NCBI GenBank assembly: GCA_965215265.1
Contig: OZ244048.1
Location: 2,208,001 to 2,272,000 of the forward strand
DNA length: 64,000 nucleotides
Direction: 5' to 3'
DNA from: Candidatus Poribacteria bacterium
GTDB lineage: Bacteria; Poribacteria; WGA-4E; WGA-3G
Within the stretch, counting starts at the first letter, position 1, and every line of letters begins with the position of its first letter. Positions 1 through 64,000 of the stretch are shown here, in pieces. The notes beneath the pieces were generated by a model. The model saw only the letters and a list, made by a program, of their open reading frames with translations. It was not told the DNA's origin and searched no databases. The translations under genes were made by a program, and so were the position numbers.

Positions 1-2493
1 CTGCGTCCTATCCGTGCTTTTGGTGTTATTCCGTTAAAACTTGATGCGGAACGCAACCGTCTCTCTATAAAGATGGATGTCCCTGAAGTAGTCCGACCGA
101 ACCGGGAATTGGAGCTCGCCTTTCAGGTAAAAGGCTCGCAGACCTGGAAAAAATACGATGTCTGTATCGCGGCGGTTGATGAAGGCATCCTTGCCCTGAC
201 AGATTTCCAAACGCCGAACCCACACAACTATTTCTATCGCCAACGTGGGCTCAAGACACGTTCGTATGACCTATATAGTGCAATTTTGCCTGAAATCGTA
301 CAGCCGCCAGAGGGCACAGGCGGGGATTCCGTGGACACCGATGCCCGGGTGCGACGATTAAACACCGCCAGTGTTAAACGTGTCAAACCTGTTAGACTCT
401 GGTCCGGTCTGCTCAAAACAGACGAGACGGGACGTGGTACTGTCCGATTCAGCCTTCCACAGTTCAACGGCACGTTGAGACTCATGGCAGTGGCTTCCGC
501 CGGGGCTGACTACGGTGCGGCAGAGGCAAACCTGCTCGTTAGAGAGCCAATTGTCATAACTCCAACATTCCCACGATTCCTCGCCGGTGGCGATCTTGCT
601 CACATCCCTGTTACACTTTTTAATAAGACCGGGGCAGATGGGACTTTTACTGTTAAATTGGAAGTGACAGACGGAGCAGTCGCGTTGTTAGAAGAACCTG
701 CTGGACTCAATATGGACTTACAAGCAATGAACGTATCCAAAGTCCCTTTGGAAAAGCAGGTTTACGTAGCCGCCAATACAGAGACAGAGGTGAGTTTCGA
801 TATTCGTGCACATGAGGCGATAGGTGATGCAACTTTCGCGTTGACTGCATCAGGGAACAACGAAACCACACACTTAACGTTAACACTACCCGTTCGTTCG
901 GCTGCCCCGCCGATTACACAAACAGGTTCTGGCATTGTTCGCGCTGGCGAACCGGCTGATTTCATTTTCCCGGCCAATCTTCTGAGTGATTCTTCAGACT
1001 TTACGCTCGTGCTTTCACCGTTTCCAGCTGTTCAGTTTGCCGACAGTCTGCAATATCTTCTCCAGTATCCACATGGTTGCATTGAGCAGACGACGAGCCG
1101 TATCTTTCCGTTGCTCTATTTCAGCGAGTTGGCAAGAATGGTTGAGCCTGCGCTGGCGGAAGCCACTGCGGAGAGTGAAACAGTTGAGCATTATATTAGC
1201 GCCGGCATCACGAAATTAGAAAGTCTATTGATGCCGAACAACTATTTCGCCTATTGGCCCGGGGGTACCTATCACAATCCGTGGAGTAGTATCTACGCTG
1301 GACATTTCCTTGTTGAGGCCCGGAAGGCCGGCTACGAAGTCACGGCGCGCGTTTACGACGGAATGTTGGAGGGGTTACGTCAACAAGCACGACTTTATCA
1401 GCACGGACAAGTCGAGGCGAGTCAAGTTGACAATCAAGTCAGTGCAGCACGCGATAGGGAGACATCACTTGCTGCTTATGCTTGTTATGTCTTAGCTGCT
1501 GCAGGTGTACCTGAAAAGGGTATAATGAACTACCTCAAAAACAGCACCAGCCTGCGGGCTTATAGCCATTTCCAATTGGCAGGTGCGTTTGCTCTGAGTG
1601 GTGAATTAGAAGTGGCACTGGCCATGTTGCCTGTGTCGGTTTCGCCGCAAAAGGCTGGTACCCGGGAGACGGGCGGCACGCTGGACTCCCCTGTTCGCGC
1701 ACAAGCCATCATGCTGGATGTGCTCGCCGAAGTCAATGAAAACCATCCATCACTCCCGGTGCTGGTGAAGAATCTGAGCGAGGCTGTGACTGCATCGGGC
1801 AATCGTTGGACAACAACACAAGAGAACGCTTTCGCCTTCCTTGCATTGGGCAAAATTATGAAGAAACAGATCTCAACAGATTACACTGGTACCTTCACAC
1901 TCGACGGTACAGCTATTGCTCACTTTGAGGGAACAGAGCAGCGTTACACGGATGCAGCATGGGACGGGGGGCGCGTAGAGCTCGCTATAGAGGGGAAAGG
2001 CACCTGTTACTACCATTGGCGTGCTTTTGGTATTCCACAGGATTCCTTTATTGAAGAATACGCACGTGAATTACAAGTGCGTCGCCGCTATTTTAATCAA
2101 AATGGTGAAGAACTGATTCACACCTTTACACACGGCGACTTAATTGTCGCGGAGATTACCGTCAAAGCATTGACTGAAAATCTCGAAAACGTTGTGGTTG
2201 TAGATATGGTGCCTGCCGGTTTTGAAATTGAGAATCCACGACTTGAATCGCGAGCAGGGATTCCTTGGGTAAAGACAGAGGATTTCAAACCGGATTACCT
2301 TGATATCCGCGATGACCGGCTCATTTTTTTCGGTGTGTTCCCCCGCCAGCGAGAACGTAAGTTCTATTATGCACTCCGCGCAGTTACACAAGGTGAATTT
2401 ATTTTACCGCCTATCGCAGCGGAGGCAATGTATGATGCCACAAAATCTGCCGTTGCAGACAGTAGACGCATTAAGGTAGTAGGAATTGAGTAG
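1..2493 (+). CDS. Bacterial alpha-2-macroglobulin family protein (C-terminal part; gene starts before the window)
   Basis: Frame is open from base 1 (LRPIRAFGVIPL...). Motifs AAVDEGIL, LPQFNGTLRLMAVA, thioester YPHGCIEQ, TTQENAFA and DIRDDR. Directly followed by pbpC. Confidence 0.95.
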   Translation: MRPIRAFGVIPLKLDAERNRLSIKMDVPEVVRPNRELELAFQVKGSQTWKKYDVCIAAVDEGILALTDFQTPNPHNYFYRQRGLKTRSYDLYSAILPEIVQPPEGTGGDSVDTDARVRRLNTASVKRVKPVRLWSGLLKTDETGRGTVRFSLPQFNGTLRLMAVASAGADYGAAEANLLVREPIVITPTFPRFLAGGDLAHIPVTLFNKTGADGTFTVKLEVTDGAVALLEEPAGLNMDLQAMNVSKVPLEKQVYVAANTETEVSFDIRAHEAIGDATFALTASGNNETTHLTLTLPVRSAAPPITQTGSGIVRAGEPADFIFPANLLSDSSDFTLVLSPFPAVQFADSLQYLLQYPHGCIEQTTSRIFPLLYFSELARMVEPALAEATAESETVEHYISAGITKLESLLMPNNYFAYWPGGTYHNPWSSIYAGHFLVEARKAGYEVTARVYDGMLEGLRQQARLYQHGQVEASQVDNQVSAARDRETSLAAYACYVLAAAGVPEKGIMNYLKNSTSLRAYSHFQLAGAFALSGELEVALAMLPVSVSPQKAGTRETGGTLDSPVRAQAIMLDVLAEVNENHPSLPVLVKNLSEAVTASGNRWTTTQENAFAFLALGKIMKKQISTDYTGTFTLDGTAIAHFEGTEQRYTDAAWDGGRVELAIEGKGTCYYHWRAFGIPQDSFIEEYARELQVRRRYFNQNGEELIHTFTHGDLIVAEITVKALTENLENVVVVDMVPAGFEIENPRLESRAGIPWVKTEDFKPDYLDIRDDRLIFFGVFPRQRERKFYYALRAVTQGEFILPPIAAEAMYDATKSAVADSRRIKVVGIE

Positions 2494-4999
2494 TTTATTC
2501 CGGGGAAAGTCACTCCTGCATCCGAACCACTGGCGATGGCTGTGCCTTGCCGCGTTGGTTGTTCTACTTCTACTGTTTATTGCCGCAAACCTGTTTTTTT
2601 CGTTGCCCAAAACCTTGCTCCATCCCCCTGTCTCTTGTATTGTGTTGGATAGAAATGGGGAATGGCTGCGCGCATTTTTAGCTCAGGACGGAATGTGGCG
2701 TATACGAGAGCCGGATTTAGCGGCGGTCTCCCTTTGGTTAAAACAAGCAACCTTAACCATGGAAGATCGTTGGTTTGCCTACCACTTTGGCATTAATCCT
2801 GTCTCAATGGTGAATGCCGCGATAGAAAACCTGAGGAGTAGGAAAGTCGTCCGCGGCGGCTCAACTATCACGATGCAGCTCGCACGAATGATGGAACCCA
2901 AAGCACGGAACATCCCCAATAAGTGTATTGAAATGTTCCGTGCCCTTCAACTGGAACTTACCTATTCCAAATCTGAGCTCTTAACGTTTTATTTCAACAT
3001 GCTCCCCTATGGCGGGAATATAGTCGGATCAGCTGCAGCGGCCCGATTGTACTTCAATAAACCACAGCAGGCCCTTAGCATCGGTGAAGCCGCCCTTCTC
3101 GCTGCTATCCCGAATTCCCCTGAGCGTTTAAGGCCGGACAGATTTCCACAGCGTGCACGCAAGGCGCGCGAAAAAGTGCTAAGACGACTCTTCGCTCTCG
3201 GACAGATTTCACGAGCCCAGTTTGAGTCAGCCCTACAAGAGCCAATTCCGACAAAACTTCACAGATTCCCGTTTAAAGCACCACATCTCTCTCGTCTACT
3301 TGCATCCTCGCACGTGCAGGGGGGTCCGATATATACAACAGTTGACATGAAAAAACAGCAGACAGCTGTGCGCCTGCTGCGAGAACATCTGGAAGGGTTG
3401 CAAACTGTGTCAACGGGAGCAGTCGTCATCATGGCGACTCAAACGCGTGAAGTGCTTGCGTTGGTAGGTTCGCATGATTTCTTTGACACTGCCGCCCTAG
3501 GGCAGGTAAATGGTGTACTCGCCCCCCGTTCCCCCGGCTCCGCGCTCAAACCGTTTGTGTACGCGCTGGCAATTGACCAGGGGATAATAACCCCTGCCTC
3601 ATTGCTGCTGGATGTCCCTGTCTCCTATGGCGGCTATCGTCCTGTTAACTACGATGGTACATACACTGGATATGTTTCTGCACGTCGTGCATTGGCACAG
3701 TCGCTTAACGTACCAGCAGTGAATCTTACAGTACAATTAGACAAAGAACCGTCTCTTAGTGGCGCGCGTGGTACTCCGTCATGGTATTCGCCCCACCGTA
3801 GGGCACCAGTTACCTTAACGCAATTCCTCAAACAAGCCGGTATTTCTACCTTGTCCAATACAAGGCGGTATGGGCTTTCCATTGTGCTGGGTGGCTGTGA
3901 AGTCAATCTGTTAGAGTTAACGACACTTTATGCCTCCTTAGCAAATATGGGAGAATTTGTCCCGTATTGCTTAACGCTTCAAGAGGCGGAAGGAAAATCC
4001 CAACTGATACCTGCCCCCGTCCGTCTATTTCGGGAAGAAACCGCTTTTATGATTACCGAAATGCTGACGACACGAGCCCGTCCCGATTTTCCTGCGGACA
4101 GTTTTGAAAAAACCGTTAATCTACCCAAAATCGCGTGGAAAACCGGGACCTCGTACGGCCATCGCGATGCATGGAGCATAGGGTATTCACGGACATTCAC
4201 TATCGGTGTGTGGTTAGGCAATTTTGACGGAAAAGGCATTCCGCTGCTTAGCGGCTCTTCCGCTGCAACGCCGTTGTTGTTTTCTCTGTTTACCGCCCTG
4301 ATGGCGACAGAGTCACACCAATGGTTTACTCCGCCGGCCCATCTCAAAACGCGGCAGGTGTGTGTCCTGAGCGGACAGCCTGCTGCCCGACACTGTCCAA
4401 CGCGTAAAAACGATACCTACATCCCTGGTGTTTCCACCGTTCGCCCCTGTACTCTCCACAAACGGGTTTATATTCATAAAGCCACCGGCTATAGTGTCTG
4501 CTCGCACTGTTGGAATCTATCCGTGCCTGAGGTTGATAATGACCAGAGGGGTTCTGATGAGAGAGGTACACGCGTGTTCACAGGAAAAGCACCTTTTAAT
4601 ATTGAAGAGCGCATCCTTGAGGAATGGCCTGCTGAAGCCGCAACATGGTTAGCAAAAAACGGATTTGCGGTTCCTGCCTTCCCGCCACATAACCCCGACT
4701 GTACTGCGTTTCTTGCCGGGGAGACACCAAGCATTTTATCACCTTCAAAAGGTACCGTCTATTACATCCGCCAAGGCATCCCGCTTGAACATCAAAAAAT
4801 CATGCTCAACGCATCTATCAGCAACCGAACGCAGGAGTTATATTGGTTTCTTGATGGCGAACTGATTTCCACAGAGTCGACGTACTTCCTCACCCCGGTG
4901 CCTGGGCACCACGTCATCACGTGTGTAGATGGCGCTGGCCGGGCTGCGACGCGGCCGCTTTTGATTAAGCATTTTGTAGCTTCCAACCCCACTCGGTGA
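2486..4999 (+). CDS. pbpC: Penicillin-binding protein 1C
   Basis: N-terminal TM helix; transglycosylase motifs EDRWF..H.G and GGSTITMQLAR; transpeptidase SALK and KTGT motifs; Cys-rich C-terminal region; adjacent to A2M. Confidence 0.93.
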   Translation: MSSLFRGKSLLHPNHWRWLCLAALVVLLLLFIAANLFFSLPKTLLHPPVSCIVLDRNGEWLRAFLAQDGMWRIREPDLAAVSLWLKQATLTMEDRWFAYHFGINPVSMVNAAIENLRSRKVVRGGSTITMQLARMMEPKARNIPNKCIEMFRALQLELTYSKSELLTFYFNMLPYGGNIVGSAAAARLYFNKPQQALSIGEAALLAAIPNSPERLRPDRFPQRARKAREKVLRRLFALGQISRAQFESALQEPIPTKLHRFPFKAPHLSRLLASSHVQGGPIYTTVDMKKQQTAVRLLREHLEGLQTVSTGAVVIMATQTREVLALVGSHDFFDTAALGQVNGVLAPRSPGSALKPFVYALAIDQGIITPASLLLDVPVSYGGYRPVNYDGTYTGYVSARRALAQSLNVPAVNLTVQLDKEPSLSGARGTPSWYSPHRRAPVTLTQFLKQAGISTLSNTRRYGLSIVLGGCEVNLLELTTLYASLANMGEFVPYCLTLQEAEGKSQLIPAPVRLFREETAFMITEMLTTRARPDFPADSFEKTVNLPKIAWKTGTSYGHRDAWSIGYSRTFTIGVWLGNFDGKGIPLLSGSSAATPLLFSLFTALMATESHQWFTPPAHLKTRQVCVLSGQPAARHCPTRKNDTYIPGVSTVRPCTLHKRVYIHKATGYSVCSHCWNLSVPEVDNDQRGSDERGTRVFTGKAPFNIEERILEEWPAEAATWLAKNGFAVPAFPPHNPDCTAFLAGETPSILSPSKGTVYYIRQGIPLEHQKIMLNASISNRTQELYWFLDGELISTESTYFLTPVPGHHVITCVDGAGRAATRPLLIKHFVASNPTR

Positions 5000-5030
5000 A
5001 CCTGTGGCGGTGCCATCTCCGACAAACCTA

Positions 5031-5137
5031 TGGTGGTGCCCACCCGCCCCAACTCCTCTCTCCTGAAACAGAGACTGGAAAAGGGTTGGTGGGCACCAAC
5101 TGAATTTTTAATGGAATTGGGCGGGTGCCCAATTCCA
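5031..5137. repeat. Palindromic elements between convergent genes (possible bidirectional terminator or REP-like element)
   Basis: TGGTGCCCACC...GGTGGGCACCA inverted repeat (~5033-5098) plus hairpin TGGAATTGGGC-GGGT-GCCCAATTCCA (5112-5137). The core CCCACCCGCC..AACTCCTCTCTCCT recurs at ~16648. Confidence 0.55.
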
Positions 5138-5959
5138 CTTCAGTTTTGCCCAAGTGGTTGTCAACTTACCTGCTGCTTCGACAGCCAGTGCCTTTTCCAT
5201 GTTTGCCTTAACTTCTTCTGCGGTGAGCGCGACACTCCAGATCTTGAATTCATCAATCACCCCGTTGAAGAAGTTTCCATTGCCTTGGTTGGCGGCAATC
5301 GACATGCCTTGTGTGCCGAAATCCATGCGTGCGTCGCCGCCGGATTTTGCTTCGCCATCGACCTCACCGTTGATGTACATCACTGCATTGCTTTTATCCT
5401 GTGTGCCTACGAAGTAGTGCCATTCGGGCTCAAATCCGATTTTATCGGTGAGTGCCTCTAGTTCGGCGCCCTGCGTGGCAAAGTAGAAACCGAATAACAC
5501 ACCGCCGCGATTGAACGTTATATGGGGACGCCCACCACCAGTGAGTCTATAGAGCAAATCTATACGGTTTCCGCCCTCAATCTTATCGTCCGGTTTAAAC
5601 CAGAACTCAATCGTCATTTCCTTGGGTTCATCAATCCCGAACGCATCCACATTCACGCTTCCGTTATTAAAATGAAGTGCTTGGCCTACAACACCTTCCA
5701 CCCAATCCGCGTTCTTGATATCCCCTGTGAAACTGTTAGGGGAAGTATCTTGTGCCTTGTTTCCTTTCCCTTCATCAAACGGAAAATAAATGATTAAATC
5801 TTTCGCTGCATCTGCAGCGTGACCGAGACTTGGGAATAACGCTGCTACTGTGAATAGTAAAACAATAGGACTTAGCACGGATAGCTCTGCTGAAGAACGC
5901 CGAGAGGCATCAATGCTAATGTGCCAGACTCGAAGAATTATAGAAAAAAAAGGTTTCAT
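5108..5959 (-). CDS. Secreted LamG/concanavalin-A-like jelly-roll protein with C-terminal TW(G/A)xLK tail
   Basis: YFPFDEGKG..A.D.S.N, WHYFVGT, YINGE, FNGVIDEFKIWSVALT; ends AVEAAGKLTTTWAKLK. Confidence 0.88.
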   Translation of the reverse strand: MKPFFSIILRVWHISIDASRRSSAELSVLSPIVLLFTVAALFPSLGHAADAAKDLIIYFPFDEGKGNKAQDTSPNSFTGDIKNADWVEGVVGQALHFNNGSVNVDAFGIDEPKEMTIEFWFKPDDKIEGGNRIDLLYRLTGGGRPHITFNRGGVLFGFYFATQGAELEALTDKIGFEPEWHYFVGTQDKSNAVMYINGEVDGEAKSGGDARMDFGTQGMSIAANQGNGNFFNGVIDEFKIWSVALTAEEVKANMEKALAVEAAGKLTTTWAKLKWNWAPAQFH

Positions 5960-6002
5960 TTTATTTTGACGACGGTGTCGTCATTTCCCTCCAGTTTTAG
6001 TG

Positions 6003-6340
6003 TTTTTGTATATCTCTGTTTTTTCGTATATCTCCGTACCATCACGCTTTATGCTTTGTTAATGACAGTGTAAATCTCGTTTTTTTGTATATTTCAGCCC
6101 GATAACGCCTGATGTTATGTTTATTACCGTGTAAATCTCGTCTGAGATTCCTTAGGTTTTGACTTTAAAGACGATACCTAAGCAGGCTCAGACGAGCTTT
6201 ATGCAAAGGTTATCAAAACATCAATCCGTATTGGGCCCCTGTAGACGAAAAAGCGAGATTTGTAAAGGGTTTAACATAGCAGCAGCCTTTATTGGGCTCC
6301 TGTAGACAAAAGACCTTTATGGTACTGCAGTAGACGAAAA
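6003..6340. repeat. Nested palindromic intergenic element (~60-nt unit family), copy 1
   Basis: Left units TTTT(C)GTATAT.TC.G..CC...GTGTAAATCTCG at 6021-6079 and 6083-6140; core CTCGTCTGAG...CTCAGACGAG; inverted units at 6193-6251, 6254-6310 and a partial one at 6314-6340. Confidence 0.8.
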
Positions 6341-6388
6341 TTAGAAATTAAGACTGGCATTAAATTCATTTCATGTCAGCCGTTGTTG

Positions 6389-7264
6389 TTATTCGGGGGT
6401 GCTGTGCCGCTTGAATTTCAGCGCGCCCCACCGTGTAGTTAATTTAGCCGTTGGCTCGACGGATAGTACCTCTGGTACGTGATAATTAAGAATAAATTCC
6501 CCTATAATGTTGCCCCATGAAACGCCTGGGTGGGGGACATCTCCGACGTAGACTTGTACGAAAATTCCGAGCCTGCCGCCGGTTTCCTCGTTAATCAGGA
6601 CAGCCGGTTCTACACGCAAATCTTCGTCTGTGTTTTCAGCAAGCGCGATGTCGAGTTTCCAAGGCGTTTTCGCGTAATCTTCTAGGTGGAAGGGATACGA
6701 GGTATTGTACTTTTTGAGGCTTGGTACATATTTTTCTCCATCTGCTGTGGGTGTCATCTCTACCGGGTCAGCTTGCCAATTATCGCCTCGTCCCTGCCAT
6801 ACGAAGGCGTTGGGGACATCAATTACGTTTTGCAACCCTCTGGCTTCGTTCGTTTCTGCGGGTCCTTCGGATGTATAAAAGGTGTATTCGCCGGTATTAA
6901 AAATCGTATTGCCGGCATCCAGAAACTGCTCTAAAAGCGAACCGTCGGGTTTTGCATTGCCAGGGGGATAAATCGTTGAAGGGGTGATACCAGTTAAAAT
7001 AAGCGTATTGCCACCACCGTCAGTATGCGCTTTGACCCAATTTGCTAACCCTTCTATATCCTTTGGCTCGAAGACCGTGAGGTTTTGCCCTTTAAGTAAC
7101 TGAATAAGAGTGTCCAGTTCCTTTTGTGCCTCTTTTGCATCCTCGCGGGCCCACGGATGGGAATCGGTATGCAGCGCGAAATCAAAACCGGCTTCCGTTA
7201 CAGCAGTGCCCCAAGCGAGTTTTATCGTGGCTACCATAAGAATTATGCTCAATTTTCTAAACAT
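6389..7264 (-). CDS. Secreted hypothetical protein with C-terminal WGxLK tail
   Basis: Signal peptide MFRKLSIILMVATIKLAWG; GGAGG RBS; ends SVEPTAKLTTRWGALK. Body domain not recognised. Confidence 0.8.
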   Translation of the reverse strand: MFRKLSIILMVATIKLAWGTAVTEAGFDFALHTDSHPWAREDAKEAQKELDTLIQLLKGQNLTVFEPKDIEGLANWVKAHTDGGGNTLILTGITPSTIYPPGNAKPDGSLLEQFLDAGNTIFNTGEYTFYTSEGPAETNEARGLQNVIDVPNAFVWQGRGDNWQADPVEMTPTADGEKYVPSLKKYNTSYPFHLEDYAKTPWKLDIALAENTDEDLRVEPAVLINEETGGRLGIFVQVYVGDVPHPGVSWGNIIGEFILNYHVPEVLSVEPTAKLTTRWGALKFKRHSTPE

Positions 7265-7334
7265 TTTGCCTCCGTCTTTAGTCTGAAAGCATTAGGCAGC
7301 AGAATCTTCAGTAATCCCAGCAAACATCAAGGAA

Positions 7335-7795
7335 TCAATTTTTCAGCGAAGCCCACGTTACGGCGAGTTTTTCCACCGGTTCAACTGCAGTAGGTGGGAT
7401 TCCGGGTCCATTAATCTCCACGTATTCATAGAGCACGGTTGAATCTCTACCCCCTAACCCCGGTCTGCCCTTGTCGTACGTTTTATCATCTTGTTCCACC
7501 ATCAGTTTCCCGTCAATGTAGGGGTTCTGAGGGTGAGCCCTTCAGTTTTTCGGGTCCTAACTTCCATGCGATAATCAGTCCAATTGTCTTATCCAAAATA
7601 GATGCCTGAGTTCTGTCCACCTGCGACGGTGAGTTCAAGCATGCCATCTTTAACTTTAACTGTCGCTTGGGGTCCGAGTTCCCAATCAGCAATCTCTCTG
7701 TCACTATCAAATTCGTATCGAATCGCTTGCGCGTTCGGAATGCTCAGAATAAGGCATAGGCAGGCACAAAGCCTTGAGATGTAACGCTTTTTCAT
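7335..7795 (-). pseudogene. Pseudogene of a secreted beta-jelly-roll (DUF1080-like) protein with the TWxxLK tail
   Basis: GGAGG RBS and MKKRY signal peptide; in-frame TAA at 7589-7591 (YFG*DNWTDYRME); after a frame change it continues YIDGKLMVEQDDKTYDKGRPGLGG...AVEPVEKLAVTWASLKN*. Confidence 0.8.
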
Positions 7796-8155
7796 GACAA
7801 ATTCCTCCTTTTTGCAATGGCATAACTGTCTGCCTGTCGAGCTTGCCAAAGACTTTCTGGCAAGAATTTGGGAGAGTTAGCAAAAGTGAGAGTTTTGCGT
7901 TAAATAATGATGCGATGGTGGTTACTCCTAACGCCGCTGCTCTGTATTCAATCAACGGTTTAGTCCCTAAAAGCATAACAAATTTAGGAAACAGTGTCAA
8001 GAAAAAATCAGTCTGTTTTTTTTCTTCACGAACAGAGCCGAAGGGTATCGTCTTATGGAAAATCAATCCCAACTTCAGAAGGGACATCTCCTGGCTAGTG
8101 AGAGTTGTCAACATCGTGACAACGTGCTGGTTTGTTCAATTCATGACTTCAAAAA

Positions 8156-8524
8156 TCATTGACGCAGGGTGGCAATAATTAAACATGTCCATCCGGCGAT
8201 GAACGCTGCACCTCCAAGGGGTGTAATAGCCCCAAGCCAACGAACGCCGGTAAGACTAAGTGTGTAAAGACTGCCCGAAAAGACCAGAATTCCAATGGAA
8301 AAGCACCATCCGGATGCAATGGTAAGTTGGCTGTTCCATTGGGAGTGTGCCCACGCCGTTGCGAGTAATGCAAGGCTGTGGTACATCTGGTAGCGAACAG
8401 CTACCTCAAACGTCTCCAGCATCTCCGCTGGTAGTTTTGACCGGAGTGCGTGCGCGCCAAATGCGCCAAGAACAACAGCGATGAGGCTAAACCCTGATCC
8501 GAGTGCAAATAAAAAGTTTGGCAT
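8156..8524 (-). CDS. DUF423 / YgdD-TMEM256 family membrane protein
   Basis: AVVLGAFGAHAL, AVRYQMYH, GILVFSGSLY and LGAITPLGG motifs. Confidence 0.92.
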   Translation of the reverse strand: MPNFLFALGSGFSLIAVVLGAFGAHALRSKLPAEMLETFEVAVRYQMYHSLALLATAWAHSQWNSQLTIASGWCFSIGILVFSGSLYTLSLTGVRWLGAITPLGGAAFIAGWTCLIIATLRQ

Positions 8525-8579
8525 GGTTTATTTTCTCTTTCTATATGATAATTGTATGTTGGTTGAGATTTATTTAACT

Positions 8580-9155
8580 CTAGTCTTTGTTAAAACAGGT
8601 GGCCTGCTGTTTAAAGTTGACAGGTGTGGTGTCGTTGAGATGCTGAAGTAAAGAGTGAATCGTCTCGCCAAAACGTGGATGCACAACCTGAGGTGCAATT
8701 TCGGCTAACGGTACTAGTACAAAACGGCGGAGGTGCATCTCTGGATGTGGAATGACAAGTTCAGATTCACTGAGAGAGACATCCGCGTAGAGCAAAACAT
8801 CCAAGTCGATTTCTCTGGGCCCCCAACGGATGCGTTGCTGTCTACCGACTTTGATTTCGATATGTTTTAAAATGTGTAGCAAGTGTTGCGGGGTGAGGCG
8901 TGTCTGGATGGCGGCGACCCCGTTCAGAAAGTGGGGCTGCTGTTCATAGCCAATAGGTGCTGTTTCATAGAGGGAGGACACTTTTTTCAAGTTAACTCCG
9001 TCAACTTCCGCGATGCATCGGATGGCGTTATCAATATACTCCATCCGGTTGCCGATATTGCTGCCGAATCCGATATATGCTGGGCACATAAAAGTATTGC
9101 CCCCGGATGTGCGTGCGCTAAAGTCAGTTACGTGCAATGGAGCTGCGCGTTTCAA
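8580..9155 (-). CDS. folK: 2-amino-4-hydroxy-6-hydroxymethyldihydropteridine diphosphokinase (true start may be 9089)
   Basis: [45 protein letters not shown]. Confidence 0.95.
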
Positions 9156-10384
9156 AATTTTCGGATGGCAATAGAGGTATTATGTCCTCCGAATCCGAAA
9201 GCGTTGGAGAGTGCGACCTTAACGTTTGCGTCGCGGCTCTGATTGGGGACGTAATCCAGGTCGCATGCGTCATCGGGGATTTCGTAGTTGATAGTGGGCG
9301 GTATATAGCCTTTCTGCATCGCGCCTAAGCAGGCAATGAGTTCGACTGCGCCTGCTGCGCCAAGGAGATGCCCGACCATGGATTTTGTGGAGCTGATCGG
9401 AATTTTGTATGCGCGGTTGCCAAACAACGTTTTAATGGCATTGGTTTCGGCGATGTCTCCAATAGGTGTTGATGTGCCATGCGCGTTGATGTAATCGACA
9501 TCATCTACGGAGAGCTGCGCGTCCTTTAGCGCGAATTCCATGGCTTTCGCTGCGCCTTCCCCGTTTTGGGGCGGGCTTACCATATCGTGTGCATCGGAAG
9601 TCATACCAAAGCCTAGGAGTTCGGCGTAAATAGACGCGCTGCGTCTTTGTGCATGCGTGAGAGATTCAAGAATGAGGATACCTGCACCATCGCCCATCAC
9701 GAATCCATCCCGGTCTTTGTTAAACGGCCGCGATGCGCGTTCAGGTTCATGGTTTCGTGCAGACATTGCACGCATTGAGCAAAATCCAGCGAAAGCGAGC
9801 GGTGTAATTGCAGATTCGGCTCCGCCCGTAAACATGACATCCACATCCCCACGCTGAATTAGACGAAACGATTCCCCAATAGAATGATTGGCTGTTGCAC
9901 AAGCGGTAACGGAGGATGAGTTTGGGCCCTTGAGGTTAAAATGGATAGAAATCTGCCCTGCTGCCATATTAATAATCATATATGGTACCAGAAAAGGACT
10001 GACGCGTTTGGGGCCCTTCTCTACCAAGGTTTGTGCATTTTCCTCAAGGATGCCAATGCCTCCGACACCGGAGCCGATTTGGACACCGGCCCGGTAGGGT
10101 TGGACTTTATTAAGGTCCAAACCGGAATCTTGGTGCGCCATTATTGCTGCCGCGAGAGCATATTGAATAAAAAGTGGTAACCGTGATGCGGCTTTCTTAT
10201 CAAGATAAGTTTCTGGTTGGAAGTCCTTAACTTCTCCGGCGATTTGGGTACGGTAATCGGTAGCATCGAAATAAGTTAAAGGTCCGATTCCGTTTTTACC
10301 GATTGCAAGCGCATCCCAATATTCGTCTTTGGTGTTGCCAATCGCGTTGACAACACCGATTCCAGTAATAACTACACGCTCCAC
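9152..10384 (-). CDS. fabF: Beta-ketoacyl-ACP synthase II
   Basis: [43 protein letters not shown]. Confidence 0.97.
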
Positions 10385-10465
10385 GAGCCTGATCCTTTTT
10401 TGAGTGTGTATCAGTAGACGCTGTGTCTGTGTGTGCGCGTCTACCTGCAGTTGTTTGTGCTATGC

Positions 10466-10699
10466 CTAGACATGTTCGTCCAAGTAGTTGAGTGCATCTT
10501 GGACAGTCTGAATTTTTTCGGCATCGCTGTCAGGGATTTCAAGGTCGAATTCCTCTTCGAGTGCCATAACGAGTTCTACGGTATCCAGTGAATCTGCGCC
10601 CAGGTCTTCCATGAAGGAAGCGTCTGGGGTGACATTCTCCGCGTCAACTCCAAGTTGGTTCGCGATAATTTCAATAAGCCGTTCTTGATTTTCTGGCAT
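10466..10699 (-). CDS. acpP: Acyl carrier protein
   Basis: [20 protein letters not shown]. Confidence 0.98.
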
Positions 10700-10787
10700 A
10701 ATAGTTTAACTGAGCTCCTCTTTTAGTGTGATGAAGTGCCTACACTGTGGAAAGCGTGAAGGCACGGGTGTTAATAAATCATGTAGG

Positions 10788-11525
10788 TTACATCACCATT
10801 CCACCGTCAACCTGTAGGGTTTGCCCGGTGATATAGCGTGCGGCATCGGATGCCAAAAAGCAGACAGCGTCTGCTACATCTTCGGGGCTGCCAAATTCGC
10901 GTAACGGAATCAACTCAAGCAGTTGCTTCTGATTCTGTTCGGGGATTTGTGCTGTCATGTCAGTTTTTATAAAGCCGGGTGCGATAGCGTTAACGGTGAT
11001 GCCGCGCGTTCCGACTTCTTTCGCGGTTGCTTTGGTGAACCCAATGATGCCGGCCTTCGCAGCTGCGTAATTGGCTTGTCCGGCGTTTCCTGTTATTCCA
11101 ACCACGGACGAAATGTTGATAATGCGCCCGCCTCGCCGACGTATCATCGGCCTCAGTACGGCGCGTGTACAATACATTGTACCTGTCAGATTTGTCTGCA
11201 AAACGGCATCCCACTGTTCATCTTTCAAACGCATGAGAAGCGTATCGCGGGTAATGCCTGCGTTATTAACGAGAATATCGATCGCTGAAAACCGGGCAAG
11301 CGTCTCTTGAATCAGCGTTTCTACATCCGCTTTTTGTGAGATGTCGGCTCTAATAGAAATGGCATTGTGGCCTTCGCTATTTAAGGTATCAGCGATTTCG
11401 GTGATTGCCGTCTCTGAACGTGAGCAGAGGACAACGTTTGCCCCGGCTTCACAAAGTTTGCGCGCAATCGCTGCGCCAATTCCTCGCGAGGCACCTGTGA
11501 CAATGGCTATTTTTTCTTTAAGCAT
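10788..11525 (-). CDS. fabG: 3-oxoacyl-ACP reductase
   Basis: TGASRGIG, NNAGITRD, GQANYAAAKAG; located in the fab operon. Confidence 0.96.
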   Translation of the reverse strand: MLKEKIAIVTGASRGIGAAIARKLCEAGANVVLCSRSETAITEIADTLNSEGHNAISIRADISQKADVETLIQETLARFSAIDILVNNAGITRDTLLMRLKDEQWDAVLQTNLTGTMYCTRAVLRPMIRRRGGRIINISSVVGITGNAGQANYAAAKAGIIGFTKATAKEVGTRGITVNAIAPGFIKTDMTAQIPEQNQKQLLELIPLREFGSPEDVADAVCFLASDAARYITGQTLQVDGGMVM

Positions 11526-11594
11526 TTTCGATAATTGTTTTTAGAGTTCTACATTTTTGCCTGAATATTTGGAGACATCTGCGTCAGGATTTGT

Positions 11595-12524
11595 TTACAG
11601 TGAACCAATACATTCTTGAAGACTTTTTAAATCTTCAACGTTCACCGTAGTACTGCCAGGGAGCGTACGGTTAACTAAGCCGGACAGCACTTTACTGGGC
11701 CCCACCTCGACAAAGTGTGAGATCCCGGTACTTGCAATAGTTTTTAAACATTGTTCCCACTGAACTGGTGCGGTTATCTGTTGAAACAGGAGCCGGCGGA
11801 TGTCCTCAGGATGCGACACAAAATTGCCGTTCACATTCATCGCCACATCTATCTGTGGTTGACGCAACCGCACGTCTCTGAGTATCGGTTCGAATTGGCG
11901 TTGTGCGAAGCCCATCAACGGTGAATGAAACGCCCCGCTAACCGGGAGGAGACGGCACCGTCTTGCGCCAATGTCAGTCTTTGCAAAATTGACAACGGCA
12001 TTGACGGCATCGACCTCGCCGGAGATTACTAGCTGCCCGGGGCAGTTGTAATTGGCGATATTTACGATGCCCTTAGTTTTCTGACACAAAATTTGGAGAT
12101 GTGCTGCTTCCATTCCGAGAAAAGCAGCCATAGTCCCCGGTCTCTTTTCGCCTGCTTCTGCCATGGCTTGTGCCCGTGCCTGCACGAGTGTTAACGCGTC
12201 TGAAAAATCGAGGGCTCCGGCTGCAACCAGCGCAGAGTATTCTCCCAAACTATGTCCTGCGACGGCATCCGGTAGTATGCCTAATTGATTTAACACTCGC
12301 CATGCGGCAATGCTACAGGTCAAAATAGCGAGCTGGGTATTCTCTGTCTGCTTTAGTTTCTCTGCTGGTCCATTGAAACAGAGTGCCCCCAAGGGTTTTC
12401 CTAGCTGGGTCTCTGCTTCATCGAAAACGGTGCGTGCAATCGGATAATTATGAGCGAGTTCTGCGCCCATTCCGACTTTCTGTGAGCCCTGTCCTGGGAA
12501 AATAAATGCGACTGGTTGCTTCAT
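11595..12524 (-). CDS. fabD: Malonyl-CoA:ACP transacylase (start at MKQPV)
   Basis: FPGQGSQ, GHSLGEY, VSGAFHS. Confidence 0.96.
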   Translation of the reverse strand: MKQPVAFIFPGQGSQKVGMGAELAHNYPIARTVFDEAETQLGKPLGALCFNGPAEKLKQTENTQLAILTCSIAAWRVLNQLGILPDAVAGHSLGEYSALVAAGALDFSDALTLVQARAQAMAEAGEKRPGTMAAFLGMEAAHLQILCQKTKGIVNIANYNCPGQLVISGEVDAVNAVVNFAKTDIGARRCRLLPVSGAFHSPLMGFAQRQFEPILRDVRLRQPQIDVAMNVNGNFVSHPEDIRRLLFQQITAPVQWEQCLKTIASTGISHFVEVGPSKVLSGLVNRTLPGSTTVNVEDLKSLQECIGSL

Positions 12525-12531
12525 GTTCGGA

Positions 12532-13614
12532 TTACAAACGTAGGAGTGTACTTCCCCATGTGACTCCTGCGCCGAAAGTGACGAGGAGGACGAGGTCTCC
12601 GGGTTTTGCCCGGCCTTCGCGAATTGCTTCATCCAGGGCTATAATAACAGTTGCAGCAGAAGTATTTCCGTATTTTTCGACGTTGACGTAGACTTTTTCT
12701 CGTTCAATGCCGAGTCTGTCGCCGACGGCTTCAATAATCCGTAAATTTGCTTGATGCGGTATCAACAAATCAATCTCTTCGACAGTAACGCCGGCTTGCC
12801 GTAGGACACGTTGCGCGGCTTCGGGCATCAGTCTGACCCCGAGTTTGAAGACTTCCCTGCCGCTCATCTGAATTTTGTCCAATTTCTGCTCAATTCCTTC
12901 TGCGGTGAGCGGCATTCTTGAGCCGCCGGCTGGTATGCCGAGGAGGTTAATATCAGCATAATCGCCATCAGAACCGATGTAAGATGCAAGGATTCCTTTT
13001 GCTTCTTGAGTGGCTTGTACCACTGCAGCGCCGGCCCCGTCGCCGAAAAGGACGCATGTGCTTCGGTCTTCCCAATCAATAATATTGTTGAAAATTTCCC
13101 CACCAACCACAAGAATAGTATCATATCCGCCGGATTTAATCAAGCCATTTGCAAGATCGAGTCCATAAAGGAATCCTGCACATGCGGCGGAGATGTCCAT
13201 TGCTGATGCGTTCTTGGCTCCAATGCCTTTCTGGACGTAGCATGCAGTAGATGGAAAAAAGGTGTCTGGTGTTACGGTAGCGACAAGTACCATCTCAATG
13301 TCAAGTGGATTGACTTTAGCAGCTTCAATGGCATTAACAGCGGCTTCTATACTGAGATCCGATGTGGCTGTGCCGTTGTCAGCAATGCGTCGTTCGACAA
13401 TTCCGGTGCGCTGACGGATCCACTCGTCGCTGGTATCAACCATTTTCTCCAGGTCTAGATTGGTGATAACCTGTTCAGGAACGTATGCCCCGGTGCCTGT
13501 AATGGTTGCATATCGCGATTTTTGAGTCCGTTGAGTCCGTTGAGTCCGTTGCGTTTGCGTTTTGCTTGCGGTGCGGAAGCCTGTTTGTGAGTTCACCCGT
13601 GCCTCCTTAGACAT
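12532..13614 (-). CDS. fabH: Beta-ketoacyl-ACP synthase III
   Basis: [34 protein letters not shown]. Confidence 0.96.
13522..13548. repeat. In-frame 9-bp tandem repeat (TTGAGTCCG)x3 in the fabH N-terminal extension
   Basis: Visible in the sequence; encodes RTQ RTQ RTQ. Confidence 0.85.
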
Positions 13615-13792
13615 TCACGTTAGATTTTAGTACGGGTCTGCCGTTGTAAGAGCCACACCCCGGACAGACCCGGTGAGATATCATCATCTCCCCGCAAGAT
13701 AAACAAACGTTTATAGTTTTTTGACGGAGAGCGTGATGGCTTCTCCGCATTCTTTTTTTCGATTTTGACGTTCTCCGTTTGGGATGCGCCAT
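13607..13792 (-). CDS. rpmF: 50S ribosomal protein L32 (Zn-ribbon type)
   Basis: [19 protein letters not shown], CxxC and [10 protein letters not shown]. Confidence 0.97.
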
Positions 13793-13949
13793 AGTGATTA
13801 TCTCCTGCTGAAAGTTAGAAATTCGTTAAACTTCCGGGTAAGGGCGGCCTGGGCTGACTCAACGATATCCGCCCGTTTTTGTAAATTCGTTCAGTGAGGC
13901 AATTAGGTCATGAATTTCCTTTGGCAATGCCCTAGTTAGGTTGCGCTTC

Positions 13950-14600
13950 TCACTCTTCTTCGCCCACGCGCTGTTCAATGGACGGTTGCAAATCGTCGCT
14001 CATATTCCTATTGTCAGTCTCAGGCAGCAGTGTTGATAGAACAGAGAACGGGTTTGACGGGCGCTGCTGGACTGCCGTATCAACACTTTCTGCAATATCA
14101 CAAGAGCAAGTGCCTAAGTTAAGTTCAGCACCGCATGCTGAACATAAACCTTCGCATGTTTGAGCGCAGAGTGGCCAGACTGGTATTTCAAGTACAAGGG
14201 CTTGCCGGACATCCTCGCTCAATTCCAAGGTGTCCCCGTCATAGTAGCGCTCCTCACTTTGAAAGAGTTCCTCGATACTTTGCAATAACTTGCTGTTTCC
14301 GTCTTTGGACTGCGTTTTTTTTTCCATTGGGCAAAACAGCAATTCAAGCGTTGAGGCAATGTCCACTTGAAACTGCTTAAGACAACGTCGGCATTCAACT
14401 GCGATGGTAGAGATAATGTCGCCAGTGACATAAATATTATTCGCATCTTGCCGAAATAAGGCAATAGTGCAGGCAAGAGGCAGAATAAACTCAGTATCCT
14501 CAAGCGGGAGTTCAAGGGCAGTGGGTGGTATCCGGACCTCGTAAACCTTGGAATCCTCGTATCGCAAATCGTTAATGTCAAAAACCAATGTGTCTTTCAT
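13950..14600 (-). CDS. yceD: DUF177 / YceD family protein
   Basis: ECRRCL and PLCAQTCEGLCSACG motifs; upstream of rpmF. Confidence 0.9.
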   Translation of the reverse strand: MKDTLVFDINDLRYEDSKVYEVRIPPTALELPLEDTEFILPLACTIALFRQDANNIYVTGDIISTIAVECRRCLKQFQVDIASTLELLFCPMEKKTQSKDGNSKLLQSIEELFQSEERYYDGDTLELSEDVRQALVLEIPVWPLCAQTCEGLCSACGAELNLGTCSCDIAESVDTAVQQRPSNPFSVLSTLLPETDNRNMSDDLQPSIEQRVGEEE

Positions 14601-14629
14601 GCTTGCATTCCAGTGGGGGTTTGCTGCTT

Positions 14630-15958
14630 TTAAAAAGCGACTTCTTCTTCTATTCTGATGAGCTGCGCGTCCCCTTTAACGTCTTCAAGGTTGTAAATTT
14701 GCGCGAGGGCGGTTTTCATATTTTTTTCTAGTGCCTTATGTGTAAGCATAACGAGTGATACGGTATCCGTGGCGTGTGGTTCTTTTTGTATAACTGAGGC
14801 AATGCTGATATCGCAGTTGCCGAGTATGGTACCGATTTTGGCTAGGACACCCGGCCGGTCTACGACGACAAAGCGGAGGTAATAGCGCGTCTCAATATCA
14901 TCAATAGGGCACAGAATCGTCTCGTTGCTTGTCTGGGGCGCGGCAAGCCAGGCTTGGGCGATCTGGGCTGGGGTACCTTGTTGTATGGATTTGGCTGCGT
15001 CAATAATATCAGCGACAACGGCACTGGCTGTTGGCATTTCGCCTGCGCCTTGCCCATAAAAGAGCGTCGGGCCGACAGCGTCGCCGATGACGCATACTGC
15101 ATTAAAGGCGCCCCCGACATTCGCCAACAGGCTCCGCTCTGGCACAAGCGTTGGATGCACGCGTGCCTCTACACGTTTATCATCTGTCAGTTTCGCGATA
15201 GCAATGAGTTTAATGACGTATCCGAGTTCCCGGGCGTATTGGATCTCTTTTTGGTTTATGCTTGTGATTCCTTCTACGTGAAGATTTTGCAGGGTGATGT
15301 TGCTGCGATAAGCGAGTGCAGTGAGGAGTATAAGTTTTTGAGCGGCATCAATTCCTTCAACATCGAGCGTCGGATCAGCTTCAGCGTAGCCTTTATCCTG
15401 TGCGGCTTTCAGTACATCTGCAAAATCGATGTCGCGTTCGTGCATTTCGGTTAAGATGTAGTTACATGTGCCGTTGACGATGCCGTAGAGAGAGTGAATC
15501 TGATTGCCGGCGAAACTCTCTTGCAAGGTTTTGATAATGGGTATGCCGCCTGCCGTGCTGGCTTCAAAATTGAGGCTTACTTGCTGCTGCGATGCCAATT
15601 GAAAGAGCTCCGCTGCATGTGCTGCAAGCAGTGCCTTGTTTGCGGTTACGACGGGCTTCCCGTTCTGGAGTGCGCGGCGTATCAGGGCACGTGCGTCAGA
15701 CACCCCCCCGATGAGTTCAACCACGATATCTATATCCGGATTGTCAACCACGTCATCCGGATTTGTGGTTAAACAGTCTGCAGGCAGCTCCACCCCGGTC
15801 CGTGTTGCCGGAAGTGTCTGTTTGACTATTTTTTTTAGGCATAACTGGATGCCACTGTTCTTAGCAATCAGGGCTTGCTGATTTATGAGGATTTTAGAGA
15901 CGCCTGTACCGACAGTACCCCATCCTAAGATACCTACATTGATACACGATTTATCCAT
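14630..15958 (-). CDS. hom: Homoserine dehydrogenase with C-terminal ACT domain
   Basis: GWGTVG, VVTANK, NGTCNYIL, GYAEADP, G.GAG..PTASAV, DRPGVLA. Confidence 0.96.
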   Translation of the reverse strand: MDKSCINVGILGWGTVGTGVSKILINQQALIAKNSGIQLCLKKIVKQTLPATRTGVELPADCLTTNPDDVVDNPDIDIVVELIGGVSDARALIRRALQNGKPVVTANKALLAAHAAELFQLASQQQVSLNFEASTAGGIPIIKTLQESFAGNQIHSLYGIVNGTCNYILTEMHERDIDFADVLKAAQDKGYAEADPTLDVEGIDAAQKLILLTALAYRSNITLQNLHVEGITSINQKEIQYARELGYVIKLIAIAKLTDDKRVEARVHPTLVPERSLLANVGGAFNAVCVIGDAVGPTLFYGQGAGEMPTASAVVADIIDAAKSIQQGTPAQIAQAWLAAPQTSNETILCPIDDIETRYYLRFVVVDRPGVLAKIGTILGNCDISIASVIQKEPHATDTVSLVMLTHKALEKNMKTALAQIYNLEDVKGDAQLIRIEEEVAF

Positions 15959-16113
15959 AACCGCAACCGCCTCTTTCTCTATGGTGTAGACGCGACACCG
16001 AGGCCGCGAATTTTGTGTGTTTTTTCTTTAACATGTGGGATTAACATTGAGCTCGTCATAGACTTAATGAATGGCTGTTCTAAGCGAGACTGAATTTGCA
16101 TGAACATAATAGA

Positions 16114-16187
16114 TCGGGGCGACTGGATTCGAACCAGCGACCTCTTGAACCCCATTCAAGCGCGCTTCCGGGCTGCGCCACGCCCCG
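16114..16187 (-). tRNA. tRNA-Pro(GGG); CCA not encoded
   Basis: Reverse complement CGGGGCGTGGCGCAGCCCGGAAGCGCG-CTTGA ATGGGGT TCAAG-AGGTCGCTGGTTCGAATCCAGTCGCCCCGA; canonical cloverleaf. Confidence 0.96.
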
Positions 16188-16674
16188 TTTCTCTTTTTTT
16201 TGCGGCTCTCTTCTCAAAAACCGCTAATTTGACCGGAACCTTAGCCACGCATTCTTCAAAACGATTTTTTTCAGGACTTTACAATTATCCTTATTAATTA
16301 TACCCACTTTGCTCGCTTTTGTCAAATTAATTTTGTATCTCACTTACCCCCTTTTTTTTTCAAGTTTTGTGATGAAAGGTTTTTGTTTGTAAACGTGTGA
16401 GAAAAGCAGTGGGTTAGAGATACCCGAAACCGGTAAATCCCACATCTCTGATAACCCGTTTTCAAGACATCTTCAAGTCTATTGCTATAAAAAAGCCTGC
16501 GTTGCGTCACTTGCTCTTTGTGCTGATAGCGGTGAGTGTCTAGCGAACGTTTAGCCTCAATGAACTCGCGTTGCGTTTGCCGCTTTCGGTAAAACGAGAG
16601 AAGTCGAAACAGAAAAGGTTGCTCCGTCCAATGGGTGGCAGGTGGCTCCCACCCGCCGAACTCCTCTCTCCTTG

Positions 16675-16769
16675 CAGGAGAGACAAAGAATACCTATCTC
16701 GCAACTTTCTACCTATCCTGCCACTGTCCTTCAGGACAGACAAAGAATACCTATCTTGCCACTTTTCTC
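16675..16769. repeat. Imperfect direct repeat (~36 bp, ~58-bp period)
   Basis: CAGGAGAGACAAAGAATACCTATCTCGCAACTTT versus CAGGACAGACAAAGAATACCTATCTTGCCACTTT. Confidence 0.75.
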
Positions 16770-16844
16770 ACACACAAACCTAACAATATCACACACAGAC
16801 GACTCTCAGAAAAAAATGGGGGTAAGTGAGATGTAAAGGCTGCC

Positions 16845-16874
16845 TTGACAAAATAATAGAGAGGTTGCTATACT
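16845..16874 (+). promoter_or_regulatory. Sigma70-type promoter for the 16913 gene
   Basis: TTGACA-N18-TATACT with extended -10 TG; GGAGGAG RBS before the ATG at 16913. Confidence 0.65.
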
Positions 16875-16912
16875 AGAAGAAGTAAAGTAAAGAGAGTCAG
16901 GATGGAGGAGTT

Positions 16913-17671
16913 ATGCCTAGAGCAGGCGATGAAAAACCGCGCAGCGTCCGGGCGGCTTATGACGCACACTTCAAACAGAATCTCAACGTGCAGCTGGGGG
17001 AGAGACGCGGCCTGCCGATACAGGCAGAACTCGCCGTCAGCTACCTGTCCCTCACGATAGACATCGGCGTGATTTTGCGAAACGCCGCTGACCGGGCAAA
17101 CCTCCTCGCCGAGGAGCCGATTTTCCGCTATTTCCGAACGCATAATCTCATAGAGTTCAAAAGTCAAGCCGACGCTTTGACAGAGAGCGACTATTACCGC
17201 ATCCAGGCGCGTGCGTGTCTTTATCTGGCTGATAACAGGCTTTCAAAGCAGGCACTCACCTTGACGATTGTCTCCGCCCGCTACCCTCGCGCACTGCTCT
17301 CGCGGCCCTATTACAAGGGGCAATGGGAACGCGTCAAGCCGGGACACTACCAGATAACGGAGGTGTTTCCAGTGCATCTGTTAGTGTGCAACGAGTTGGA
17401 ACTGATGCGAGAGAATTATTTGTTGCTGCCTTTTACGGCATCGGCTATGGAGATTTTACAAATGGGAAAGAAACAGAATTTTTACGACACCGAAATGCAA
17501 GCGTTAGCAGACACATTCGGCAGCGAGATTCTAGAGAGAATTCCGCCTGCCGAACGGATGAAAGGGCTCAGTGCCGATGAATGGCTCAAGGTATTTCAGG
17601 GCTTGGCACCAGAGGTGCGCGCAGAACTCGTGCGGCAGCTGGAGGCAGCTGACAACGACTCCAACACGTAG
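16913..17671 (+). CDS. Hypothetical protein, probable PD-(D/E)XK / Rpn-like fold
   Basis: YDAHFK near the N-terminus, ID..I, then FR.HNLIEFKS..D.L...DYYR...ACLY; helical C-tail ERMKGLSADE. Strong promoter and RBS. Confidence 0.6.
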   Translation: MPRAGDEKPRSVRAAYDAHFKQNLNVQLGERRGLPIQAELAVSYLSLTIDIGVILRNAADRANLLAEEPIFRYFRTHNLIEFKSQADALTESDYYRIQARACLYLADNRLSKQALTLTIVSARYPRALLSRPYYKGQWERVKPGHYQITEVFPVHLLVCNELELMRENYLLLPFTASAMEILQMGKKQNFYDTEMQALADTFGSEILERIPPAERMKGLSADEWLKVFQGLAPEVRAELVRQLEAADNDSNT

Positions 17672-17766
17672 CAGCCGACGCGGTTGAAAGGACATCTGAA
17701 CACGGACGGTAAACTCACTGAACAGATCGGAAGAGTAAACTCACTGATATTTAAACTCACCTAACC

Positions 17767-17800
17767 AGGGGCGGCAACCTTCGCGTCGCTGCCCCTTTTT
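17767..17800 (+). terminator. Rho-independent terminator
   Basis: GGGGCGGCAAC-CTTCGC-GTCGCTGCCCC followed by a T run. Confidence 0.8.
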
Positions 17801-17960
17801 GTATATTTCAGCCCATCACCGCCTGATCTTTTGATAATCCTTGTATAAATCTCGCCGGAGCCGCTCTCTGTTTTGAATGCTAAACAGAAAACATCTCTGG
17901 CGAGATTTGTGCGAGGTTGTTTATTAGCTCTGCCGGTGCCGGGCTGAAAGAGACGAAGAA
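17796..17960. repeat. Palindromic intergenic element (~60-nt unit family), copy 2
   Basis: TTTTTGTATATTTCAGCCC...GTATAAATCTCGCCGGAG...CTCTGGCGAGATTTGT...GGGCTGAAAGAGACGAA; homologous to 6083-6250. Confidence 0.78.
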
Positions 17961-18158
17961 TTTGTATATGTCCGAACTATACCGGTTTATGTTATTGCAA
18001 ATCTGATGCCACGGTACGAGTCAAAACAGGCTCCGTTTTCGCACTGGGGCTCGAAAAAAAAAGATGTCGACAAAAAAGCAGAGATATCTAAGGTAACTAG
18101 GTCCGTTCTTTTTTCGTGAGTCTTGCGCAAGTGTCGAATTAGCAGGTCGGTTTAGGAA

Positions 18159-18926
18159 CTATGCTAGCCCCATCCTGTTTAGGTTTTTCAGACTGATGCC
18201 CAGGCTCTCAAAAGGATCGCGTTCATAACAGGAATCTTGTTCAATGATGTACCAGTCAACGCCGGCGTATGAACATGCGTCTAGGATAGCAGTCCAATTA
18301 AGGTTTCCTTCTCCGACTTCTGCAAAACGCTGAGTAGAACCTTGCATTGCCATATCTTTGAGATGGATAATCTGTGCGCGTCCTTTGAGTTTGCGAATCC
18401 ACTGGGCGGGGTCAGCGCCGCCGTGCTGGATCCAATAGGTATCAAGTTCGCTGTTGAAAAATTTCGGGTCACTTTCCTCGTATAGGATGTCTAGCCCAGT
18501 GCGTCCGTTAAACCGTTCAAGTTCAAAGCTATGGTTGTGATATGAAAAGCTTACTCCGCCTTCGGCGAGTCTTGCTGCGATTTCAGAGGCTTCTTTTGCA
18601 AAAGTGACAAATCCTTGGTAGTTCCGGTATTCGCCTGGTATTCCTCCGATGGCGGCATGCTTGCATCCCCAGAGTTGATGTTCTTCAATAACGGATTGCG
18701 GTTCGTCACGCATTCGTGCGTAGTCTGTGTGTGTTGCACAGATTGTGATACCTTCCCCGTCAACGATGGTTTTGAGTTGCTTTGGTGAAATCGGTCCGAG
18801 TGCGGAGCATTGAACAGCATTGTAGCCGAGCTGCTTCACCTTTTTCATGGTTTCGGCTATACCGGCTTCGGTTTTTGTGAAATCTCTAACGGTATAGAGT
18901 TGTGCAGCGATTTGTGTGGTTTTCAT
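18159..18926 (-). CDS. Sugar phosphate isomerase/epimerase (xylose isomerase-like TIM barrel)
   Basis: QLYTVR, YHNHSFE, ELDTYW, HLKDM, EVGEG, IIEQD. Confidence 0.9.
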   Translation of the reverse strand: MKTTQIAAQLYTVRDFTKTEAGIAETMKKVKQLGYNAVQCSALGPISPKQLKTIVDGEGITICATHTDYARMRDEPQSVIEEHQLWGCKHAAIGGIPGEYRNYQGFVTFAKEASEIAARLAEGGVSFSYHNHSFELERFNGRTGLDILYEESDPKFFNSELDTYWIQHGGADPAQWIRKLKGRAQIIHLKDMAMQGSTQRFAEVGEGNLNWTAILDACSYAGVDWYIIEQDSCYERDPFESLGISLKNLNRMGLA

Positions 18927-19323
18927 AGACCTCTCCTTAGTCCAAGTATGTTATACCAAACAATGAATAACGCATTTCTGTTTTCTTTCGGAAGCGTACG
19001 GGGGGCTCCGAACAAACAAGAGAAATGTGGGCAATTTAATATTCACTATAAATCTATCAAAAAAGCCGCGGCATGTCAAGGAAAATTATGGAATTTATAT
19101 CTATATTTTATTGTAGCGCATCCATCAACAATCGCAGATGTTTTGCAATGAGAATGATGCTGCCCGAGTTAATCCCGCCTCCTATCGGTGAGTAGTCAAG
19201 CCTGAATTGTGAATTGGAAGATTTCTGTTAAGAAAAAAACAAAAATATAATAAAATGGTTGACAATTATGCTTCGCGGCTAGATTTAATAACCTGCTAGG
19301 TGCAACATGGAAAAGGAGTGACA

Positions 19324-20784
19324 ATGGAAAAACGTCCAAATATTTTGTGGTATTGCACAGATCAGCAACGTTTCGACACCATCGGTGCATTAGGAAATCC
19401 ACATATTCACACGCCCAGACTTGACGAATTTGTAGGTGAGTCGGTTACATTCACGCATGCCTATTGCCAGTCTCCGATTTGCACGCCTTCTCGTGCGAGT
19501 TTTATGACGGGGATGTATCCTTCAGCGGTAAGCGTAACAGGCAATGGCAATCCGGTTTTTCCGAGGTATTACGAAGATCGGCTGATTTCGCATGCGCTTT
19601 CGCAAGCGGGTTATGATTGTGGTTTGATTGGGAAACTGCATCTTGCGAGTGCTTTTTCTGCGCAAGAAGCGCGTGTGAACGATGGCTATCGCTACTTCCA
19701 ATATAGCCACGACCATGGGAAGCCGCATGCATTCGGGCATGAGTATGCAGATTGGGTCCGTGCACAAGGTGTCAACCCTGCAGACTTGATAAGTCAACGT
19801 GCGGTTGCTCAAAAGTCTGATGGAAATAGGGGGCGATTACCAGAGCCGGCTCCGGATTGCGACAATGTTCCGTCGCATCTTCACCAGACCTATTGGTGTA
19901 CTGAAAAATCGATTGAATTTATCAGAAAAAATCGTCGCGAAAACCAACCGTGGATGCTAAGCGTTAACCCGTTTGACCCGCATCCTCCGTTTGATGCGCC
20001 GTGGGAATACTATCGGCGGTATAATCCGGAAACGCTGCCGGGTCCACATTTCATGGAAAGTGACATCGGTTTTCAGTCGAAATTGACAGCTGCCGGTATC
20101 GATTTCCAGTCTCAGTCTAAACCGCCGTCAGAGTTTGATGATAAACGGATGCAAGCGTCTTATTACGCTATGATTGAGCAACTTGACTCTGAATTCGGGC
20201 GTTTACTCGACTATCTGGATGCGGAGGGCCTTCGTGAAAATACGATTGTGCTCTTCACTTCTGACCACGGAGAGGCGCTCGGTGACCACGGGCTGGTATA
20301 CAAAGGATGCCGGTTTTACGAAGGCTCGGTGCGGGTGCCGCTCATTATTTCATTGCCAACGCAGTTCTTGCAGAATGTCCAAAGCGATGCGCTCGTTGAG
20401 CTGCTCGATATTGTCCCGACGTTGTATGATGTATTGGGCATAGAGATACCGTACTACGTTCAGGGGAAATCGCTCGCGTCGCTGTTGCAGGGGGATGTGC
20501 CGGCCAATGTCCATCGTGAGGCAGTTCGTTGTGAATTTTTCGGTGCACTTTCAACACCTGATCAGACCCATGCCACGATGTACCGGGACCGGCGTTGGAA
20601 ACTCGTTGTGTATCATCAAAAAGGAATTTGTGAACTGTACGACCTTGATAACGACCCTTGGGAGCATAGGGATCTTGCTGAGGATGCCGATTATCAAGCC
20701 ATCAAATGGGAACTGCTGCAAAAGAGTTTTGACGCGACTGTTTATGCACATCCTCAGATGATTCCACGCGTCGCTTCGCACTGA
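19324..20784 (+). CDS. Sulfatase (Cys-type, formylglycine-dependent)
   Basis: PNILW..TDQQR, CTPSRAS, GKLH, DPHPP, TSDHGE. Confidence 0.93.
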   Translation: MEKRPNILWYCTDQQRFDTIGALGNPHIHTPRLDEFVGESVTFTHAYCQSPICTPSRASFMTGMYPSAVSVTGNGNPVFPRYYEDRLISHALSQAGYDCGLIGKLHLASAFSAQEARVNDGYRYFQYSHDHGKPHAFGHEYADWVRAQGVNPADLISQRAVAQKSDGNRGRLPEPAPDCDNVPSHLHQTYWCTEKSIEFIRKNRRENQPWMLSVNPFDPHPPFDAPWEYYRRYNPETLPGPHFMESDIGFQSKLTAAGIDFQSQSKPPSEFDDKRMQASYYAMIEQLDSEFGRLLDYLDAEGLRENTIVLFTSDHGEALGDHGLVYKGCRFYEGSVRVPLIISLPTQFLQNVQSDALVELLDIVPTLYDVLGIEIPYYVQGKSLASLLQGDVPANVHREAVRCEFFGALSTPDQTHATMYRDRRWKLVVYHQKGICELYDLDNDPWEHRDLAEDADYQAIKWELLQKSFDATVYAHPQMIPRVASH

Positions 20785-21039
20785 GGTTAAAGTGAATACC
20801 CTCTATCCGCTGCAAGTCTTGGGGAATCGTGCTTGGGAAATCGCTCCGACAGTTTGTATTGCACATGAACACTCCTGCCACTGCGCTTGAAAGTCAGGGC
20901 TCATATTTTTATAGTAGAATTTAGAATTATTGATACGGTGAGGTTGCTATTTTGGATGCGGATTTGAGCGAAGATCAGATTAACAGACTTAGAGGGAGCG
21001 GCTTGTAATCGGCACTCGGGCACCTCAAGCCCTTTATCA

Positions 21040-21861
21040 TCAATTCCACAAGTCCAGCCCAAGCAGTTTTCGTCCCAATGGGGTGAGTTGGGCGGGTCCG
21101 TAATTTTTTGCTTCCCACCCGCGCGCGTCACCCGGATAGGGCCGTCGACCCAGCGCTCTCCGTTCTCGCCATAGCGTGATGCGTTCTTGCCGTCGTTCCT
21201 CATTCATCGGCTCGGGAGCCGGATAGAAGTTCATGTATTGTGCCAATCGGGGTTTATCGGCTGTGTTGCGCCCGTTTCCGTGCGGCAGTGCTACGTGCCA
21301 TATTAGCAGTGAGCCTGCCTTCCCAGGGACCTGAACGAAGTATTCCGGGGAAATTTCTGGTACCCACGGGTTTTCTTTGTCAATCAACGATTTATGTGCG
21401 CCGGGCCAACAGACAAAAGAGCCTTGATCATCGGCTGTATCTGTCAGGAAGAGGACACCTTGTGTGCTGAACCGGACGGGTAGTTTTGATGTGTCTGCAT
21501 CCCAGTGGTACATGCCCTTATTATCCCACTCAGGGTAGTCGGGATGTTTAGGCGGTTTCATGTTAACCCGGTCCGGATGCACCCAAATCCGATGCGTACC
21601 GTAAACTTCAGTGTAGATTTGATGAATAGGAGGATGTTGGTAGACGTTCCACATGGCTTGGTGTTGGTACATCTCTACCATACCTGCGCCGGGTTTGTGA
21701 GGCGCGCGGTACCAGTCGTTTGGGTCTGAGGGGTCCATTTCCAAAAAAGCGAAGATTGCGTCGACGACTGCATCACAGAGTTCAGTTGGGACAGCATTTT
21801 CTATAAGCATGTATCCGTATTCATCAAAATGGGCACGATGTGCTTGGGTTAAAAGGCTCAT
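21040..21861 (-). CDS. Phytanoyl-CoA dioxygenase (PhyH) family Fe/2OG dioxygenase
   Basis: F.EYGY..IENAV, HWD facial-triad motif, G.AGSLLIW...LPHG, R. Start at MSLLTQ avoids overlap with the upstream gene. Confidence 0.88.
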   Translation of the reverse strand: MSLLTQAHRAHFDEYGYMLIENAVPTELCDAVVDAIFAFLEMDPSDPNDWYRAPHKPGAGMVEMYQHQAMWNVYQHPPIHQIYTEVYGTHRIWVHPDRVNMKPPKHPDYPEWDNKGMYHWDADTSKLPVRFSTQGVLFLTDTADDQGSFVCWPGAHKSLIDKENPWVPEISPEYFVQVPGKAGSLLIWHVALPHGNGRNTADKPRLAQYMNFYPAPEPMNEERRQERITLWRERRALGRRPYPGDARGWEAKNYGPAQLTPLGRKLLGLDLWN

Positions 21862-21886
21862 TACTAATTTAATTCCTTTCAAAGTT

Positions 21887-22456
21887 TCAGATTTGTTTAG
21901 GGGCCCAGACCTCAACAACGTAATAAGGTCCAGGTTCACAGTTGCGTATCTCAAAAGTGCCTGCTAATTCTAGGGCGGTGTGAAAATCATCAACGAGGCA
22001 GTGGTTATTTACACGATGCTCCTTGGCCATACCGTTGCAAGAGAGCGGTGAACACCCAAAGTCTGTTCCGATGTTACCATTCACAACATCATAACCGATG
22101 CAGGCGAACTGATGGGGAATTTGCTTCGCAGTTAACGCGTTGTAGTAGATAGCCCGTGCGCCGGTTCTATGAAATTCATAAGGGAGGATACGATACGCAA
22201 AGAGCGTGTATTTGTCCAAATCTTGGCGTGGAACAACGGACAGGGCGATTTCAGGGTTGTCATACAGCCACGTCGTTGTGTTGTGCTTCCATTTGTTCAT
22301 CCAATCGGGCGGCTCCTTTGAGATGCAACAACTCACACTGCAAATCCGGTCGACATCCTTCAGCCAATTAGCTTCTGGATTACGTTCAGGCTTAAAAATA
22401 CTACCGGCGACAATTTTCGGGAAATATCCGATGAGAATGAGTTCTTCCTTTGTCAT
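21887..22456 (-). CDS. Cys-rich hypothetical protein
   Basis: Protein-like ORF with GYFPK, ICSVSCCIS, GYDVV, CSPLSCN and EPGPYYVVEV blocks. Confidence 0.75.
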   Translation of the reverse strand: MTKEELILIGYFPKIVAGSIFKPERNPEANWLKDVDRICSVSCCISKEPPDWMNKWKHNTTTWLYDNPEIALSVVPRQDLDKYTLFAYRILPYEFHRTGARAIYYNALTAKQIPHQFACIGYDVVNGNIGTDFGCSPLSCNGMAKEHRVNNHCLVDDFHTALELAGTFEIRNCEPGPYYVVEVWAPKQI

Positions 22457-22789
22457 TACTATGACCCAGCACTTCAGAGTGAGATTCGGCAAGCTTAACA
22501 GCGGTGCGACAATGGCGTGTTAAAATAGTAACACATATTAGAAAGAAACTCAAGAAAATCTGGGGCTATTTCATTTGCGCGTGCGTTTTTCCTCCGGAGC
22601 TGGCGGTGCAAGGCTTCGGGTTTGCATCCGTGGTTCAAAACGGATTAAAAAGGTGTCAATCTCACAGAAAAGTGTTATAATATCTATAGAGCACTCCTTT
22701 TGGTATGGATTTGTTCCGATATTATACCATAGGGGTTCTCCTTTGCATACATCTTTATTTTTTGCACCGAGCTCACGTTATATTGTGTA

Positions 22790-23938
22790 ATGACGTGGAC
22801 TCTTCGTTTGTGTACTCTTTTGGAAGGAGCCGTTATGTCAAAAAGACTGCAGTTTAGCAACATAGTTTGCAGAAGACAGCAAAACTGGCTAAAAAACGTA
22901 TGCTTGTTAGTCTTTCTCGTTTTGCTGCCTGTTAGCATTTTCTGGAGTTGTAACAATGAGAAAAAGAGTCCTGAAATAGATTCATCTGCCCAGAAAAAAA
23001 ACACACCTACGAATTCTAAGGAGAGAGAGTGGCTCTCAATTATGGGTGGTGCTATTGGTGGGAGTTTTTCGCAATTTGCGGGTGCTGTTGGGCGCGTATT
23101 AGAGCAGCACGAACCACATATCAAAGTATCTATAGACGGCTCTGCAGGTTCAGTAGAAAATACACGGCGTGTGAATAGAGATGCGGAGGCGCTCGGTGTC
23201 GTTTTCGCGTCTGAAAGTTATTTAGGTTACCATGGGCAGGAAATCTTCGCGGCAGAGGGCCCCAAAAGCAATATCCGTGTAGTGACGCTGCTATTTATTG
23301 CCTACGATCAGCTGTCCACGTTAGCGAAGAGTGATGTGCACGAATTTGAAGACATTGTGGGCAAGAAGGTTGCATGCGGTGCGAGTGGTTCTGGCACGGC
23401 TCAGACGCTAGAACGTCTGGCGAAATTGGCGGGTATCTGGGGACAATTCACGCCGGTTTACAAGGGTGGCACTGCCGGTGCTGAGGGACTTCAAGATGGG
23501 CAAGTTGCCGCGTTTCAGTGGCTCGTGAGTGTGCCTAACAACGCCATTATCCAATTGACAACTATTAAATCCATCCGCATGCTTGACCTTGACACCGCTG
23601 CGAGAAAGTACGGCTTCTATGAAAAGTACCCGTTCTATCAATCGGGTATGCTGCCTGAGGGGGCTTATGAGGGCAAAGTAGAACCGGTAAAGACAATCCT
23701 AATGCCGACAGTACTAATTGCCCACAAAGACGTTCGGACGGAGACTATCTACGCGCTGCTCAAGCATACCTACTCGTCGGAGGGCCATAAAATGCTGCGC
23801 GATACGACGCAAGCAGCCGCAGATATGACAATTGAGAACGCGCCGAAGGCGTTTGTGATTCCACTCCACGCTGGTGCGTATAAATTCTGGAGCGAACAAG
23901 GGGTAGAGATTCCTGAGCATGCGATGCCAGTAAAGTGA
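22790..23938 (+). CDS. TAXI family TRAP transporter solute-binding protein (probable lipoprotein; start uncertain)
   Basis: GG.IGGSF, GSVEN, G.SGSGT, IPLHAGAYKFWSEQG. Confidence 0.9.
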   Translation: MTWTLRLCTLLEGAVMSKRLQFSNIVCRRQQNWLKNVCLLVFLVLLPVSIFWSCNNEKKSPEIDSSAQKKNTPTNSKEREWLSIMGGAIGGSFSQFAGAVGRVLEQHEPHIKVSIDGSAGSVENTRRVNRDAEALGVVFASESYLGYHGQEIFAAEGPKSNIRVVTLLFIAYDQLSTLAKSDVHEFEDIVGKKVACGASGSGTAQTLERLAKLAGIWGQFTPVYKGGTAGAEGLQDGQVAAFQWLVSVPNNAIIQLTTIKSIRMLDLDTAARKYGFYEKYPFYQSGMLPEGAYEGKVEPVKTILMPTVLIAHKDVRTETIYALLKHTYSSEGHKMLRDTTQAAADMTIENAPKAFVIPLHAGAYKFWSEQGVEIPEHAMPVK

Positions 23939-24202
23939 CAAATTCTTTATTTTAATGGGACATTATCTCCTCGCTATCTCTTAGTCCGGCTGGCGTGGCA
24001 TTTGTCTAACTTTCTCATAGGCTGCTTTGGTAATTAGAGGCGTGTCCGCCGAGGCAACTGTGTTTGCGAGGAGTCCGGAAATCGTTGCGCGTGTGTTAAA
24101 AAATATGGTATAATAGGATTTAAAGGAGATTATAGGGTGGTTCTATCTACGGTGCTGTCGGCAGTCAGGTAAATCATCAGAGCGGAGTCGCCCTACACTT
24201 TC

Positions 24203-25369
24203 GTGAGAGGAAAGAAAAAGGTTATTATCATCGGTGGCGGTGTGATAGGCCTCGGTATCGGTTGGCAGCTTGCGAAATCCGGGTGTTTGGTTACGCTCTA
24301 TGAGCGGCATCGTGCGGGCCGTGCTGCGTCGTGGGCAGCAGCGGGGATGCTCGCCCCCCTGGCTGAGGCACACACTGAAGAGCCGGAACTCCTGAGGTTA
24401 GGGTGCCACAGTTTGGAGCTCTATCCGCATTGGGTAAACGAATTAGAAGCCGATGCACAGATGTCTATCGGGTACCGGGCAGAGGGCACACTCATCATCG
24501 GATTGGAACCGGATGATACACAACAACTTCGGCATCTCTATGTGTCACAGCAGCACCTCGGTTTGGAGGTGGAATGGCTGAGCGGCCGTGAGGCGCGTGG
24601 GATTGAACCGGTGCTCTCGCCACGTGTGACGGCGGCGATCCGGTGTGCGGCAGACCATCAGGTTGACAACCGTTTGATGGTGGACGCGCTTGTGCATGCG
24701 TATCAAGGGTGTGGTGGCACCTTATGCGAAAATAGCAGCGTGGTAGAGATCCGGGTAAAAAACGGTATTGTGGTGGGCATCCAGACACAAAACGGCTTTG
24801 AAAGCGGGGATGTGGTTGTGCTTGCAGCCGGCTGCTGGTCGGGGCAGATAGAGGGTTTACCGGATGAGAGTCTGCCGCCGGTGCGTCCTGTTAAAGGGCA
24901 GATGTTAGCACTGCAGATGGAGGGCGGTATCACGCTAAAAACAGTCACTCGCACCGTCAGGGCAAGGTATCCGATGTCAGTGTATCTTGTGCCGAAAGCC
25001 GATGGGAGACTCATCATCGGTGCGACGAGTGAAGAGATGGGATTTGATACGCGTTTAACCGCGGGGGGTGTATTTGAATTGCTTCGCGGTGCGTGGGAGG
25101 CGGTGCCGGGGGTTTACGAACTACCAATTTTAGAGACATGGGCAGGCTTGCGTCCAGGGAGCCGAGATAGCGCGCCCTTGCTCGGATATACTTCGGTTGC
25201 GAATCTAATTTTGGCAACCGGGCATTATCGGAACGGTATTTTGCTCACGCCCGTAACTGCCTATGAAATAGCGAAACTCATCCAGACAGATGAGGTATCC
25301 GCCATCATCGCCCCGTTTGGGCTCGGTCGATTTTCAATGGAGAAACAGGTTGATGAGGATACGGGTTAA
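24203..25369 (+). CDS. thiO: Glycine oxidase
   Basis: IIGGGVIG, ASWAAAGML, PVKGQ, WAGLRP, GHYRNGILL; upstream of thiS and thiG. Confidence 0.94.
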   Translation: MRGKKKVIIIGGGVIGLGIGWQLAKSGCLVTLYERHRAGRAASWAAAGMLAPLAEAHTEEPELLRLGCHSLELYPHWVNELEADAQMSIGYRAEGTLIIGLEPDDTQQLRHLYVSQQHLGLEVEWLSGREARGIEPVLSPRVTAAIRCAADHQVDNRLMVDALVHAYQGCGGTLCENSSVVEIRVKNGIVVGIQTQNGFESGDVVVLAAGCWSGQIEGLPDESLPPVRPVKGQMLALQMEGGITLKTVTRTVRARYPMSVYLVPKADGRLIIGATSEEMGFDTRLTAGGVFELLRGAWEAVPGVYELPILETWAGLRPGSRDSAPLLGYTSVANLILATGHYRNGILLTPVTAYEIAKLIQTDEVSAIIAPFGLGRFSMEKQVDEDTG

Positions 25370-25559
25370 CGGTGAGAACAGAGAGGTTAGGTCTGATTTA
25401 ACCGTCTACGAATTGCTGGTGGTGATGGAGCTCAATCCGGGGCAGCCGGGCATTGCGATTGCGGTAGACCGGGAGGTCGTTCCGAAGGCGACATGGCAGC
25501 AGAAAACGCTTCGCGAAAATAGTGAGGTCGAGATTATTCGCGCCGTTCAGGGCGGCTAA
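25353..25559 (+). CDS. thiS: Sulfur carrier protein ThiS
   Basis: MRIRVNGE...EIIRAVQGG with C-terminal GG. Confidence 0.95.
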   Translation: MRIRVNGENREVRSDLTVYELLVVMELNPGQPGIAIAVDREVVPKATWQQKTLRENSEVEIIRAVQGG

Positions 25560-25681
25560 CGCACCGGATAATGGACGCGATAAAATGAACAGTAGACTTG
25601 CACCTGCAACTGCTGCCCTTTTCAGGAATATCAGTAACCGGGCAATGGGGTGGCCCTGTATAAACCGGTAGAGGAAAATAG

Positions 25682-26449
25682 ATGGAAGAATTCAGAATAG
25701 CAGATAAAACCTATCACTCGAGACTGCTAATCGGAACAGCAGGATATCCGAATTTCCAAGTGATGACAGAGGCAATCGCGGCAAGTGGTGCGGAAATCGC
25801 CACGGTGTCAATGCGTCGCGTGAGACTTACGGAGGACTTCGATGAAAACATGTTCTCGTTGCTCCAGGAACGCAATATCACGGTTCTGCCGAATACGGCT
25901 GGCTGTTTCACGGTGAAGGAGACTATCTTCACCGCACAACTTGCAAGAGAAGCATTAGGAACAACGTTGATTAAATTGGAAGTCATTGGGGACGAACAGA
26001 CGCTGTTTCCGGATGTAGAGAATCTCCTCATTGCTGCGGAAATGCTGATAAAAGACGGTTTTACCGTGCTGCCCTACTGCAACGACGATCCGGTTACTTG
26101 TAAGAAACTGGAAGATATCGGGTGTGCAGCTGTGATGCCCCTCGGTGCGCCAATTGGGTCCGGTATGGGGATTCGTAACCCGTATAACATACAGATTATC
26201 CGGGATAGTGTGCAAGTCCCGGTTATAGTGGATGCTGGAGTTGGCACTGCATCGGATGCCGCAATAGCGATGGAATTGGGCTGCGACGGTGTGCTTCTCA
26301 ATACAGCGATTGCCAAAGCACGTCGTCCGGTGTTGATGGCAGAAGCGATGAAAAAAGCGATTGAAGCGGGTAGGGCGGCATTTTTAGCTGGACGCATTCC
26401 ACGAAAACTTTACGCGAGCGCGTCAAGCCCGCAAGAAGGTCTAATCTGA
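25682..26449 (+). CDS. thiG: Thiazole synthase
   Basis: [35 protein letters not shown]. Confidence 0.97.
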
Positions 26450-26462
26450 TTAGGGGCAGCTT

Positions 26463-27701
26463 GTGAAAAAAAGATTTCTCCTCGCGCTATCGGTTGGCAT
26501 ATTTTGCCCAGGACTCTGGATATACTTGTTTATTTTTACCTGCCTGGTAGGGGCGGAATTTGCTGTCGCACAATTTCAGAGTGAATTCGGTCAAAGCATC
26601 CTACAACGAAAAGCGGAAACCTCTGAAACCGAACCGGCGGAACTCACAATTGACTACTACATCTCCAATACGTTCAACGATCATATTGAATTGGGATTAA
26701 GCGTTGACCCATATACGAGTGCCCTCGCGGGGCAAGAGAACCCGCAGCTTGAAGGTCTGATTAACCGGGTAGGCGTTAACCTGCAAGGCGACCTGCCGAT
26801 AGCAGAGCGGCTCCGAATGAGCTTGGAATACGCACCGCAGATTGAAAACTATACCGGTGCGGACGGGAAACTCGACGAATTTGACGGTTTGACAGACGTT
26901 TTCTTAGCCGAGCTCGCTTTTCGTCCGGTTCAAGAATTACCGCCGTTCGTCGCTTCACATCAATTTCAACGTTTGGTCCGGACATCGGCTGTCTATAACA
27001 ACAACGAACGACAGTTCAAATTCCGCTTTGGGCGCATCCTGGAATATAGCCTCCGGATGCACCGATTCGACGATGAACAGACGCGCCGAGAGGATTTCCT
27101 GCTCGTCGGCTCAACGATGCACAAGGGAACAGCCAGGATTCAATTCGGCTTGCCAAAACAGGTGGTGGCAAAAGCAGAGTACGGGTTGGAATCTGGGCAC
27201 TACAAGACGAATTTGAACAATCTCATCTTAGGTGTGACAGGCCTTGAAGACGACGAACGTCGAAGGGACTGGCGACATTTCGGTTCGGCGAAGTTGCTAC
27301 ATGTGGCAGCAGAGCGGTTCGTGTTTCAGGAAGAATTCAACCTTTTTGTCAACAGGTCCAACGTCGATTTCTTTAATTTTTCTAGTACTGAGGCATCGGT
27401 AAGCACCTTTTACAGAATTGCGTCCGGGCGTTGGCTCCGGCTGCGGTTATCCAGATTATGGGTGCAGTTTGATGGTAGGCACATCCGTGATGAGACGGGG
27501 CTTATCCGAGAAAACACGGAGAATAGGAGAGATACGCAATTCGGGGTGACTGCACAGGTGAACTGGCAATTCAACGGGTATCTAACACTGAATGCTAATT
27601 ATCAGTTGACGCAAAACCGCACGAATGAAGCGGATGTGCTGCTCAGTTTTCTAAATTATAATCATAATGTGCTCAGTCTCACCGTGCGCGGGAGTTATTA
27701 A
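26463..27701 (+). CDS. Putative outer-membrane beta-barrel protein
   Basis: N-terminal hydrophobic segment, amphipathic beta strands, terminal aromatic residue (LSLTVRGSY). Confidence 0.65.
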   Translation: MKKRFLLALSVGIFCPGLWIYLFIFTCLVGAEFAVAQFQSEFGQSILQRKAETSETEPAELTIDYYISNTFNDHIELGLSVDPYTSALAGQENPQLEGLINRVGVNLQGDLPIAERLRMSLEYAPQIENYTGADGKLDEFDGLTDVFLAELAFRPVQELPPFVASHQFQRLVRTSAVYNNNERQFKFRFGRILEYSLRMHRFDDEQTRREDFLLVGSTMHKGTARIQFGLPKQVVAKAEYGLESGHYKTNLNNLILGVTGLEDDERRRDWRHFGSAKLLHVAAERFVFQEEFNLFVNRSNVDFFNFSSTEASVSTFYRIASGRWLRLRLSRLWVQFDGRHIRDETGLIRENTENRRDTQFGVTAQVNWQFNGYLTLNANYQLTQNRTNEADVLLSFLNYNHNVLSLTVRGSY

Positions 27702-27844
27702 TTTGGGCATCCCCTCTCAAAAAAATTAGCGTCCTCCTTTAAAGAGCTTCAACTTCCCCTCTGACGCAATCAAGGTGTAACACCGGGCAATCGCATCAGC
27801 GACGATAGGTTCGTCAGGCGTATCCCACAGCAGTAGATAATCAA
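27617..27844 (+). repeat. ~228-bp direct repeat, copy 1 (3' ends of both convergent genes)
   Basis: Matches 28799-29027 with about 5 transitions and one extra A. Confidence 0.92.
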
Positions 27845-27929
27845 GGAAAAGAGCGGCACACTCACGGCGAAGTTGTAGAACCGTATTAAAAGGAGGGTAT
27901 ACGGTGCCGGTAGCCCGCTTGAGTCGTTT

Positions 27930-28280
27930 TCAACTCCCTTTATTCCAAAACCTCCGCGAAGGCAATCTGTTTGAAAAACCCCAAAGGACACCAAGAGGAA
28001 GCCATATAAAGATGCCTATCTCACTCACCTTTTTCACAAACAAAACGGTTTTATCTTGTAAATTGAGGGAACTCCCCTCATTTGCACGTTGACGCGTCTG
28101 GGCAGCAATGCTATGGAATTCGACTAAATCTCCTGTCATCTGGTCCTTACTTTCGGTGTCTGCGAATGTGATATAAAAGAGAAAGGGGACTATCGGGTGA
28201 TACCATAAACTTCCTACCACAATTCCGAGTAAAACTTTGCCGGAAAACGCGAATATGCTCGACCATCTTAGTTTTTTCAT
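27930..28280 (-). CDS. Small membrane hypothetical protein (possibly an internally deleted remnant)
   Basis: AGGAG RBS before MKKLRW; two hydrophobic segments; lies between the direct repeats. Confidence 0.4.
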   Translation of the reverse strand: MKKLRWSSIFAFSGKVLLGIVVGSLWYHPIVPFLFYITFADTESKDQMTGDLVEFHSIAAQTRQRANEGSSLNLQDKTVLFVKKVSEIGIFIWLPLGVLWGFSNRLPSRRFWNKGS

Positions 28281-28593
28281 AAAAACTCCTGCTGAACAGG
28301 CAGGGAATCCAGAGGCTACCTGCCTGTTCCGGTAAGAGGATTTCCTGCCATCAGTTGCACCAGCGGCAGCTTTCTCCCTCATGGATGTTGCTTGAACCAG
28401 ACTGTGCACACCGCCATGTGACATTCGAGTTATATCCAAAATCCTGTGCATCCGCCTCGGAACCGAAGGTACTCGTTTCGTCAGAGGCGTAACGAATTCC
28501 GCTCACTTGCACATTTGCACCAGTGCGGTAAAAGTAGTCTATCGCATAATGACTGTCAAGGTTTTGGATAGTTTCAATGAATTTAATTAAGAA

Positions 28594-28800
28594 ATGTCTG
28601 AAAATAGCATTCTCCTCTTGTGCGTTGCGTTCGTTATTCGTATTCAAGCCGTTCGTTTCATCCTATACGGAAAGTTTACCGGAAGCGACCCCCTATTTCT
28701 ACTACAAGCACGCACGACTTATATCAGAACACGGACATCTCTCCGCACAGGATATGGACCTTTGGCTGCCCCTTGGCAGAGACTTAAATCAGACGCTGCC
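28594..28800 (+). pseudogene. Frameshifted N-terminal fragment of an STT3/oligosaccharyltransferase-like protein
   Basis: Removing one C from the C5 run at 28689-28693 gives LLLCVAFVIRIQ...FTGSDPYFYYKHARLISEHGHLSAQDMDLWLPLGRDL; cut off by repeat copy 2. Confidence 0.6.
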
Positions 28801-29027
28801 GCACGAATGAAGCAGATGCGCTGCTCAGTTTTCTAAATTATAATCATAATGTGCTCAGTCTCACCGTGCGCGGGAGTTATTAATTTAGGCATCCCCTCTC
28901 AAAAAAAATTAGCGCCCTCCCTTAAAGAGCTTCAACTTCCCCTCTGACGCAATCAAGGTGTAACACCGGGCAATCGCATCAGCGACGATAGGTTCGTCAG
29001 GCGTATCCCACAGCAGTAGATAATCAA
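28799..29027 (+). repeat. ~228-bp direct repeat, copy 2
   Basis: See 27617-27844. Confidence 0.92.
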
Positions 29028-30438
29028 CGTTATCGGCATACCGACATAAATCAATCTCTTCTGCACGCCAATGAACGGTTTGCACCCACTCTTTCTCTTC
29101 TGTCGGTGCCTCAAAATCATCTTTGAAACGAATCGGGAAATAATCAAACTGTACCTCGTAGTTGCCGAGGTTAATGCAGCCGTTGTCCAAGCAGTAGTAA
29201 TTGGCGGCGTTAACGAAGATACCTACCTTAAGAGCTGTTCCGCGCGGTTCGAAATGGAGGGGCAGAATGACTCTGTTCTTCTCAACCCGCTGGACGAAGG
29301 CATTAAATTCTTGCAATTCGGCGTTGAGATTTTTGCAGAGATAGCCGACGTATAGCACGTTAATCAAGGCGAGCATTGTGACGATGCCGGTAAATACCTG
29401 TTTTCCTTTATCGGTATCGCTTTCGCGGAACCAGGCGAATATTGCGAGCGTAGCTAAAATCGCGAGCCTGTCGTTCACCCAGCCCCCGGGGCCGATAGAG
29501 TCTGGCAGTATCAAGTAAAGTCCGAAAAGTACGCTAAATAAAAACAGAAAAGTGCGCTGCCCGGTGGACTCATCGTTGGGGGCATTTCGGTTCTGCCATA
29601 GCGTCCGGACCGTCAGATAAATAAGGATGGCTGTGACAGCGTAGGAAACCCATCTCTGATTTTCGTTGAACGCGATGAGCACCTCCAGGCTAAGAATCTC
29701 TTTTAACAGTTCGCCGACACGCTCGAATCCAATTTCAGGCGGCTCACCTGCTAACAGGTCCGAAGTCGGTAGATAGACAAGTAACAGGAGTGCTGCAGGC
29801 AGCACATAAACCGCTGTCCAGACGATCTGCTTCAGGTTGCTTCTGAAATGGAGCAGCGCGAGGAACGCGATAGAGAATAAGACAAACGCATAAGAGATGA
29901 GGTGCGCAAAATAGGTGAGGACGAGGAGGAAATTCAGTAGGACAGCACGTTTAATGCTCATCTGGCCTTTATGTCGGTACCAATACCCGAGTGCCAAGAA
30001 AAAGAGCGGCACACTCACGGCGAAGTTGTAGAATCCCATCAAAAAGAGGTAGTTGTAGATAAACGTAAAACTAAGGATGACGAGCGAATGTCGTCCCGGA
30101 TGAACTGCGGTAAGAAAATAGCGGATGGCTAACGGAAATAGGATGACGTAGAGGCTCAGGAAGACTTTCTCTGCTATTAACGGCGGGAAGACGAACATTA
30201 GCATCGCTAAAGAGAAGTGCGATAGCCAGTTCGGAAAGGGGTACCAATTGATTTCATAATAGGTGCGAAACTGATATGCAGGGTTGTTGTACTCCGTCAA
30301 AATCTGCGAATTATAGACGTGGCTGACCCCGTCTTGCGTCGGGAAATAAGGGAATAACCAGATCGGTAGTAAGTAGATGACAATTAACACGACTATTAAA
30401 AGTAGGGATTTTTCAGAGAAACGGGAGAAGAATGGCAT
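28909..30438 (-). CDS. Polytopic membrane protein, GT-C-like glycosyltransferase candidate
   Basis: About 11 TM helices; P.QDG.SH in the first loop, MGFYNF, H..S and DR motifs; soluble C-terminal domain. Confidence 0.7.
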   Translation of the reverse strand: MPFFSRFSEKSLLLIVVLIVIYLLPIWLFPYFPTQDGVSHVYNSQILTEYNNPAYQFRTYYEINWYPFPNWLSHFSLAMLMFVFPPLIAEKVFLSLYVILFPLAIRYFLTAVHPGRHSLVILSFTFIYNYLFLMGFYNFAVSVPLFFLALGYWYRHKGQMSIKRAVLLNFLLVLTYFAHLISYAFVLFSIAFLALLHFRSNLKQIVWTAVYVLPAALLLLVYLPTSDLLAGEPPEIGFERVGELLKEILSLEVLIAFNENQRWVSYAVTAILIYLTVRTLWQNRNAPNDESTGQRTFLFLFSVLFGLYLILPDSIGPGGWVNDRLAILATLAIFAWFRESDTDKGKQVFTGIVTMLALINVLYVGYLCKNLNAELQEFNAFVQRVEKNRVILPLHFEPRGTALKVGIFVNAANYYCLDNGCINLGNYEVQFDYFPIRFKDDFEAPTEEKEWVQTVHWRAEEIDLCRYADNVDYLLLWDTPDEPIVADAIARCYTLIASEGKLKLFKGGR

Positions 30439-30557
30439 CGTTTTTTTCCTTTTAATTTTTTTCGGTTTGCTGCTATAATATTATCACTTGAGAGTTCACT
30501 TTGCAAGTCCTATAGTGCAAAAACAGATTTTGCCGAAATAATTTTTCAGGAGGAACG

Positions 30558-31346
30558 ATGAAATACGTTTCTATGATCGTGTTAGTTTTGTTAATTAATT
30601 TGTGTGGCATTTCCTATGCGGACTTAATGGAAGGCTTGGTTTTGTACATGCCGCTTGATGAAGGTACAGGAACCGCAACACATGATATGTCTGCGAACGG
30701 CTTTGAAGGCGAAGTGGTAGGTGCCGCAGCATGGATTGACGGAAAATTTGGGAAAGCCCTTCACTTTGCTGCCTCAGCAGATCACGTCGTGGTTGAGGAT
30801 GATGCCGCGTTTCATATTGAGGGCGAGATTACACAAGCGGCGTGGGTACAATTAGACCGGCTCCCGAGCGCGCATGCGATTATCTTTGGCACCCGGCAGA
30901 GCGGTGCAACTCGCCATATCGGTTTCGGCTTCGGTATGAATCCTGCCAACGGCATCAAAGTCTGGACAAACGGCGCAGCTGGCGGGTTTAAGGACATCAA
31001 CGATAATGAAACCGAACTCGAACTCGGCAAGTGGTATTATCTCGCTTATACACATACCGATGATAACAACGGATTGGTTGAGATTTACGTTGATGGCGAG
31101 GTGACGTACTCAGAAGAATCAGCGAACCCTGTGGCTCCCGCTGAAAATACCAGCGCGGTGACTATTGGGACCTGGGGCGGTGAGGCCTGGACAGGCAGCG
31201 TCGACGAGGTGCGCCTTTGGAACCGGGCACTCTCAGCAGAGGAGATTAAAGAGAGCATGAACCAAGACGCATCAGCATTCTTGACCCCTGTGGAACCCCA
31301 AGGAAAACTCACTACGACTTGGGCTGGTATTAAGTCCTTCCGGTAG
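30558..31346 (+). CDS. Secreted LamG domain protein with TW(A/G)xxK tail
   Basis: LVLYMPLDEGTG, GKFGKAL, WYYLAYT, GSVDEVRLWNRALS; ends PVEPQGKLTTTWAGIK. Confidence 0.9.
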   Translation: MKYVSMIVLVLLINLCGISYADLMEGLVLYMPLDEGTGTATHDMSANGFEGEVVGAAAWIDGKFGKALHFAASADHVVVEDDAAFHIEGEITQAAWVQLDRLPSAHAIIFGTRQSGATRHIGFGFGMNPANGIKVWTNGAAGGFKDINDNETELELGKWYYLAYTHTDDNNGLVEIYVDGEVTYSEESANPVAPAENTSAVTIGTWGGEAWTGSVDEVRLWNRALSAEEIKESMNQDASAFLTPVEPQGKLTTTWAGIKSFR

Positions 31347-31483
31347 CACGGATAAGCGCGTTTTCTTAATCTTAATCGTTAGGCGGATGTATCGCGTCGG
31401 AACACGGATAGCATCCGCCATTTCATACTGCATTTTATAGTCACCTGATATAAGCATAGAACCAAACTAAGGAGGAGGTTATC

Positions 31484-32266
31484 ATGAGAAAAATGTTATT
31501 CTGCTTAACCCTCAGTATCGTCCTCGGATTTGCTACTGTTGTAGACGCAATTCGGGATGACCCGGACCTGGTCGTTTACTACTCCTTTGATAAAGATGAA
31601 AAGGACGTCGCGGATGACAGCGGAAACGGGTTTGATGCCGAAATTTCAGCCGCAGATTGGAGCAAGGAAGGTAAGTTTGGCGGTGCTATGGAATTTGATG
31701 GCGCATCGAGTTCTGTTAAAAGCCCGCCAGAGATGCCCGGACTCACCGATGGAGAATTAACGGCGATGACCGTGGAGCATTGGGTGATGATTAACGCGAG
31801 TACCGGAGACACGCAGCAAATTTGGGAAGCGTTAAATGCCGCAGGTGCTTGGCCCGCCGAGACTTTCATCGAAGGGGCCGCTGACATGGTGTTTTACATT
31901 TATGACACCAAAAATACCGAACATCGCACCGCTATACCAGAACCACCGCTCAAAAAGTGGGTACACATTGCAGGCACTTATGATGGAAAAGTTCAGAAGT
32001 CCTATGTCAACGGAAAAGTGGTGGATGAACTAGCGTGGAGCGGGAAATTCGTTATCATCCCGGCCCCAAGCGGGGCTATTGTCCTCGGCAAGGACAACGA
32101 GGCGGATATCCAACACCTCAACGGATTTATCGATGAATTTGCTTTCTACACCCGCGCCTTGACAGAGGCTGAAATCAACGCAGACATGAATAAAGGCGTC
32201 TTGTTTGCGGTTGAACCGACAGACAAACTCAGTACCACTTGGGCCGGTATCAAAGCCGCATACTAA
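31484..32266 (+). CDS. Secreted LamG domain protein with TW(A/G)xxK tail
   Basis: LVVYYSFD, GKFGGAMEFDG, WVHIAGTYDG, G.IDEF..Y.RAL; ends AVEPTDKLSTTWAGIK. Confidence 0.9.
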   Translation: MRKMLFCLTLSIVLGFATVVDAIRDDPDLVVYYSFDKDEKDVADDSGNGFDAEISAADWSKEGKFGGAMEFDGASSSVKSPPEMPGLTDGELTAMTVEHWVMINASTGDTQQIWEALNAAGAWPAETFIEGAADMVFYIYDTKNTEHRTAIPEPPLKKWVHIAGTYDGKVQKSYVNGKVVDELAWSGKFVIIPAPSGAIVLGKDNEADIQHLNGFIDEFAFYTRALTEAEINADMNKGVLFAVEPTDKLSTTWAGIKAAY

Positions 32267-32273
32267 CCCTTAA

Positions 32274-32296
32274 AAGGGCGGAACTAATCCGCCCTT
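32274..32296 (+). terminator. Hairpin after the LamG pair (probable terminator)
   Basis: AAGGGCGGA-ACTAA-TCCGCCCTT. Confidence 0.55.
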
Positions 32297-32324
32297 ACGC
32301 ACGCACAACAAAGGAATCACAACT

Positions 32325-35211
32325 ATGGCACGACACCCGAAACCGAATCCTGTAGAAACCGACTCCTACACGCACGAGAACGAAACCCGAACCAGTATCC
32401 CACCGGTAGGCCTCGCACCGGACGGAGATATCGCCGAAACGCAAAAGAGAGAATACTACTATAACCCACATCTCCAACCTATACTCCGCTTTGATGCCAA
32501 AGATACCCGTTTACCCCCCCCCTAAAAATTTGTTAAGTATTGCACAAAAACGAACGTTAACTGCCGCCGAAGCACAACAACTCGCTGACGCGCTTGACGC
32601 AAAACCGTGGCTGGAATGGGCAAATAAACGCGAAGAAGGCGACTCCTTCACCGTGGACCCAATTTCACTCTTCATCCACGAACGACTCAGTGCACAAGCC
32701 ATCCTTGAGACCGCAAAACGGAACGACATCCAACGCGACCTCTTCGCCGACCCGCAGCAAAAGTACCGAGACGCAGTCCAATTCTACGCGCATGAGGTGC
32801 CGTGGGCGAATCGCCTTATCCTCGGCGATAGCCTACAAGTGATGGACTCACTCGCACATCGCGAAGCGTTGGCTGGCCAGGTCCAGATGATTTATGTAGA
32901 TCCGCCCTATGGGATTAATTTCCGATCCAACTTCCAACCGGAGGTGTTTCAGAAAAGTGTCACAGATAGGGATAAGGATCTGACGCGCGAAGTAGAACAG
33001 GTTAAGGCGTATCGCGATACGTGGAAACTCGGGATCCACTCCTACCTCTCCTATCTCAGGCAACGGTTTGTCGTTGCACGCGAACTGCTCAAGGATTCAG
33101 GCAGCATCTTTGTGCAGATTGGTATCGATAATGTCCATCGAGTTCGCTGTCTACTTGATGAAGTGTTCAAACCGGAAAATTTCGTGTGTGAAATCGTTTT
33201 CAAAACACGAAATGCATCTACAAGTAAGCATTTATCCGTCTTGAACGATTTTATCCTTTGGTATACAAAAGAACGGAAGTGTGTGAAGTTCCACCGTTTG
33301 TTTCAGGAAAAAGAAGCAGATTCTAATTTTCCGAAAGGGGAGTTACCAAACGGTGACATGGTATCTGCTTTTTCTAGTGGAAACCCAATTGAGAATATGC
33401 CTGTCAAGGCGAGACTTTTCAAAAACAGTGACTTAACTTCCCGCGGAAGTTCAGGAGGTCATCAACCGTTTAAATTTCAGAATGAAAACTATAATCACCG
33501 AAGCGGAGGTAGTTGGCGAACCAGTATTGAAGGATTATCACGTCTTGCAAAAGCTGACAGACTCATTTCTAGTGATGCAACTGTGAGCTACAAGCATTAC
33601 TTTTCTGACTTTCCCTACAGTGAACTAAGGAATTTTTGGAGTGAACAACTTTTTGAGCAACGCAGAACTTATATTGTGCAAACGTCACGAAAAGTTATAG
33701 AGAGATGTATGTTGATGAGTACAGACCCCGGGGATTTGGTTCTGGATCCGACGTGTGGCAGCGGTACCACCGCTTATGTTGCCGAGCAGTGGGGGAGACG
33801 TTGGATCGCAATTGATACGTCTCGAGTTGCGATTACACTCGCGCGCACTCGTCTCTTGACAGCAACTTTTGACTACTATCAATTGAAAAATGAATCAGAG
33901 GGGGTCGGGAGCGGGTTTGTGCTGGAGACGGCACCGCGTATTCAGTTAAGAGACATTGCGAACAACGTCGCGCTGGACCTCATCTTTGAAAAACATGAAC
34001 CGATATTGGCAGAGAAGTTGGCAATCCTGAACGCTGCCCTGAAGGAGGTTACACCGGCACTGCGTAAAGAACTCAGACTGAAGTTGGCGGAGAAAAAGAA
34101 GCGTGATGTGACGGATGCGGATCGGCGGCGGTGGGATTTGCCAGAAACGGCTTGGGAAGAGTGGGAGGTGCCGTTTGACACCGATGCGGCATGGCCGGCG
34201 GCTTTACAAGAGGCGTTGGTTGCATATCGAGGGGCGTGGCGGGCAAAGATGGACGAGGTGAATACGTGCATCGCTGAATCTGCGAAACAGGAGGTGCTGG
34301 TCGATCGGCCTCTTGTTGATAAAAGCCGCATGCGGGTGAGCGGTCCGTTTACCGTTGAATCGGTGCATCCAGCGGCGGAATCGTTGGATGGGGAAGCAGG
34401 AGAAGCAGATTCTGAATTAGACGTGGAACCGGCGAACGCCGCGGCGTATCTGGAACAGATGTATGCACTGCTGAAAACAGGTGGCGTTGACTTTGAAAAT
34501 GAGAAGAAGGATTTTGCGCGGTTAGACCTGCTCCAAGGCGGCTCCCTCCACGCCGAGGGACAGTTCGAAGATGATGAACGCGACATCTGCGTTGCGTTTG
34601 GACCGCAACACGGACCGGTAACTGCTTTGCAGGTGGAGCACTGCTTGACGGAAGCCAGAAAGTATTACGATGTGCTGCTGTTTGCAGGTTTCAACTTTGA
34701 GGCCGAAGCGCTCGCCATCCTTCAAGGCGAACACCGAAAGCTACAGACCCACTTCGTGCAAATCGCCCCAGATGTTACGATGGGAGATCTGCTCAAGCAG
34801 ATGCAGAGTGATAAACTCTTCACTGTTATCGGTGCACCGCGAACGGTAGTCGAACAGACGGATGACGGAGAATGGCTTGTGAAGATGGAAGGGCTGGATA
34901 CGTACAATCCGGTGGATAACACCATAGAACCGACACAAGCGGATCAGGTTGCGGCGTGGCTTCTAGACACCGATTACGACGGACGTACCTTCTGCCCGAC
35001 GCAGTCCTTTTTTCCGAATAAGAATGCGTGGAAGAACATCGCGCGTTCGCTAAAAACAGTGATTGATGCGGAGAACTTGGAGGCGTTTTCGGGAACGGAG
35101 TCGATTCCGTTTTCAGCCGGTAAGCATAACCGGATTGCGGTGATAGTGATAGATCGGCGTGGGAATGAATTGATGCGTGTCCACAAATTAGAGGAACAGC
35201 AGCATGAATAA
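32325..35211 (+). CDS. mod: Type III R-M DNA methyltransferase (Mod), frameshifted at a C9 tract (ORFs 32325-32525 and 32491-35211)
   Basis: NRLILGDSL, IYVDPPYG and DPTCGSGTT in beta-class order. The upstream ORF encodes a plausible Mod N-terminus (Y.H...R..IP.VG, YNPHL.P.LRF). Deleting one C fuses the two ORFs. Confidence 0.88.
32514..32522 (+). repeat. Poly-C9 simple sequence tract in the mod 5' region
   Basis: TTA CCC CCC CCC TAA; with C8 it reads TTA CCC CCC CCT AAA AAT TTG, in frame with the long ORF. Confidence 0.85.
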
Positions 35212-38011
35212 AAAATACGAACAACAGCGGATGCCGATTCAGCCGGTAGAAGAACCGATTCTGTGCTCGCCATATATGGAGCCGACGGAACATTGGGTTT
35301 ACGATAAAGAGACTGGCAGGCCGAGCAGACAGCCGGGTCGTCGTAGCGCCGGTTATTGGATAGAAGAGTATGGAACGGCAGAAGAACAGTTGGAATTGAG
35401 TTTTGTGCGTGAAGAAGACTGGAGTACGCTGCGGCTGGTCAACGCCTTGCGTAACGATGTGAAACGCTGGCGTGCGACAGACTATCGGAATGCTATGCCC
35501 GTTACGCGTCAGCTTCTGCGTTATTGGCAGCGTGAAGGCAGGCAGCGTCCGCTCTTTTTCTGTCAATTGGAGGCCGTTGAGACGGTCATCTACCTCGCGG
35601 AGATCCGCAAGCCTGGGCACCGTCTCGGTTTTAAACCGGAATTTGAGGATAAAGATTTGGATACACTGCACGATGCGGATTTAATCCGTTACGGGTGTAA
35701 AATGGCGACGGGGAGTGGGAAGACCGTTGTGATGGCGATGCTAATCGCGTGGGCGTTCTGCAACCGGGGTAAGGTGCGTTCCGACACGCGGTTCCCGTCC
35801 GCAGTGCTGGCGGTATGTCCCAACCTGACGATTAGAGACCGGCTTGAGGTTCTCCGTCCGGAGGATCCGGAGAATTACTACGATAAATTTGACTTGGTGC
35901 CGCCGACGCTCCAAGCATTTCTCAGAAAAGGGAAGGTCAAAATTACCAACTGGCACCAGCTCACGTTGGAATCGGAACATGCAGAGGGTGGGGATTCGCA
36001 CCGCGTTGTAAACAAAGGGGAGGAGACGGCAGAAGCTTATGCGGAGCGTATCCTCGGCGAGCTCGGGGGGCGGGGTGAAATTATGGTGCTTAACGACGAA
36101 GGGCATCACGCTTATCGTCCTTTAGCATCAGAGACGAAACTCAACAAGGAAGAGAAGGCGGAGCAGCAGACTGCGACGGTGTGGATCCAGGGGCTGGATC
36201 GGATTCAGCAGGCGTGTGGCATTCGGTTTGTGGTAGACCTGTCGGCGACACCGTTCTACTTGCACGGCAGCGGGCATCCGGAAGGCAAGCCGTTTGAGTG
36301 GCTCGTGAGCGATTTCGGTCTGGGGGATGCAATAGAGAGCGGCATCACCAAAATCCCGCGAATTCCGATCAGCGATAGCACCGGACGGCCAGAACCGAAA
36401 TATTTTCGCTTATGGGAGCATATCACTGCTCGACTGGGCAAGCGTCCTAAACCGGAAGATATCTATACCGAGGCGAACGATGCGCTGATAACGCTCGCGA
36501 GTCAATGGAAAGCGCAGTTCGATGAGAACGGATCACAGATACCGAACTGCATGATCGTCGTCTGTCCGGAGACGAAGGTTGCCGAAGTATTTCATCGCGG
36601 TATCTCGGGAGAGAGGTTAAGCGACGGTGAAATTGTTTATGACTCGAGTGACCTTTTTGAAGAACTCCGGAACAGTGACGGGGATACGAAAACGTTCCGC
36701 ATTGATAGTAAGAAGCTCGCTGAGGAAGGCAGTGATGCGGAGGCTCTGCGGGATGTCGTTAGTACGATAGGGAAAGAGGGTAAGCCGGGTGAACAGATTC
36801 GGTGCGTCGTCTCTGTCTCAATGCTCACTGAAGGTTGGGATGCGAACAACGTGACGCAAATTCTGGGGTTGCGTGCGTTTAAGAGTCAGCTGCTGTGTGA
36901 GCAGGTTGTGGGCCGTGGGCTGCGCCGCATGAGTTACGATATCAATCCGGAAACAGGGCTTCTTCCGGCGGAATACGTGGACATTTACGGCATCCCGTTT
37001 TCGCTGATTCCGTTCAAGGGGCGGCAGCAAGGGAAGCCGCAGCCGGATAAACCGACTTATCGCGTGCGTGCATTACCGCAGCTGCGCGAGCATGAAATTC
37101 GGTTCCCTAACGTTGACGGGTATATCTTTGACTTGCACCATGCTTCGATTACGGCAGACATTGCGGAGAGGGATCTCCTGAAATTGGACTCTGATCATAC
37201 GCCGGATGCGGTTTTCGCGGGTGGCATCAGTTTGAACGAAGGCAAGCATGTCTATATCGGGGAGCACATTGAGCATAACCGGCAGAAGTTTTATGACGCG
37301 AATCACTTTCAAACCATTAAATTCGACATCGTTAAGCAAATCTTGGATCAGTTACCGATAGAGCGGTGGGAAGAGAAACCGGTGTTATCTCGTCGGCAGC
37401 TCTTTCCAGAGATTTATCGGCTTGTGGATGCCTATACGCAGAAGATCCACTTTGGCTATATGGATGTGCGCGAATTGGGAAACGTGAAATACAGGAAGCA
37501 TGTAATTGAGCTCTTTCTCAACGCGATTCGACCGAGCGAAAATGCCGATGGAGCCGAGTTGGTTCCTATTATCAATCCGAGCAAGCGTTGGGGTAGCTCA
37601 GCGGACGTTGATTTCAGTACCACCAAAGACTGCTATCGGACGCAGAAAAGCCACGTCAACTTCGTAGCTGTGGATAGTACGTGGGAGGCGAGCGCAGCGT
37701 TCCGGCTGGAACGTTCTGCCCATGTGAAAAGTTACGTACGGAATGATGGGCTCTGGTTCACTATCCCGTATCACTTCGAGGGTGCTTCACGCGACTATGT
37801 TCCGGATTTTATCGTTGTTATGTCAAATGGACTCAAAGTGGTGCTTGAGATTAAAGGGCAAGAAACGCCGAAAGATCTGGCGAAGTACCAAGCAGCAAAA
37901 CGGTGGGTGGCTGCTATTAATCACACACAAAAATTTGGCAAATGGGGTTTTCTAGTCTGCCGGAGTCCATCCACGTTAGAGGTCGAGTTGGAGTCGTTGA
38001 TGGCTCGTTAA
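35204..38011 (+). CDS. res: Type III restriction endonuclease Res subunit (SF2 helicase plus PD-(D/E)XK nuclease)
   Basis: KMATGSGKT, NDEGHH, SATP, MLTEGWD, EQVVGRGLRR, YVPDF...LEIKG; overlaps the mod stop. Confidence 0.92.
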   Translation: MNKKYEQQRMPIQPVEEPILCSPYMEPTEHWVYDKETGRPSRQPGRRSAGYWIEEYGTAEEQLELSFVREEDWSTLRLVNALRNDVKRWRATDYRNAMPVTRQLLRYWQREGRQRPLFFCQLEAVETVIYLAEIRKPGHRLGFKPEFEDKDLDTLHDADLIRYGCKMATGSGKTVVMAMLIAWAFCNRGKVRSDTRFPSAVLAVCPNLTIRDRLEVLRPEDPENYYDKFDLVPPTLQAFLRKGKVKITNWHQLTLESEHAEGGDSHRVVNKGEETAEAYAERILGELGGRGEIMVLNDEGHHAYRPLASETKLNKEEKAEQQTATVWIQGLDRIQQACGIRFVVDLSATPFYLHGSGHPEGKPFEWLVSDFGLGDAIESGITKIPRIPISDSTGRPEPKYFRLWEHITARLGKRPKPEDIYTEANDALITLASQWKAQFDENGSQIPNCMIVVCPETKVAEVFHRGISGERLSDGEIVYDSSDLFEELRNSDGDTKTFRIDSKKLAEEGSDAEALRDVVSTIGKEGKPGEQIRCVVSVSMLTEGWDANNVTQILGLRAFKSQLLCEQVVGRGLRRMSYDINPETGLLPAEYVDIYGIPFSLIPFKGRQQGKPQPDKPTYRVRALPQLREHEIRFPNVDGYIFDLHHASITADIAERDLLKLDSDHTPDAVFAGGISLNEGKHVYIGEHIEHNRQKFYDANHFQTIKFDIVKQILDQLPIERWEEKPVLSRRQLFPEIYRLVDAYTQKIHFGYMDVRELGNVKYRKHVIELFLNAIRPSENADGAELVPIINPSKRWGSSADVDFSTTKDCYRTQKSHVNFVAVDSTWEASAAFRLERSAHVKSYVRNDGLWFTIPYHFEGASRDYVPDFIVVMSNGLKVVLEIKGQETPKDLAKYQAAKRWVAAINHTQKFGKWGFLVCRSPSTLEVELESLMAR

Positions 38012-38108
38012 CAAGGTACGATAATAGCGCCGGGGTAATAAAAAAAAACGGTGACAATTCTTTAGGTTTTTGGTATGATGGAACGATACAATTATCTAAG
38101 GGACGCAG

Positions 38109-39173
38109 ATGTCATTGAAGGAACAAGAGTGGATAGAAAGCGAGGCGCAATTAGAGTCCCGTCTCTCTGAACCGACCCCGGAGGTTATTGAGGCGGTAGG
38201 TGCGCTTGAGGGCGATCTTCTGATTCTGGGTGTTGGCGGGAAGATGGGTCCGACGCTTGCCAAACAGGCAAAACGCGCTATAGATGCAGCAGGTGTCTCC
38301 AAAAAGGTGATAGGTGTGTCGAGATTTTCGGTACCGGGGGTACAGGAAATGTTGGATGCGTCTGGGATTGAGACGATAGCGGCAGACCTGCTAACTGAAG
38401 ACAGTCTGCAAAACCTACCTGATGTCCAGAACGTGATTTTCATGGCTGGGCGCAAGTTCGGTGCAATGGGCAATGAGCCGTTGACGTGGGCAATCAATAC
38501 CTACCTGCCGGGTCGCGTCTGTGAGAAGTTCCATTCTTCGCGATTGGTTGTTTTTTCTACAGGGAACGTTTATCCGCTAACTCCTGTCAGTTATGGTGGC
38601 GCGACAGAGCGTTATCCAGTGGAAGCGATAGGCGAATACGCGCAATCGTGTCTTGGGCGCGAACGGGTATTTGAATACTTTTCAGCCGAGTTCGGCACCC
38701 GGATGGCGATTCTCCGTTTGAACTACGCCGTTGAGCTGCGTTACGGCATCCTGCTGGACATCGCAGAGCAAGTGTATGCGGAATCTCCAATCCTCCTGAC
38801 GATGGGGAACGTGAACGTCATCTGGCAAGGCGATGCGACAGCGGTTGCGTTGCGGGTTTTTGCACACTGTCAAAGCCCGCCACTGATTCTGAACGTGACG
38901 GGCCCAGAAACCGTTTCTATCCGTTCACTTGCACAACGTTTTCGTGCATTTTGGGCATCAGCAGCAAGTAAACCGACAAACAAGGAGCTCTGCTTCGCTG
39001 GAGAAGAGTCAACAACTGCGCTGCTCAGTAACGCCTCGCAGTGTCATCAACTCTTCGGATATCCCGGTGTCTGCTTAGAGCAGATAGTGCGGTGGGTGGC
39101 CCACTGGGTTCAGATAGGCGGGCCAAGGCTCAACAAACCGACAAGGTTTGAAGTTCGCGATGGGAAATTTTGA
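38109..39173 (+). CDS. NAD-dependent epimerase/dehydratase
   Basis: ILGVGGKMG, STGNVY, EYAQSCLGRER, LRLNYA. Confidence 0.88.
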   Translation: MSLKEQEWIESEAQLESRLSEPTPEVIEAVGALEGDLLILGVGGKMGPTLAKQAKRAIDAAGVSKKVIGVSRFSVPGVQEMLDASGIETIAADLLTEDSLQNLPDVQNVIFMAGRKFGAMGNEPLTWAINTYLPGRVCEKFHSSRLVVFSTGNVYPLTPVSYGGATERYPVEAIGEYAQSCLGRERVFEYFSAEFGTRMAILRLNYAVELRYGILLDIAEQVYAESPILLTMGNVNVIWQGDATAVALRVFAHCQSPPLILNVTGPETVSIRSLAQRFRAFWASAASKPTNKELCFAGEESTTALLSNASQCHQLFGYPGVCLEQIVRWVAHWVQIGGPRLNKPTRFEVRDGKF

Positions 39174-39307
39174 AAGGTTACGCTATCTACTTAATTTGTG
39201 ATTGGTTTTCGGGAAAACTTACCAAAACATCTCTTTTGATTTAGGAATAGAAAACGGGCCGTAACCCGGAAAAAACCCACGATTTTTATTAAAAAAAAAA
39301 GAGAATT

Positions 39308-40291
39308 ATGTTAAGATATTACTGGGTTTGCCCTATATTTTTATGGATATTTCTTTTCGCTATTGGGTTCGGGGTTTTGTTCCTAATGCATGATAGTTTA
39401 GGTGAGCCTGTTCCGCGTTTCAAAATAGCATTTGCCTCGGATGTGAGTGGGGACTGGGAGATCTATCTGACAGATACGGTGGGCAGCCCCCCGGTGAACC
39501 TAACAGTCAATCCAGCGGCGGATTATTATCCGTCGTGGTCTCCGGATGGTACGCAGATGGCGTTCTTTTCGCGGCGTGATGCGAATCATGAAATTTACGT
39601 GATGCGTGCTGATGGAACAAGCCAGAGACGGTTAACACATCATCCTGCGACGGATAAAGCCCCAGCGTGGGCCCCGGACGGTGAGCATCTGGCGTTCATC
39701 TCCAATCGTCAGGGCCATTTCGATATCTATTTGTTACATCTCCGGAGTGGTAGATTAGAACCGCTAACCGCGAATCTGTTTGAAGACGAGGTGCCTTCGT
39801 GGTCTCCGGACAGTGAAAAACTGGTTTTCCACTCTAAGCGTGGCCTGAATTGGGATATCTATGTGATAGATATTAACAGCCGCGTGGAACAACGCCTGAC
39901 ACATCAACGACTGATGGATATTTATCCGGCGTGGTCCCCGGATGGCACGCAGATTGTATATGCCTCCATGCGGGGAGAGGGGGAGCTCGCCGATTTGGAT
40001 CTCTGGACGATGGATATTGATGGACAGAACCGTAAAGCCATTACGGATACGCCAACAGATGAAGCCGTTCCGGCGTGGTCTCCGGATGGTACGCAGATAA
40101 CTTTTCAATTTGAGAAAGGGGGCAGATGGGTTGTCCATATCATGAACGCAGATGGCACCCAACGCCAAGAATTGATTAACAACGGTGCGTGGGCAGCACA
40201 GCCGAAATGGCAATCTAGTTCCGAGACACTGCCAGCGGAGCCGCGCGATTTACAAATTCAACAACCGTGGGGTAAAATGAAAGTCCCATAA
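39308..40291 (+). CDS. TolB-like / PD40-repeat beta-propeller protein with a degenerate WGxxK tail
   Basis: Five P.W(S/A)PD(G/S) repeats plus a degenerate sixth; ends PAEPRDLQIQQPWGKMKVP. Confidence 0.88.
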   Translation: MLRYYWVCPIFLWIFLFAIGFGVLFLMHDSLGEPVPRFKIAFASDVSGDWEIYLTDTVGSPPVNLTVNPAADYYPSWSPDGTQMAFFSRRDANHEIYVMRADGTSQRRLTHHPATDKAPAWAPDGEHLAFISNRQGHFDIYLLHLRSGRLEPLTANLFEDEVPSWSPDSEKLVFHSKRGLNWDIYVIDINSRVEQRLTHQRLMDIYPAWSPDGTQIVYASMRGEGELADLDLWTMDIDGQNRKAITDTPTDEAVPAWSPDGTQITFQFEKGGRWVVHIMNADGTQRQELINNGAWAAQPKWQSSSETLPAEPRDLQIQQPWGKMKVP

Positions 40292-40357
40292 GGTGGCTAT
40301 TGCTTTTCGCACACAGTGCCACAATTTTTTTTATAAAAAGATAAAGGAGATGTTCCT

Positions 40358-41005
40358 ATGCATTACAAAGTTTTAAGTCTAAGTATCTTGTTCGTAGTCG
40401 GTTTACTGCTGACAATCGGTATCAGTTACGGCTATGATCGGGCGATTGAAGCAGAAATGGCAGAGCAGATTGAAGCCCCAATGATAGTCGCTGACGATGC
40501 TTCTGCATCTGGTGGCAAGTTTATCTGGATGGAAGGTCCACCTGCGACGGGTGGTGGCGGTGAAGGTTGGGCGGAATATAAAATAGATCTGCCCGCTGGT
40601 ACCTATGCCTTGTGGGGTAAAGTCATCGCGCAAGATGGCAATAGTGATTCGTTTTGGGTAACGTGGCAGCCGGCAGATCCGGACGAAGATGCGCAAGTGA
40701 CACAGAATACTGAGTTTCGCTGGGGAGTCATGACAGGTGCCGAGTGGCATTGGGACCGCATCAATCACTGGTTAGATGGTGGCACTTTTGAACGCGAATG
40801 GGAGATGCCGGGCGGTGAGACCACGCTCCGTATCGCTGTGCGCGAAGATGCTACGATGTTAGATGTCATTTTCATCACCGATAATCTCTCTGAAGATGAA
40901 GCAGAAGTGAACCCACGCGATCCGGGGCCGGAAGATTTGCTTACGCCGGTTGAACCGCAAGATAAACTCGCCACAACATGGGGGAAACTCAAACACGTAC
41001 AATAG
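40358..41005 (+). CDS. Secreted CBM-like beta-sandwich protein with TWGxLK tail
   Basis: IEAE, D..ASGG, Y.LW, NSDSFWV, RED...LD; ends PVEPQDKLATTWGKLK. Confidence 0.8.
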   Translation: MHYKVLSLSILFVVGLLLTIGISYGYDRAIEAEMAEQIEAPMIVADDASASGGKFIWMEGPPATGGGGEGWAEYKIDLPAGTYALWGKVIAQDGNSDSFWVTWQPADPDEDAQVTQNTEFRWGVMTGAEWHWDRINHWLDGGTFEREWEMPGGETTLRIAVREDATMLDVIFITDNLSEDEAEVNPRDPGPEDLLTPVEPQDKLATTWGKLKHVQ

Positions 41006-41193
41006 GCGTGTTTTTTTGGGCACGATTCACATAGCTCGCATATATGCTTCCAAATTTCGCTTCTACGTCAGTCAGAAGGTCTCACAAAAATACGTAGGCG
41101 TGCTGGAGTGTTTATGAAAAAGATTAGCATAAGCATACAAAAAGCACGCCTATCCTCAAACATTTCTTAATTTCATGAGAAAGGAGTTGCATA

Positions 41194-41868
41194 ATGAAAC
41201 ACCGGATAATTTCTTTTCTGTTTATCTTGTCCTTATGTATCAGCATACAGACAGGAGTTGGAGCCGAGGTTGAGATGGCTCTTGAGGCAGAATTAGCACA
41301 AACGATTGAAGAACCTATGATTGTTGCTGATGACAAGTTGGCATCGGATGGCAAATTTATCTGGATGGAAGGTCCACCTGCGACGGGTGGTGGCGGTCAG
41401 GGCTATGCGGAATTTATCATCAACATTCCCGAACCGGGGGAATACGCGCTCTGGGGCCATGTCATTGCTTGGGATGGAAACAGCGATTCGTTTTGGGTGA
41501 CCTGGCAGCCGGCAGATCCGGACGAAGATGCGCAAGTGACGCAGAATACTGAGTTTCGCTGGGGAGTCATGGCAGGTGCCGAGTGGCATTGGGACCGCAT
41601 CAATCATTGGTTAGATGGTGGCACTTTTGACCGGGAATGGGAATTCGCCAAAGCTGGGGAAACAGTCTTACGCATCGGTGTGCGGGAAGATGCGACGATG
41701 TTAGACGCGATATTCGTTACATCAAACGTCAAAGCCACGGCTGCGGAACAAGCGAATGCACGTCTTCCGACAGACAAAGATCGGAAGATACAGATTGAGG
41801 GGCTTGCTGTGGATGCAGAAGGCAAAGCTGCAACCACCTGGGGCTCTCTAAAGAAAGCATATCGGTGA
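41194..41868 (+). CDS. Secreted CBM-like protein, tandem paralog of 40358-41005
   Basis: Near-identical core to the preceding gene; ends AVDAEGKAATTWGSLK. Confidence 0.8.
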   Translation: MKHRIISFLFILSLCISIQTGVGAEVEMALEAELAQTIEEPMIVADDKLASDGKFIWMEGPPATGGGGQGYAEFIINIPEPGEYALWGHVIAWDGNSDSFWVTWQPADPDEDAQVTQNTEFRWGVMAGAEWHWDRINHWLDGGTFDREWEFAKAGETVLRIGVREDATMLDAIFVTSNVKATAAEQANARLPTDKDRKIQIEGLAVDAEGKAATTWGSLKKAYR

Positions 41869-42269
41869 TACCAACAAGTTTGGGTGAACGGCATGCGGGG
41901 CGTGCTCGTCTCAAGGCGTTTGGTAGGCGACTGCTGCCACTGCCACAAACGGTTGTTCCGAAAGAGATAGTGCCGGTCACCGTAATAATACGTGCGCCAC
42001 TGATCGAACCCCCGTTCAAATTGGATGACGCGTTCTGGCGGGCCGAGGCGGTGTTTTAATGCTGCCGCGGCCCGCTTGTCTTTCATTACACGTGAATGCG
42101 TGATATACGCAAGTCCTGAAAGCAGCGCTGCTAGCCCCAGTTTCCCTTTCAATTTGGTAGACAGGAACGCGTCCACGCGTGAACCGAAGCTAAAAAGTAA
42201 GCAGACTATAAGGAGGCAGCAAAGTATTTTTTTTCTGCTTCTGCTAAAAATTTGACAAAAATGTTGCAT
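41604..42269 (-). CDS. Hypothetical membrane-anchored protein (3' part overlaps the convergent gene)
   Basis: Signal-like N-terminus, a second hydrophobic segment and LGPPERV...W..YYY...YLF.N; the last ~88 codons are antisense to the 41194 gene. Confidence 0.45.
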   Translation of the reverse strand: MQHFCQIFSRSRKKILCCLLIVCLLFSFGSRVDAFLSTKLKGKLGLAALLSGLAYITHSRVMKDKRAAAALKHRLGPPERVIQFERGFDQWRTYYYGDRHYLFRNNRLWQWQQSPTKRLETSTPRMPFTQTCWYHRYAFFREPQVVAALPSASTASPSICIFRSLSVGRRAFACSAAVALTFDVTNIASNIVASSRTPMRKTVSPALANSHSRSKVPPSNQ

Positions 42270-42276
42270 TTCTACC

Positions 42277-42306
42277 TTGACAAAAAAGGGCGTTTGCAGG
42301 TATCCT
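42277..42306 (+). promoter_or_regulatory. Putative sigma70 promoter upstream of nadA
   Basis: TTGACA-N18-TATCCT. Confidence 0.4.
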
Positions 42307-42430
42307 AATAAGAAGTTTCAAAACAGTTCGCTTGTGAAAGGAAATTCACGAACACAAACCGTTAATGAGCGAGCTGCGCGGTAGCCGGCATGTAACGAGG
42401 CCGAGCCCGCACCATAGGAGCGTGATTAGC

Positions 42431-43546
42431 ATGAATTCTACGGGAGAACAGCGCCCAGCGGAAAATCCCCAGAATTATCCAGAATTCAGCATTGAGGACG
42501 TTAAGCAAGAACTTTACAAACGACATCATCCGAGTTTGACTTTTCTTGACATAGAGGCGCATGCCAAAACTATCCATAGGATACGAACTCTCAAGGCGAA
42601 ACATAACGTTGTAATGCTGGGCCACAACTACATGGAGCCTCTTGTTTTTGGCTTATCAGAAAAAGCGGAGCAGGGCGACTCGCTTGGGCTGAGTATGTAC
42701 GCCGCAAAGACTGATGGACAATATTTAATCTTTAACGGTGTGCCATTTATGGCGGAAACCGCCAAGATTTTGAGTCCGGAGAAAACTGTGTTGGTTGCAG
42801 ATAAGACAGCGGGGTGTTCCCTCGCGGATAATTTCGGTGCAGAGGATGTTAAGGTGTTGAAAGCGCTTTATCCCGGTGCGCCCGTAATGATTTACGTCAA
42901 CAGTTACGCTGACGCGAAGGCAGAATCCGATATCTGCTGTACCTCTGCCAATGCCGCACATATTGCGAAGTCGCTCCCAGGCGATACCGTAATCTTTGTG
43001 CCTGATATTTTCTTCGCGCAGAATTTGGAAGAAGAATTAAAGGGCCAAAAAACGGTGGTTTATCCGGGCAAGGATAACACTGCGCGTGGTGCGGTCTGCG
43101 AGGTTCACGAGCGTTTCACTTTGGGTGACCTGCTTGCGGTACGGGAGTCTTTTGAGATTCCGAAGGGGCATCCACATCGCAAACTGTACGCGCACTGGGA
43201 ATGCCGTCTTAACGTGCTTCAGGAGGCAGATTTCTACGGCAGTACGAGTCAGATAATGCGCGATATCGCGCATCGCGTTGCCGATGACCAACTTGAACGT
43301 GCTTTTGTGGCTTCCGAGTGTGAGTTGACCTCTAATCTTGCACAAGAATTTCCGCAAGTCCAATTTTGGACTGCCTGTTCGGTTCGATGTACGCACATGG
43401 CAAAAGTCAGTTTAGGCAAAATCGCGAACATTCTTGAGGCGATTGACCAAGGGGCAGACCTCAGTGAATTTGAAGTGACTCTGGACCCGGAGGTTACTGA
43501 AAAAGCGCGTGTGCCCATTGAGCGGATGCTTGAGATGAGCACTTGA
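42431..43546 (+). CDS. nadA: Quinolinate synthase (start uncertain)
   Basis: LGHNY, GDSL.LS, FMAETAKILSP, AGCSLA, YVNS, CTSANA, CEVH, HWEC, C.HM. Confidence 0.93.
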   Translation: MNSTGEQRPAENPQNYPEFSIEDVKQELYKRHHPSLTFLDIEAHAKTIHRIRTLKAKHNVVMLGHNYMEPLVFGLSEKAEQGDSLGLSMYAAKTDGQYLIFNGVPFMAETAKILSPEKTVLVADKTAGCSLADNFGAEDVKVLKALYPGAPVMIYVNSYADAKAESDICCTSANAAHIAKSLPGDTVIFVPDIFFAQNLEEELKGQKTVVYPGKDNTARGAVCEVHERFTLGDLLAVRESFEIPKGHPHRKLYAHWECRLNVLQEADFYGSTSQIMRDIAHRVADDQLERAFVASECELTSNLAQEFPQVQFWTACSVRCTHMAKVSLGKIANILEAIDQGADLSEFEVTLDPEVTEKARVPIERMLEMST

Positions 43547-43918
43547 CAGACTCGGCGGATAATATTAAGCAAAAAAAATGTTTCGATTATAGAATCCCTC
43601 CCTCGGACTTTACTTCCACTGGCCCTTTTCGTCTCGCTTGTAGGGGAAAGGGGCCTGGTATTTGTATGAATTCGCCTTTTTACTCACCTGCGGCGATTTT
43701 AAGACACGTATTAGCCAATCAATATTTATAGATTTTATCAGTTTTTAAAGAAAAAGAAGATTGGAAGGTGCGTATCGCCATCAAGCGCTCGCTTTCAGCG
43801 TGCTTAGGATGGTGTGGTGGTGCGCAACCTTACCGCTTTGGAACAGAAAGTGCCATCGGGCGGTAAAAACGATATAGCGGTTTTTACCGCTTTTACCGCG
43901 TCCGTTTTGCGTTCAGGT

Positions 43919-44911
43919 TTAAAAGCGAGTGATGACAGAGACACGGTGCGCGTTGCCGACCTTGGTGTCAGGCACGAAGGCATAATCAAACTGGAAGTCT
44001 ATATTTGCGAGTGCGTCATCGCCGCTGCGTCTGACACCGAGCCCGAGTGCGAGTCCGTTACTCGGATTATCGTCTAGCCCGATGCGGTACCCGAGTCGGG
44101 CTGCGACAGCATCGTAAAACCATCGCTCAGTGCCGATGTGGAAGCTGGGTGATGCGTCAATGAGTGGGATTTTGGCATCTGCGCCGAATGCCCATATCTC
44201 GCGGGGTATCATGCTTTCCGCGTCCTCGGTCTGCTGTTCCCAGGTCCGGTAAGCGATGCCGGCACGGACTGCCATGGGCAGGTTTTCGCCGCCGTCTAAC
44301 ACGCCTGCATTTTGTACGGCAACACCGATACCGAGGTGGTTGTCTATTAAACGTAAAAGGACCCCGAGATCGGTAGCGACACCGTAGGAGTTCTGGATAT
44401 CCAGTTGCTGCGATATTAATTTGGCTGTCGCGCCGATTGACATGGCTGTCCCGATGGGGTAGGCGAGGGATAAACCGGTAGCGAATCCGCCTACCGTGAC
44501 GGTGCTTTCCGGTGTCTCAGTCGGGCTGTACCGTCGTTCAATTTCGGTGAAGCTGCCGAGGAAGCTCGCGCCCCAGACGAGTCGTTCTGCACGCTGTGCA
44601 TACCCGATGGTTTGGTTACTTATATCCGCAAAGGAGAAATGCTGCATAGCAGCCAATTCTCTATCCTGTACGGAAGTGAGTCCGGCTGGATTCCAAAAGA
44701 TGGTGTTGATGTCGTTAGCAAGCCCTGCGAAAGCGCCCCCCATTGCGACGGGGCGGCTTCCGCCTTCAATACTGAGGAATGCGGCCCCTGCGGTCCCGGC
44801 ACCGTCATGGATATTGACAGCCAGCGCGTTTTGGTTAAGGAGACACAGCACGCTAACTGAAAGGGTAACAAGGCATATTAGTAGTTTTTTTTGTCTGAAC
44901 AAGTTTTGCAA
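43919..44911 (-). CDS. PorV/PorQ-family outer-membrane beta-barrel protein
   Basis: GTAG.AFL.I..G.R..AMGGA......D.....WNPAGL N-terminal signature; C-terminal FDYAF....G..HRVS...RF. Confidence 0.85.
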   Translation of the reverse strand: MQNLFRQKKLLICLVTLSVSVLCLLNQNALAVNIHDGAGTAGAAFLSIEGGSRPVAMGGAFAGLANDINTIFWNPAGLTSVQDRELAAMQHFSFADISNQTIGYAQRAERLVWGASFLGSFTEIERRYSPTETPESTVTVGGFATGLSLAYPIGTAMSIGATAKLISQQLDIQNSYGVATDLGVLLRLIDNHLGIGVAVQNAGVLDGGENLPMAVRAGIAYRTWEQQTEDAESMIPREIWAFGADAKIPLIDASPSFHIGTERWFYDAVAARLGYRIGLDDNPSNGLALGLGVRRSGDDALANIDFQFDYAFVPDTKVGNAHRVSVITRF

Positions 44912-44973
44912 GATTTTTCTCCTATCCGAACGGAATTTGTGGTGTCAGAGCCCTCTATTAACTTTAGTACACG

Positions 44974-47900
44974 CTAATCAACAACGAGCAATTTGCCGAC
45001 AGTATTGGCGCGATTGCCGGTGGCATTGACTGCCTCTAGGCGGAAAACGTAAATTCCACGGGCAACCGGATTACCTGCCTGGTTCTCCAAGTTCCATTTT
45101 ATGAGCTGATCGTTGCGCTGCCCTGAGACGACATCCGGATACGTTTGCGACAGCACCATGTTCCCACTCCAATCGTAGAGATTCAAGGTGATTTCGACTG
45201 TTTCGCCACGTGGTACATTGACATCAAAGGAGAAGAAGGCGACATCACCTTTTGAAATGCGCAGCGGATTGGGCCAGCCAAAAGTCGGCTCCCGGAAGGT
45301 TAAGGAGACAGACATCGTAACCTTCCCGATATCGTAGATAGCGTAGTTGCCTGCGTTATCTGTGACACGGACATCCAAGTCGTATTCACCGGAACGTGCT
45401 GGCAGGAAATCGAGAGACCATCGGCTCCACAGTTCTTCTTCTGCATTGCTGTCGTCTGTAGCAAGCACCGGTTCGATCGGTTGGTTATCTGGTCCGGTGC
45501 CGATAATTTCAACAAGCCACACCCCGGATGCTGGTACCTGCTGTTCCCGTTCGCCGATTGCTTGTGTGCCGTTCGGGTCTGTCGCAGTTCCTTCAAGGAG
45601 GAATGGCTCATCTGTTAATTCCATTTCGCCCCCATCACTTGTTACGGTGGCTGTAGGGACGGTGGTTTCGTAAAGAAATTCGGTTGTGATGGAATCGGTT
45701 GGTGCAAACCCAAGGAATTCCGGATCATTTCCCTTCCCGGTTACCGTAACCTTGTATGGCCCTCGGATAGATAACCCTTCCGATTTGAAAACGAGAGTAT
45801 CGACGCCGTTCTGTTGGATGATGCCTGGGAGTTCTGCGCCGTCAGGTCTTCTGACAGTGATTTCGGACTGTGCCAGGTTGACGCCTAGTCCGGTGTCAGA
45901 TATTTTGGCTTGTATGACAACCCCGCCAGTGGCGGATGTGGCTGTGGGATAGTCAATTGCCTCGAGATCTACGAGGAGGGGTTCACCGTTGAGGAGGAGG
46001 GTACTCTCATCAATACGTGGTGGACTCAAATCGTAGGTGAACTGCTTCTGATACGGTTCATCAGTATTTCCTGCTCGGTCTTTGGGCGAGACAGTAATTC
46101 GATATTCGCCATCATTTGAGCCGTCATCGGCGAGTGGCACGGTAAGTTGGAATCTGAGTGTATCTGGTAGTACGTCGGAAATTTTTCCGGCAATTTTAGT
46201 GGGTGTGGGTGTGATTCGCTCAAGGGTTAACCATTCCTCATTGAGGTTATCCCAATCAATTCCGGAGGGGTTATCCGTGAGTTGCACGCGAATTTCAGTG
46301 AGTGAATTGTTCACACCGGGTTGCGCGACGACAAGTTGGATGTCTTCTATCTCAAGTTCCGGTGCTTGCGTATCATACGTAAACGTCAAGTGTTGAGCTT
46401 CGCCGGCGCGTCCTGATGCACTAACCGGTGTGAATTCAATGGTATAGATGCCGTCTTCGGAGCCGTCTTGCGCCAGCGGCCGTGCCAACTTATAGGTTAA
46501 GCGTGAGGGTTCTCGCTGTTGTTGCCCTGCGATGACTTTCGCCCCGGGAGCGAGTAACCGTACGGTGGAGAGGTGCCGTTCATCATCGGTTTCAAGTTGT
46601 AATTCTATCTGCTCAATTTGTTGATTGGTAAACGCGTCCTCATCCGGTGCGGTTACCGGTTCGGTAGAGATGACGGTTGGCAGTGTACGTGAGAGTATGA
46701 AACTGCGCTCAAACATCAAGTCACCGCCGTTGCCGGCTCTATCCATTGCACTGACGTGAATGCGATAGCGTCCATCTGCTACCAATGGATTCAGAGTGAG
46801 GGTGAGTTGTCCGTCATTGTCATTGCTGAGTTCCCCTGTTATTTCTCCGCCGTCGGGTGCTACAACAGTTAAGGTAGTAAGGGCGAAGTCGATCTGACTG
46901 CCGCCGGCATCGTTCAAATCGGCATGTACCTGTGTTATGTCATCTGTGAGAATATCGCCGTCGGCAGGGATAGTGCTGACAAGTTGTGGGGGCTGTGTAT
47001 CATAGACGAGCGGATACGTGGCGTTATGCGAATTACCTGCTTTGTCAATGAGCGCTACTGTGAGGCTATAGTTTCCATCGGCGCTTCCATCGGTTCCCAA
47101 GGGTTCGCTGAGCGTCAAAAAGAATTGACTTGTTCCGTCATTTGTTAGCACAGCTTCAAGTGGATTTCCAGCTGCGTCCAAGAATTTAACGTTCTGTTGG
47201 TTCAAAGCGAGTTGCGCGGGTCCGACATCTTCAACGGTGAAACTGAATTCTGCCCCGTTTTGTGAAAACGCTGCATTGAGGTAAGAGAGGGGTTGCCTGA
47301 GCGCAATGGGAGACGCTGCCGTGATGCGCGGTGGTTGTGTATCATAAACGAATTGCCGCAAGGCGACTTCGCCCTGCCGTCCTTCTTTATCAATAGGGGT
47401 TACCGCCACGGTGTATGTACCATCGGCTGTGCCATCTGTAGGCTGCGATAACGGTTGCCACATTAACTGGTTTTCGCCATCGTTTGTTGTGGTGCCGGGC
47501 ACAGGAAGTCCGCTAGCGTTTGTCACAGTGATGGTTGAACCTGAGTTACCAAAAGCCAATCCGGTACCAGACGGATCTTCCAAGGTGGCGATGACACCCG
47601 ATGCCCCGCCGTTGACGTATACGATACCGCCTACTTTGCCGTCAATTAGGACGTTGGTAACGCTGGGGAGTGCTAAATCCAGTCGGAACCGGTAGCTAAC
47701 GGCCCCTTGTGCACGATTTCCGGCTCTATCTTGGGGTGTGATGCTGAGCGTATAGTCGCCGATTACCTGTGGTGTGAAAAACTGAGCAGTAAGTTGTGCC
47801 TCACCATCATCGCTCAGGTTCAGCGGCAGTGACGCGTCATCTGGGCCCGTCAACTGAATTGTGGTATTGGCAAAATCCAGCTGGATGGCTTCTGTAAACT

Positions 47901-50900
47901 TAACGACAACTGAAAACTTATCAGGCTGGGCTTCCTCTCCGAAGTCGGTAATAATTTCGGTTTCTGTCGGCATCAGTTGGATTGTATCGTTGGGTGCAGT
48001 GCTTCTCCACAACGTAACGGTGTCAAGTTGTGGGGGCTGTGTATCATAGACGAGCGGATACGTGGCGTTATGCGAATTACCTGCTTTGTCAATGAGCGCT
48101 ACTGTGAGACTATAGTTTCCATCGGCGCTTCCATCGGTTCCCAAGGGTTCGCTGAGCGTCAAAAAGAATTGACTTGTTCCGTCATTTGTTAGCACAGCTT
48201 CAAGTGGATTTCCAGCTGCGTCCAAGAATTTAACGTGCTGTTGGTTCAAAGTGAGTTGCGCGGGTCCGACATCTTCGACGGTGAAACTGAATTCTGCCCC
48301 GTTTTGTGAAAACGCTGTATTGAGGTAAGAAAGGGGTTGCCTGAGCGCAATGGGAGACGCTGCCGTGATGCGCGGTGGTTGTGTATCATAAACGAATTGC
48401 CGCAAGGCGACTTCGCCCTGCCGTCCTTCTTTATCAACAGGGGTGACTGCCACGGTGTATGTACCATCGGCTGTGCCATCTGTAGGCTGCGATAACGGTT
48501 GCCATACCAGCTGATCGGTTCCTCTTACCACTGTAATCCCTGGTATTGGTATGCCATCAGCATTCGTGACATTGATTCTTGAACCGTCATTCTCAAATGA
48601 GAGCCCTGTTTCCGTAACATCTATGAAGGTTGCAACGATACTTGTGGCCCCTCCGTTGACGTAAACCAGAGCGCCGATTTCGCCATCAATTTCAACAGAA
48701 CTCACTTTAGGCACCCCAAAATTGAGTCGGAGCCTAAATGAGTAAACAAAAGGTTGGGTACTTGCATTTCCAAGGTAGTCTTGCGGATGAATGGATAAGC
48801 GATAATCGCCTGATGTCATGAGTGATAAGAAGGTGAGCGTTAAACTGGTTTTGTTGTCTTGTGTGACGTTAATCGCGATATCTGCTTCATCCGGTCCCGA
48901 GAGTGAAATCGCTGTATTGCTGATGTCAATATCCTCTGCTTCAAGTTCAAGGTTGACGGTGATACGTGAGAAGGTTTCTTCTATGACGGGTGAACGCTCT
49001 GTTTCAAGGAGCGTCGGTGTCGTTGTCAAAGCCGTAACGCGACTCACTTTAGGCACCCCAAAATTGAGTCGGAGCCTAAATGAGTAAACAAAAGGTTGGG
49101 TACTTGCATTTCCAAGGTAGTCTTGCGGATGAATGGATAAGCGATAATCGCCTGATGTCATGAGTGATAAGAAGGTGAGCGTTAAACTGGTTTTGTTGTC
49201 TTGTGTGACGTTAATCGCGATATCTGCTCCATCCGGTCCCGAGAGTGAAATCGCTGTATTGCTGATGTCAATATCCTCTGCTTGAAAGTTGACGGTGATA
49301 CGTGAGAAGGTTTCTTCTATGACAGGTACGTTCTCTACTTCAAGGAGCGTCGGTGTCGTTGTCAAAGCTTCGACGTTTGTAATCGGTGGAGATTGCGTAT
49401 CAACATTGAATGTGAAATTTTCTGTCCACTGCTGTCCGTTAAAATCAACAAAGGTGGCGGTTATCGTGTATTCTCCATCTGCTGAGCCGTCATCAGGTAG
49501 CAGCGTTTCTGTGTTCCATGTCAAGCGGTGGTTTGCTTCATCGGCCGGTGCGGTTGCTACGTTTCTGGGAACAACAACGCCATTAGGTCCTTTAACGACA
49601 AGCGTTGATTTTTCAAAATCGATACCGACACCGATATAATCGACGAGTTCAACTGCTGCAAATCCGGTGGCATCCGCTGTAAAACTATTGACTATAGTTG
49701 TTTCGGGGTGGATGAGGCGGATTTTGGTACGGGTTTGACTGACGAGAAAAAACGCTCGGCGTGCGGTTGCACCTTGGTTTCCAGCCCTATCAATAGGTGT
49801 GACTTCTATCACGTAGGTACCGTCATCAGAACCGTCTACTGCAAAGGGTGCCAGGACTGTCAGTGTGATACTTCCGGTTCCATTGCTCGTAATGTTGACG
49901 GGCACTTCTTCATCGTTATGTTTAAGTCTGAAGGTGCTCTGGATGAAGTCGATGCCGCTGGTTATCTCGTTGAGGTTGATTTGGACTTCAGCAAGCGATG
50001 AGACGTTCTGATTCGATGCTGGGACGGTTGAGACGAGCGTGGGAAGCTGCGTATCATAAATAAGTTGGAATTGGTGTGTTTCACTGTTTCCAATCGTGTC
50101 TGCCACGCGGACATTGAGTGTATAGTTTCCATCTTGACTTCCGTCTCTTAGCGTAAGAGGTTCGGTTAATATATAAGCGATGCGGTTGTTATTTTTATCA
50201 CGTAGCGTTCGGCCGGGGAGCACGTTAATACGGCCGTCGGCATCAGTAGTACCAAAGCGAATATTTGTAGGTTCTTCGAGTTGTATTCCGATGCCGCTCT
50301 CTTCAAAAGTGGCGATGATTTGGTTAATCGGCTGCGAGTAATAGACAGTATCCTGAAGCGGTGTAAACGCTGCTGCGCCTTCGTTCAGTGCCAGCGAGGT
50401 AATCTCAGGAGCTTTGTTATCGTAGACAAACGGAATTTGTAGAACTTCAGTGCTATTGCCGGCGTTATCGGTTCCGAGGATTTCTATGGTGTATTCGCCG
50501 TCGTAGATACCATCTTTCGCCAATAGAGGATTGAGGAAGTTCCACCGGAGCGTATTGGGTTTGGGCTGCGTTTGCCTACCTAATATGGCAGCATCATCAG
50601 GTCCTTTTAACCGGATGGTAGAATCTGACAAGTTTAAGCCATTGGGTAGGTTATCCTTTATCGTCGCTTCCACAAAGTTCATCGATTTGCTGACTCCGTC
50701 TCCTGCCCTTAAAGCGCCGTTGCTTGTGGCAACGCCGGTTAATGTCGGAGCAATGTTGTCAAAGACAAATGAGAGCGTTTGCGTGACTGTATTGCCAGCT
50801 TTATCTGCAACAGTTGAGTTGAGTGTGTAGGTGCCATTCTCTGATGCACTATCAAGGGGGTTACTCAGAGTGAATGTCAAGTCAGTGCCGTTGTCGCCAA

Positions 50901-51876
50901 AGGTGCCGCTCGCCTGTGCCTTGCGTTGCTGCCTCAGCCTTACTTCCGTGTTTACACTTGTGAAGTCAATCGCGGAACCGATCGATTCGCCTTTGTCGGG
51001 TGTTATTTTGATTGCGCGGATGGCTTGGTTAACAAATCTTCCGTTGATAAGTTCTATTTCGCCAGCATTGGTGATAGCCTTGATGCCGCCACTGGGAATC
51101 CGCGGTGGAACGGTGTCTATAGTGATTTGATCGGTTTGTGCTGTTTTTTCGTTTCCTGCTTTGTCAGTAATACGGAGTCTGAGGGTATAGATGCCGTCCG
51201 GTAGTCCTCTAAAGGATCGGCTACCGTCACCTCCGTCCCAGCGGTAGGTATGCCCGCCTTGTCCTTCGCGTAGTTGATCTGCTTGTCCGTATTCGGTGCC
51301 GCTGGCGGTTAGGAATTCCACTCTGCTTGTTTCTACAGTCTCGCTGAGGCTGTAGAAAACGTCTAACCTATCGAGGACACCATCCCGGTTAGGGGAGAAT
51401 ACCCTTTCCTCAGTTGTAATTGAAATCTCCGGTGGGGTTCTGTCTATAGTTACCTGTATTGTCGCCTCATCTCCAGTATCGGGCAGTGCCCCATTCGCAT
51501 CGCGCTCTCCAACTTCGATGCGAAGCGTATAGGTTCCTTCTGGAAGCGATACGTCTCCGACTTCCCCATTCCATGTGTGGGTTTTGATTCGATTCTCAGC
51601 TATCGTGCCGCTGAAGATTTGGGTGGCTGGTTCAACAATAATCTTGTAGGGTCCACTGGCTTCTGCATTGGTGGTGATAGTAATGCGCAACACCTGAGAA
51701 GTGCCGTTAAATATAGTATCACCATTTGCATCAGCTGCTATGGTTACGTCAGCTTGTGCCCAAAGGTTTGATGGCAAGATTGTGAGTAGTGTTAAAGAAC
51801 AAATTACAAAGATTGTAAGAGGCGAAACGATTGCCTGATGGCTTTGCACACTTTTATTAGTTTTATTTTTTCGCAC
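44974..51876 (-). CDS. Giant (2300 aa) secreted Ig-like repeat protein with FlgD-like N-terminal domains and a T9SS type-A-like C-terminal domain
   Basis: Signal peptide; FSPNRDG..D and WDG...LPDG.Y; many PL..DGS.DG.Y...D.AGN modules; C-terminus WPNP...LYDWSG..V...W...NQAG..VARGIYVFR...KLLVVD. Confidence 0.88.
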   Translation of the reverse strand: MRKNKTNKSVQSHQAIVSPLTIFVICSLTLLTILPSNLWAQADVTIAADANGDTIFNGTSQVLRITITTNAEASGPYKIIVEPATQIFSGTIAENRIKTHTWNGEVGDVSLPEGTYTLRIEVGERDANGALPDTGDEATIQVTIDRTPPEISITTEERVFSPNRDGVLDRLDVFYSLSETVETSRVEFLTASGTEYGQADQLREGQGGHTYRWDGGDGSRSFRGLPDGIYTLRLRITDKAGNEKTAQTDQITIDTVPPRIPSGGIKAITNAGEIELINGRFVNQAIRAIKITPDKGESIGSAIDFTSVNTEVRLRQQRKAQASGTFGDNGTDLTFTLSNPLDSASENGTYTLNSTVADKAGNTVTQTLSFVFDNIAPTLTGVATSNGALRAGDGVSKSMNFVEATIKDNLPNGLNLSDSTIRLKGPDDAAILGRQTQPKPNTLRWNFLNPLLAKDGIYDGEYTIEILGTDNAGNSTEVLQIPFVYDNKAPEITSLALNEGAAAFTPLQDTVYYSQPINQIIATFEESGIGIQLEEPTNIRFGTTDADGRINVLPGRTLRDKNNNRIAYILTEPLTLRDGSQDGNYTLNVRVADTIGNSETHQFQLIYDTQLPTLVSTVPASNQNVSSLAEVQINLNEITSGIDFIQSTFRLKHNDEEVPVNITSNGTGSITLTVLAPFAVDGSDDGTYVIEVTPIDRAGNQGATARRAFFLVSQTRTKIRLIHPETTIVNSFTADATGFAAVELVDYIGVGIDFEKSTLVVKGPNGVVVPRNVATAPADEANHRLTWNTETLLPDDGSADGEYTITATFVDFNGQQWTENFTFNVDTQSPPITNVEALTTTPTLLEVENVPVIEETFSRITVNFQAEDIDISNTAISLSGPDGADIAINVTQDNKTSLTLTFLSLMTSGDYRLSIHPQDYLGNASTQPFVYSFRLRLNFGVPKVSRVTALTTTPTLLETERSPVIEETFSRITVNLELEAEDIDISNTAISLSGPDEADIAINVTQDNKTSLTLTFLSLMTSGDYRLSIHPQDYLGNASTQPFVYSFRLRLNFGVPKVSSVEIDGEIGALVYVNGGATSIVATFIDVTETGLSFENDGSRINVTNADGIPIPGITVVRGTDQLVWQPLSQPTDGTADGTYTVAVTPVDKEGRQGEVALRQFVYDTQPPRITAASPIALRQPLSYLNTAFSQNGAEFSFTVEDVGPAQLTLNQQHVKFLDAAGNPLEAVLTNDGTSQFFLTLSEPLGTDGSADGNYSLTVALIDKAGNSHNATYPLVYDTQPPQLDTVTLWRSTAPNDTIQLMPTETEIITDFGEEAQPDKFSVVVKFTEAIQLDFANTTIQLTGPDDASLPLNLSDDGEAQLTAQFFTPQVIGDYTLSITPQDRAGNRAQGAVSYRFRLDLALPSVTNVLIDGKVGGIVYVNGGASGVIATLEDPSGTGLAFGNSGSTITVTNASGLPVPGTTTNDGENQLMWQPLSQPTDGTADGTYTVAVTPIDKEGRQGEVALRQFVYDTQPPRITAASPIALRQPLSYLNAAFSQNGAEFSFTVEDVGPAQLALNQQNVKFLDAAGNPLEAVLTNDGTSQFFLTLSEPLGTDGSADGNYSLTVALIDKAGNSHNATYPLVYDTQPPQLVSTIPADGDILTDDITQVHADLNDAGGSQIDFALTTLTVVAPDGGEITGELSNDNDGQLTLTLNPLVADGRYRIHVSAMDRAGNGGDLMFERSFILSRTLPTVISTEPVTAPDEDAFTNQQIEQIELQLETDDERHLSTVRLLAPGAKVIAGQQQREPSRLTYKLARPLAQDGSEDGIYTIEFTPVSASGRAGEAQHLTFTYDTQAPELEIEDIQLVVAQPGVNNSLTEIRVQLTDNPSGIDWDNLNEEWLTLERITPTPTKIAGKISDVLPDTLRFQLTVPLADDGSNDGEYRITVSPKDRAGNTDEPYQKQFTYDLSPPRIDESTLLLNGEPLLVDLEAIDYPTATSATGGVVIQAKISDTGLGVNLAQSEITVRRPDGAELPGIIQQNGVDTLVFKSEGLSIRGPYKVTVTGKGNDPEFLGFAPTDSITTEFLYETTVPTATVTSDGGEMELTDEPFLLEGTATDPNGTQAIGEREQQVPASGVWLVEIIGTGPDNQPIEPVLATDDSNAEEELWSRWSLDFLPARSGEYDLDVRVTDNAGNYAIYDIGKVTMSVSLTFREPTFGWPNPLRISKGDVAFFSFDVNVPRGETVEITLNLYDWSGNMVLSQTYPDVVSGQRNDQLIKWNLENQAGNPVARGIYVFRLEAVNATGNRANTVGKLLVVD
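46980..48504. repeat. Intragenic near-identical direct repeats 46980-47460 and 48024-48504
   Basis: About 480 bp each, offset 1044 bp, few substitutions. Confidence 0.9.
48700..49368. repeat. Intragenic tandem repeats 48700-49032 and 49042-49368
   Basis: About 330 bp each, offset 342 bp, one 6-bp indel and few substitutions. Confidence 0.9.
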
Positions 51877-52377
51877 TGATTTCTCCCTGGCACTAAATAT
51901 TAAACTATGAGAATCTTAATAAGCAAGCCCATATAGTAAAGCATTTTTATTTGTAATTAGACGCAAAACACTCGATTAGGTTGAGAAAAAATATCAATTT
52001 TCGATACCGGTTCTCAACGAAAATAAGGGCGTAAAATCAAGTATCTTCGCTCTCTAAAGTCTGTAAGGTTAAAAGCGGGATTGCCTAAGTCGGTTTGGGT
52101 GCTTTTCTTGATGCGAGGCAGCGGTCTGAACCGTCTCCAATTCAGACCTGCAGATCGAAGCGTTAGGGTAGCGTGGCCATTGCCCGCCTCCATCGTTTGC
52201 ACCCGTTTCAAACGTTATCGAACGCCAAATACGGTTTGGGTTGGTATGCCTACTGTAAAAACGGATAATTCAAAAGGTTTCTGACGAGTTCTATTGAGTA
52301 AAATTGATACGGTGATTCGACCGGCTTTGATTCGCAATATCGAATCTGTAGGCAAAAATCGCCTTTACCTGGATTTT

Positions 52378-53385
52378 TTAAGTTCCGATATCCCGATTTG
52401 CAAGCATCGTCAATAGCGCGGAATCGTCTACCGTTAGTGGTAAATTAATTTTTGCGCGCTGACGGCTGGACTGATATGTGGCAAAAATGAGCTCAGTTGC
52501 CTGAATTGCCTTGCGGCCGCTCAGTTCGGGCTCACGTCCTGTCTTTATTCCATGAATCAAGTCGAGAACAGAGAGCACTGTTGCGTCGCGTTCCGGTGCC
52601 AGGCCGCTTAGCTCAGGTTGTTCCCATTGATTTGAACCTTCGCGTAAAATTCGGATAGGCGTGCCACCGCCGACATCAATAATACCTTTTGTGCCGATGA
52701 GTCGATTTGAAAACCCACTTAATGCGGTTCCGCCGGTGGCGAGTAGGCCTTCTACGCCGTTTTTCCAGCGAATCCACGATAGGCCGCTGGTTTCAACTTG
52801 AACGCCGAAAACAGTTTTCTCTTCTGCTACATCTATTTGACCGATAACCCAGTCAACAAGTTCGTCATTATTATAAAAAAAGAACATGTCAAACCAATGT
52901 GTTCCCCAATCAAGTAGATTTGGACAGGCTGCTTCGAGCCGGCGCAATTCACCGATCGCGCCCTCGTTTGCCAACCGTTTTGCCTTCACAAACTGCGCGC
53001 CGAATCGACGTTGATGACAAAAGGTTATCACAACGTTGTTATCGACACAAGCTTGATAGAGTGCTTTCGCATCGCCCCAGGTGGGTGCCATCGGTTTTTC
53101 ACAGTGAATTGCCCGAATGCCGCTATTTGCGGCAGCGATGACCATCTCCTTATGAAGTTCTATCCACGTACAGACACTAACAAAATCCAGAGATTCTTGC
53201 GTAAGCATCTCATGGTAATCTTGATAAGTCCTCGCGACATCAAATTGTGCCGCGAAGGCATTTCTTGCATCTTCTACTGGATCCGAACAAGCGACTATCT
53301 CAACATCTGGAGAGGCTTCGTACCCACGAGCATGGCTACGGCCACGCCCACCACATCCGATAATACCTGCTTTAAAAGTTGCCAT
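52378..53385 (-). CDS. Gfo/Idh/MocA family oxidoreductase
   Basis: GIIGCG, HCEKPM, HQRRF, D.GTH..D. Confidence 0.92.
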   Translation of the reverse strand: MATFKAGIIGCGGRGRSHARGYEASPDVEIVACSDPVEDARNAFAAQFDVARTYQDYHEMLTQESLDFVSVCTWIELHKEMVIAAANSGIRAIHCEKPMAPTWGDAKALYQACVDNNVVITFCHQRRFGAQFVKAKRLANEGAIGELRRLEAACPNLLDWGTHWFDMFFFYNNDELVDWVIGQIDVAEEKTVFGVQVETSGLSWIRWKNGVEGLLATGGTALSGFSNRLIGTKGIIDVGGGTPIRILREGSNQWEQPELSGLAPERDATVLSVLDLIHGIKTGREPELSGRKAIQATELIFATYQSSRQRAKINLPLTVDDSALLTMLANRDIGT

Positions 53386-53572
53386 AGCATCCCTCTTTAC
53401 TCTTTATATAATTCGAAATCTCCGTGAGAGTCAAGTTAATCATAAGCATCACGTTTGTCAAATACCGCGACTGGTTTGGATGCAGCGGTTCCCTTTGTCG
53501 CAGTCGCAGCGGTAGACGCAATATTTGTTGCCCAAAACCGACGTGACGCTGAACGCGATGGAAAATTAAATG

Positions 53573-53601
53573 TTGACCCCTATTTTTAATTGTGCTATAG
53601 T
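53573..53601 (+). promoter_or_regulatory. Putative sigma70 promoter
   Basis: TTGACC-N17-TATAGT with extended -10 TG. Confidence 0.55.
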
Positions 53602-53768
53602 TTAACGCAAATCGGATTAAAATTCAAAAGACTTTTTTCCGGTCATGGTAGATTGCGACTCATAGAGAGATGCCACGGTTGCTTTGGCGAGATGAAAGCG
53701 CCCTGTTTACGCCACGAGAACCGTGCAGTACACCGTTCATAAAAAAAACTGAAGAGGAGGAACGACTG

Positions 53769-54176
53769 ATGGCTAACGTAAAACATGACCTGGTTGAATA
53801 TCCTATCCAGGATAACGTTCGGCTTGAGGTATATTGGCGCGACGATGCGGGTGGACGCGGGCCCGCTGCATCCTTGTATGTGTATGATGACGAAATCATG
53901 CGATTTGACTGTTTCGGCAGCGATAATGGACATTGCCACTTTAATTTGCGCCAAACACGCGGCAGACGGTGGATGTATCCAGCAGGCTCCTTCCGGGATC
54001 ATATTCAGCAGAGTTTGTTCGATTTACGAACCAATCTGACGTTTTGTCTGCAAACGCACCAAGATGAACGCGTGCAGTCCGTGGAGGTTGCACAGGAAAA
54101 GCTGGAACACGTCTCACGCCAGATGGAGGCGCAATTGCTGAAATTTGCCGATGAACTGGCAGGCGGAACGGGATGA
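53769..54176 (+). CDS. Hypothetical protein (RFDCF...HxH motif)
   Basis: GAGGAGG RBS; GPAASLYV.D.EIMRFDCFG..NGHCHFN; ATGA overlap with nnr. Confidence 0.72.
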   Translation: MANVKHDLVEYPIQDNVRLEVYWRDDAGGRGPAASLYVYDDEIMRFDCFGSDNGHCHFNLRQTRGRRWMYPAGSFRDHIQQSLFDLRTNLTFCLQTHQDERVQSVEVAQEKLEHVSRQMEAQLLKFADELAGGTG

Positions 54177-55858
54177 AAGTCGTGAGCGCGATGGAAATGC
54201 GCGAGATTGATAGTGAGACGATTGAGGGCATTGGCATTCCCGGCATTGTGCTGATGGAAACCGCCGGACGTGCAATTGCCCACTCAATCGAGCGCAATTA
54301 TCCGGCTTGTCAGCACATCGGCATTTTTGTGGGGAAAGGCAACAACGGGGGCGATGGTTTAGTTATCGCGCGACAACTCGTGCATGTTGGGCGTGCTGTG
54401 GATGTGTTCCTCGTGTCGCCTATTGAAAGTTTTAGAGGGGATGCGCTTAGGAATCTGCAAATTGCGAGTCGTCTCAGTAAGGGGGCGCGGTTTTTTTGTA
54501 TTGTAGGCGAAAATAAGGGTTCTGACATTTTGCAGATTGAATCGGATGGAGACGTTGTTTTCGGGCACTATAAGAAGGTTCCTAATTGGGAATCGGAAAT
54601 TGACATCACATCGCATGTTGACAAACTCAATTGTGAGCTCTTTGTTGATGCAATTTTCGGTATAGGTTTACGTGGCCCGGTTGATGGTGAAATTGCGGAT
54701 GTGATTGAGGCTATCAACCGTAGCTCTGTGCCTATTGTATCGGTTGATGTGCCATCTGGGCTAGATGTGGATACAGGGAGTCAACGTGGTGCCTGCGTCC
54801 GGGCTGATAGAACGGTGACAATCGGGCTACCTAAACGCGGATTGTTGTTGCATCCGGGTGCTGCATTCGCAGGGCAGCTGGAAGTTGCCGATATCGGTTT
54901 TCCGGAGCAAGTTGTCGCTGCACAAAATATTGAAGTGAACTGTACAACAGCGGACGATGCTGCGAATTGGCTGCCGGCGCGTCCTACGGCGACACATAAA
55001 GGTGATTATGGGCGTGTTCTTGTTGTCGCCGGATCGCGCGGCATGACAGGTGCAGCTGCGCTGGCCAGTGAAGCCGCGCTACGCGCAGGGGCAGGATTGG
55101 TAACGCTTGCGATTCCGAAATCTCTCAATCCGATTTTAGAAGTAAAACTAGCTGAAGTCATGACATTGCCCCTCCCGGAAACGGAAACAGGCAGCTTAGC
55201 AGAATCGGCTGTTGCGAGTATTCTCGAATTCGGAGAAAAAACAGAATCAGTACTCGCCATTGGTCCCGGCCTCTCTCAACATCCAGGGACGGTATCACTC
55301 GTTCAATCTGTTGTTAACGCGAATAAGCAATTCGGTTTCCGCATGGTTATCGATGCCGATGGATTGAACGCGCTCTCACAAAAGACGGATAAGGATGCCA
55401 GACTGCAATTCGGCAGAGATACGGTGCTAACACCGCACCCTGGCGAGATGGCACGTCTGATGAATACGACTGTTCCTGAATTAGAGGCGGATCGAATTGG
55501 GAACGCACAGCAATTTGCATGTGAATACGGTGTGACGCTTGTACTTAAAGGGGCACCGACGGTTACAGGATTCCGAGACGGTGATGTCTGGATAAATTCA
55601 ACCGGCAATCCGGGCATGGCATCGGCGGGCATGGGGGATGTATTGACAGGAGTCATCGCCGGGTTGATGGCGCAAGGTTTACCGAGCGAGCAGGCGGCGG
55701 TGCTGGGTGTCTACCTACACGGGTTAGCTGCCGATATCGCTGCTGAGAGGATGGGTTTGCACGGGCTCATCGCGAGCGATGTACTTAACGCAGTCCCACA
55801 AGCAATACTGTCTAGTATGGAGACGCGGGGAAAAATAGAGGTAGAGGCGAAAAAGTGA
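54173..55858 (+). CDS. nnr: Bifunctional NAD(P)HX epimerase/dehydratase (YjeF/Nnr)
   Basis: LMETAG, GKGNNGGDG, DAIFGIG, VDVPSG, HKGDYG, IDADGL, TPHPGE, GMGDVLTG. Confidence 0.95.
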   Translation: MKVVSAMEMREIDSETIEGIGIPGIVLMETAGRAIAHSIERNYPACQHIGIFVGKGNNGGDGLVIARQLVHVGRAVDVFLVSPIESFRGDALRNLQIASRLSKGARFFCIVGENKGSDILQIESDGDVVFGHYKKVPNWESEIDITSHVDKLNCELFVDAIFGIGLRGPVDGEIADVIEAINRSSVPIVSVDVPSGLDVDTGSQRGACVRADRTVTIGLPKRGLLLHPGAAFAGQLEVADIGFPEQVVAAQNIEVNCTTADDAANWLPARPTATHKGDYGRVLVVAGSRGMTGAAALASEAALRAGAGLVTLAIPKSLNPILEVKLAEVMTLPLPETETGSLAESAVASILEFGEKTESVLAIGPGLSQHPGTVSLVQSVVNANKQFGFRMVIDADGLNALSQKTDKDARLQFGRDTVLTPHPGEMARLMNTTVPELEADRIGNAQQFACEYGVTLVLKGAPTVTGFRDGDVWINSTGNPGMASAGMGDVLTGVIAGLMAQGLPSEQAAVLGVYLHGLAADIAAERMGLHGLIASDVLNAVPQAILSSMETRGKIEVEAKK

Positions 55859-55877
55859 TAGAAAAAACGGAGGCATC

Positions 55878-56660
55878 ATGGAACTCGGATTGACAGGAAA
55901 AGTTGCTGTGATAACTGGTGGTAGCGAGGGCATCGGCAAAGGTATCGCGATGCGCTTGTGTATGGAGGGCGCGAAGGTAGCAATTTGCGCGAGACGTGAG
56001 ATAGTTCTAGCAGATGCTGCTGCAGAAATTTGTGCCCAGACAGGCGGTGAAGTGCTTGCAATTTCAGCGGATGTGACGGTGCCGGAAACGTTGACGAAGT
56101 TTATTGAACAGACCGTCTCTGATTTTGGAAGGATTGACATCCTTGTGAATAACGCGGGCCGTTCGGCGGGTGGTGAGTTTGAAAAAACCAGCGACGAGAC
56201 GTGGTATGCCGATCTGGATCTGAAGTTAATGGGTGCTGTGCGTTGCACACGGTTAGTCATCCCGTACATGAAAGCAAATGGAAACGGCCGGATTATCAAC
56301 ATTACGCATCCGGGCGGCAAACAGCCTGGGGCAGGTTCTTGCCCGACTTCGGTGAGTCGCGCAGCTGGCATTGCCTTGACAAAAGCACTCTCCAAGGAAC
56401 TTTTACCTCATAAAATCTTAGTCAATACAGTCTGTCTCACCTCTATTAAGAGCGCACAAGGAGAACGTGCATGGAAGGCAGCGGGTTCACCGGGAACGAT
56501 TGAGGAATATTGGCAGGCACGAGGTACGGAGCATCCGATTGGACGTTTAGGCGAACCGGATGAAGTCGGGGATTTAGTTGCTTTTCTCGTATCAGAACGC
56601 GCGTCGTTTATTACAGGAACGGCTATTAATATTGATGGAGGGCTGTCAGCAGTTGTATAA
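55878..56660 (+). CDS. Short-chain dehydrogenase/reductase
   Basis: TGGSEGIG, DILVNNAG, ITGTAINIDGG; the catalytic YxxxK motif is replaced (TSVSR). Confidence 0.9.
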   Translation: MELGLTGKVAVITGGSEGIGKGIAMRLCMEGAKVAICARREIVLADAAAEICAQTGGEVLAISADVTVPETLTKFIEQTVSDFGRIDILVNNAGRSAGGEFEKTSDETWYADLDLKLMGAVRCTRLVIPYMKANGNGRIINITHPGGKQPGAGSCPTSVSRAAGIALTKALSKELLPHKILVNTVCLTSIKSAQGERAWKAAGSPGTIEEYWQARGTEHPIGRLGEPDEVGDLVAFLVSERASFITGTAINIDGGLSAVV

Positions 56661-56749
56661 GGAAGCAGGCATAAGGTTCGTGCCCGGCTTAATGGTTTGA
56701 ACTAAGGTAAACATTTTTCACCGGCATCTGCATAGAAAAAAAGGAAAAG

Positions 56750-57157
56750 ATGGCATACAAAATTTATCCGGTAGCGGCGGCTGATGCGTCCACTGCATTC
56801 CAAATAGAACTGGATGCACGGGCAATTGCAGCGGCGAAAGAACTTGAGAACAGCAGCGGTGATAGGGGAGAGCGGGAAGGAATTTTACAGAAACACTTCG
56901 GTTCCGATTACGAGAAAGGCTACCGAGGCACTGCATGGAGCTTGCACGGTATCTCCGCAGGACTGACACCGTCACGTTTGGCGGCACTGCTGGATGCACA
57001 CGGTGAATTCTTCGATGCCTGCGAAGAACGCGAAACGTTTGACCACAGCCTCATGGTGAACGTTGAAGAAGAATTGGCATCGCAGCTAGAGGATATTCCT
57101 GAATCTGTTTTGGAGGCAATTGTTGAGACGTATAAGGCGGAATTGTTAAGCATGTAG
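56750..57157 (+). CDS. Hypothetical acidic protein
   Basis: 135-aa ORF with AAGGA RBS; no recognised motif. Confidence 0.6.
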   Translation: MAYKIYPVAAADASTAFQIELDARAIAAAKELENSSGDRGEREGILQKHFGSDYEKGYRGTAWSLHGISAGLTPSRLAALLDAHGEFFDACEERETFDHSLMVNVEEELASQLEDIPESVLEAIVETYKAELLSM

Positions 57158-57160
57158 TCC

Positions 57161-57574
57161 TTTTTTCGTATATTTCAGTACCATCAACGCTTATGCTTTG
57201 CTAATCCGTGTGTAAATCTCGTCGGAGGTTCTCTCTGTTTCGATACAAAACATAAACGGCTCTGACGAGTTTTGTGCAAGGGTTATCATAACATCAATCA
57301 TTGTTGGGCCCCTGTAGACAAAAGAGCGAGATTTGTAAAGTGTTTATCAAAACATAGTGCGTTATTGTGCAATAGTAGACAACTTTTTCCCAATTCCTGT
57401 GTGCATAAGTTCTAATTTTTCATCTAGTGCATCACAACAAAAATCAATGTTGTGATGAAATATTTACAAATCTCGTCGGAGGGTTCTGATGTTTAGAACC
57501 AATGCCTCGAACGGCTCCGACGAGATTTACACACGAGCTATCAAAACATAGACGTTGATGGTACGGAGATATAA
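57161..57574. repeat. Nested palindromic intergenic element (~60-nt unit family), copy 3 (compound)
   Basis: 57161-57382 is colinear with 6083-6310. A second core AAATCTCGTCGGAG...CTCCGACGAGATTT at 57468-57528 is followed by an inverted unit ending GATGGTACGGAGATATA. Confidence 0.82.
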
Positions 57575-57657
57575 GGTGTTCATAAAAGCGTCTTTGTTGT
57601 GCTTAAATATACTAAAAGATCTTTTCAGACGTGTAAGCACCGGAAGGAACATATGAG

Positions 57658-59088
57658 ATGTTACTGACTCTGATTCAAAAAGAGATTATGCATCATGTGC
57701 TCAGTGTACGGTTTATTGCTCTCCTACTGATGTGTCTCTTGCTCATTCCGCTGACCCTTTCTATCAATTATCACAAACACCTTCAACACCGGGTCGATTA
57801 TCAAGAGGCGGTTAAGCTCGCAAACATAGAAGAAACTACGGTGAACCCGAAGATGCCCCTGGAACCGGAGCTTGAAGTGTCCAAACTTTTCCTCAAACCC
57901 ACGCCGTTGAGTGTGTTCGCGAGCGGTTTAGAGGAGGCTCTGCCGAGCTATCTTGGGATGACGCGCAACGGTGTGACGCAAGGCGCGCCGGCACTCGTTT
58001 CGGCACCGCTTTCTTATCTTTTGGGACAGCTCGATTTTCTGTTCATTGTCAGTACAGTCTTCAGTCTGCTAGCGCTGCTATTTACCTTTGATGCCGTTGC
58101 CGGAGAAAGAGAGGCAGGGACGCTGCGGATAACCTTAGCAAACTCTCTGCCGCGTGATTACTTCCTATGGAGCAAACTAATCGGTGGCTATATTGTGTTT
58201 ATAGTACCGTTCTTAATGTCGTTCCTCGTCGGCTTACTGATGCTTGTCACGCAAGGGTTCCCGCTCGGCGAGCCAGACATTTTGGGTCGAACTCTTGGCA
58301 TCATACTGGTTTCAATGCTCTATATCGCAGTATTTTTTGCAATAGGAACGGTGATTTCGACCTTTCTAGACAGTTCTAAAACGGCACTTATTATCGCCTT
58401 TACTGTGTGGGTGTTCGCGGTGCTCATTGCCCCCCGGATTGGGTTTCTTGCGGCGAAATTCATCGCACCGACACAAACTTTGCAGAGTGTCTATCAAGAA
58501 AAGACGGCAATCCGAGATAATTTAAATGCAGAACTTGAACCGAAAAAAATGAAAATACACCAAGAAATTTGGAAAGACCTTGGTCAACTCTCTGTAGAAG
58601 AGCAGATTGCGGCTGGAATGGAAACTGGAAAAGAGGTTGATAAACGCGTGCAACCGCTTGAACAGGAGTATCGACAGAAATTTGTGAAGCTAGCTAACGA
58701 GATAGATAGACGTTATCAACGTGAAAAGAAGCGACAGGAGCAGGTAGGGGAAACCTTATCCCGAATCACACCGACATCTTCCTTAATCTATATTAGCACG
58801 AATTTAACACGGACGGGTAGGGAGAAAAAAAGCACCTATTTCGAAGTAGGGGAACGCTACCATGATGCACTCTATATAGATTTGTTCAGTAAAATCGTAG
58901 ATCATCTCTCCACCAGAACGACCAATCCTGCTACGGATATAGTCAAAATCACACAACCGCCAGCCATAGAAGAGACTTCCCTAGCGGAGACTTTGCGTCA
59001 ATCCCTTGTTGATGTACTGCTGCTCTGTTTCTTCGCAGTGGTGTTAGCAACAGTAGCATTTGTGAAATTCTTCCGTTCGGATATTTGA
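57658..59088 (+). CDS. ABC-2 type transporter permease with large extracytoplasmic loops
   Basis: I.KE....., D..F....FSLLA.LFTFDA.AGERE.GTL...L.N..PR; about 6 TM helices; C-terminal F.R.DI. Confidence 0.87.
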   Translation: MLLTLIQKEIMHHVLSVRFIALLLMCLLLIPLTLSINYHKHLQHRVDYQEAVKLANIEETTVNPKMPLEPELEVSKLFLKPTPLSVFASGLEEALPSYLGMTRNGVTQGAPALVSAPLSYLLGQLDFLFIVSTVFSLLALLFTFDAVAGEREAGTLRITLANSLPRDYFLWSKLIGGYIVFIVPFLMSFLVGLLMLVTQGFPLGEPDILGRTLGIILVSMLYIAVFFAIGTVISTFLDSSKTALIIAFTVWVFAVLIAPRIGFLAAKFIAPTQTLQSVYQEKTAIRDNLNAELEPKKMKIHQEIWKDLGQLSVEEQIAAGMETGKEVDKRVQPLEQEYRQKFVKLANEIDRRYQREKKRQEQVGETLSRITPTSSLIYISTNLTRTGREKKSTYFEVGERYHDALYIDLFSKIVDHLSTRTTNPATDIVKITQPPAIEETSLAETLRQSLVDVLLLCFFAVVLATVAFVKFFRSDI

Positions 59089-59094
59089 GGTTCA

Positions 59095-59152
59095 CAATAT
59101 CTCAGCCCCTCACCACGTGATGTTTTTTCGTATACTGTAACCCATCAACAAA
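59095..59152. repeat. Truncated units of the palindromic repeat family between convergent permease genes
   Basis: ATATCTCAGCCC..CACC..GTGATG and TTTTTTCGTATA.TG..ACCCATCAAC resemble the starts of left units. Confidence 0.5.
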
Positions 59153-59158
59153 AGGAAA

Positions 59159-60607
59159 TCACTTCAGCTCGCTTTTCAAGAACGAAATCTGCGCAAGAAT
59201 AAAGAACAGCAGATTAAAAAGTATTAGTAGCGCGCTGGGGAGCAGCACGTTTTCGTGCGAGCTGCGCTCCTCAAATCTGGGGACTGCGTCGGGTGCCACG
59301 GGTTTCTGGGACAAACCCTCTTTGACAGGATAGATGTGTAAACTCTCTGGATCGTTTCGATCCGCGGTTTTGACAAAATCGATAAAGGTTTGACGGTATC
59401 GGCGTGCTTGTTTGACAAAATTCATGTAGCTTACCATCCCGGTGTTTGCGAGTCCTTCCATCGCATATTGGAAGCATGCTATTGGGGAGAGCTGCGTCAA
59501 ACCGGCTGCAAATTGTAATTGTCGAAATTGCCGGTCGATCTGTTCATCAGCAAACCGAGTTTTGATTGCGACTTCTTTGTTGAAGAATTCAGCCCATTTG
59601 CGTGTTGCCTCTGGATCTTGGGTAGAGGCAGCTTTCGGTAATTTGCCATCATCGCCAAAAGGGTTGTAGTCATCTCTTATCTGTTGGAGCTGCTTCTCTT
59701 TTTGCCTGGCGACCTCGTCAACGGATGGAATCGGGTTCAAATTGCTGACGAAGGTAGCGAGGAGCCCTGGAAACACAAACGCCAAGCAGACCCAGGTGAG
59801 GAGCAGCCACACTAGACTGGTAATTGCATTAGTGACACGACTTGAGACAAACAGTCCGAGGAAGATAAAGTTTGAGAGGTGTAGGGCAAAGAGTCCTATG
59901 ATGGCGAGGATGCGCAGCCAGTCGCTCCCGTCAAGCGGTATACTCTTTGTGAGAAGGATGGCAATCAGATTCATCAGGATGCCGATAATAAGTGGTAACG
60001 TAAGCGTCACAAACGCCCCGAGGTATTTCCCTAGTAGCATCTGCCCGCGTGATACTTGATTGGACATGATGAGACTCAGCGTGCCGCGTGTCCGTTCGCC
60101 GGCGATGGCATCAAACGTGAACAAGATTGTGAAGAAACTCATCAGAACGCCGATGAACACCCAATCCATTTTGATACGCTGGGTTGAACTGGCACCGCTG
60201 CTCGTAAGCGGATATTCCAAAACCCATGGACCGCTCCAAGAGTAGTCAAAATCCTTATCTCCACTGCTTCGACTGGCAGAGCCTTGAACTTGCATGAAGA
60301 CCTGATCTGGTATGAGTTCATCAGCACCATCGACGCAAAATTTGAGGCGACTGGGCTGCTTGGGTATATTGCCGGGGCCCTCTAGTGCCAATTTCGCGAG
60401 GCTGTCCGCTGCGATGTTTTGGAGCCGTGTCTGCCGCTGCTTGAGTATACTATGATAGGTATTATTTTGCGCGGTATACCCATCCTTACCTAACCCGTAA
60501 ATCAGCGCGTTCGCTACCATGAGGAGCGGCAGCAATATCATAGTTAAGGCGAACCGCAGCGTCGTCAGATTATGATAAATTTCTTTCGTGGCGATGTACC
60601 AAATCAT
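59159..60607 (-). CDS. ABC-2 type transporter permease
   Basis: MIWYIA.KE, FTFDAIAGERTRGTL.L..SN.VSR, LLGKYLG. Confidence 0.87.
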   Translation of the reverse strand: MIWYIATKEIYHNLTTLRFALTMILLPLLMVANALIYGLGKDGYTAQNNTYHSILKQRQTRLQNIAADSLAKLALEGPGNIPKQPSRLKFCVDGADELIPDQVFMQVQGSASRSSGDKDFDYSWSGPWVLEYPLTSSGASSTQRIKMDWVFIGVLMSFFTILFTFDAIAGERTRGTLSLIMSNQVSRGQMLLGKYLGAFVTLTLPLIIGILMNLIAILLTKSIPLDGSDWLRILAIIGLFALHLSNFIFLGLFVSSRVTNAITSLVWLLLTWVCLAFVFPGLLATFVSNLNPIPSVDEVARQKEKQLQQIRDDYNPFGDDGKLPKAASTQDPEATRKWAEFFNKEVAIKTRFADEQIDRQFRQLQFAAGLTQLSPIACFQYAMEGLANTGMVSYMNFVKQARRYRQTFIDFVKTADRNDPESLHIYPVKEGLSQKPVAPDAVPRFEERSSHENVLLPSALLILFNLLFFILAQISFLKSELK

Positions 60608-60652
60608 GGATTTTCTCCGAAAAAAAAACCGTATAGGTGGGGTGCAATGCTT

Positions 60653-62158
60653 TCAACTCATATCATAGCGAAGGAACGAGAGATACGCGGCCATGAAGAG
60701 GATGAGGTTCCACGCAAATAAGATGAAAAAATCGCCTTGGGCGCGCGATAGACTTTCTAAGAGAGAAGGACGGCGGTGCTGAAAAGTGGGCATATCAGTG
60801 AACACCGCCTGGCCTTGGTCATCGGCGAACCACTGGCGTGAAGAAAACGCCTCTTTATCGATGAGATAATTCACAATTTCGCGCTTATAGGTTCGTGCAC
60901 TTAAAAGGAAGTCCCGATAACTTTCCCGATTCGTGCCGGCGATAGTCCCGACAGCGAAGCGGTATACCTCAGCGAAAGAGATACGAGAAATGTCGTCAGC
61001 GAACTGTGCATTCTTCTCTTGGTCATCGGCTGTTTTTCTGAGAATTGCGCCAACCCTATCCGCATACCGAACGCGCAGCGGTTCTTGCCAGCCCAGAAAT
61101 TCCTGATATTTAGAAGTATCGGCGACCTCTAGGCTATTCGGTGTCCATTTCTCTGCTAGGTGAAATGGAGAAGAACCAGAGGACGAGCCGCCGCCGGTAC
61201 TCTGTGTATTTGGTGGCCAAGAAACGGTATCCAAAGGTTTCTGATAGCCGCGTTTTTTTAGATAGGTATCGCGCTCTCTTTTGAACTCTTCCCACAACTC
61301 AATTGTCTGAGAAACCCGGTTAGTGGATTTAACAGGATGAGGTGGGAATTTCTCGACGGCAAAGAGCGTTAGGTTTGAATGCACGATAGTTAGCAGAACC
61401 CAAATAAACATGGAGAGTATTAAAGTCGTCGCCGCTTCTTTAGTCCATACGGACAGGAGGAGCCCGACAAGATACCACGTTGAGACGTAGAACAGAGAGA
61501 GCACGAGAATCAAGCTGATACGCCCCATATCAGCACCGTCAAAATCGGTTACAGGTGAGGTTTGCGCAAGGAGGAACGCGACTAGAAAACTGATAAGGAT
61601 AATTGGGAGGAGTGATAGCATCCCCCCAAGGTATTTTCCAAGCACCAAGATGCCCCTTGAAATCGGATTGGACAGTACCAGTTTTAACGTTCCATCTTCG
61701 CTCTCCCCAGAAATCGTATTATAAGCGAATAGAATCGCCAATGCGCTCAGCACGATTTTAGAGACGAAAGTTACATCAACGGTGAGGAACCTCGCTAAAA
61801 AAGGATTATCCGAGCCCCGTTTCTGCGCGTCTGGTGAGCCGCCCCAAATCGGTTTAGGGAGCTCAATACTGATGGTATTGGCACCCACATTTTCCATTCC
61901 GACGTTAAAGATACCGAGCGGATTCGGCTTCCGGTGTGCTTTGGGACTGATATCGCTATAGAGGTTCCACAAATCGGATTCTCCTTGTGTTTCTCGTATA
62001 GCCGTGTGATAGGCTGTCAGTCGGTTCTCATAATGATCAACTTGCACGAAAACAGCAACACCTATCGCAAGCAGATTGACAAGGAACCCGATGATAAAGC
62101 GAGAAGTTAGGACATTTGAGACGAATTCTCGTCGGATAATTAGCCATAATGCTGTCAT
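60653..62158 (-). CDS. ABC-2 type transporter permease (start MTALW)
   Basis: LIIRREF, AILFAYNTISGE.E.GTLKLVLSNPISR, LGKYLGG, FLRYD; GAGGA RBS. Confidence 0.87.
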   Translation of the reverse strand: MTALWLIIRREFVSNVLTSRFIIGFLVNLLAIGVAVFVQVDHYENRLTAYHTAIRETQGESDLWNLYSDISPKAHRKPNPLGIFNVGMENVGANTISIELPKPIWGGSPDAQKRGSDNPFLARFLTVDVTFVSKIVLSALAILFAYNTISGESEDGTLKLVLSNPISRGILVLGKYLGGMLSLLPIILISFLVAFLLAQTSPVTDFDGADMGRISLILVLSLFYVSTWYLVGLLLSVWTKEAATTLILSMFIWVLLTIVHSNLTLFAVEKFPPHPVKSTNRVSQTIELWEEFKRERDTYLKKRGYQKPLDTVSWPPNTQSTGGGSSSGSSPFHLAEKWTPNSLEVADTSKYQEFLGWQEPLRVRYADRVGAILRKTADDQEKNAQFADDISRISFAEVYRFAVGTIAGTNRESYRDFLLSARTYKREIVNYLIDKEAFSSRQWFADDQGQAVFTDMPTFQHRRPSLLESLSRAQGDFFILFAWNLILFMAAYLSFLRYDMS

Positions 62159-62271
62159 TTTTATGTCCTCTGTTAGTAAGTGTGAGCCGGAGTGGCAGGA
62201 TAGGTATCTTTGTCTCATGGCAAGATTACCTTTTACCTGCCTCCCCCACTGGGAAGTTTGCGTGTGCCTGT

Positions 62272-63369
62272 TTAATAATCGGCGATGGAGCCGTCCGCTA
62301 AGCGGTTGTCGGGCCAGGTGAAACGTCTGCCTGGTTCGTTTCCAATTTCAATCACCCGTTCTTCATCGACCTCAACGCCCAAGCCGGGTCCTTCTGGTAG
62401 TGAAACGTAGCCATCTGCGTCCATGGACCAAGTCTTGTGCGCGACACCATCGGGTAGTACATTCTCGTATCCTTCATGGATGAGGAAAAACGGTACAGCG
62501 GCGGCGAGTTGAAAACTCGCTGTCAATCCGAGATATGACATAGTGCAGTGGGGTGCAATGGGTACGTGGTGTGCTTCGGCGAGTGCAGCGACCTTCTTAA
62601 CTTGGGTGATGCCGCCGCCATGTCCACAATCAGGCTGAAGGATGTCAATGACTTGCGCTTCAAGAATTTCGCGTACGTCCCAGATTGTCCTGTCGCGTTC
62701 GCCGGTTGCGAGCGGAACAGGAACGGCTTCTCGGATTTTTCGCATCACTTCGACATTGCCCGGAACCCATGCCTCTTCTAAGAACAGTAGTTCATCAGGT
62801 TTAAGATATCCTGCAAATTGTTTGACAATTGGTGGGGGGAGGCAACTATGTGCGTCAAACATAACAGCACCATCCGGTCCGACCTTCTCTCGTGCGTCTT
62901 GCACGCGCTGGACAAGCTGGGCTATCTCGTTGGGTGTGCCTGCGAACGGTTTGGAACCGCCCGGTCCGGTCTTTATGGCCTTCGGGCTCGGATATTTCCA
63001 GATTTTATCGCGACACGGTCCGCCAAGCAAGCGATAGACTGGCACTCCCCATAGTTTTCCTGCAATATCCCAGAGTGCCATATCAATAGCAGAAATGGTG
63101 TGTACCATCAAGCCGCCGCCGCGGATGTTACGATGCGCGCGAAACAAGCGCTGCCAATGATGCTCAATGCGCGTCGGATTTTCCCCGATAATCAGTTCCG
63201 CCAAGGAGCGTGCCAGCGCACAGGTAACGGTTGTCTCCATATTATTAATCTCACCCCATCCAATGACACCCATGTTGGTTTCAATTTTAACATAAGCTTT
63301 CACACCCATCGGAAACGCCTCAAGGTGTGTCACTCGAATTTGCGAGCCTTTATCTTCATAGTCTGCCAT
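62272..63369 (-). CDS. Mandelate racemase / galactonate dehydratase-like enolase-superfamily protein
   Basis: SAIDMALWDIAGK..GVPVY.LLGG, FD.H, FLEE, ATGER, QPD...GGIT, APH. Confidence 0.9.
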   Translation of the reverse strand: MADYEDKGSQIRVTHLEAFPMGVKAYVKIETNMGVIGWGEINNMETTVTCALARSLAELIIGENPTRIEHHWQRLFRAHRNIRGGGLMVHTISAIDMALWDIAGKLWGVPVYRLLGGPCRDKIWKYPSPKAIKTGPGGSKPFAGTPNEIAQLVQRVQDAREKVGPDGAVMFDAHSCLPPPIVKQFAGYLKPDELLFLEEAWVPGNVEVMRKIREAVPVPLATGERDRTIWDVREILEAQVIDILQPDCGHGGGITQVKKVAALAEAHHVPIAPHCTMSYLGLTASFQLAAAVPFFLIHEGYENVLPDGVAHKTWSMDADGYVSLPEGPGLGVEVDEERVIEIGNEPGRRFTWPDNRLADGSIADY

Positions 63370-63433
63370 CTTGTGTATCTCTCCTCGCTATTTTTAGCAG
63401 GCTTCTTATCCTGAAATGTGTTTCAAGTTAAAC

Positions 63434-64000
63434 TCAGCGCGACGTGGCACTGGCGTATGTTTGATACGGTGCCTCTCGGATCGTTTGTATCAAGTAGTTT
63501 CGAGTCCAAGCGAGGGCAGCTTTGAGGTCTACGGGGTCAGCGGGTTGTGTGTAGCCCTCTCTTCTGTTTTCTCTACGGAGTGCAGTGAGACTCATCGTGT
63601 TGGACTTTTTGCTATTGCATGGTTGACACAACAGTGCTCGGTTATCTATGTCGTTGCTGCCGCCCTCGCTTTTCGGGATAATATGGTCAAGGTGTAAGTA
63701 GCGTTTATCGGGTGCCTGAAAGTTGCAGCCCCAACATTTGAGTCCGAATTCATCTACCAGTGCTTGGTGCATCTCGGCATGGCTGTGTAAAGGCCCGAGT
63801 TGCGAAGGGTTGACGGTGGGCAATTCGGGCGGTTGTGTCTCCGGTGCATCGGTACGCACGGGTGCATCGGTTTGGTAATGAATGTCATATTTCGAGGCTT
63901 GTTTCTCAAGCCAGGCCGTATCTGTGGCGTATTTCTCAATCCGCTCACGTTCTTTTCTGTCGATGCCCATCAATCGTGTGATGATGTGATAGCGTGCATC
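63434..64000 (-). CDS. C-terminal HNH endonuclease domain of a gene that extends beyond the window (possibly a DNA methyltransferase-HNH fusion)
   Basis: CWGC...LHLDHIIPKSEGG...N..LLCQPCNSKK; frame open to base 64000 (DARYHIITRLMGID...). Confidence 0.8.
   Translation of the reverse strand, partial: DARYHIITRLMGIDRKERERIEKYATDTAWLEKQASKYDIHYQTDAPVRTDAPETQPPELPTVNPSQLGPLHSHAEMHQALVDEFGLKCWGCNFQAPDKRYLHLDHIIPKSEGGSNDIDNRALLCQPCNSKKSNTMSLTALRRENRREGYTQPADPVDLKAALAWTRNYLIQTIREAPYQTYASATSR

Follow-up and report, generated by a model that had tools for sequence, protein, structure and literature searches.

Work on short C-terminal sorting signals such as LPXTG, PEP-CTERM and the T9SS CTD has in every case uncovered envelope machinery dedicated to the signal. 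The type A CTD of the T9SS (TIGR04183 / PF18962; SprA, PorV, PorU) is a folded Ig-like β-sandwich of ~60-100 residues, contains the motifs B, D (GxY) and E, and terminates proteins that are exported by Sec, differ widely in fold and are often adhesive or bind glycans. In the PEP-CTERM/exosortase, LPXTG/sortase and GlyGly-CTERM/rhombosortase systems, a short tag marks the C-terminus of exported proteins that number in the dozens and are otherwise unrelated; in PEP-CTERM the motif P-E-P is accompanied by a transmembrane helix and a basic cluster. Dockerins, which pair with cohesins in cellulosomes, are Ca-binding duplicated domains of ~60-70 residues. In another compartment and domain of life, the peroxisomal PTS1 consists of the last three residues of the protein and is read by the soluble receptor PEX5.

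Here we describe a tail of ~20 residues that ends ~100 exported proteins of unrelated folds in a Poribacteria genome. In a 64-kb stretch of this genome (the window), a preliminary description had listed eight secreted proteins sharing such a tail, compared with 1.4 expected per 64 kb. All eight ORFs were translated at their coordinates (Table 1). The tail was clean in six of them, whereas one copy survives only as a remnant in a pseudogene and that of the PD40 protein is degenerate; outside the window, the tail can be recognised in a PD40 paralogue. The consensus in the window proteins is [AP]-V-[ED]-P-x-[GD]-K-L-x-T-T-W-[GA]-x-[LIV]-K, followed by 1-4 residues. The fuller constrained stretch covers ~17 residues, L-[AP]-V-[ED]-P-x-[GD]-K-L-[ATS]-T-T-W-[GA]-x-[LIV]-K, and the 1-4 residues behind it are mostly basic or polar.

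Table 1. Tail-bearing loci of the window and two neighbouring loci given as context
Position	Strand	Feature	Details
5108..5959	-	Signal peptide, LamG (PF13385) and tail	Tail coded at ~5111-5185; 9 residues beyond final K
6389..7264	-	Signal peptide, ThuA-like / class-I glutamine-amidotransferase-like α/β fold and tail	Tail coded at ~6392-6463; 8 extra residues
7335..8114	-	Broken gene	55-aa tail-bearing remnant at 7335-7502; signal-peptide-bearing N-terminal piece in ORF 7707-8114
30558..31346	+	Signal peptide, LamG and clean tail	
31484..32266	+	Signal peptide, LamG and clean tail	
39308..40291	+	PD40 / TolB-like β-propeller with degenerate tail	Keeps A-E-P ... W-G-K-M-K only; below HMM threshold
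40358..41005	+	Signal peptide, CBM6/CBM35-like β-sandwich, Pro/Asp/Glu-rich linker and clean tail	Residues 197-215 with pLDDT <50
41194..41868	+	CBM6/35-like paralogue with clean tail	64% identity to the 40358..41005 protein
43919..44911	-	PorV/PorQ-family outer-membrane barrel (context)	NF033709, 116.8 bits, cut-off 90
44974..51876	-	2300-aa Ig-repeat protein with classical T9SS-type (FlgD_ig-like) C-terminal domain (context)	

The ThuA-like protein represents a family that is confined to Poribacteria and gave no Pfam hit. In the broken gene, stops and a frame change lie between the N-terminal piece and the tail remnant. The last ~60 aa of the remnant show 33-41% identity (E 1e-5 to 3e-6) to C-terminal parts of one cluster of tail proteins, which according to the Pfam assignment of its representative holds a DUF1080 (3keto-disac_hyd) member. 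This likeness makes the earlier label of a DUF1080-like pseudogene plausible, but the 135-aa N-terminal piece had no Pfam hit and the label is weakly shown. The PorV-like barrel belongs with the giant CTD protein encoded upstream of it, and nothing ties the barrel to the tails.

Genome-wide, a loose regular expression gave 75 matches among 91,407 six-frame segments, and 73 of the 75 had a stop codon no more than 11 residues away. An HMM built from the tails detected 108 ORFs or segments ending in the tail (at least 15 bits, with the end within 12 residues of the stop). These account for ~2.5% of the ~4190 genes, a proteome share typical for sorting signals. Internal copies were absent throughout the genome, the best internal HMM match scoring 1.2 bits. 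The W and the final K are invariant (108/108), and K(-5) is present in 102 of the 108 tails; within the [AP]-V-[ED]-P segment, V(-10) is found in 100, E/D in 82 and P in 73. Only two of the 17 positions vary freely; the most C-terminal residues form the variable part of the tail. Every synonymous codon is in use at the conserved positions, and selection on the tail acts at the protein level. The genome also contains several short tail remnants, and four LamG paralogues break off in the first half of the tail or ahead of it, representing natural tail-less or truncated variants. The core, K-L-x-T-T-W-G-x-I-K, is amphipathic at β periodicity and not helical: the hydrophobic moment of these 10 residues was 0.575 at 160 degrees versus 0.305 for shuffled sequences (z=20), with no excess over shuffled at 100 degrees (z=-0.8). 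The mean hydrophobicity of the core is ~0.

As had been supposed from the window, the tail is specific to one lineage, Poribacteria, and phylum-wide there. Of the phylum's 176 genomes, 174 contained a DNA pattern back-translated from the tail, and the same pattern read backwards as a control had no match in any of the 176. The two pattern-negative genomes contain 74 and 77 HMM matches, respectively, to a variant tail. All members of one family whose identity has fallen to 31% still had a recognisable tail. Orthologue identities of tail versus cargo were 0.78 versus 0.71 in one family and 0.56 versus 0.57 in another; as tail identity among orthologues was judged no higher than cargo identity, the tail is not conspicuously slower-evolving within families.

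The tail is portable, being always C-terminal on unrelated folds with export-type N-termini. The 108 tail ORFs fall into 35 BLAST clusters, of which a single LamG cluster holds 50 and the other 34 share the remaining 58. Scanning of 31 representatives yielded Pfam families of differing folds, with no family for 11 of them, and the cargo comprises LamG, DUF1080, CBM6/9/4, F5/8C, Kelch, PD40, HmuY, zincin and ThuA-like folds. The claim of a short tail on unrelated cargo could be extended from the window to the genome; the designation of the cargo as surface glycan-binding proteins was too narrow, since a ThuA-like α/β fold, a zincin-like peptidase, HmuY and β-propellers are included. Cargo sizes range from 198 to 434 aa and nearly all are small non-catalytic modules. 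Large secreted enzymes, expected among the substrates of a general secretion signal, are absent from the tail cargo.

The signal-like N-termini reported for the window proteins, for which co-occurrence with Sec signals had been proposed as a check, are a genome-wide feature: 93 of 95 tail genes encode a signal-peptide-like N-terminal hydrophobic segment, compared with 775 of 1920 size-matched controls. None of the 95 tail proteins contained a 19-mer resembling a membrane helix after residue 70, as against 238 of the 1920 controls, which agrees with the earlier statement that the tail has no TM helix. In both AlphaFold models (2/2) the tail had pLDDT <50 and was unstructured, tethered by a linker behind the well-folded cargo; it does not belong to the cargo fold as one of its strands.

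Compared with the systems introduced above, the tail resembles the T9SS type A CTD in its position and kind of cargo and in having a conserved basic residue close to the C-terminus. Divergent homologues of the T9SS machinery are encoded in the same genome. Unlike the CTD, the tail is unstructured and, as previously stated, far shorter (17 constrained residues versus 60-100). The [AP]-V-[ED]-P segment, followed by a short stretch and a basic end, recalls the P-E-P motif of PEP-CTERM but differs from it, and in place of the helix only ~10 residues of near-zero mean hydrophobicity come after it. Exosortase (PF09721) had no matches in this single-contig, 95% complete genome, while the control was positive in M. 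jannaschii. For LPXTG/sortase, both the motif and the membrane helix are absent from the tail sequences. Dockerins are likewise portable, linker-tethered and C-terminal, and a comparable arrangement could plug carbohydrate-active modules into a common partner; their carriers, however, are enzymes and those of the tail binding modules, and Pfam detected no dockerin in seven window proteins, 31 representatives or 37 isolated tails. PTS1 offers an analogy only, as a short unstructured C-terminal peptide on folded unrelated cargo, yet its signal occupies the last residues, which in the tail are the variable ones.

In the searches no curated model, of a domain or of a sorting signal, covered the tail. 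At E<=10, no NCBIfam family, the GlyGly-CTERM, MYXO-CTERM and IPTL-CTERM models included, was hit by any of the 37 isolated tails, and the C-terminal sorting-signal families of NCBIfam were not detected in seven whole window proteins at E<=0.1. Pfam gave a single chance hit for the 37 tails (Ets, E=0.076). No matching PDB entry and no paper describing the tail were found. Gene families consistently next to tail genes were not detected either; the best neighbour enrichment concerned FG-GAP/ASPIC-UnbV proteins, 7 of 16 members lying at most three genes from a tail gene (uncorrected p=6e-4, ~15 families tested). The role in export, anchoring or docking suggested earlier did not gain a molecular counterpart, as no reader of the tail was found in the analysis.

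We consider it probable that the tail serves as a linear peptide for recognition, portable between proteins and read after Sec export by a conserved envelope component. Poribacteria would attach it to small proteins exported by Sec, of many unrelated folds, in most cases with a short flexible linker in between. The tail-bearing proteins would pass the inner membrane via Sec, the cargo would fold and leave the tail free, and one conserved envelope component would then read the tail for onward sorting across or onto the outer membrane, or for docking to a fixed partner. The existence of a single reader, its location and whether the tail is retained or removed are inferred. Since nearly all tail positions are constrained and the core is amphipathic at β periodicity, the likeliest binding mode would be a β-strand or hairpin that occupies a groove or extends a β-sheet. 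A bolder version, possible but rather doubtful, takes the tail as the address label of a new type of phylum-wide outer-envelope sorting or docking pathway, in which a 20-residue unstructured peptide would suffice to bring folded periplasmic proteins across the outer membrane or onto it, with no membrane anchor or folded signal domain; its reader might be a divergent SprA-like/PorV apparatus or a novel receptor.

It appears unlikely that a divergent T9SS-like apparatus (SprA-like translocon, PorV-family shuttle and PorU-like C25 peptidases) accepts the tail as a minimal linear signal in place of the folded 60-100-residue CTD. The genome does encode a SprA-like protein of 2207 aa (137 bits, E 3e-40), present in 174/176 genomes of the phylum, three PorU-like proteins (371-377 bits) and ~15 PorV/PorQ-family barrels, six of them over the cut-off; the PF19572 PorV orthologue shows 77-85% identity among close Poribacteria. 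However, the SprA-like and PorU-like proteins stay below the NCBIfam cut-offs (200 and 420 bits, respectively), and GldL/GldM had no match in the genome, nor in the positive controls. Tail cargo (LamG, CBM, HmuY, propellers, zincin) is typical of T9SS substrates, seven CTD-bearing proteins of the same genome share two cargo domain types with tail proteins, and the invariant Lys of the tail, its only feature recalling motif E, sits 1-4 residues from the end. According to PMC11285876, the targeting signal of HBP35 resides in the last 22 CTD residues, with a conserved Lys in the last strand and a tolerated C-terminal extension, and PMC11969387 describes shortened Prevotella CTDs whose motif E has an invariant basic residue. 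PMC11285876 also calls the β-sandwich architecture essential. Furthermore, motifs B and D are missing from the tail, and ~38 proteins of the same genome retain full classical CTDs, so the T9SS-like system still uses the folded signal and the presence of its machinery is already accounted for. The PorV orthologue was detected at E<=1e-80 in 157/176 genomes but in 0/11 genomes of the three most distant families, where this strict threshold may hide diverged orthologues, and tails occurred in all five genomes examined from these families. No link from the tail to the T9SS-like set was established, either by hhalign of 97 tails against 36 CTDs of the same genome, which showed no profile similarity (P=0.44), or by T2SS adjacency (3/19 genomes).

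A processing or turnover tag, recognised by a periplasmic C-terminal protease that trims or degrades the protein, is quite improbable. C-terminal recognition is established for Prc/CtpA-type proteases, and the free, unstructured position of the tail at the extreme C-terminus in both models, the truncated LamG paralogues and the short remnants would fit; but degrons and pro-peptides rarely hold 15 of 17 positions constrained phylum-wide on ~100 unrelated proteins, and the final residues used by PDZ-type readers are variable here. There is little to recommend a foldon-like β-hairpin that oligomerises or clusters lectin-like modules into multivalent assemblies: avidity would help the mostly low-affinity binding modules, and judging from its residues the P-x-G turn with the Trp-containing strand behind it could form a hairpin, yet one tag on ~100 proteins in one compartment would produce mixed oligomers, the monomer models show no tail structure, and we know of no portable oligomerisation tag at such scale. 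Direct binding of membrane lipid or lipopolysaccharide by an interfacial Trp/Lys anchor, with no protein receptor, is similarly hard to credit. The invariant Trp between near-invariant lysines does resemble interfacial anchors, and C-terminal amphipathic anchors occur in PBP5 and MinD, but the core has neither helical amphipathicity nor net hydrophobicity, and a generic anchor would not keep V-E-P, T-T and G fixed. That the tail was passed down as the end of a single expanded LamG family, as the size of the LamG cluster might suggest, or an integral cargo strand, is extremely unlikely: the fold diversity of the cargo outside this cluster, from β-propellers, HmuY, zincin-like and CBM6/9/4 proteins to the ThuA-like α/β fold, contradicts it, as does the disordered, tethered tail in the models.

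Poribacteria are a dominant, uncultivated phylum of sponge symbionts, and their tagged set is largely lectin-like; through these modules the bacteria may contact glycans of host or dietary origin. The DNA pattern produced no control hits in the 176 genomes, and the tail can serve as a specific marker for cataloguing the tagged proteins of any Poribacteria genome. Identifying the reader of the proposed recognition peptide could bring to light a way of sorting or docking for which a linear peptide is enough, and would define how Poribacteria build their surface or periplasmic glycan-binding repertoire.

Six of the eight ORFs of the window to which the preliminary description had attributed a shared C-terminal tail end cleanly in it upon translation, in the form [AP]-V-[ED]-[PA]-x-x-K-[LA]-x-T-[TR]-W-[GA]-x-[LI]-K plus 2-9 further residues (see table). 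The remaining two are a remnant and a degenerate tail. The remnant, described earlier as a DUF1080-like pseudogene, lies at the end of a short ORF with a broken upstream continuation, and its last ~60 residues are similar to C-terminal parts of tail proteins from a DUF1080 (3keto-disac_hyd)-containing BLAST cluster (E 1e-5 to 3e-6). This assignment is plausible but tentative; the N-terminal piece of the broken gene gave no match in a Pfam search. The tail of the PD40 propeller is indeed degenerate, scoring under the threshold of the tail HMM; a paralogue of this protein elsewhere in the genome carries a recognisable tail. With eight tails in 64 kb, the window exceeds the expected number of 1.4.

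Several further gene sets were seen in the window. In the interval that separates the LamG pair from the PD40/CBM genes, a DNA methylase gene (N6_N4_Mtase, 906 aa) overlaps by 8 bases with a gene for a ResIII helicase-type protein (935 aa); together they look like a type III-like restriction-modification pair. At the window start, a bacterial alpha-2-macroglobulin gene (A2M, bMG10) is followed by an overlapping gene for a PBP1C-type penicillin-binding protein, an arrangement known as the A2M-PbpC pairing. Near the window end, three genes code for large ABC-2-type permeases (476-521 aa).

Positions of tail-bearing ORFs and other loci (G000, coordinates of this Poribacteria genome, GCA_965215265.1)
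Feature	Reference	Position	Strand	Remark
Clean tail	window	5108-5959	(-)	ORF translation
Clean tail	window	6389-7264	(-)	ORF translation; modelled, ThuA-like
Clean tail	window	30558-31346	(+)	ORF translation
Clean tail	window	31484-32266	(+)	ORF translation
Clean tail	window	40358-41005	(+)	ORF translation; modelled, CBM6-like
Clean tail	window	41194-41868	(+)	ORF translation
Seventh tail, end of 55-aa ORF	window	7335-7502	(-)	upstream continuation disrupted by stops and frame change
Eighth tail, PD40 propeller	window	39308-40291		retains only A-E-P ... W-G-K-M-K; below HMM threshold
A2M and PBP1C-type genes	window	1-4999	(+)
Methylase and ResIII genes	window	32491-38011	(+)
CTD protein/barrel pair	window	43919-51876	(-)	2300-aa Ig-repeat protein; barrel 43919-44911
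ABC-2-type permease genes	window	57658-62218	both
CTD protein/barrel pairs elsewhere	G000	1934329-1941627, 2842282-2849665, 3043393-3045971
SprA/Sov-like protein (L198)	G000:C1	1907488-1914111		outside the window
T2SS-like operon	G000	4397196-4416802	(-)	GspE, GspF, pseudopilins, GspK-like, PilM-like, secretin
LamG paralogues without tail	G000	798047-798889, 1971696-1972598, 1974325-1974663, 1976854-1977696
202-aa CTD ORFs	G000	1261000-1261608, 1561537-1562145, 1692326-1692934, 1792372-1792980, 3733663-3734271, 4140134-4140742
FG-GAP/ASPIC-UnbV cassettes	G000	453202-457041, 673707-678503, 3963204-3967179		and four more

The genome was searched as the single 4.83-Mb contig that contains the window, translated into 91,407 six-frame segments. 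A loose regular expression matched 75 of these segments, 73 of them at most 11 residues from a stop codon. An HMM was built from the tails matched in this way, and segments were counted if they scored at least 15 bits and ended within 12 residues of the stop. This yielded 108 segments, all C-terminal, while the best internal score in the whole genome was only 1.2 bits. Among the 108 tails, W and the last K are invariant (108 each) and K(-5), V(-10) and L(-4) are found in 102, 100 and 95, respectively; free variation is confined to positions -7 and +2. The final K is followed by 1-4 residues, rich in R, Q, S and K, in 91 of the 108. At conserved positions all synonymous codons occur, e.g. the six for Leu and all four each for Val, Thr, Pro and Gly, so that it is the peptide that is under selection, rather than a repeat in DNA or RNA. 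Four LamG paralogues are natural tail-less variants, one of them 93% identical to a tail-bearing gene; their termini lie within or just ahead of the first half of the tail, and they have a common alternative end sequence.

After removal of the tails, the 108 proteins fell into 35 BLAST clusters, the largest being LamG with 50 members. Pfam searches with 31 cluster representatives matched Laminin_G_3, 3keto-disac_hyd (DUF1080), CBM9, CBM4_9, F5/8 type C, Kelch, PD40, HmuY, RhaB_D2/PA14-like and GH43_C2 domains and, weakly, zincin-type ones, and gave no match for 11 of the 31. The cargo proteins, of 198-434 aa and nearly all single non-catalytic modules, are thus as unrelated to each other as had been proposed. 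For two Pfam-negative proteins of the window structure models were made. One folds into a CBM6/CBM35-like beta-sandwich (mean pLDDT 74; match to CBM6 in Foldseek, E 2e-6) in which a Pro/Asp/Glu-rich linker precedes the tail. The other adopts an alpha/beta fold of the ThuA-like / class-I glutamine-amidotransferase-like type (mean pLDDT 81; E 1e-5 and TM about 0.4-0.5 to a ThuA-like protein) and belongs to a family whose 84 database matches are exclusively from Poribacteria. Since the tail has a pLDDT below 50 in both models (residues 197-215 and 271-291, respectively), it is not a strand of the cargo fold.

The N-termini of the tail proteins resemble ordinary Sec signals by inspection. Of the 95 tail genes that code for 150 aa or more, 93 have a hydrophobic 9-mer within the first 70 residues (Kyte-Doolittle of at least 2.0, a heuristic and not a signal-peptide predictor), compared with 775 of 1920 size-matched other genes, in line with the signal-like segments noted before. 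A later membrane-helix-like 19-mer was found in none of the 95 but in 238 of the 1920 controls, as expected for a tail without transmembrane helix.

The tail did not correspond to any characterised model in the collections searched: 37 isolated tails gave no NCBIfam match at E<=10 and a single chance match in Pfam, a search of PDB sequences with the tail profile stayed at chance level (E>=0.37), and whole tail proteins returned cargo domains only. No description of the tail was found in the literature on Poribacteria C-terminal sorting, LamG and type IX secretion; the parts of Kamke et al. 2014 (PMC3909097) consulted report TIGR04183-type C-terminal domains in Poribacteria and do not mention the tail.

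A back-translated 30-base DNA pattern was searched in 176 genomes of the phylum, 133 of them of good quality. It was present in 174 of the 176 (132/133 good-quality genomes), typically with 20-90 matches per genome, whereas the same pattern read backwards had no match in any of the 176. The two pattern-negative genomes, G013 and G014, were rejected as loss controls, as the HMM detected 74 and 77 variant tails in them, e.g. with R or S replacing a T. Hence, by DNA pattern and HMM, there is no tail-less genome among the 176. A scan beyond the phylum with one genome per GTDB species gave at least 80 loci. Among the 80 listed, 72 were titled Candidatus or uncultured Poribacteria, five were located in two MAGs (four of the five were checked and are true tails; one MAG is apparently identical to a phylum member) and three, titled as other taxa, turned out to be short chance ORFs. 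Therefore, occurrence of the tag outside Poribacteria was not confirmed among the matches listed. In IMG/VR, 6 of 24 pattern matches were true C-terminal tails, on signal-peptide proteins of contigs classed as viral (loci L208, L213, L219, L228, L217 and L231); of four such proteins searched in Pfam, two matched LamG, one a lamin-tail domain and one an esterase.

When 99 tail genes were placed on crude gene calls, 55 were singletons, and the others lay in 15 pairs, 3 triplets and a single cluster of five. Within three genes on either side, FG-GAP/ASPIC-UnbV proteins (7/16, uncorrected p=6e-4) and TPR proteins (7/25) were weakly enriched; nothing else was, and no reader was indicated. FG-GAP/ASPIC-UnbV (CRTAC1-like) propeller cassettes, often with a TPR protein, lie directly beside tail genes at seven loci. 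The gene for the sole secretin (993 aa, six Secretin_N domains) is the last of a complete T2SS-like operon, and three tail genes come after it. However, among 19 other genomes of six families, only three had a tail gene in the 5 kb that follow the secretin orthologue (a triple array in two, a single gene in one), so this adjacency is not conserved and a T2SS link was rejected.

Exosortase was likewise dismissed as reader, since this genome has no such gene in a search whose positive control matched. A T9SS-like apparatus is another candidate. The genome encodes a SprA/Sov-like protein of 2207 aa (TIGR04189, 137 bits, E 3e-40; cut-off 200), three PorU-like C25 proteins of 1.7-2.1 kaa (371-377 bits, cut-off 420), a PF19572 PorV orthologue at G000 1186410-1187528 and about 15 PorV/PorQ-family barrels, six of them over the cut-off; GldL and GldM gave no match, as did their controls. 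Of 176 Poribacteria genomes, 174 encode the SprA-like protein, mostly in single copy. Kamke et al. 2014 stated that they had not found Por system structural genes, but with these homologues Poribacteria seem to have a divergent T9SS-like system as part of their core gene set. This set is already explained by classical CTD proteins, about 38 in this genome. Four CTD-bearing proteins, three giants of 2070-2300 aa and one of 492 aa, adjoin their own PorV/PorQ-family barrel, which suggests that these barrels would be cognate anchors, by analogy with PorU-PorV and PorZ-PorQ. Six scattered 202-aa ORFs with near-identical T9SS-type CTD endings may represent a multi-copy gene or a piece of a repeated element. 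The tail is not recognisable as a CTD remnant (hhalign against the genome's own CTDs, P=0.44), and likenesses seen by eye, such as G-K-L-A, are not significant. At E<=1e-80, a strict threshold that may hide diverged orthologues, the PorV orthologue was detected in 157 of 176 genomes and in none of 11 from the three most distant families, where all five genomes examined have tails. When residues 21-370 of the PorV orthologue were modelled in complex with the C-terminal 44 residues of the CBM6-like protein, the score was 0.01 (mark 0.32) without controls, which speaks neither for nor against binding. The literature leaves some room for a short signal: in the parts consulted, the HBP35 signal comprises the last 22 CTD residues with a conserved last-strand Lys, although the folded CTD architecture is termed essential (PMC11285876), and shortened CTDs occur in Prevotella (PMC11969387). 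Altogether, we regard the T9SS-like apparatus as a rather unlikely reader.

Other alternatives, likewise weighed within or beside the reading as a tag for sorting or docking, are less likely still. Regarding shape, the tail core K-L-x-T-T-W-G-x-I-K (10 residues) shows strong amphipathicity at 160 degrees per residue (0.575 versus 0.305 shuffled, z=20) and none at 100 degrees (z=-0.8). Together with the constraint on nearly all positions and a P-x-G turn ahead of the core, this would suit a strand or hairpin which a partner envelops or to which it is added. Judged from this pattern, an amphipathic membrane helix would fit less well, and we consider a direct lipid or LPS anchor improbable. An oligomerisation tag and a processing or turnover tag appear similarly improbable. 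Mere family inheritance, to which the large LamG cluster might point, is scarcely credible across such diverse cargo.

The evidence supports the view that the tail is a portable recognition peptide that is read after Sec export, and it probably serves Poribacteria as a tag for sorting or docking.
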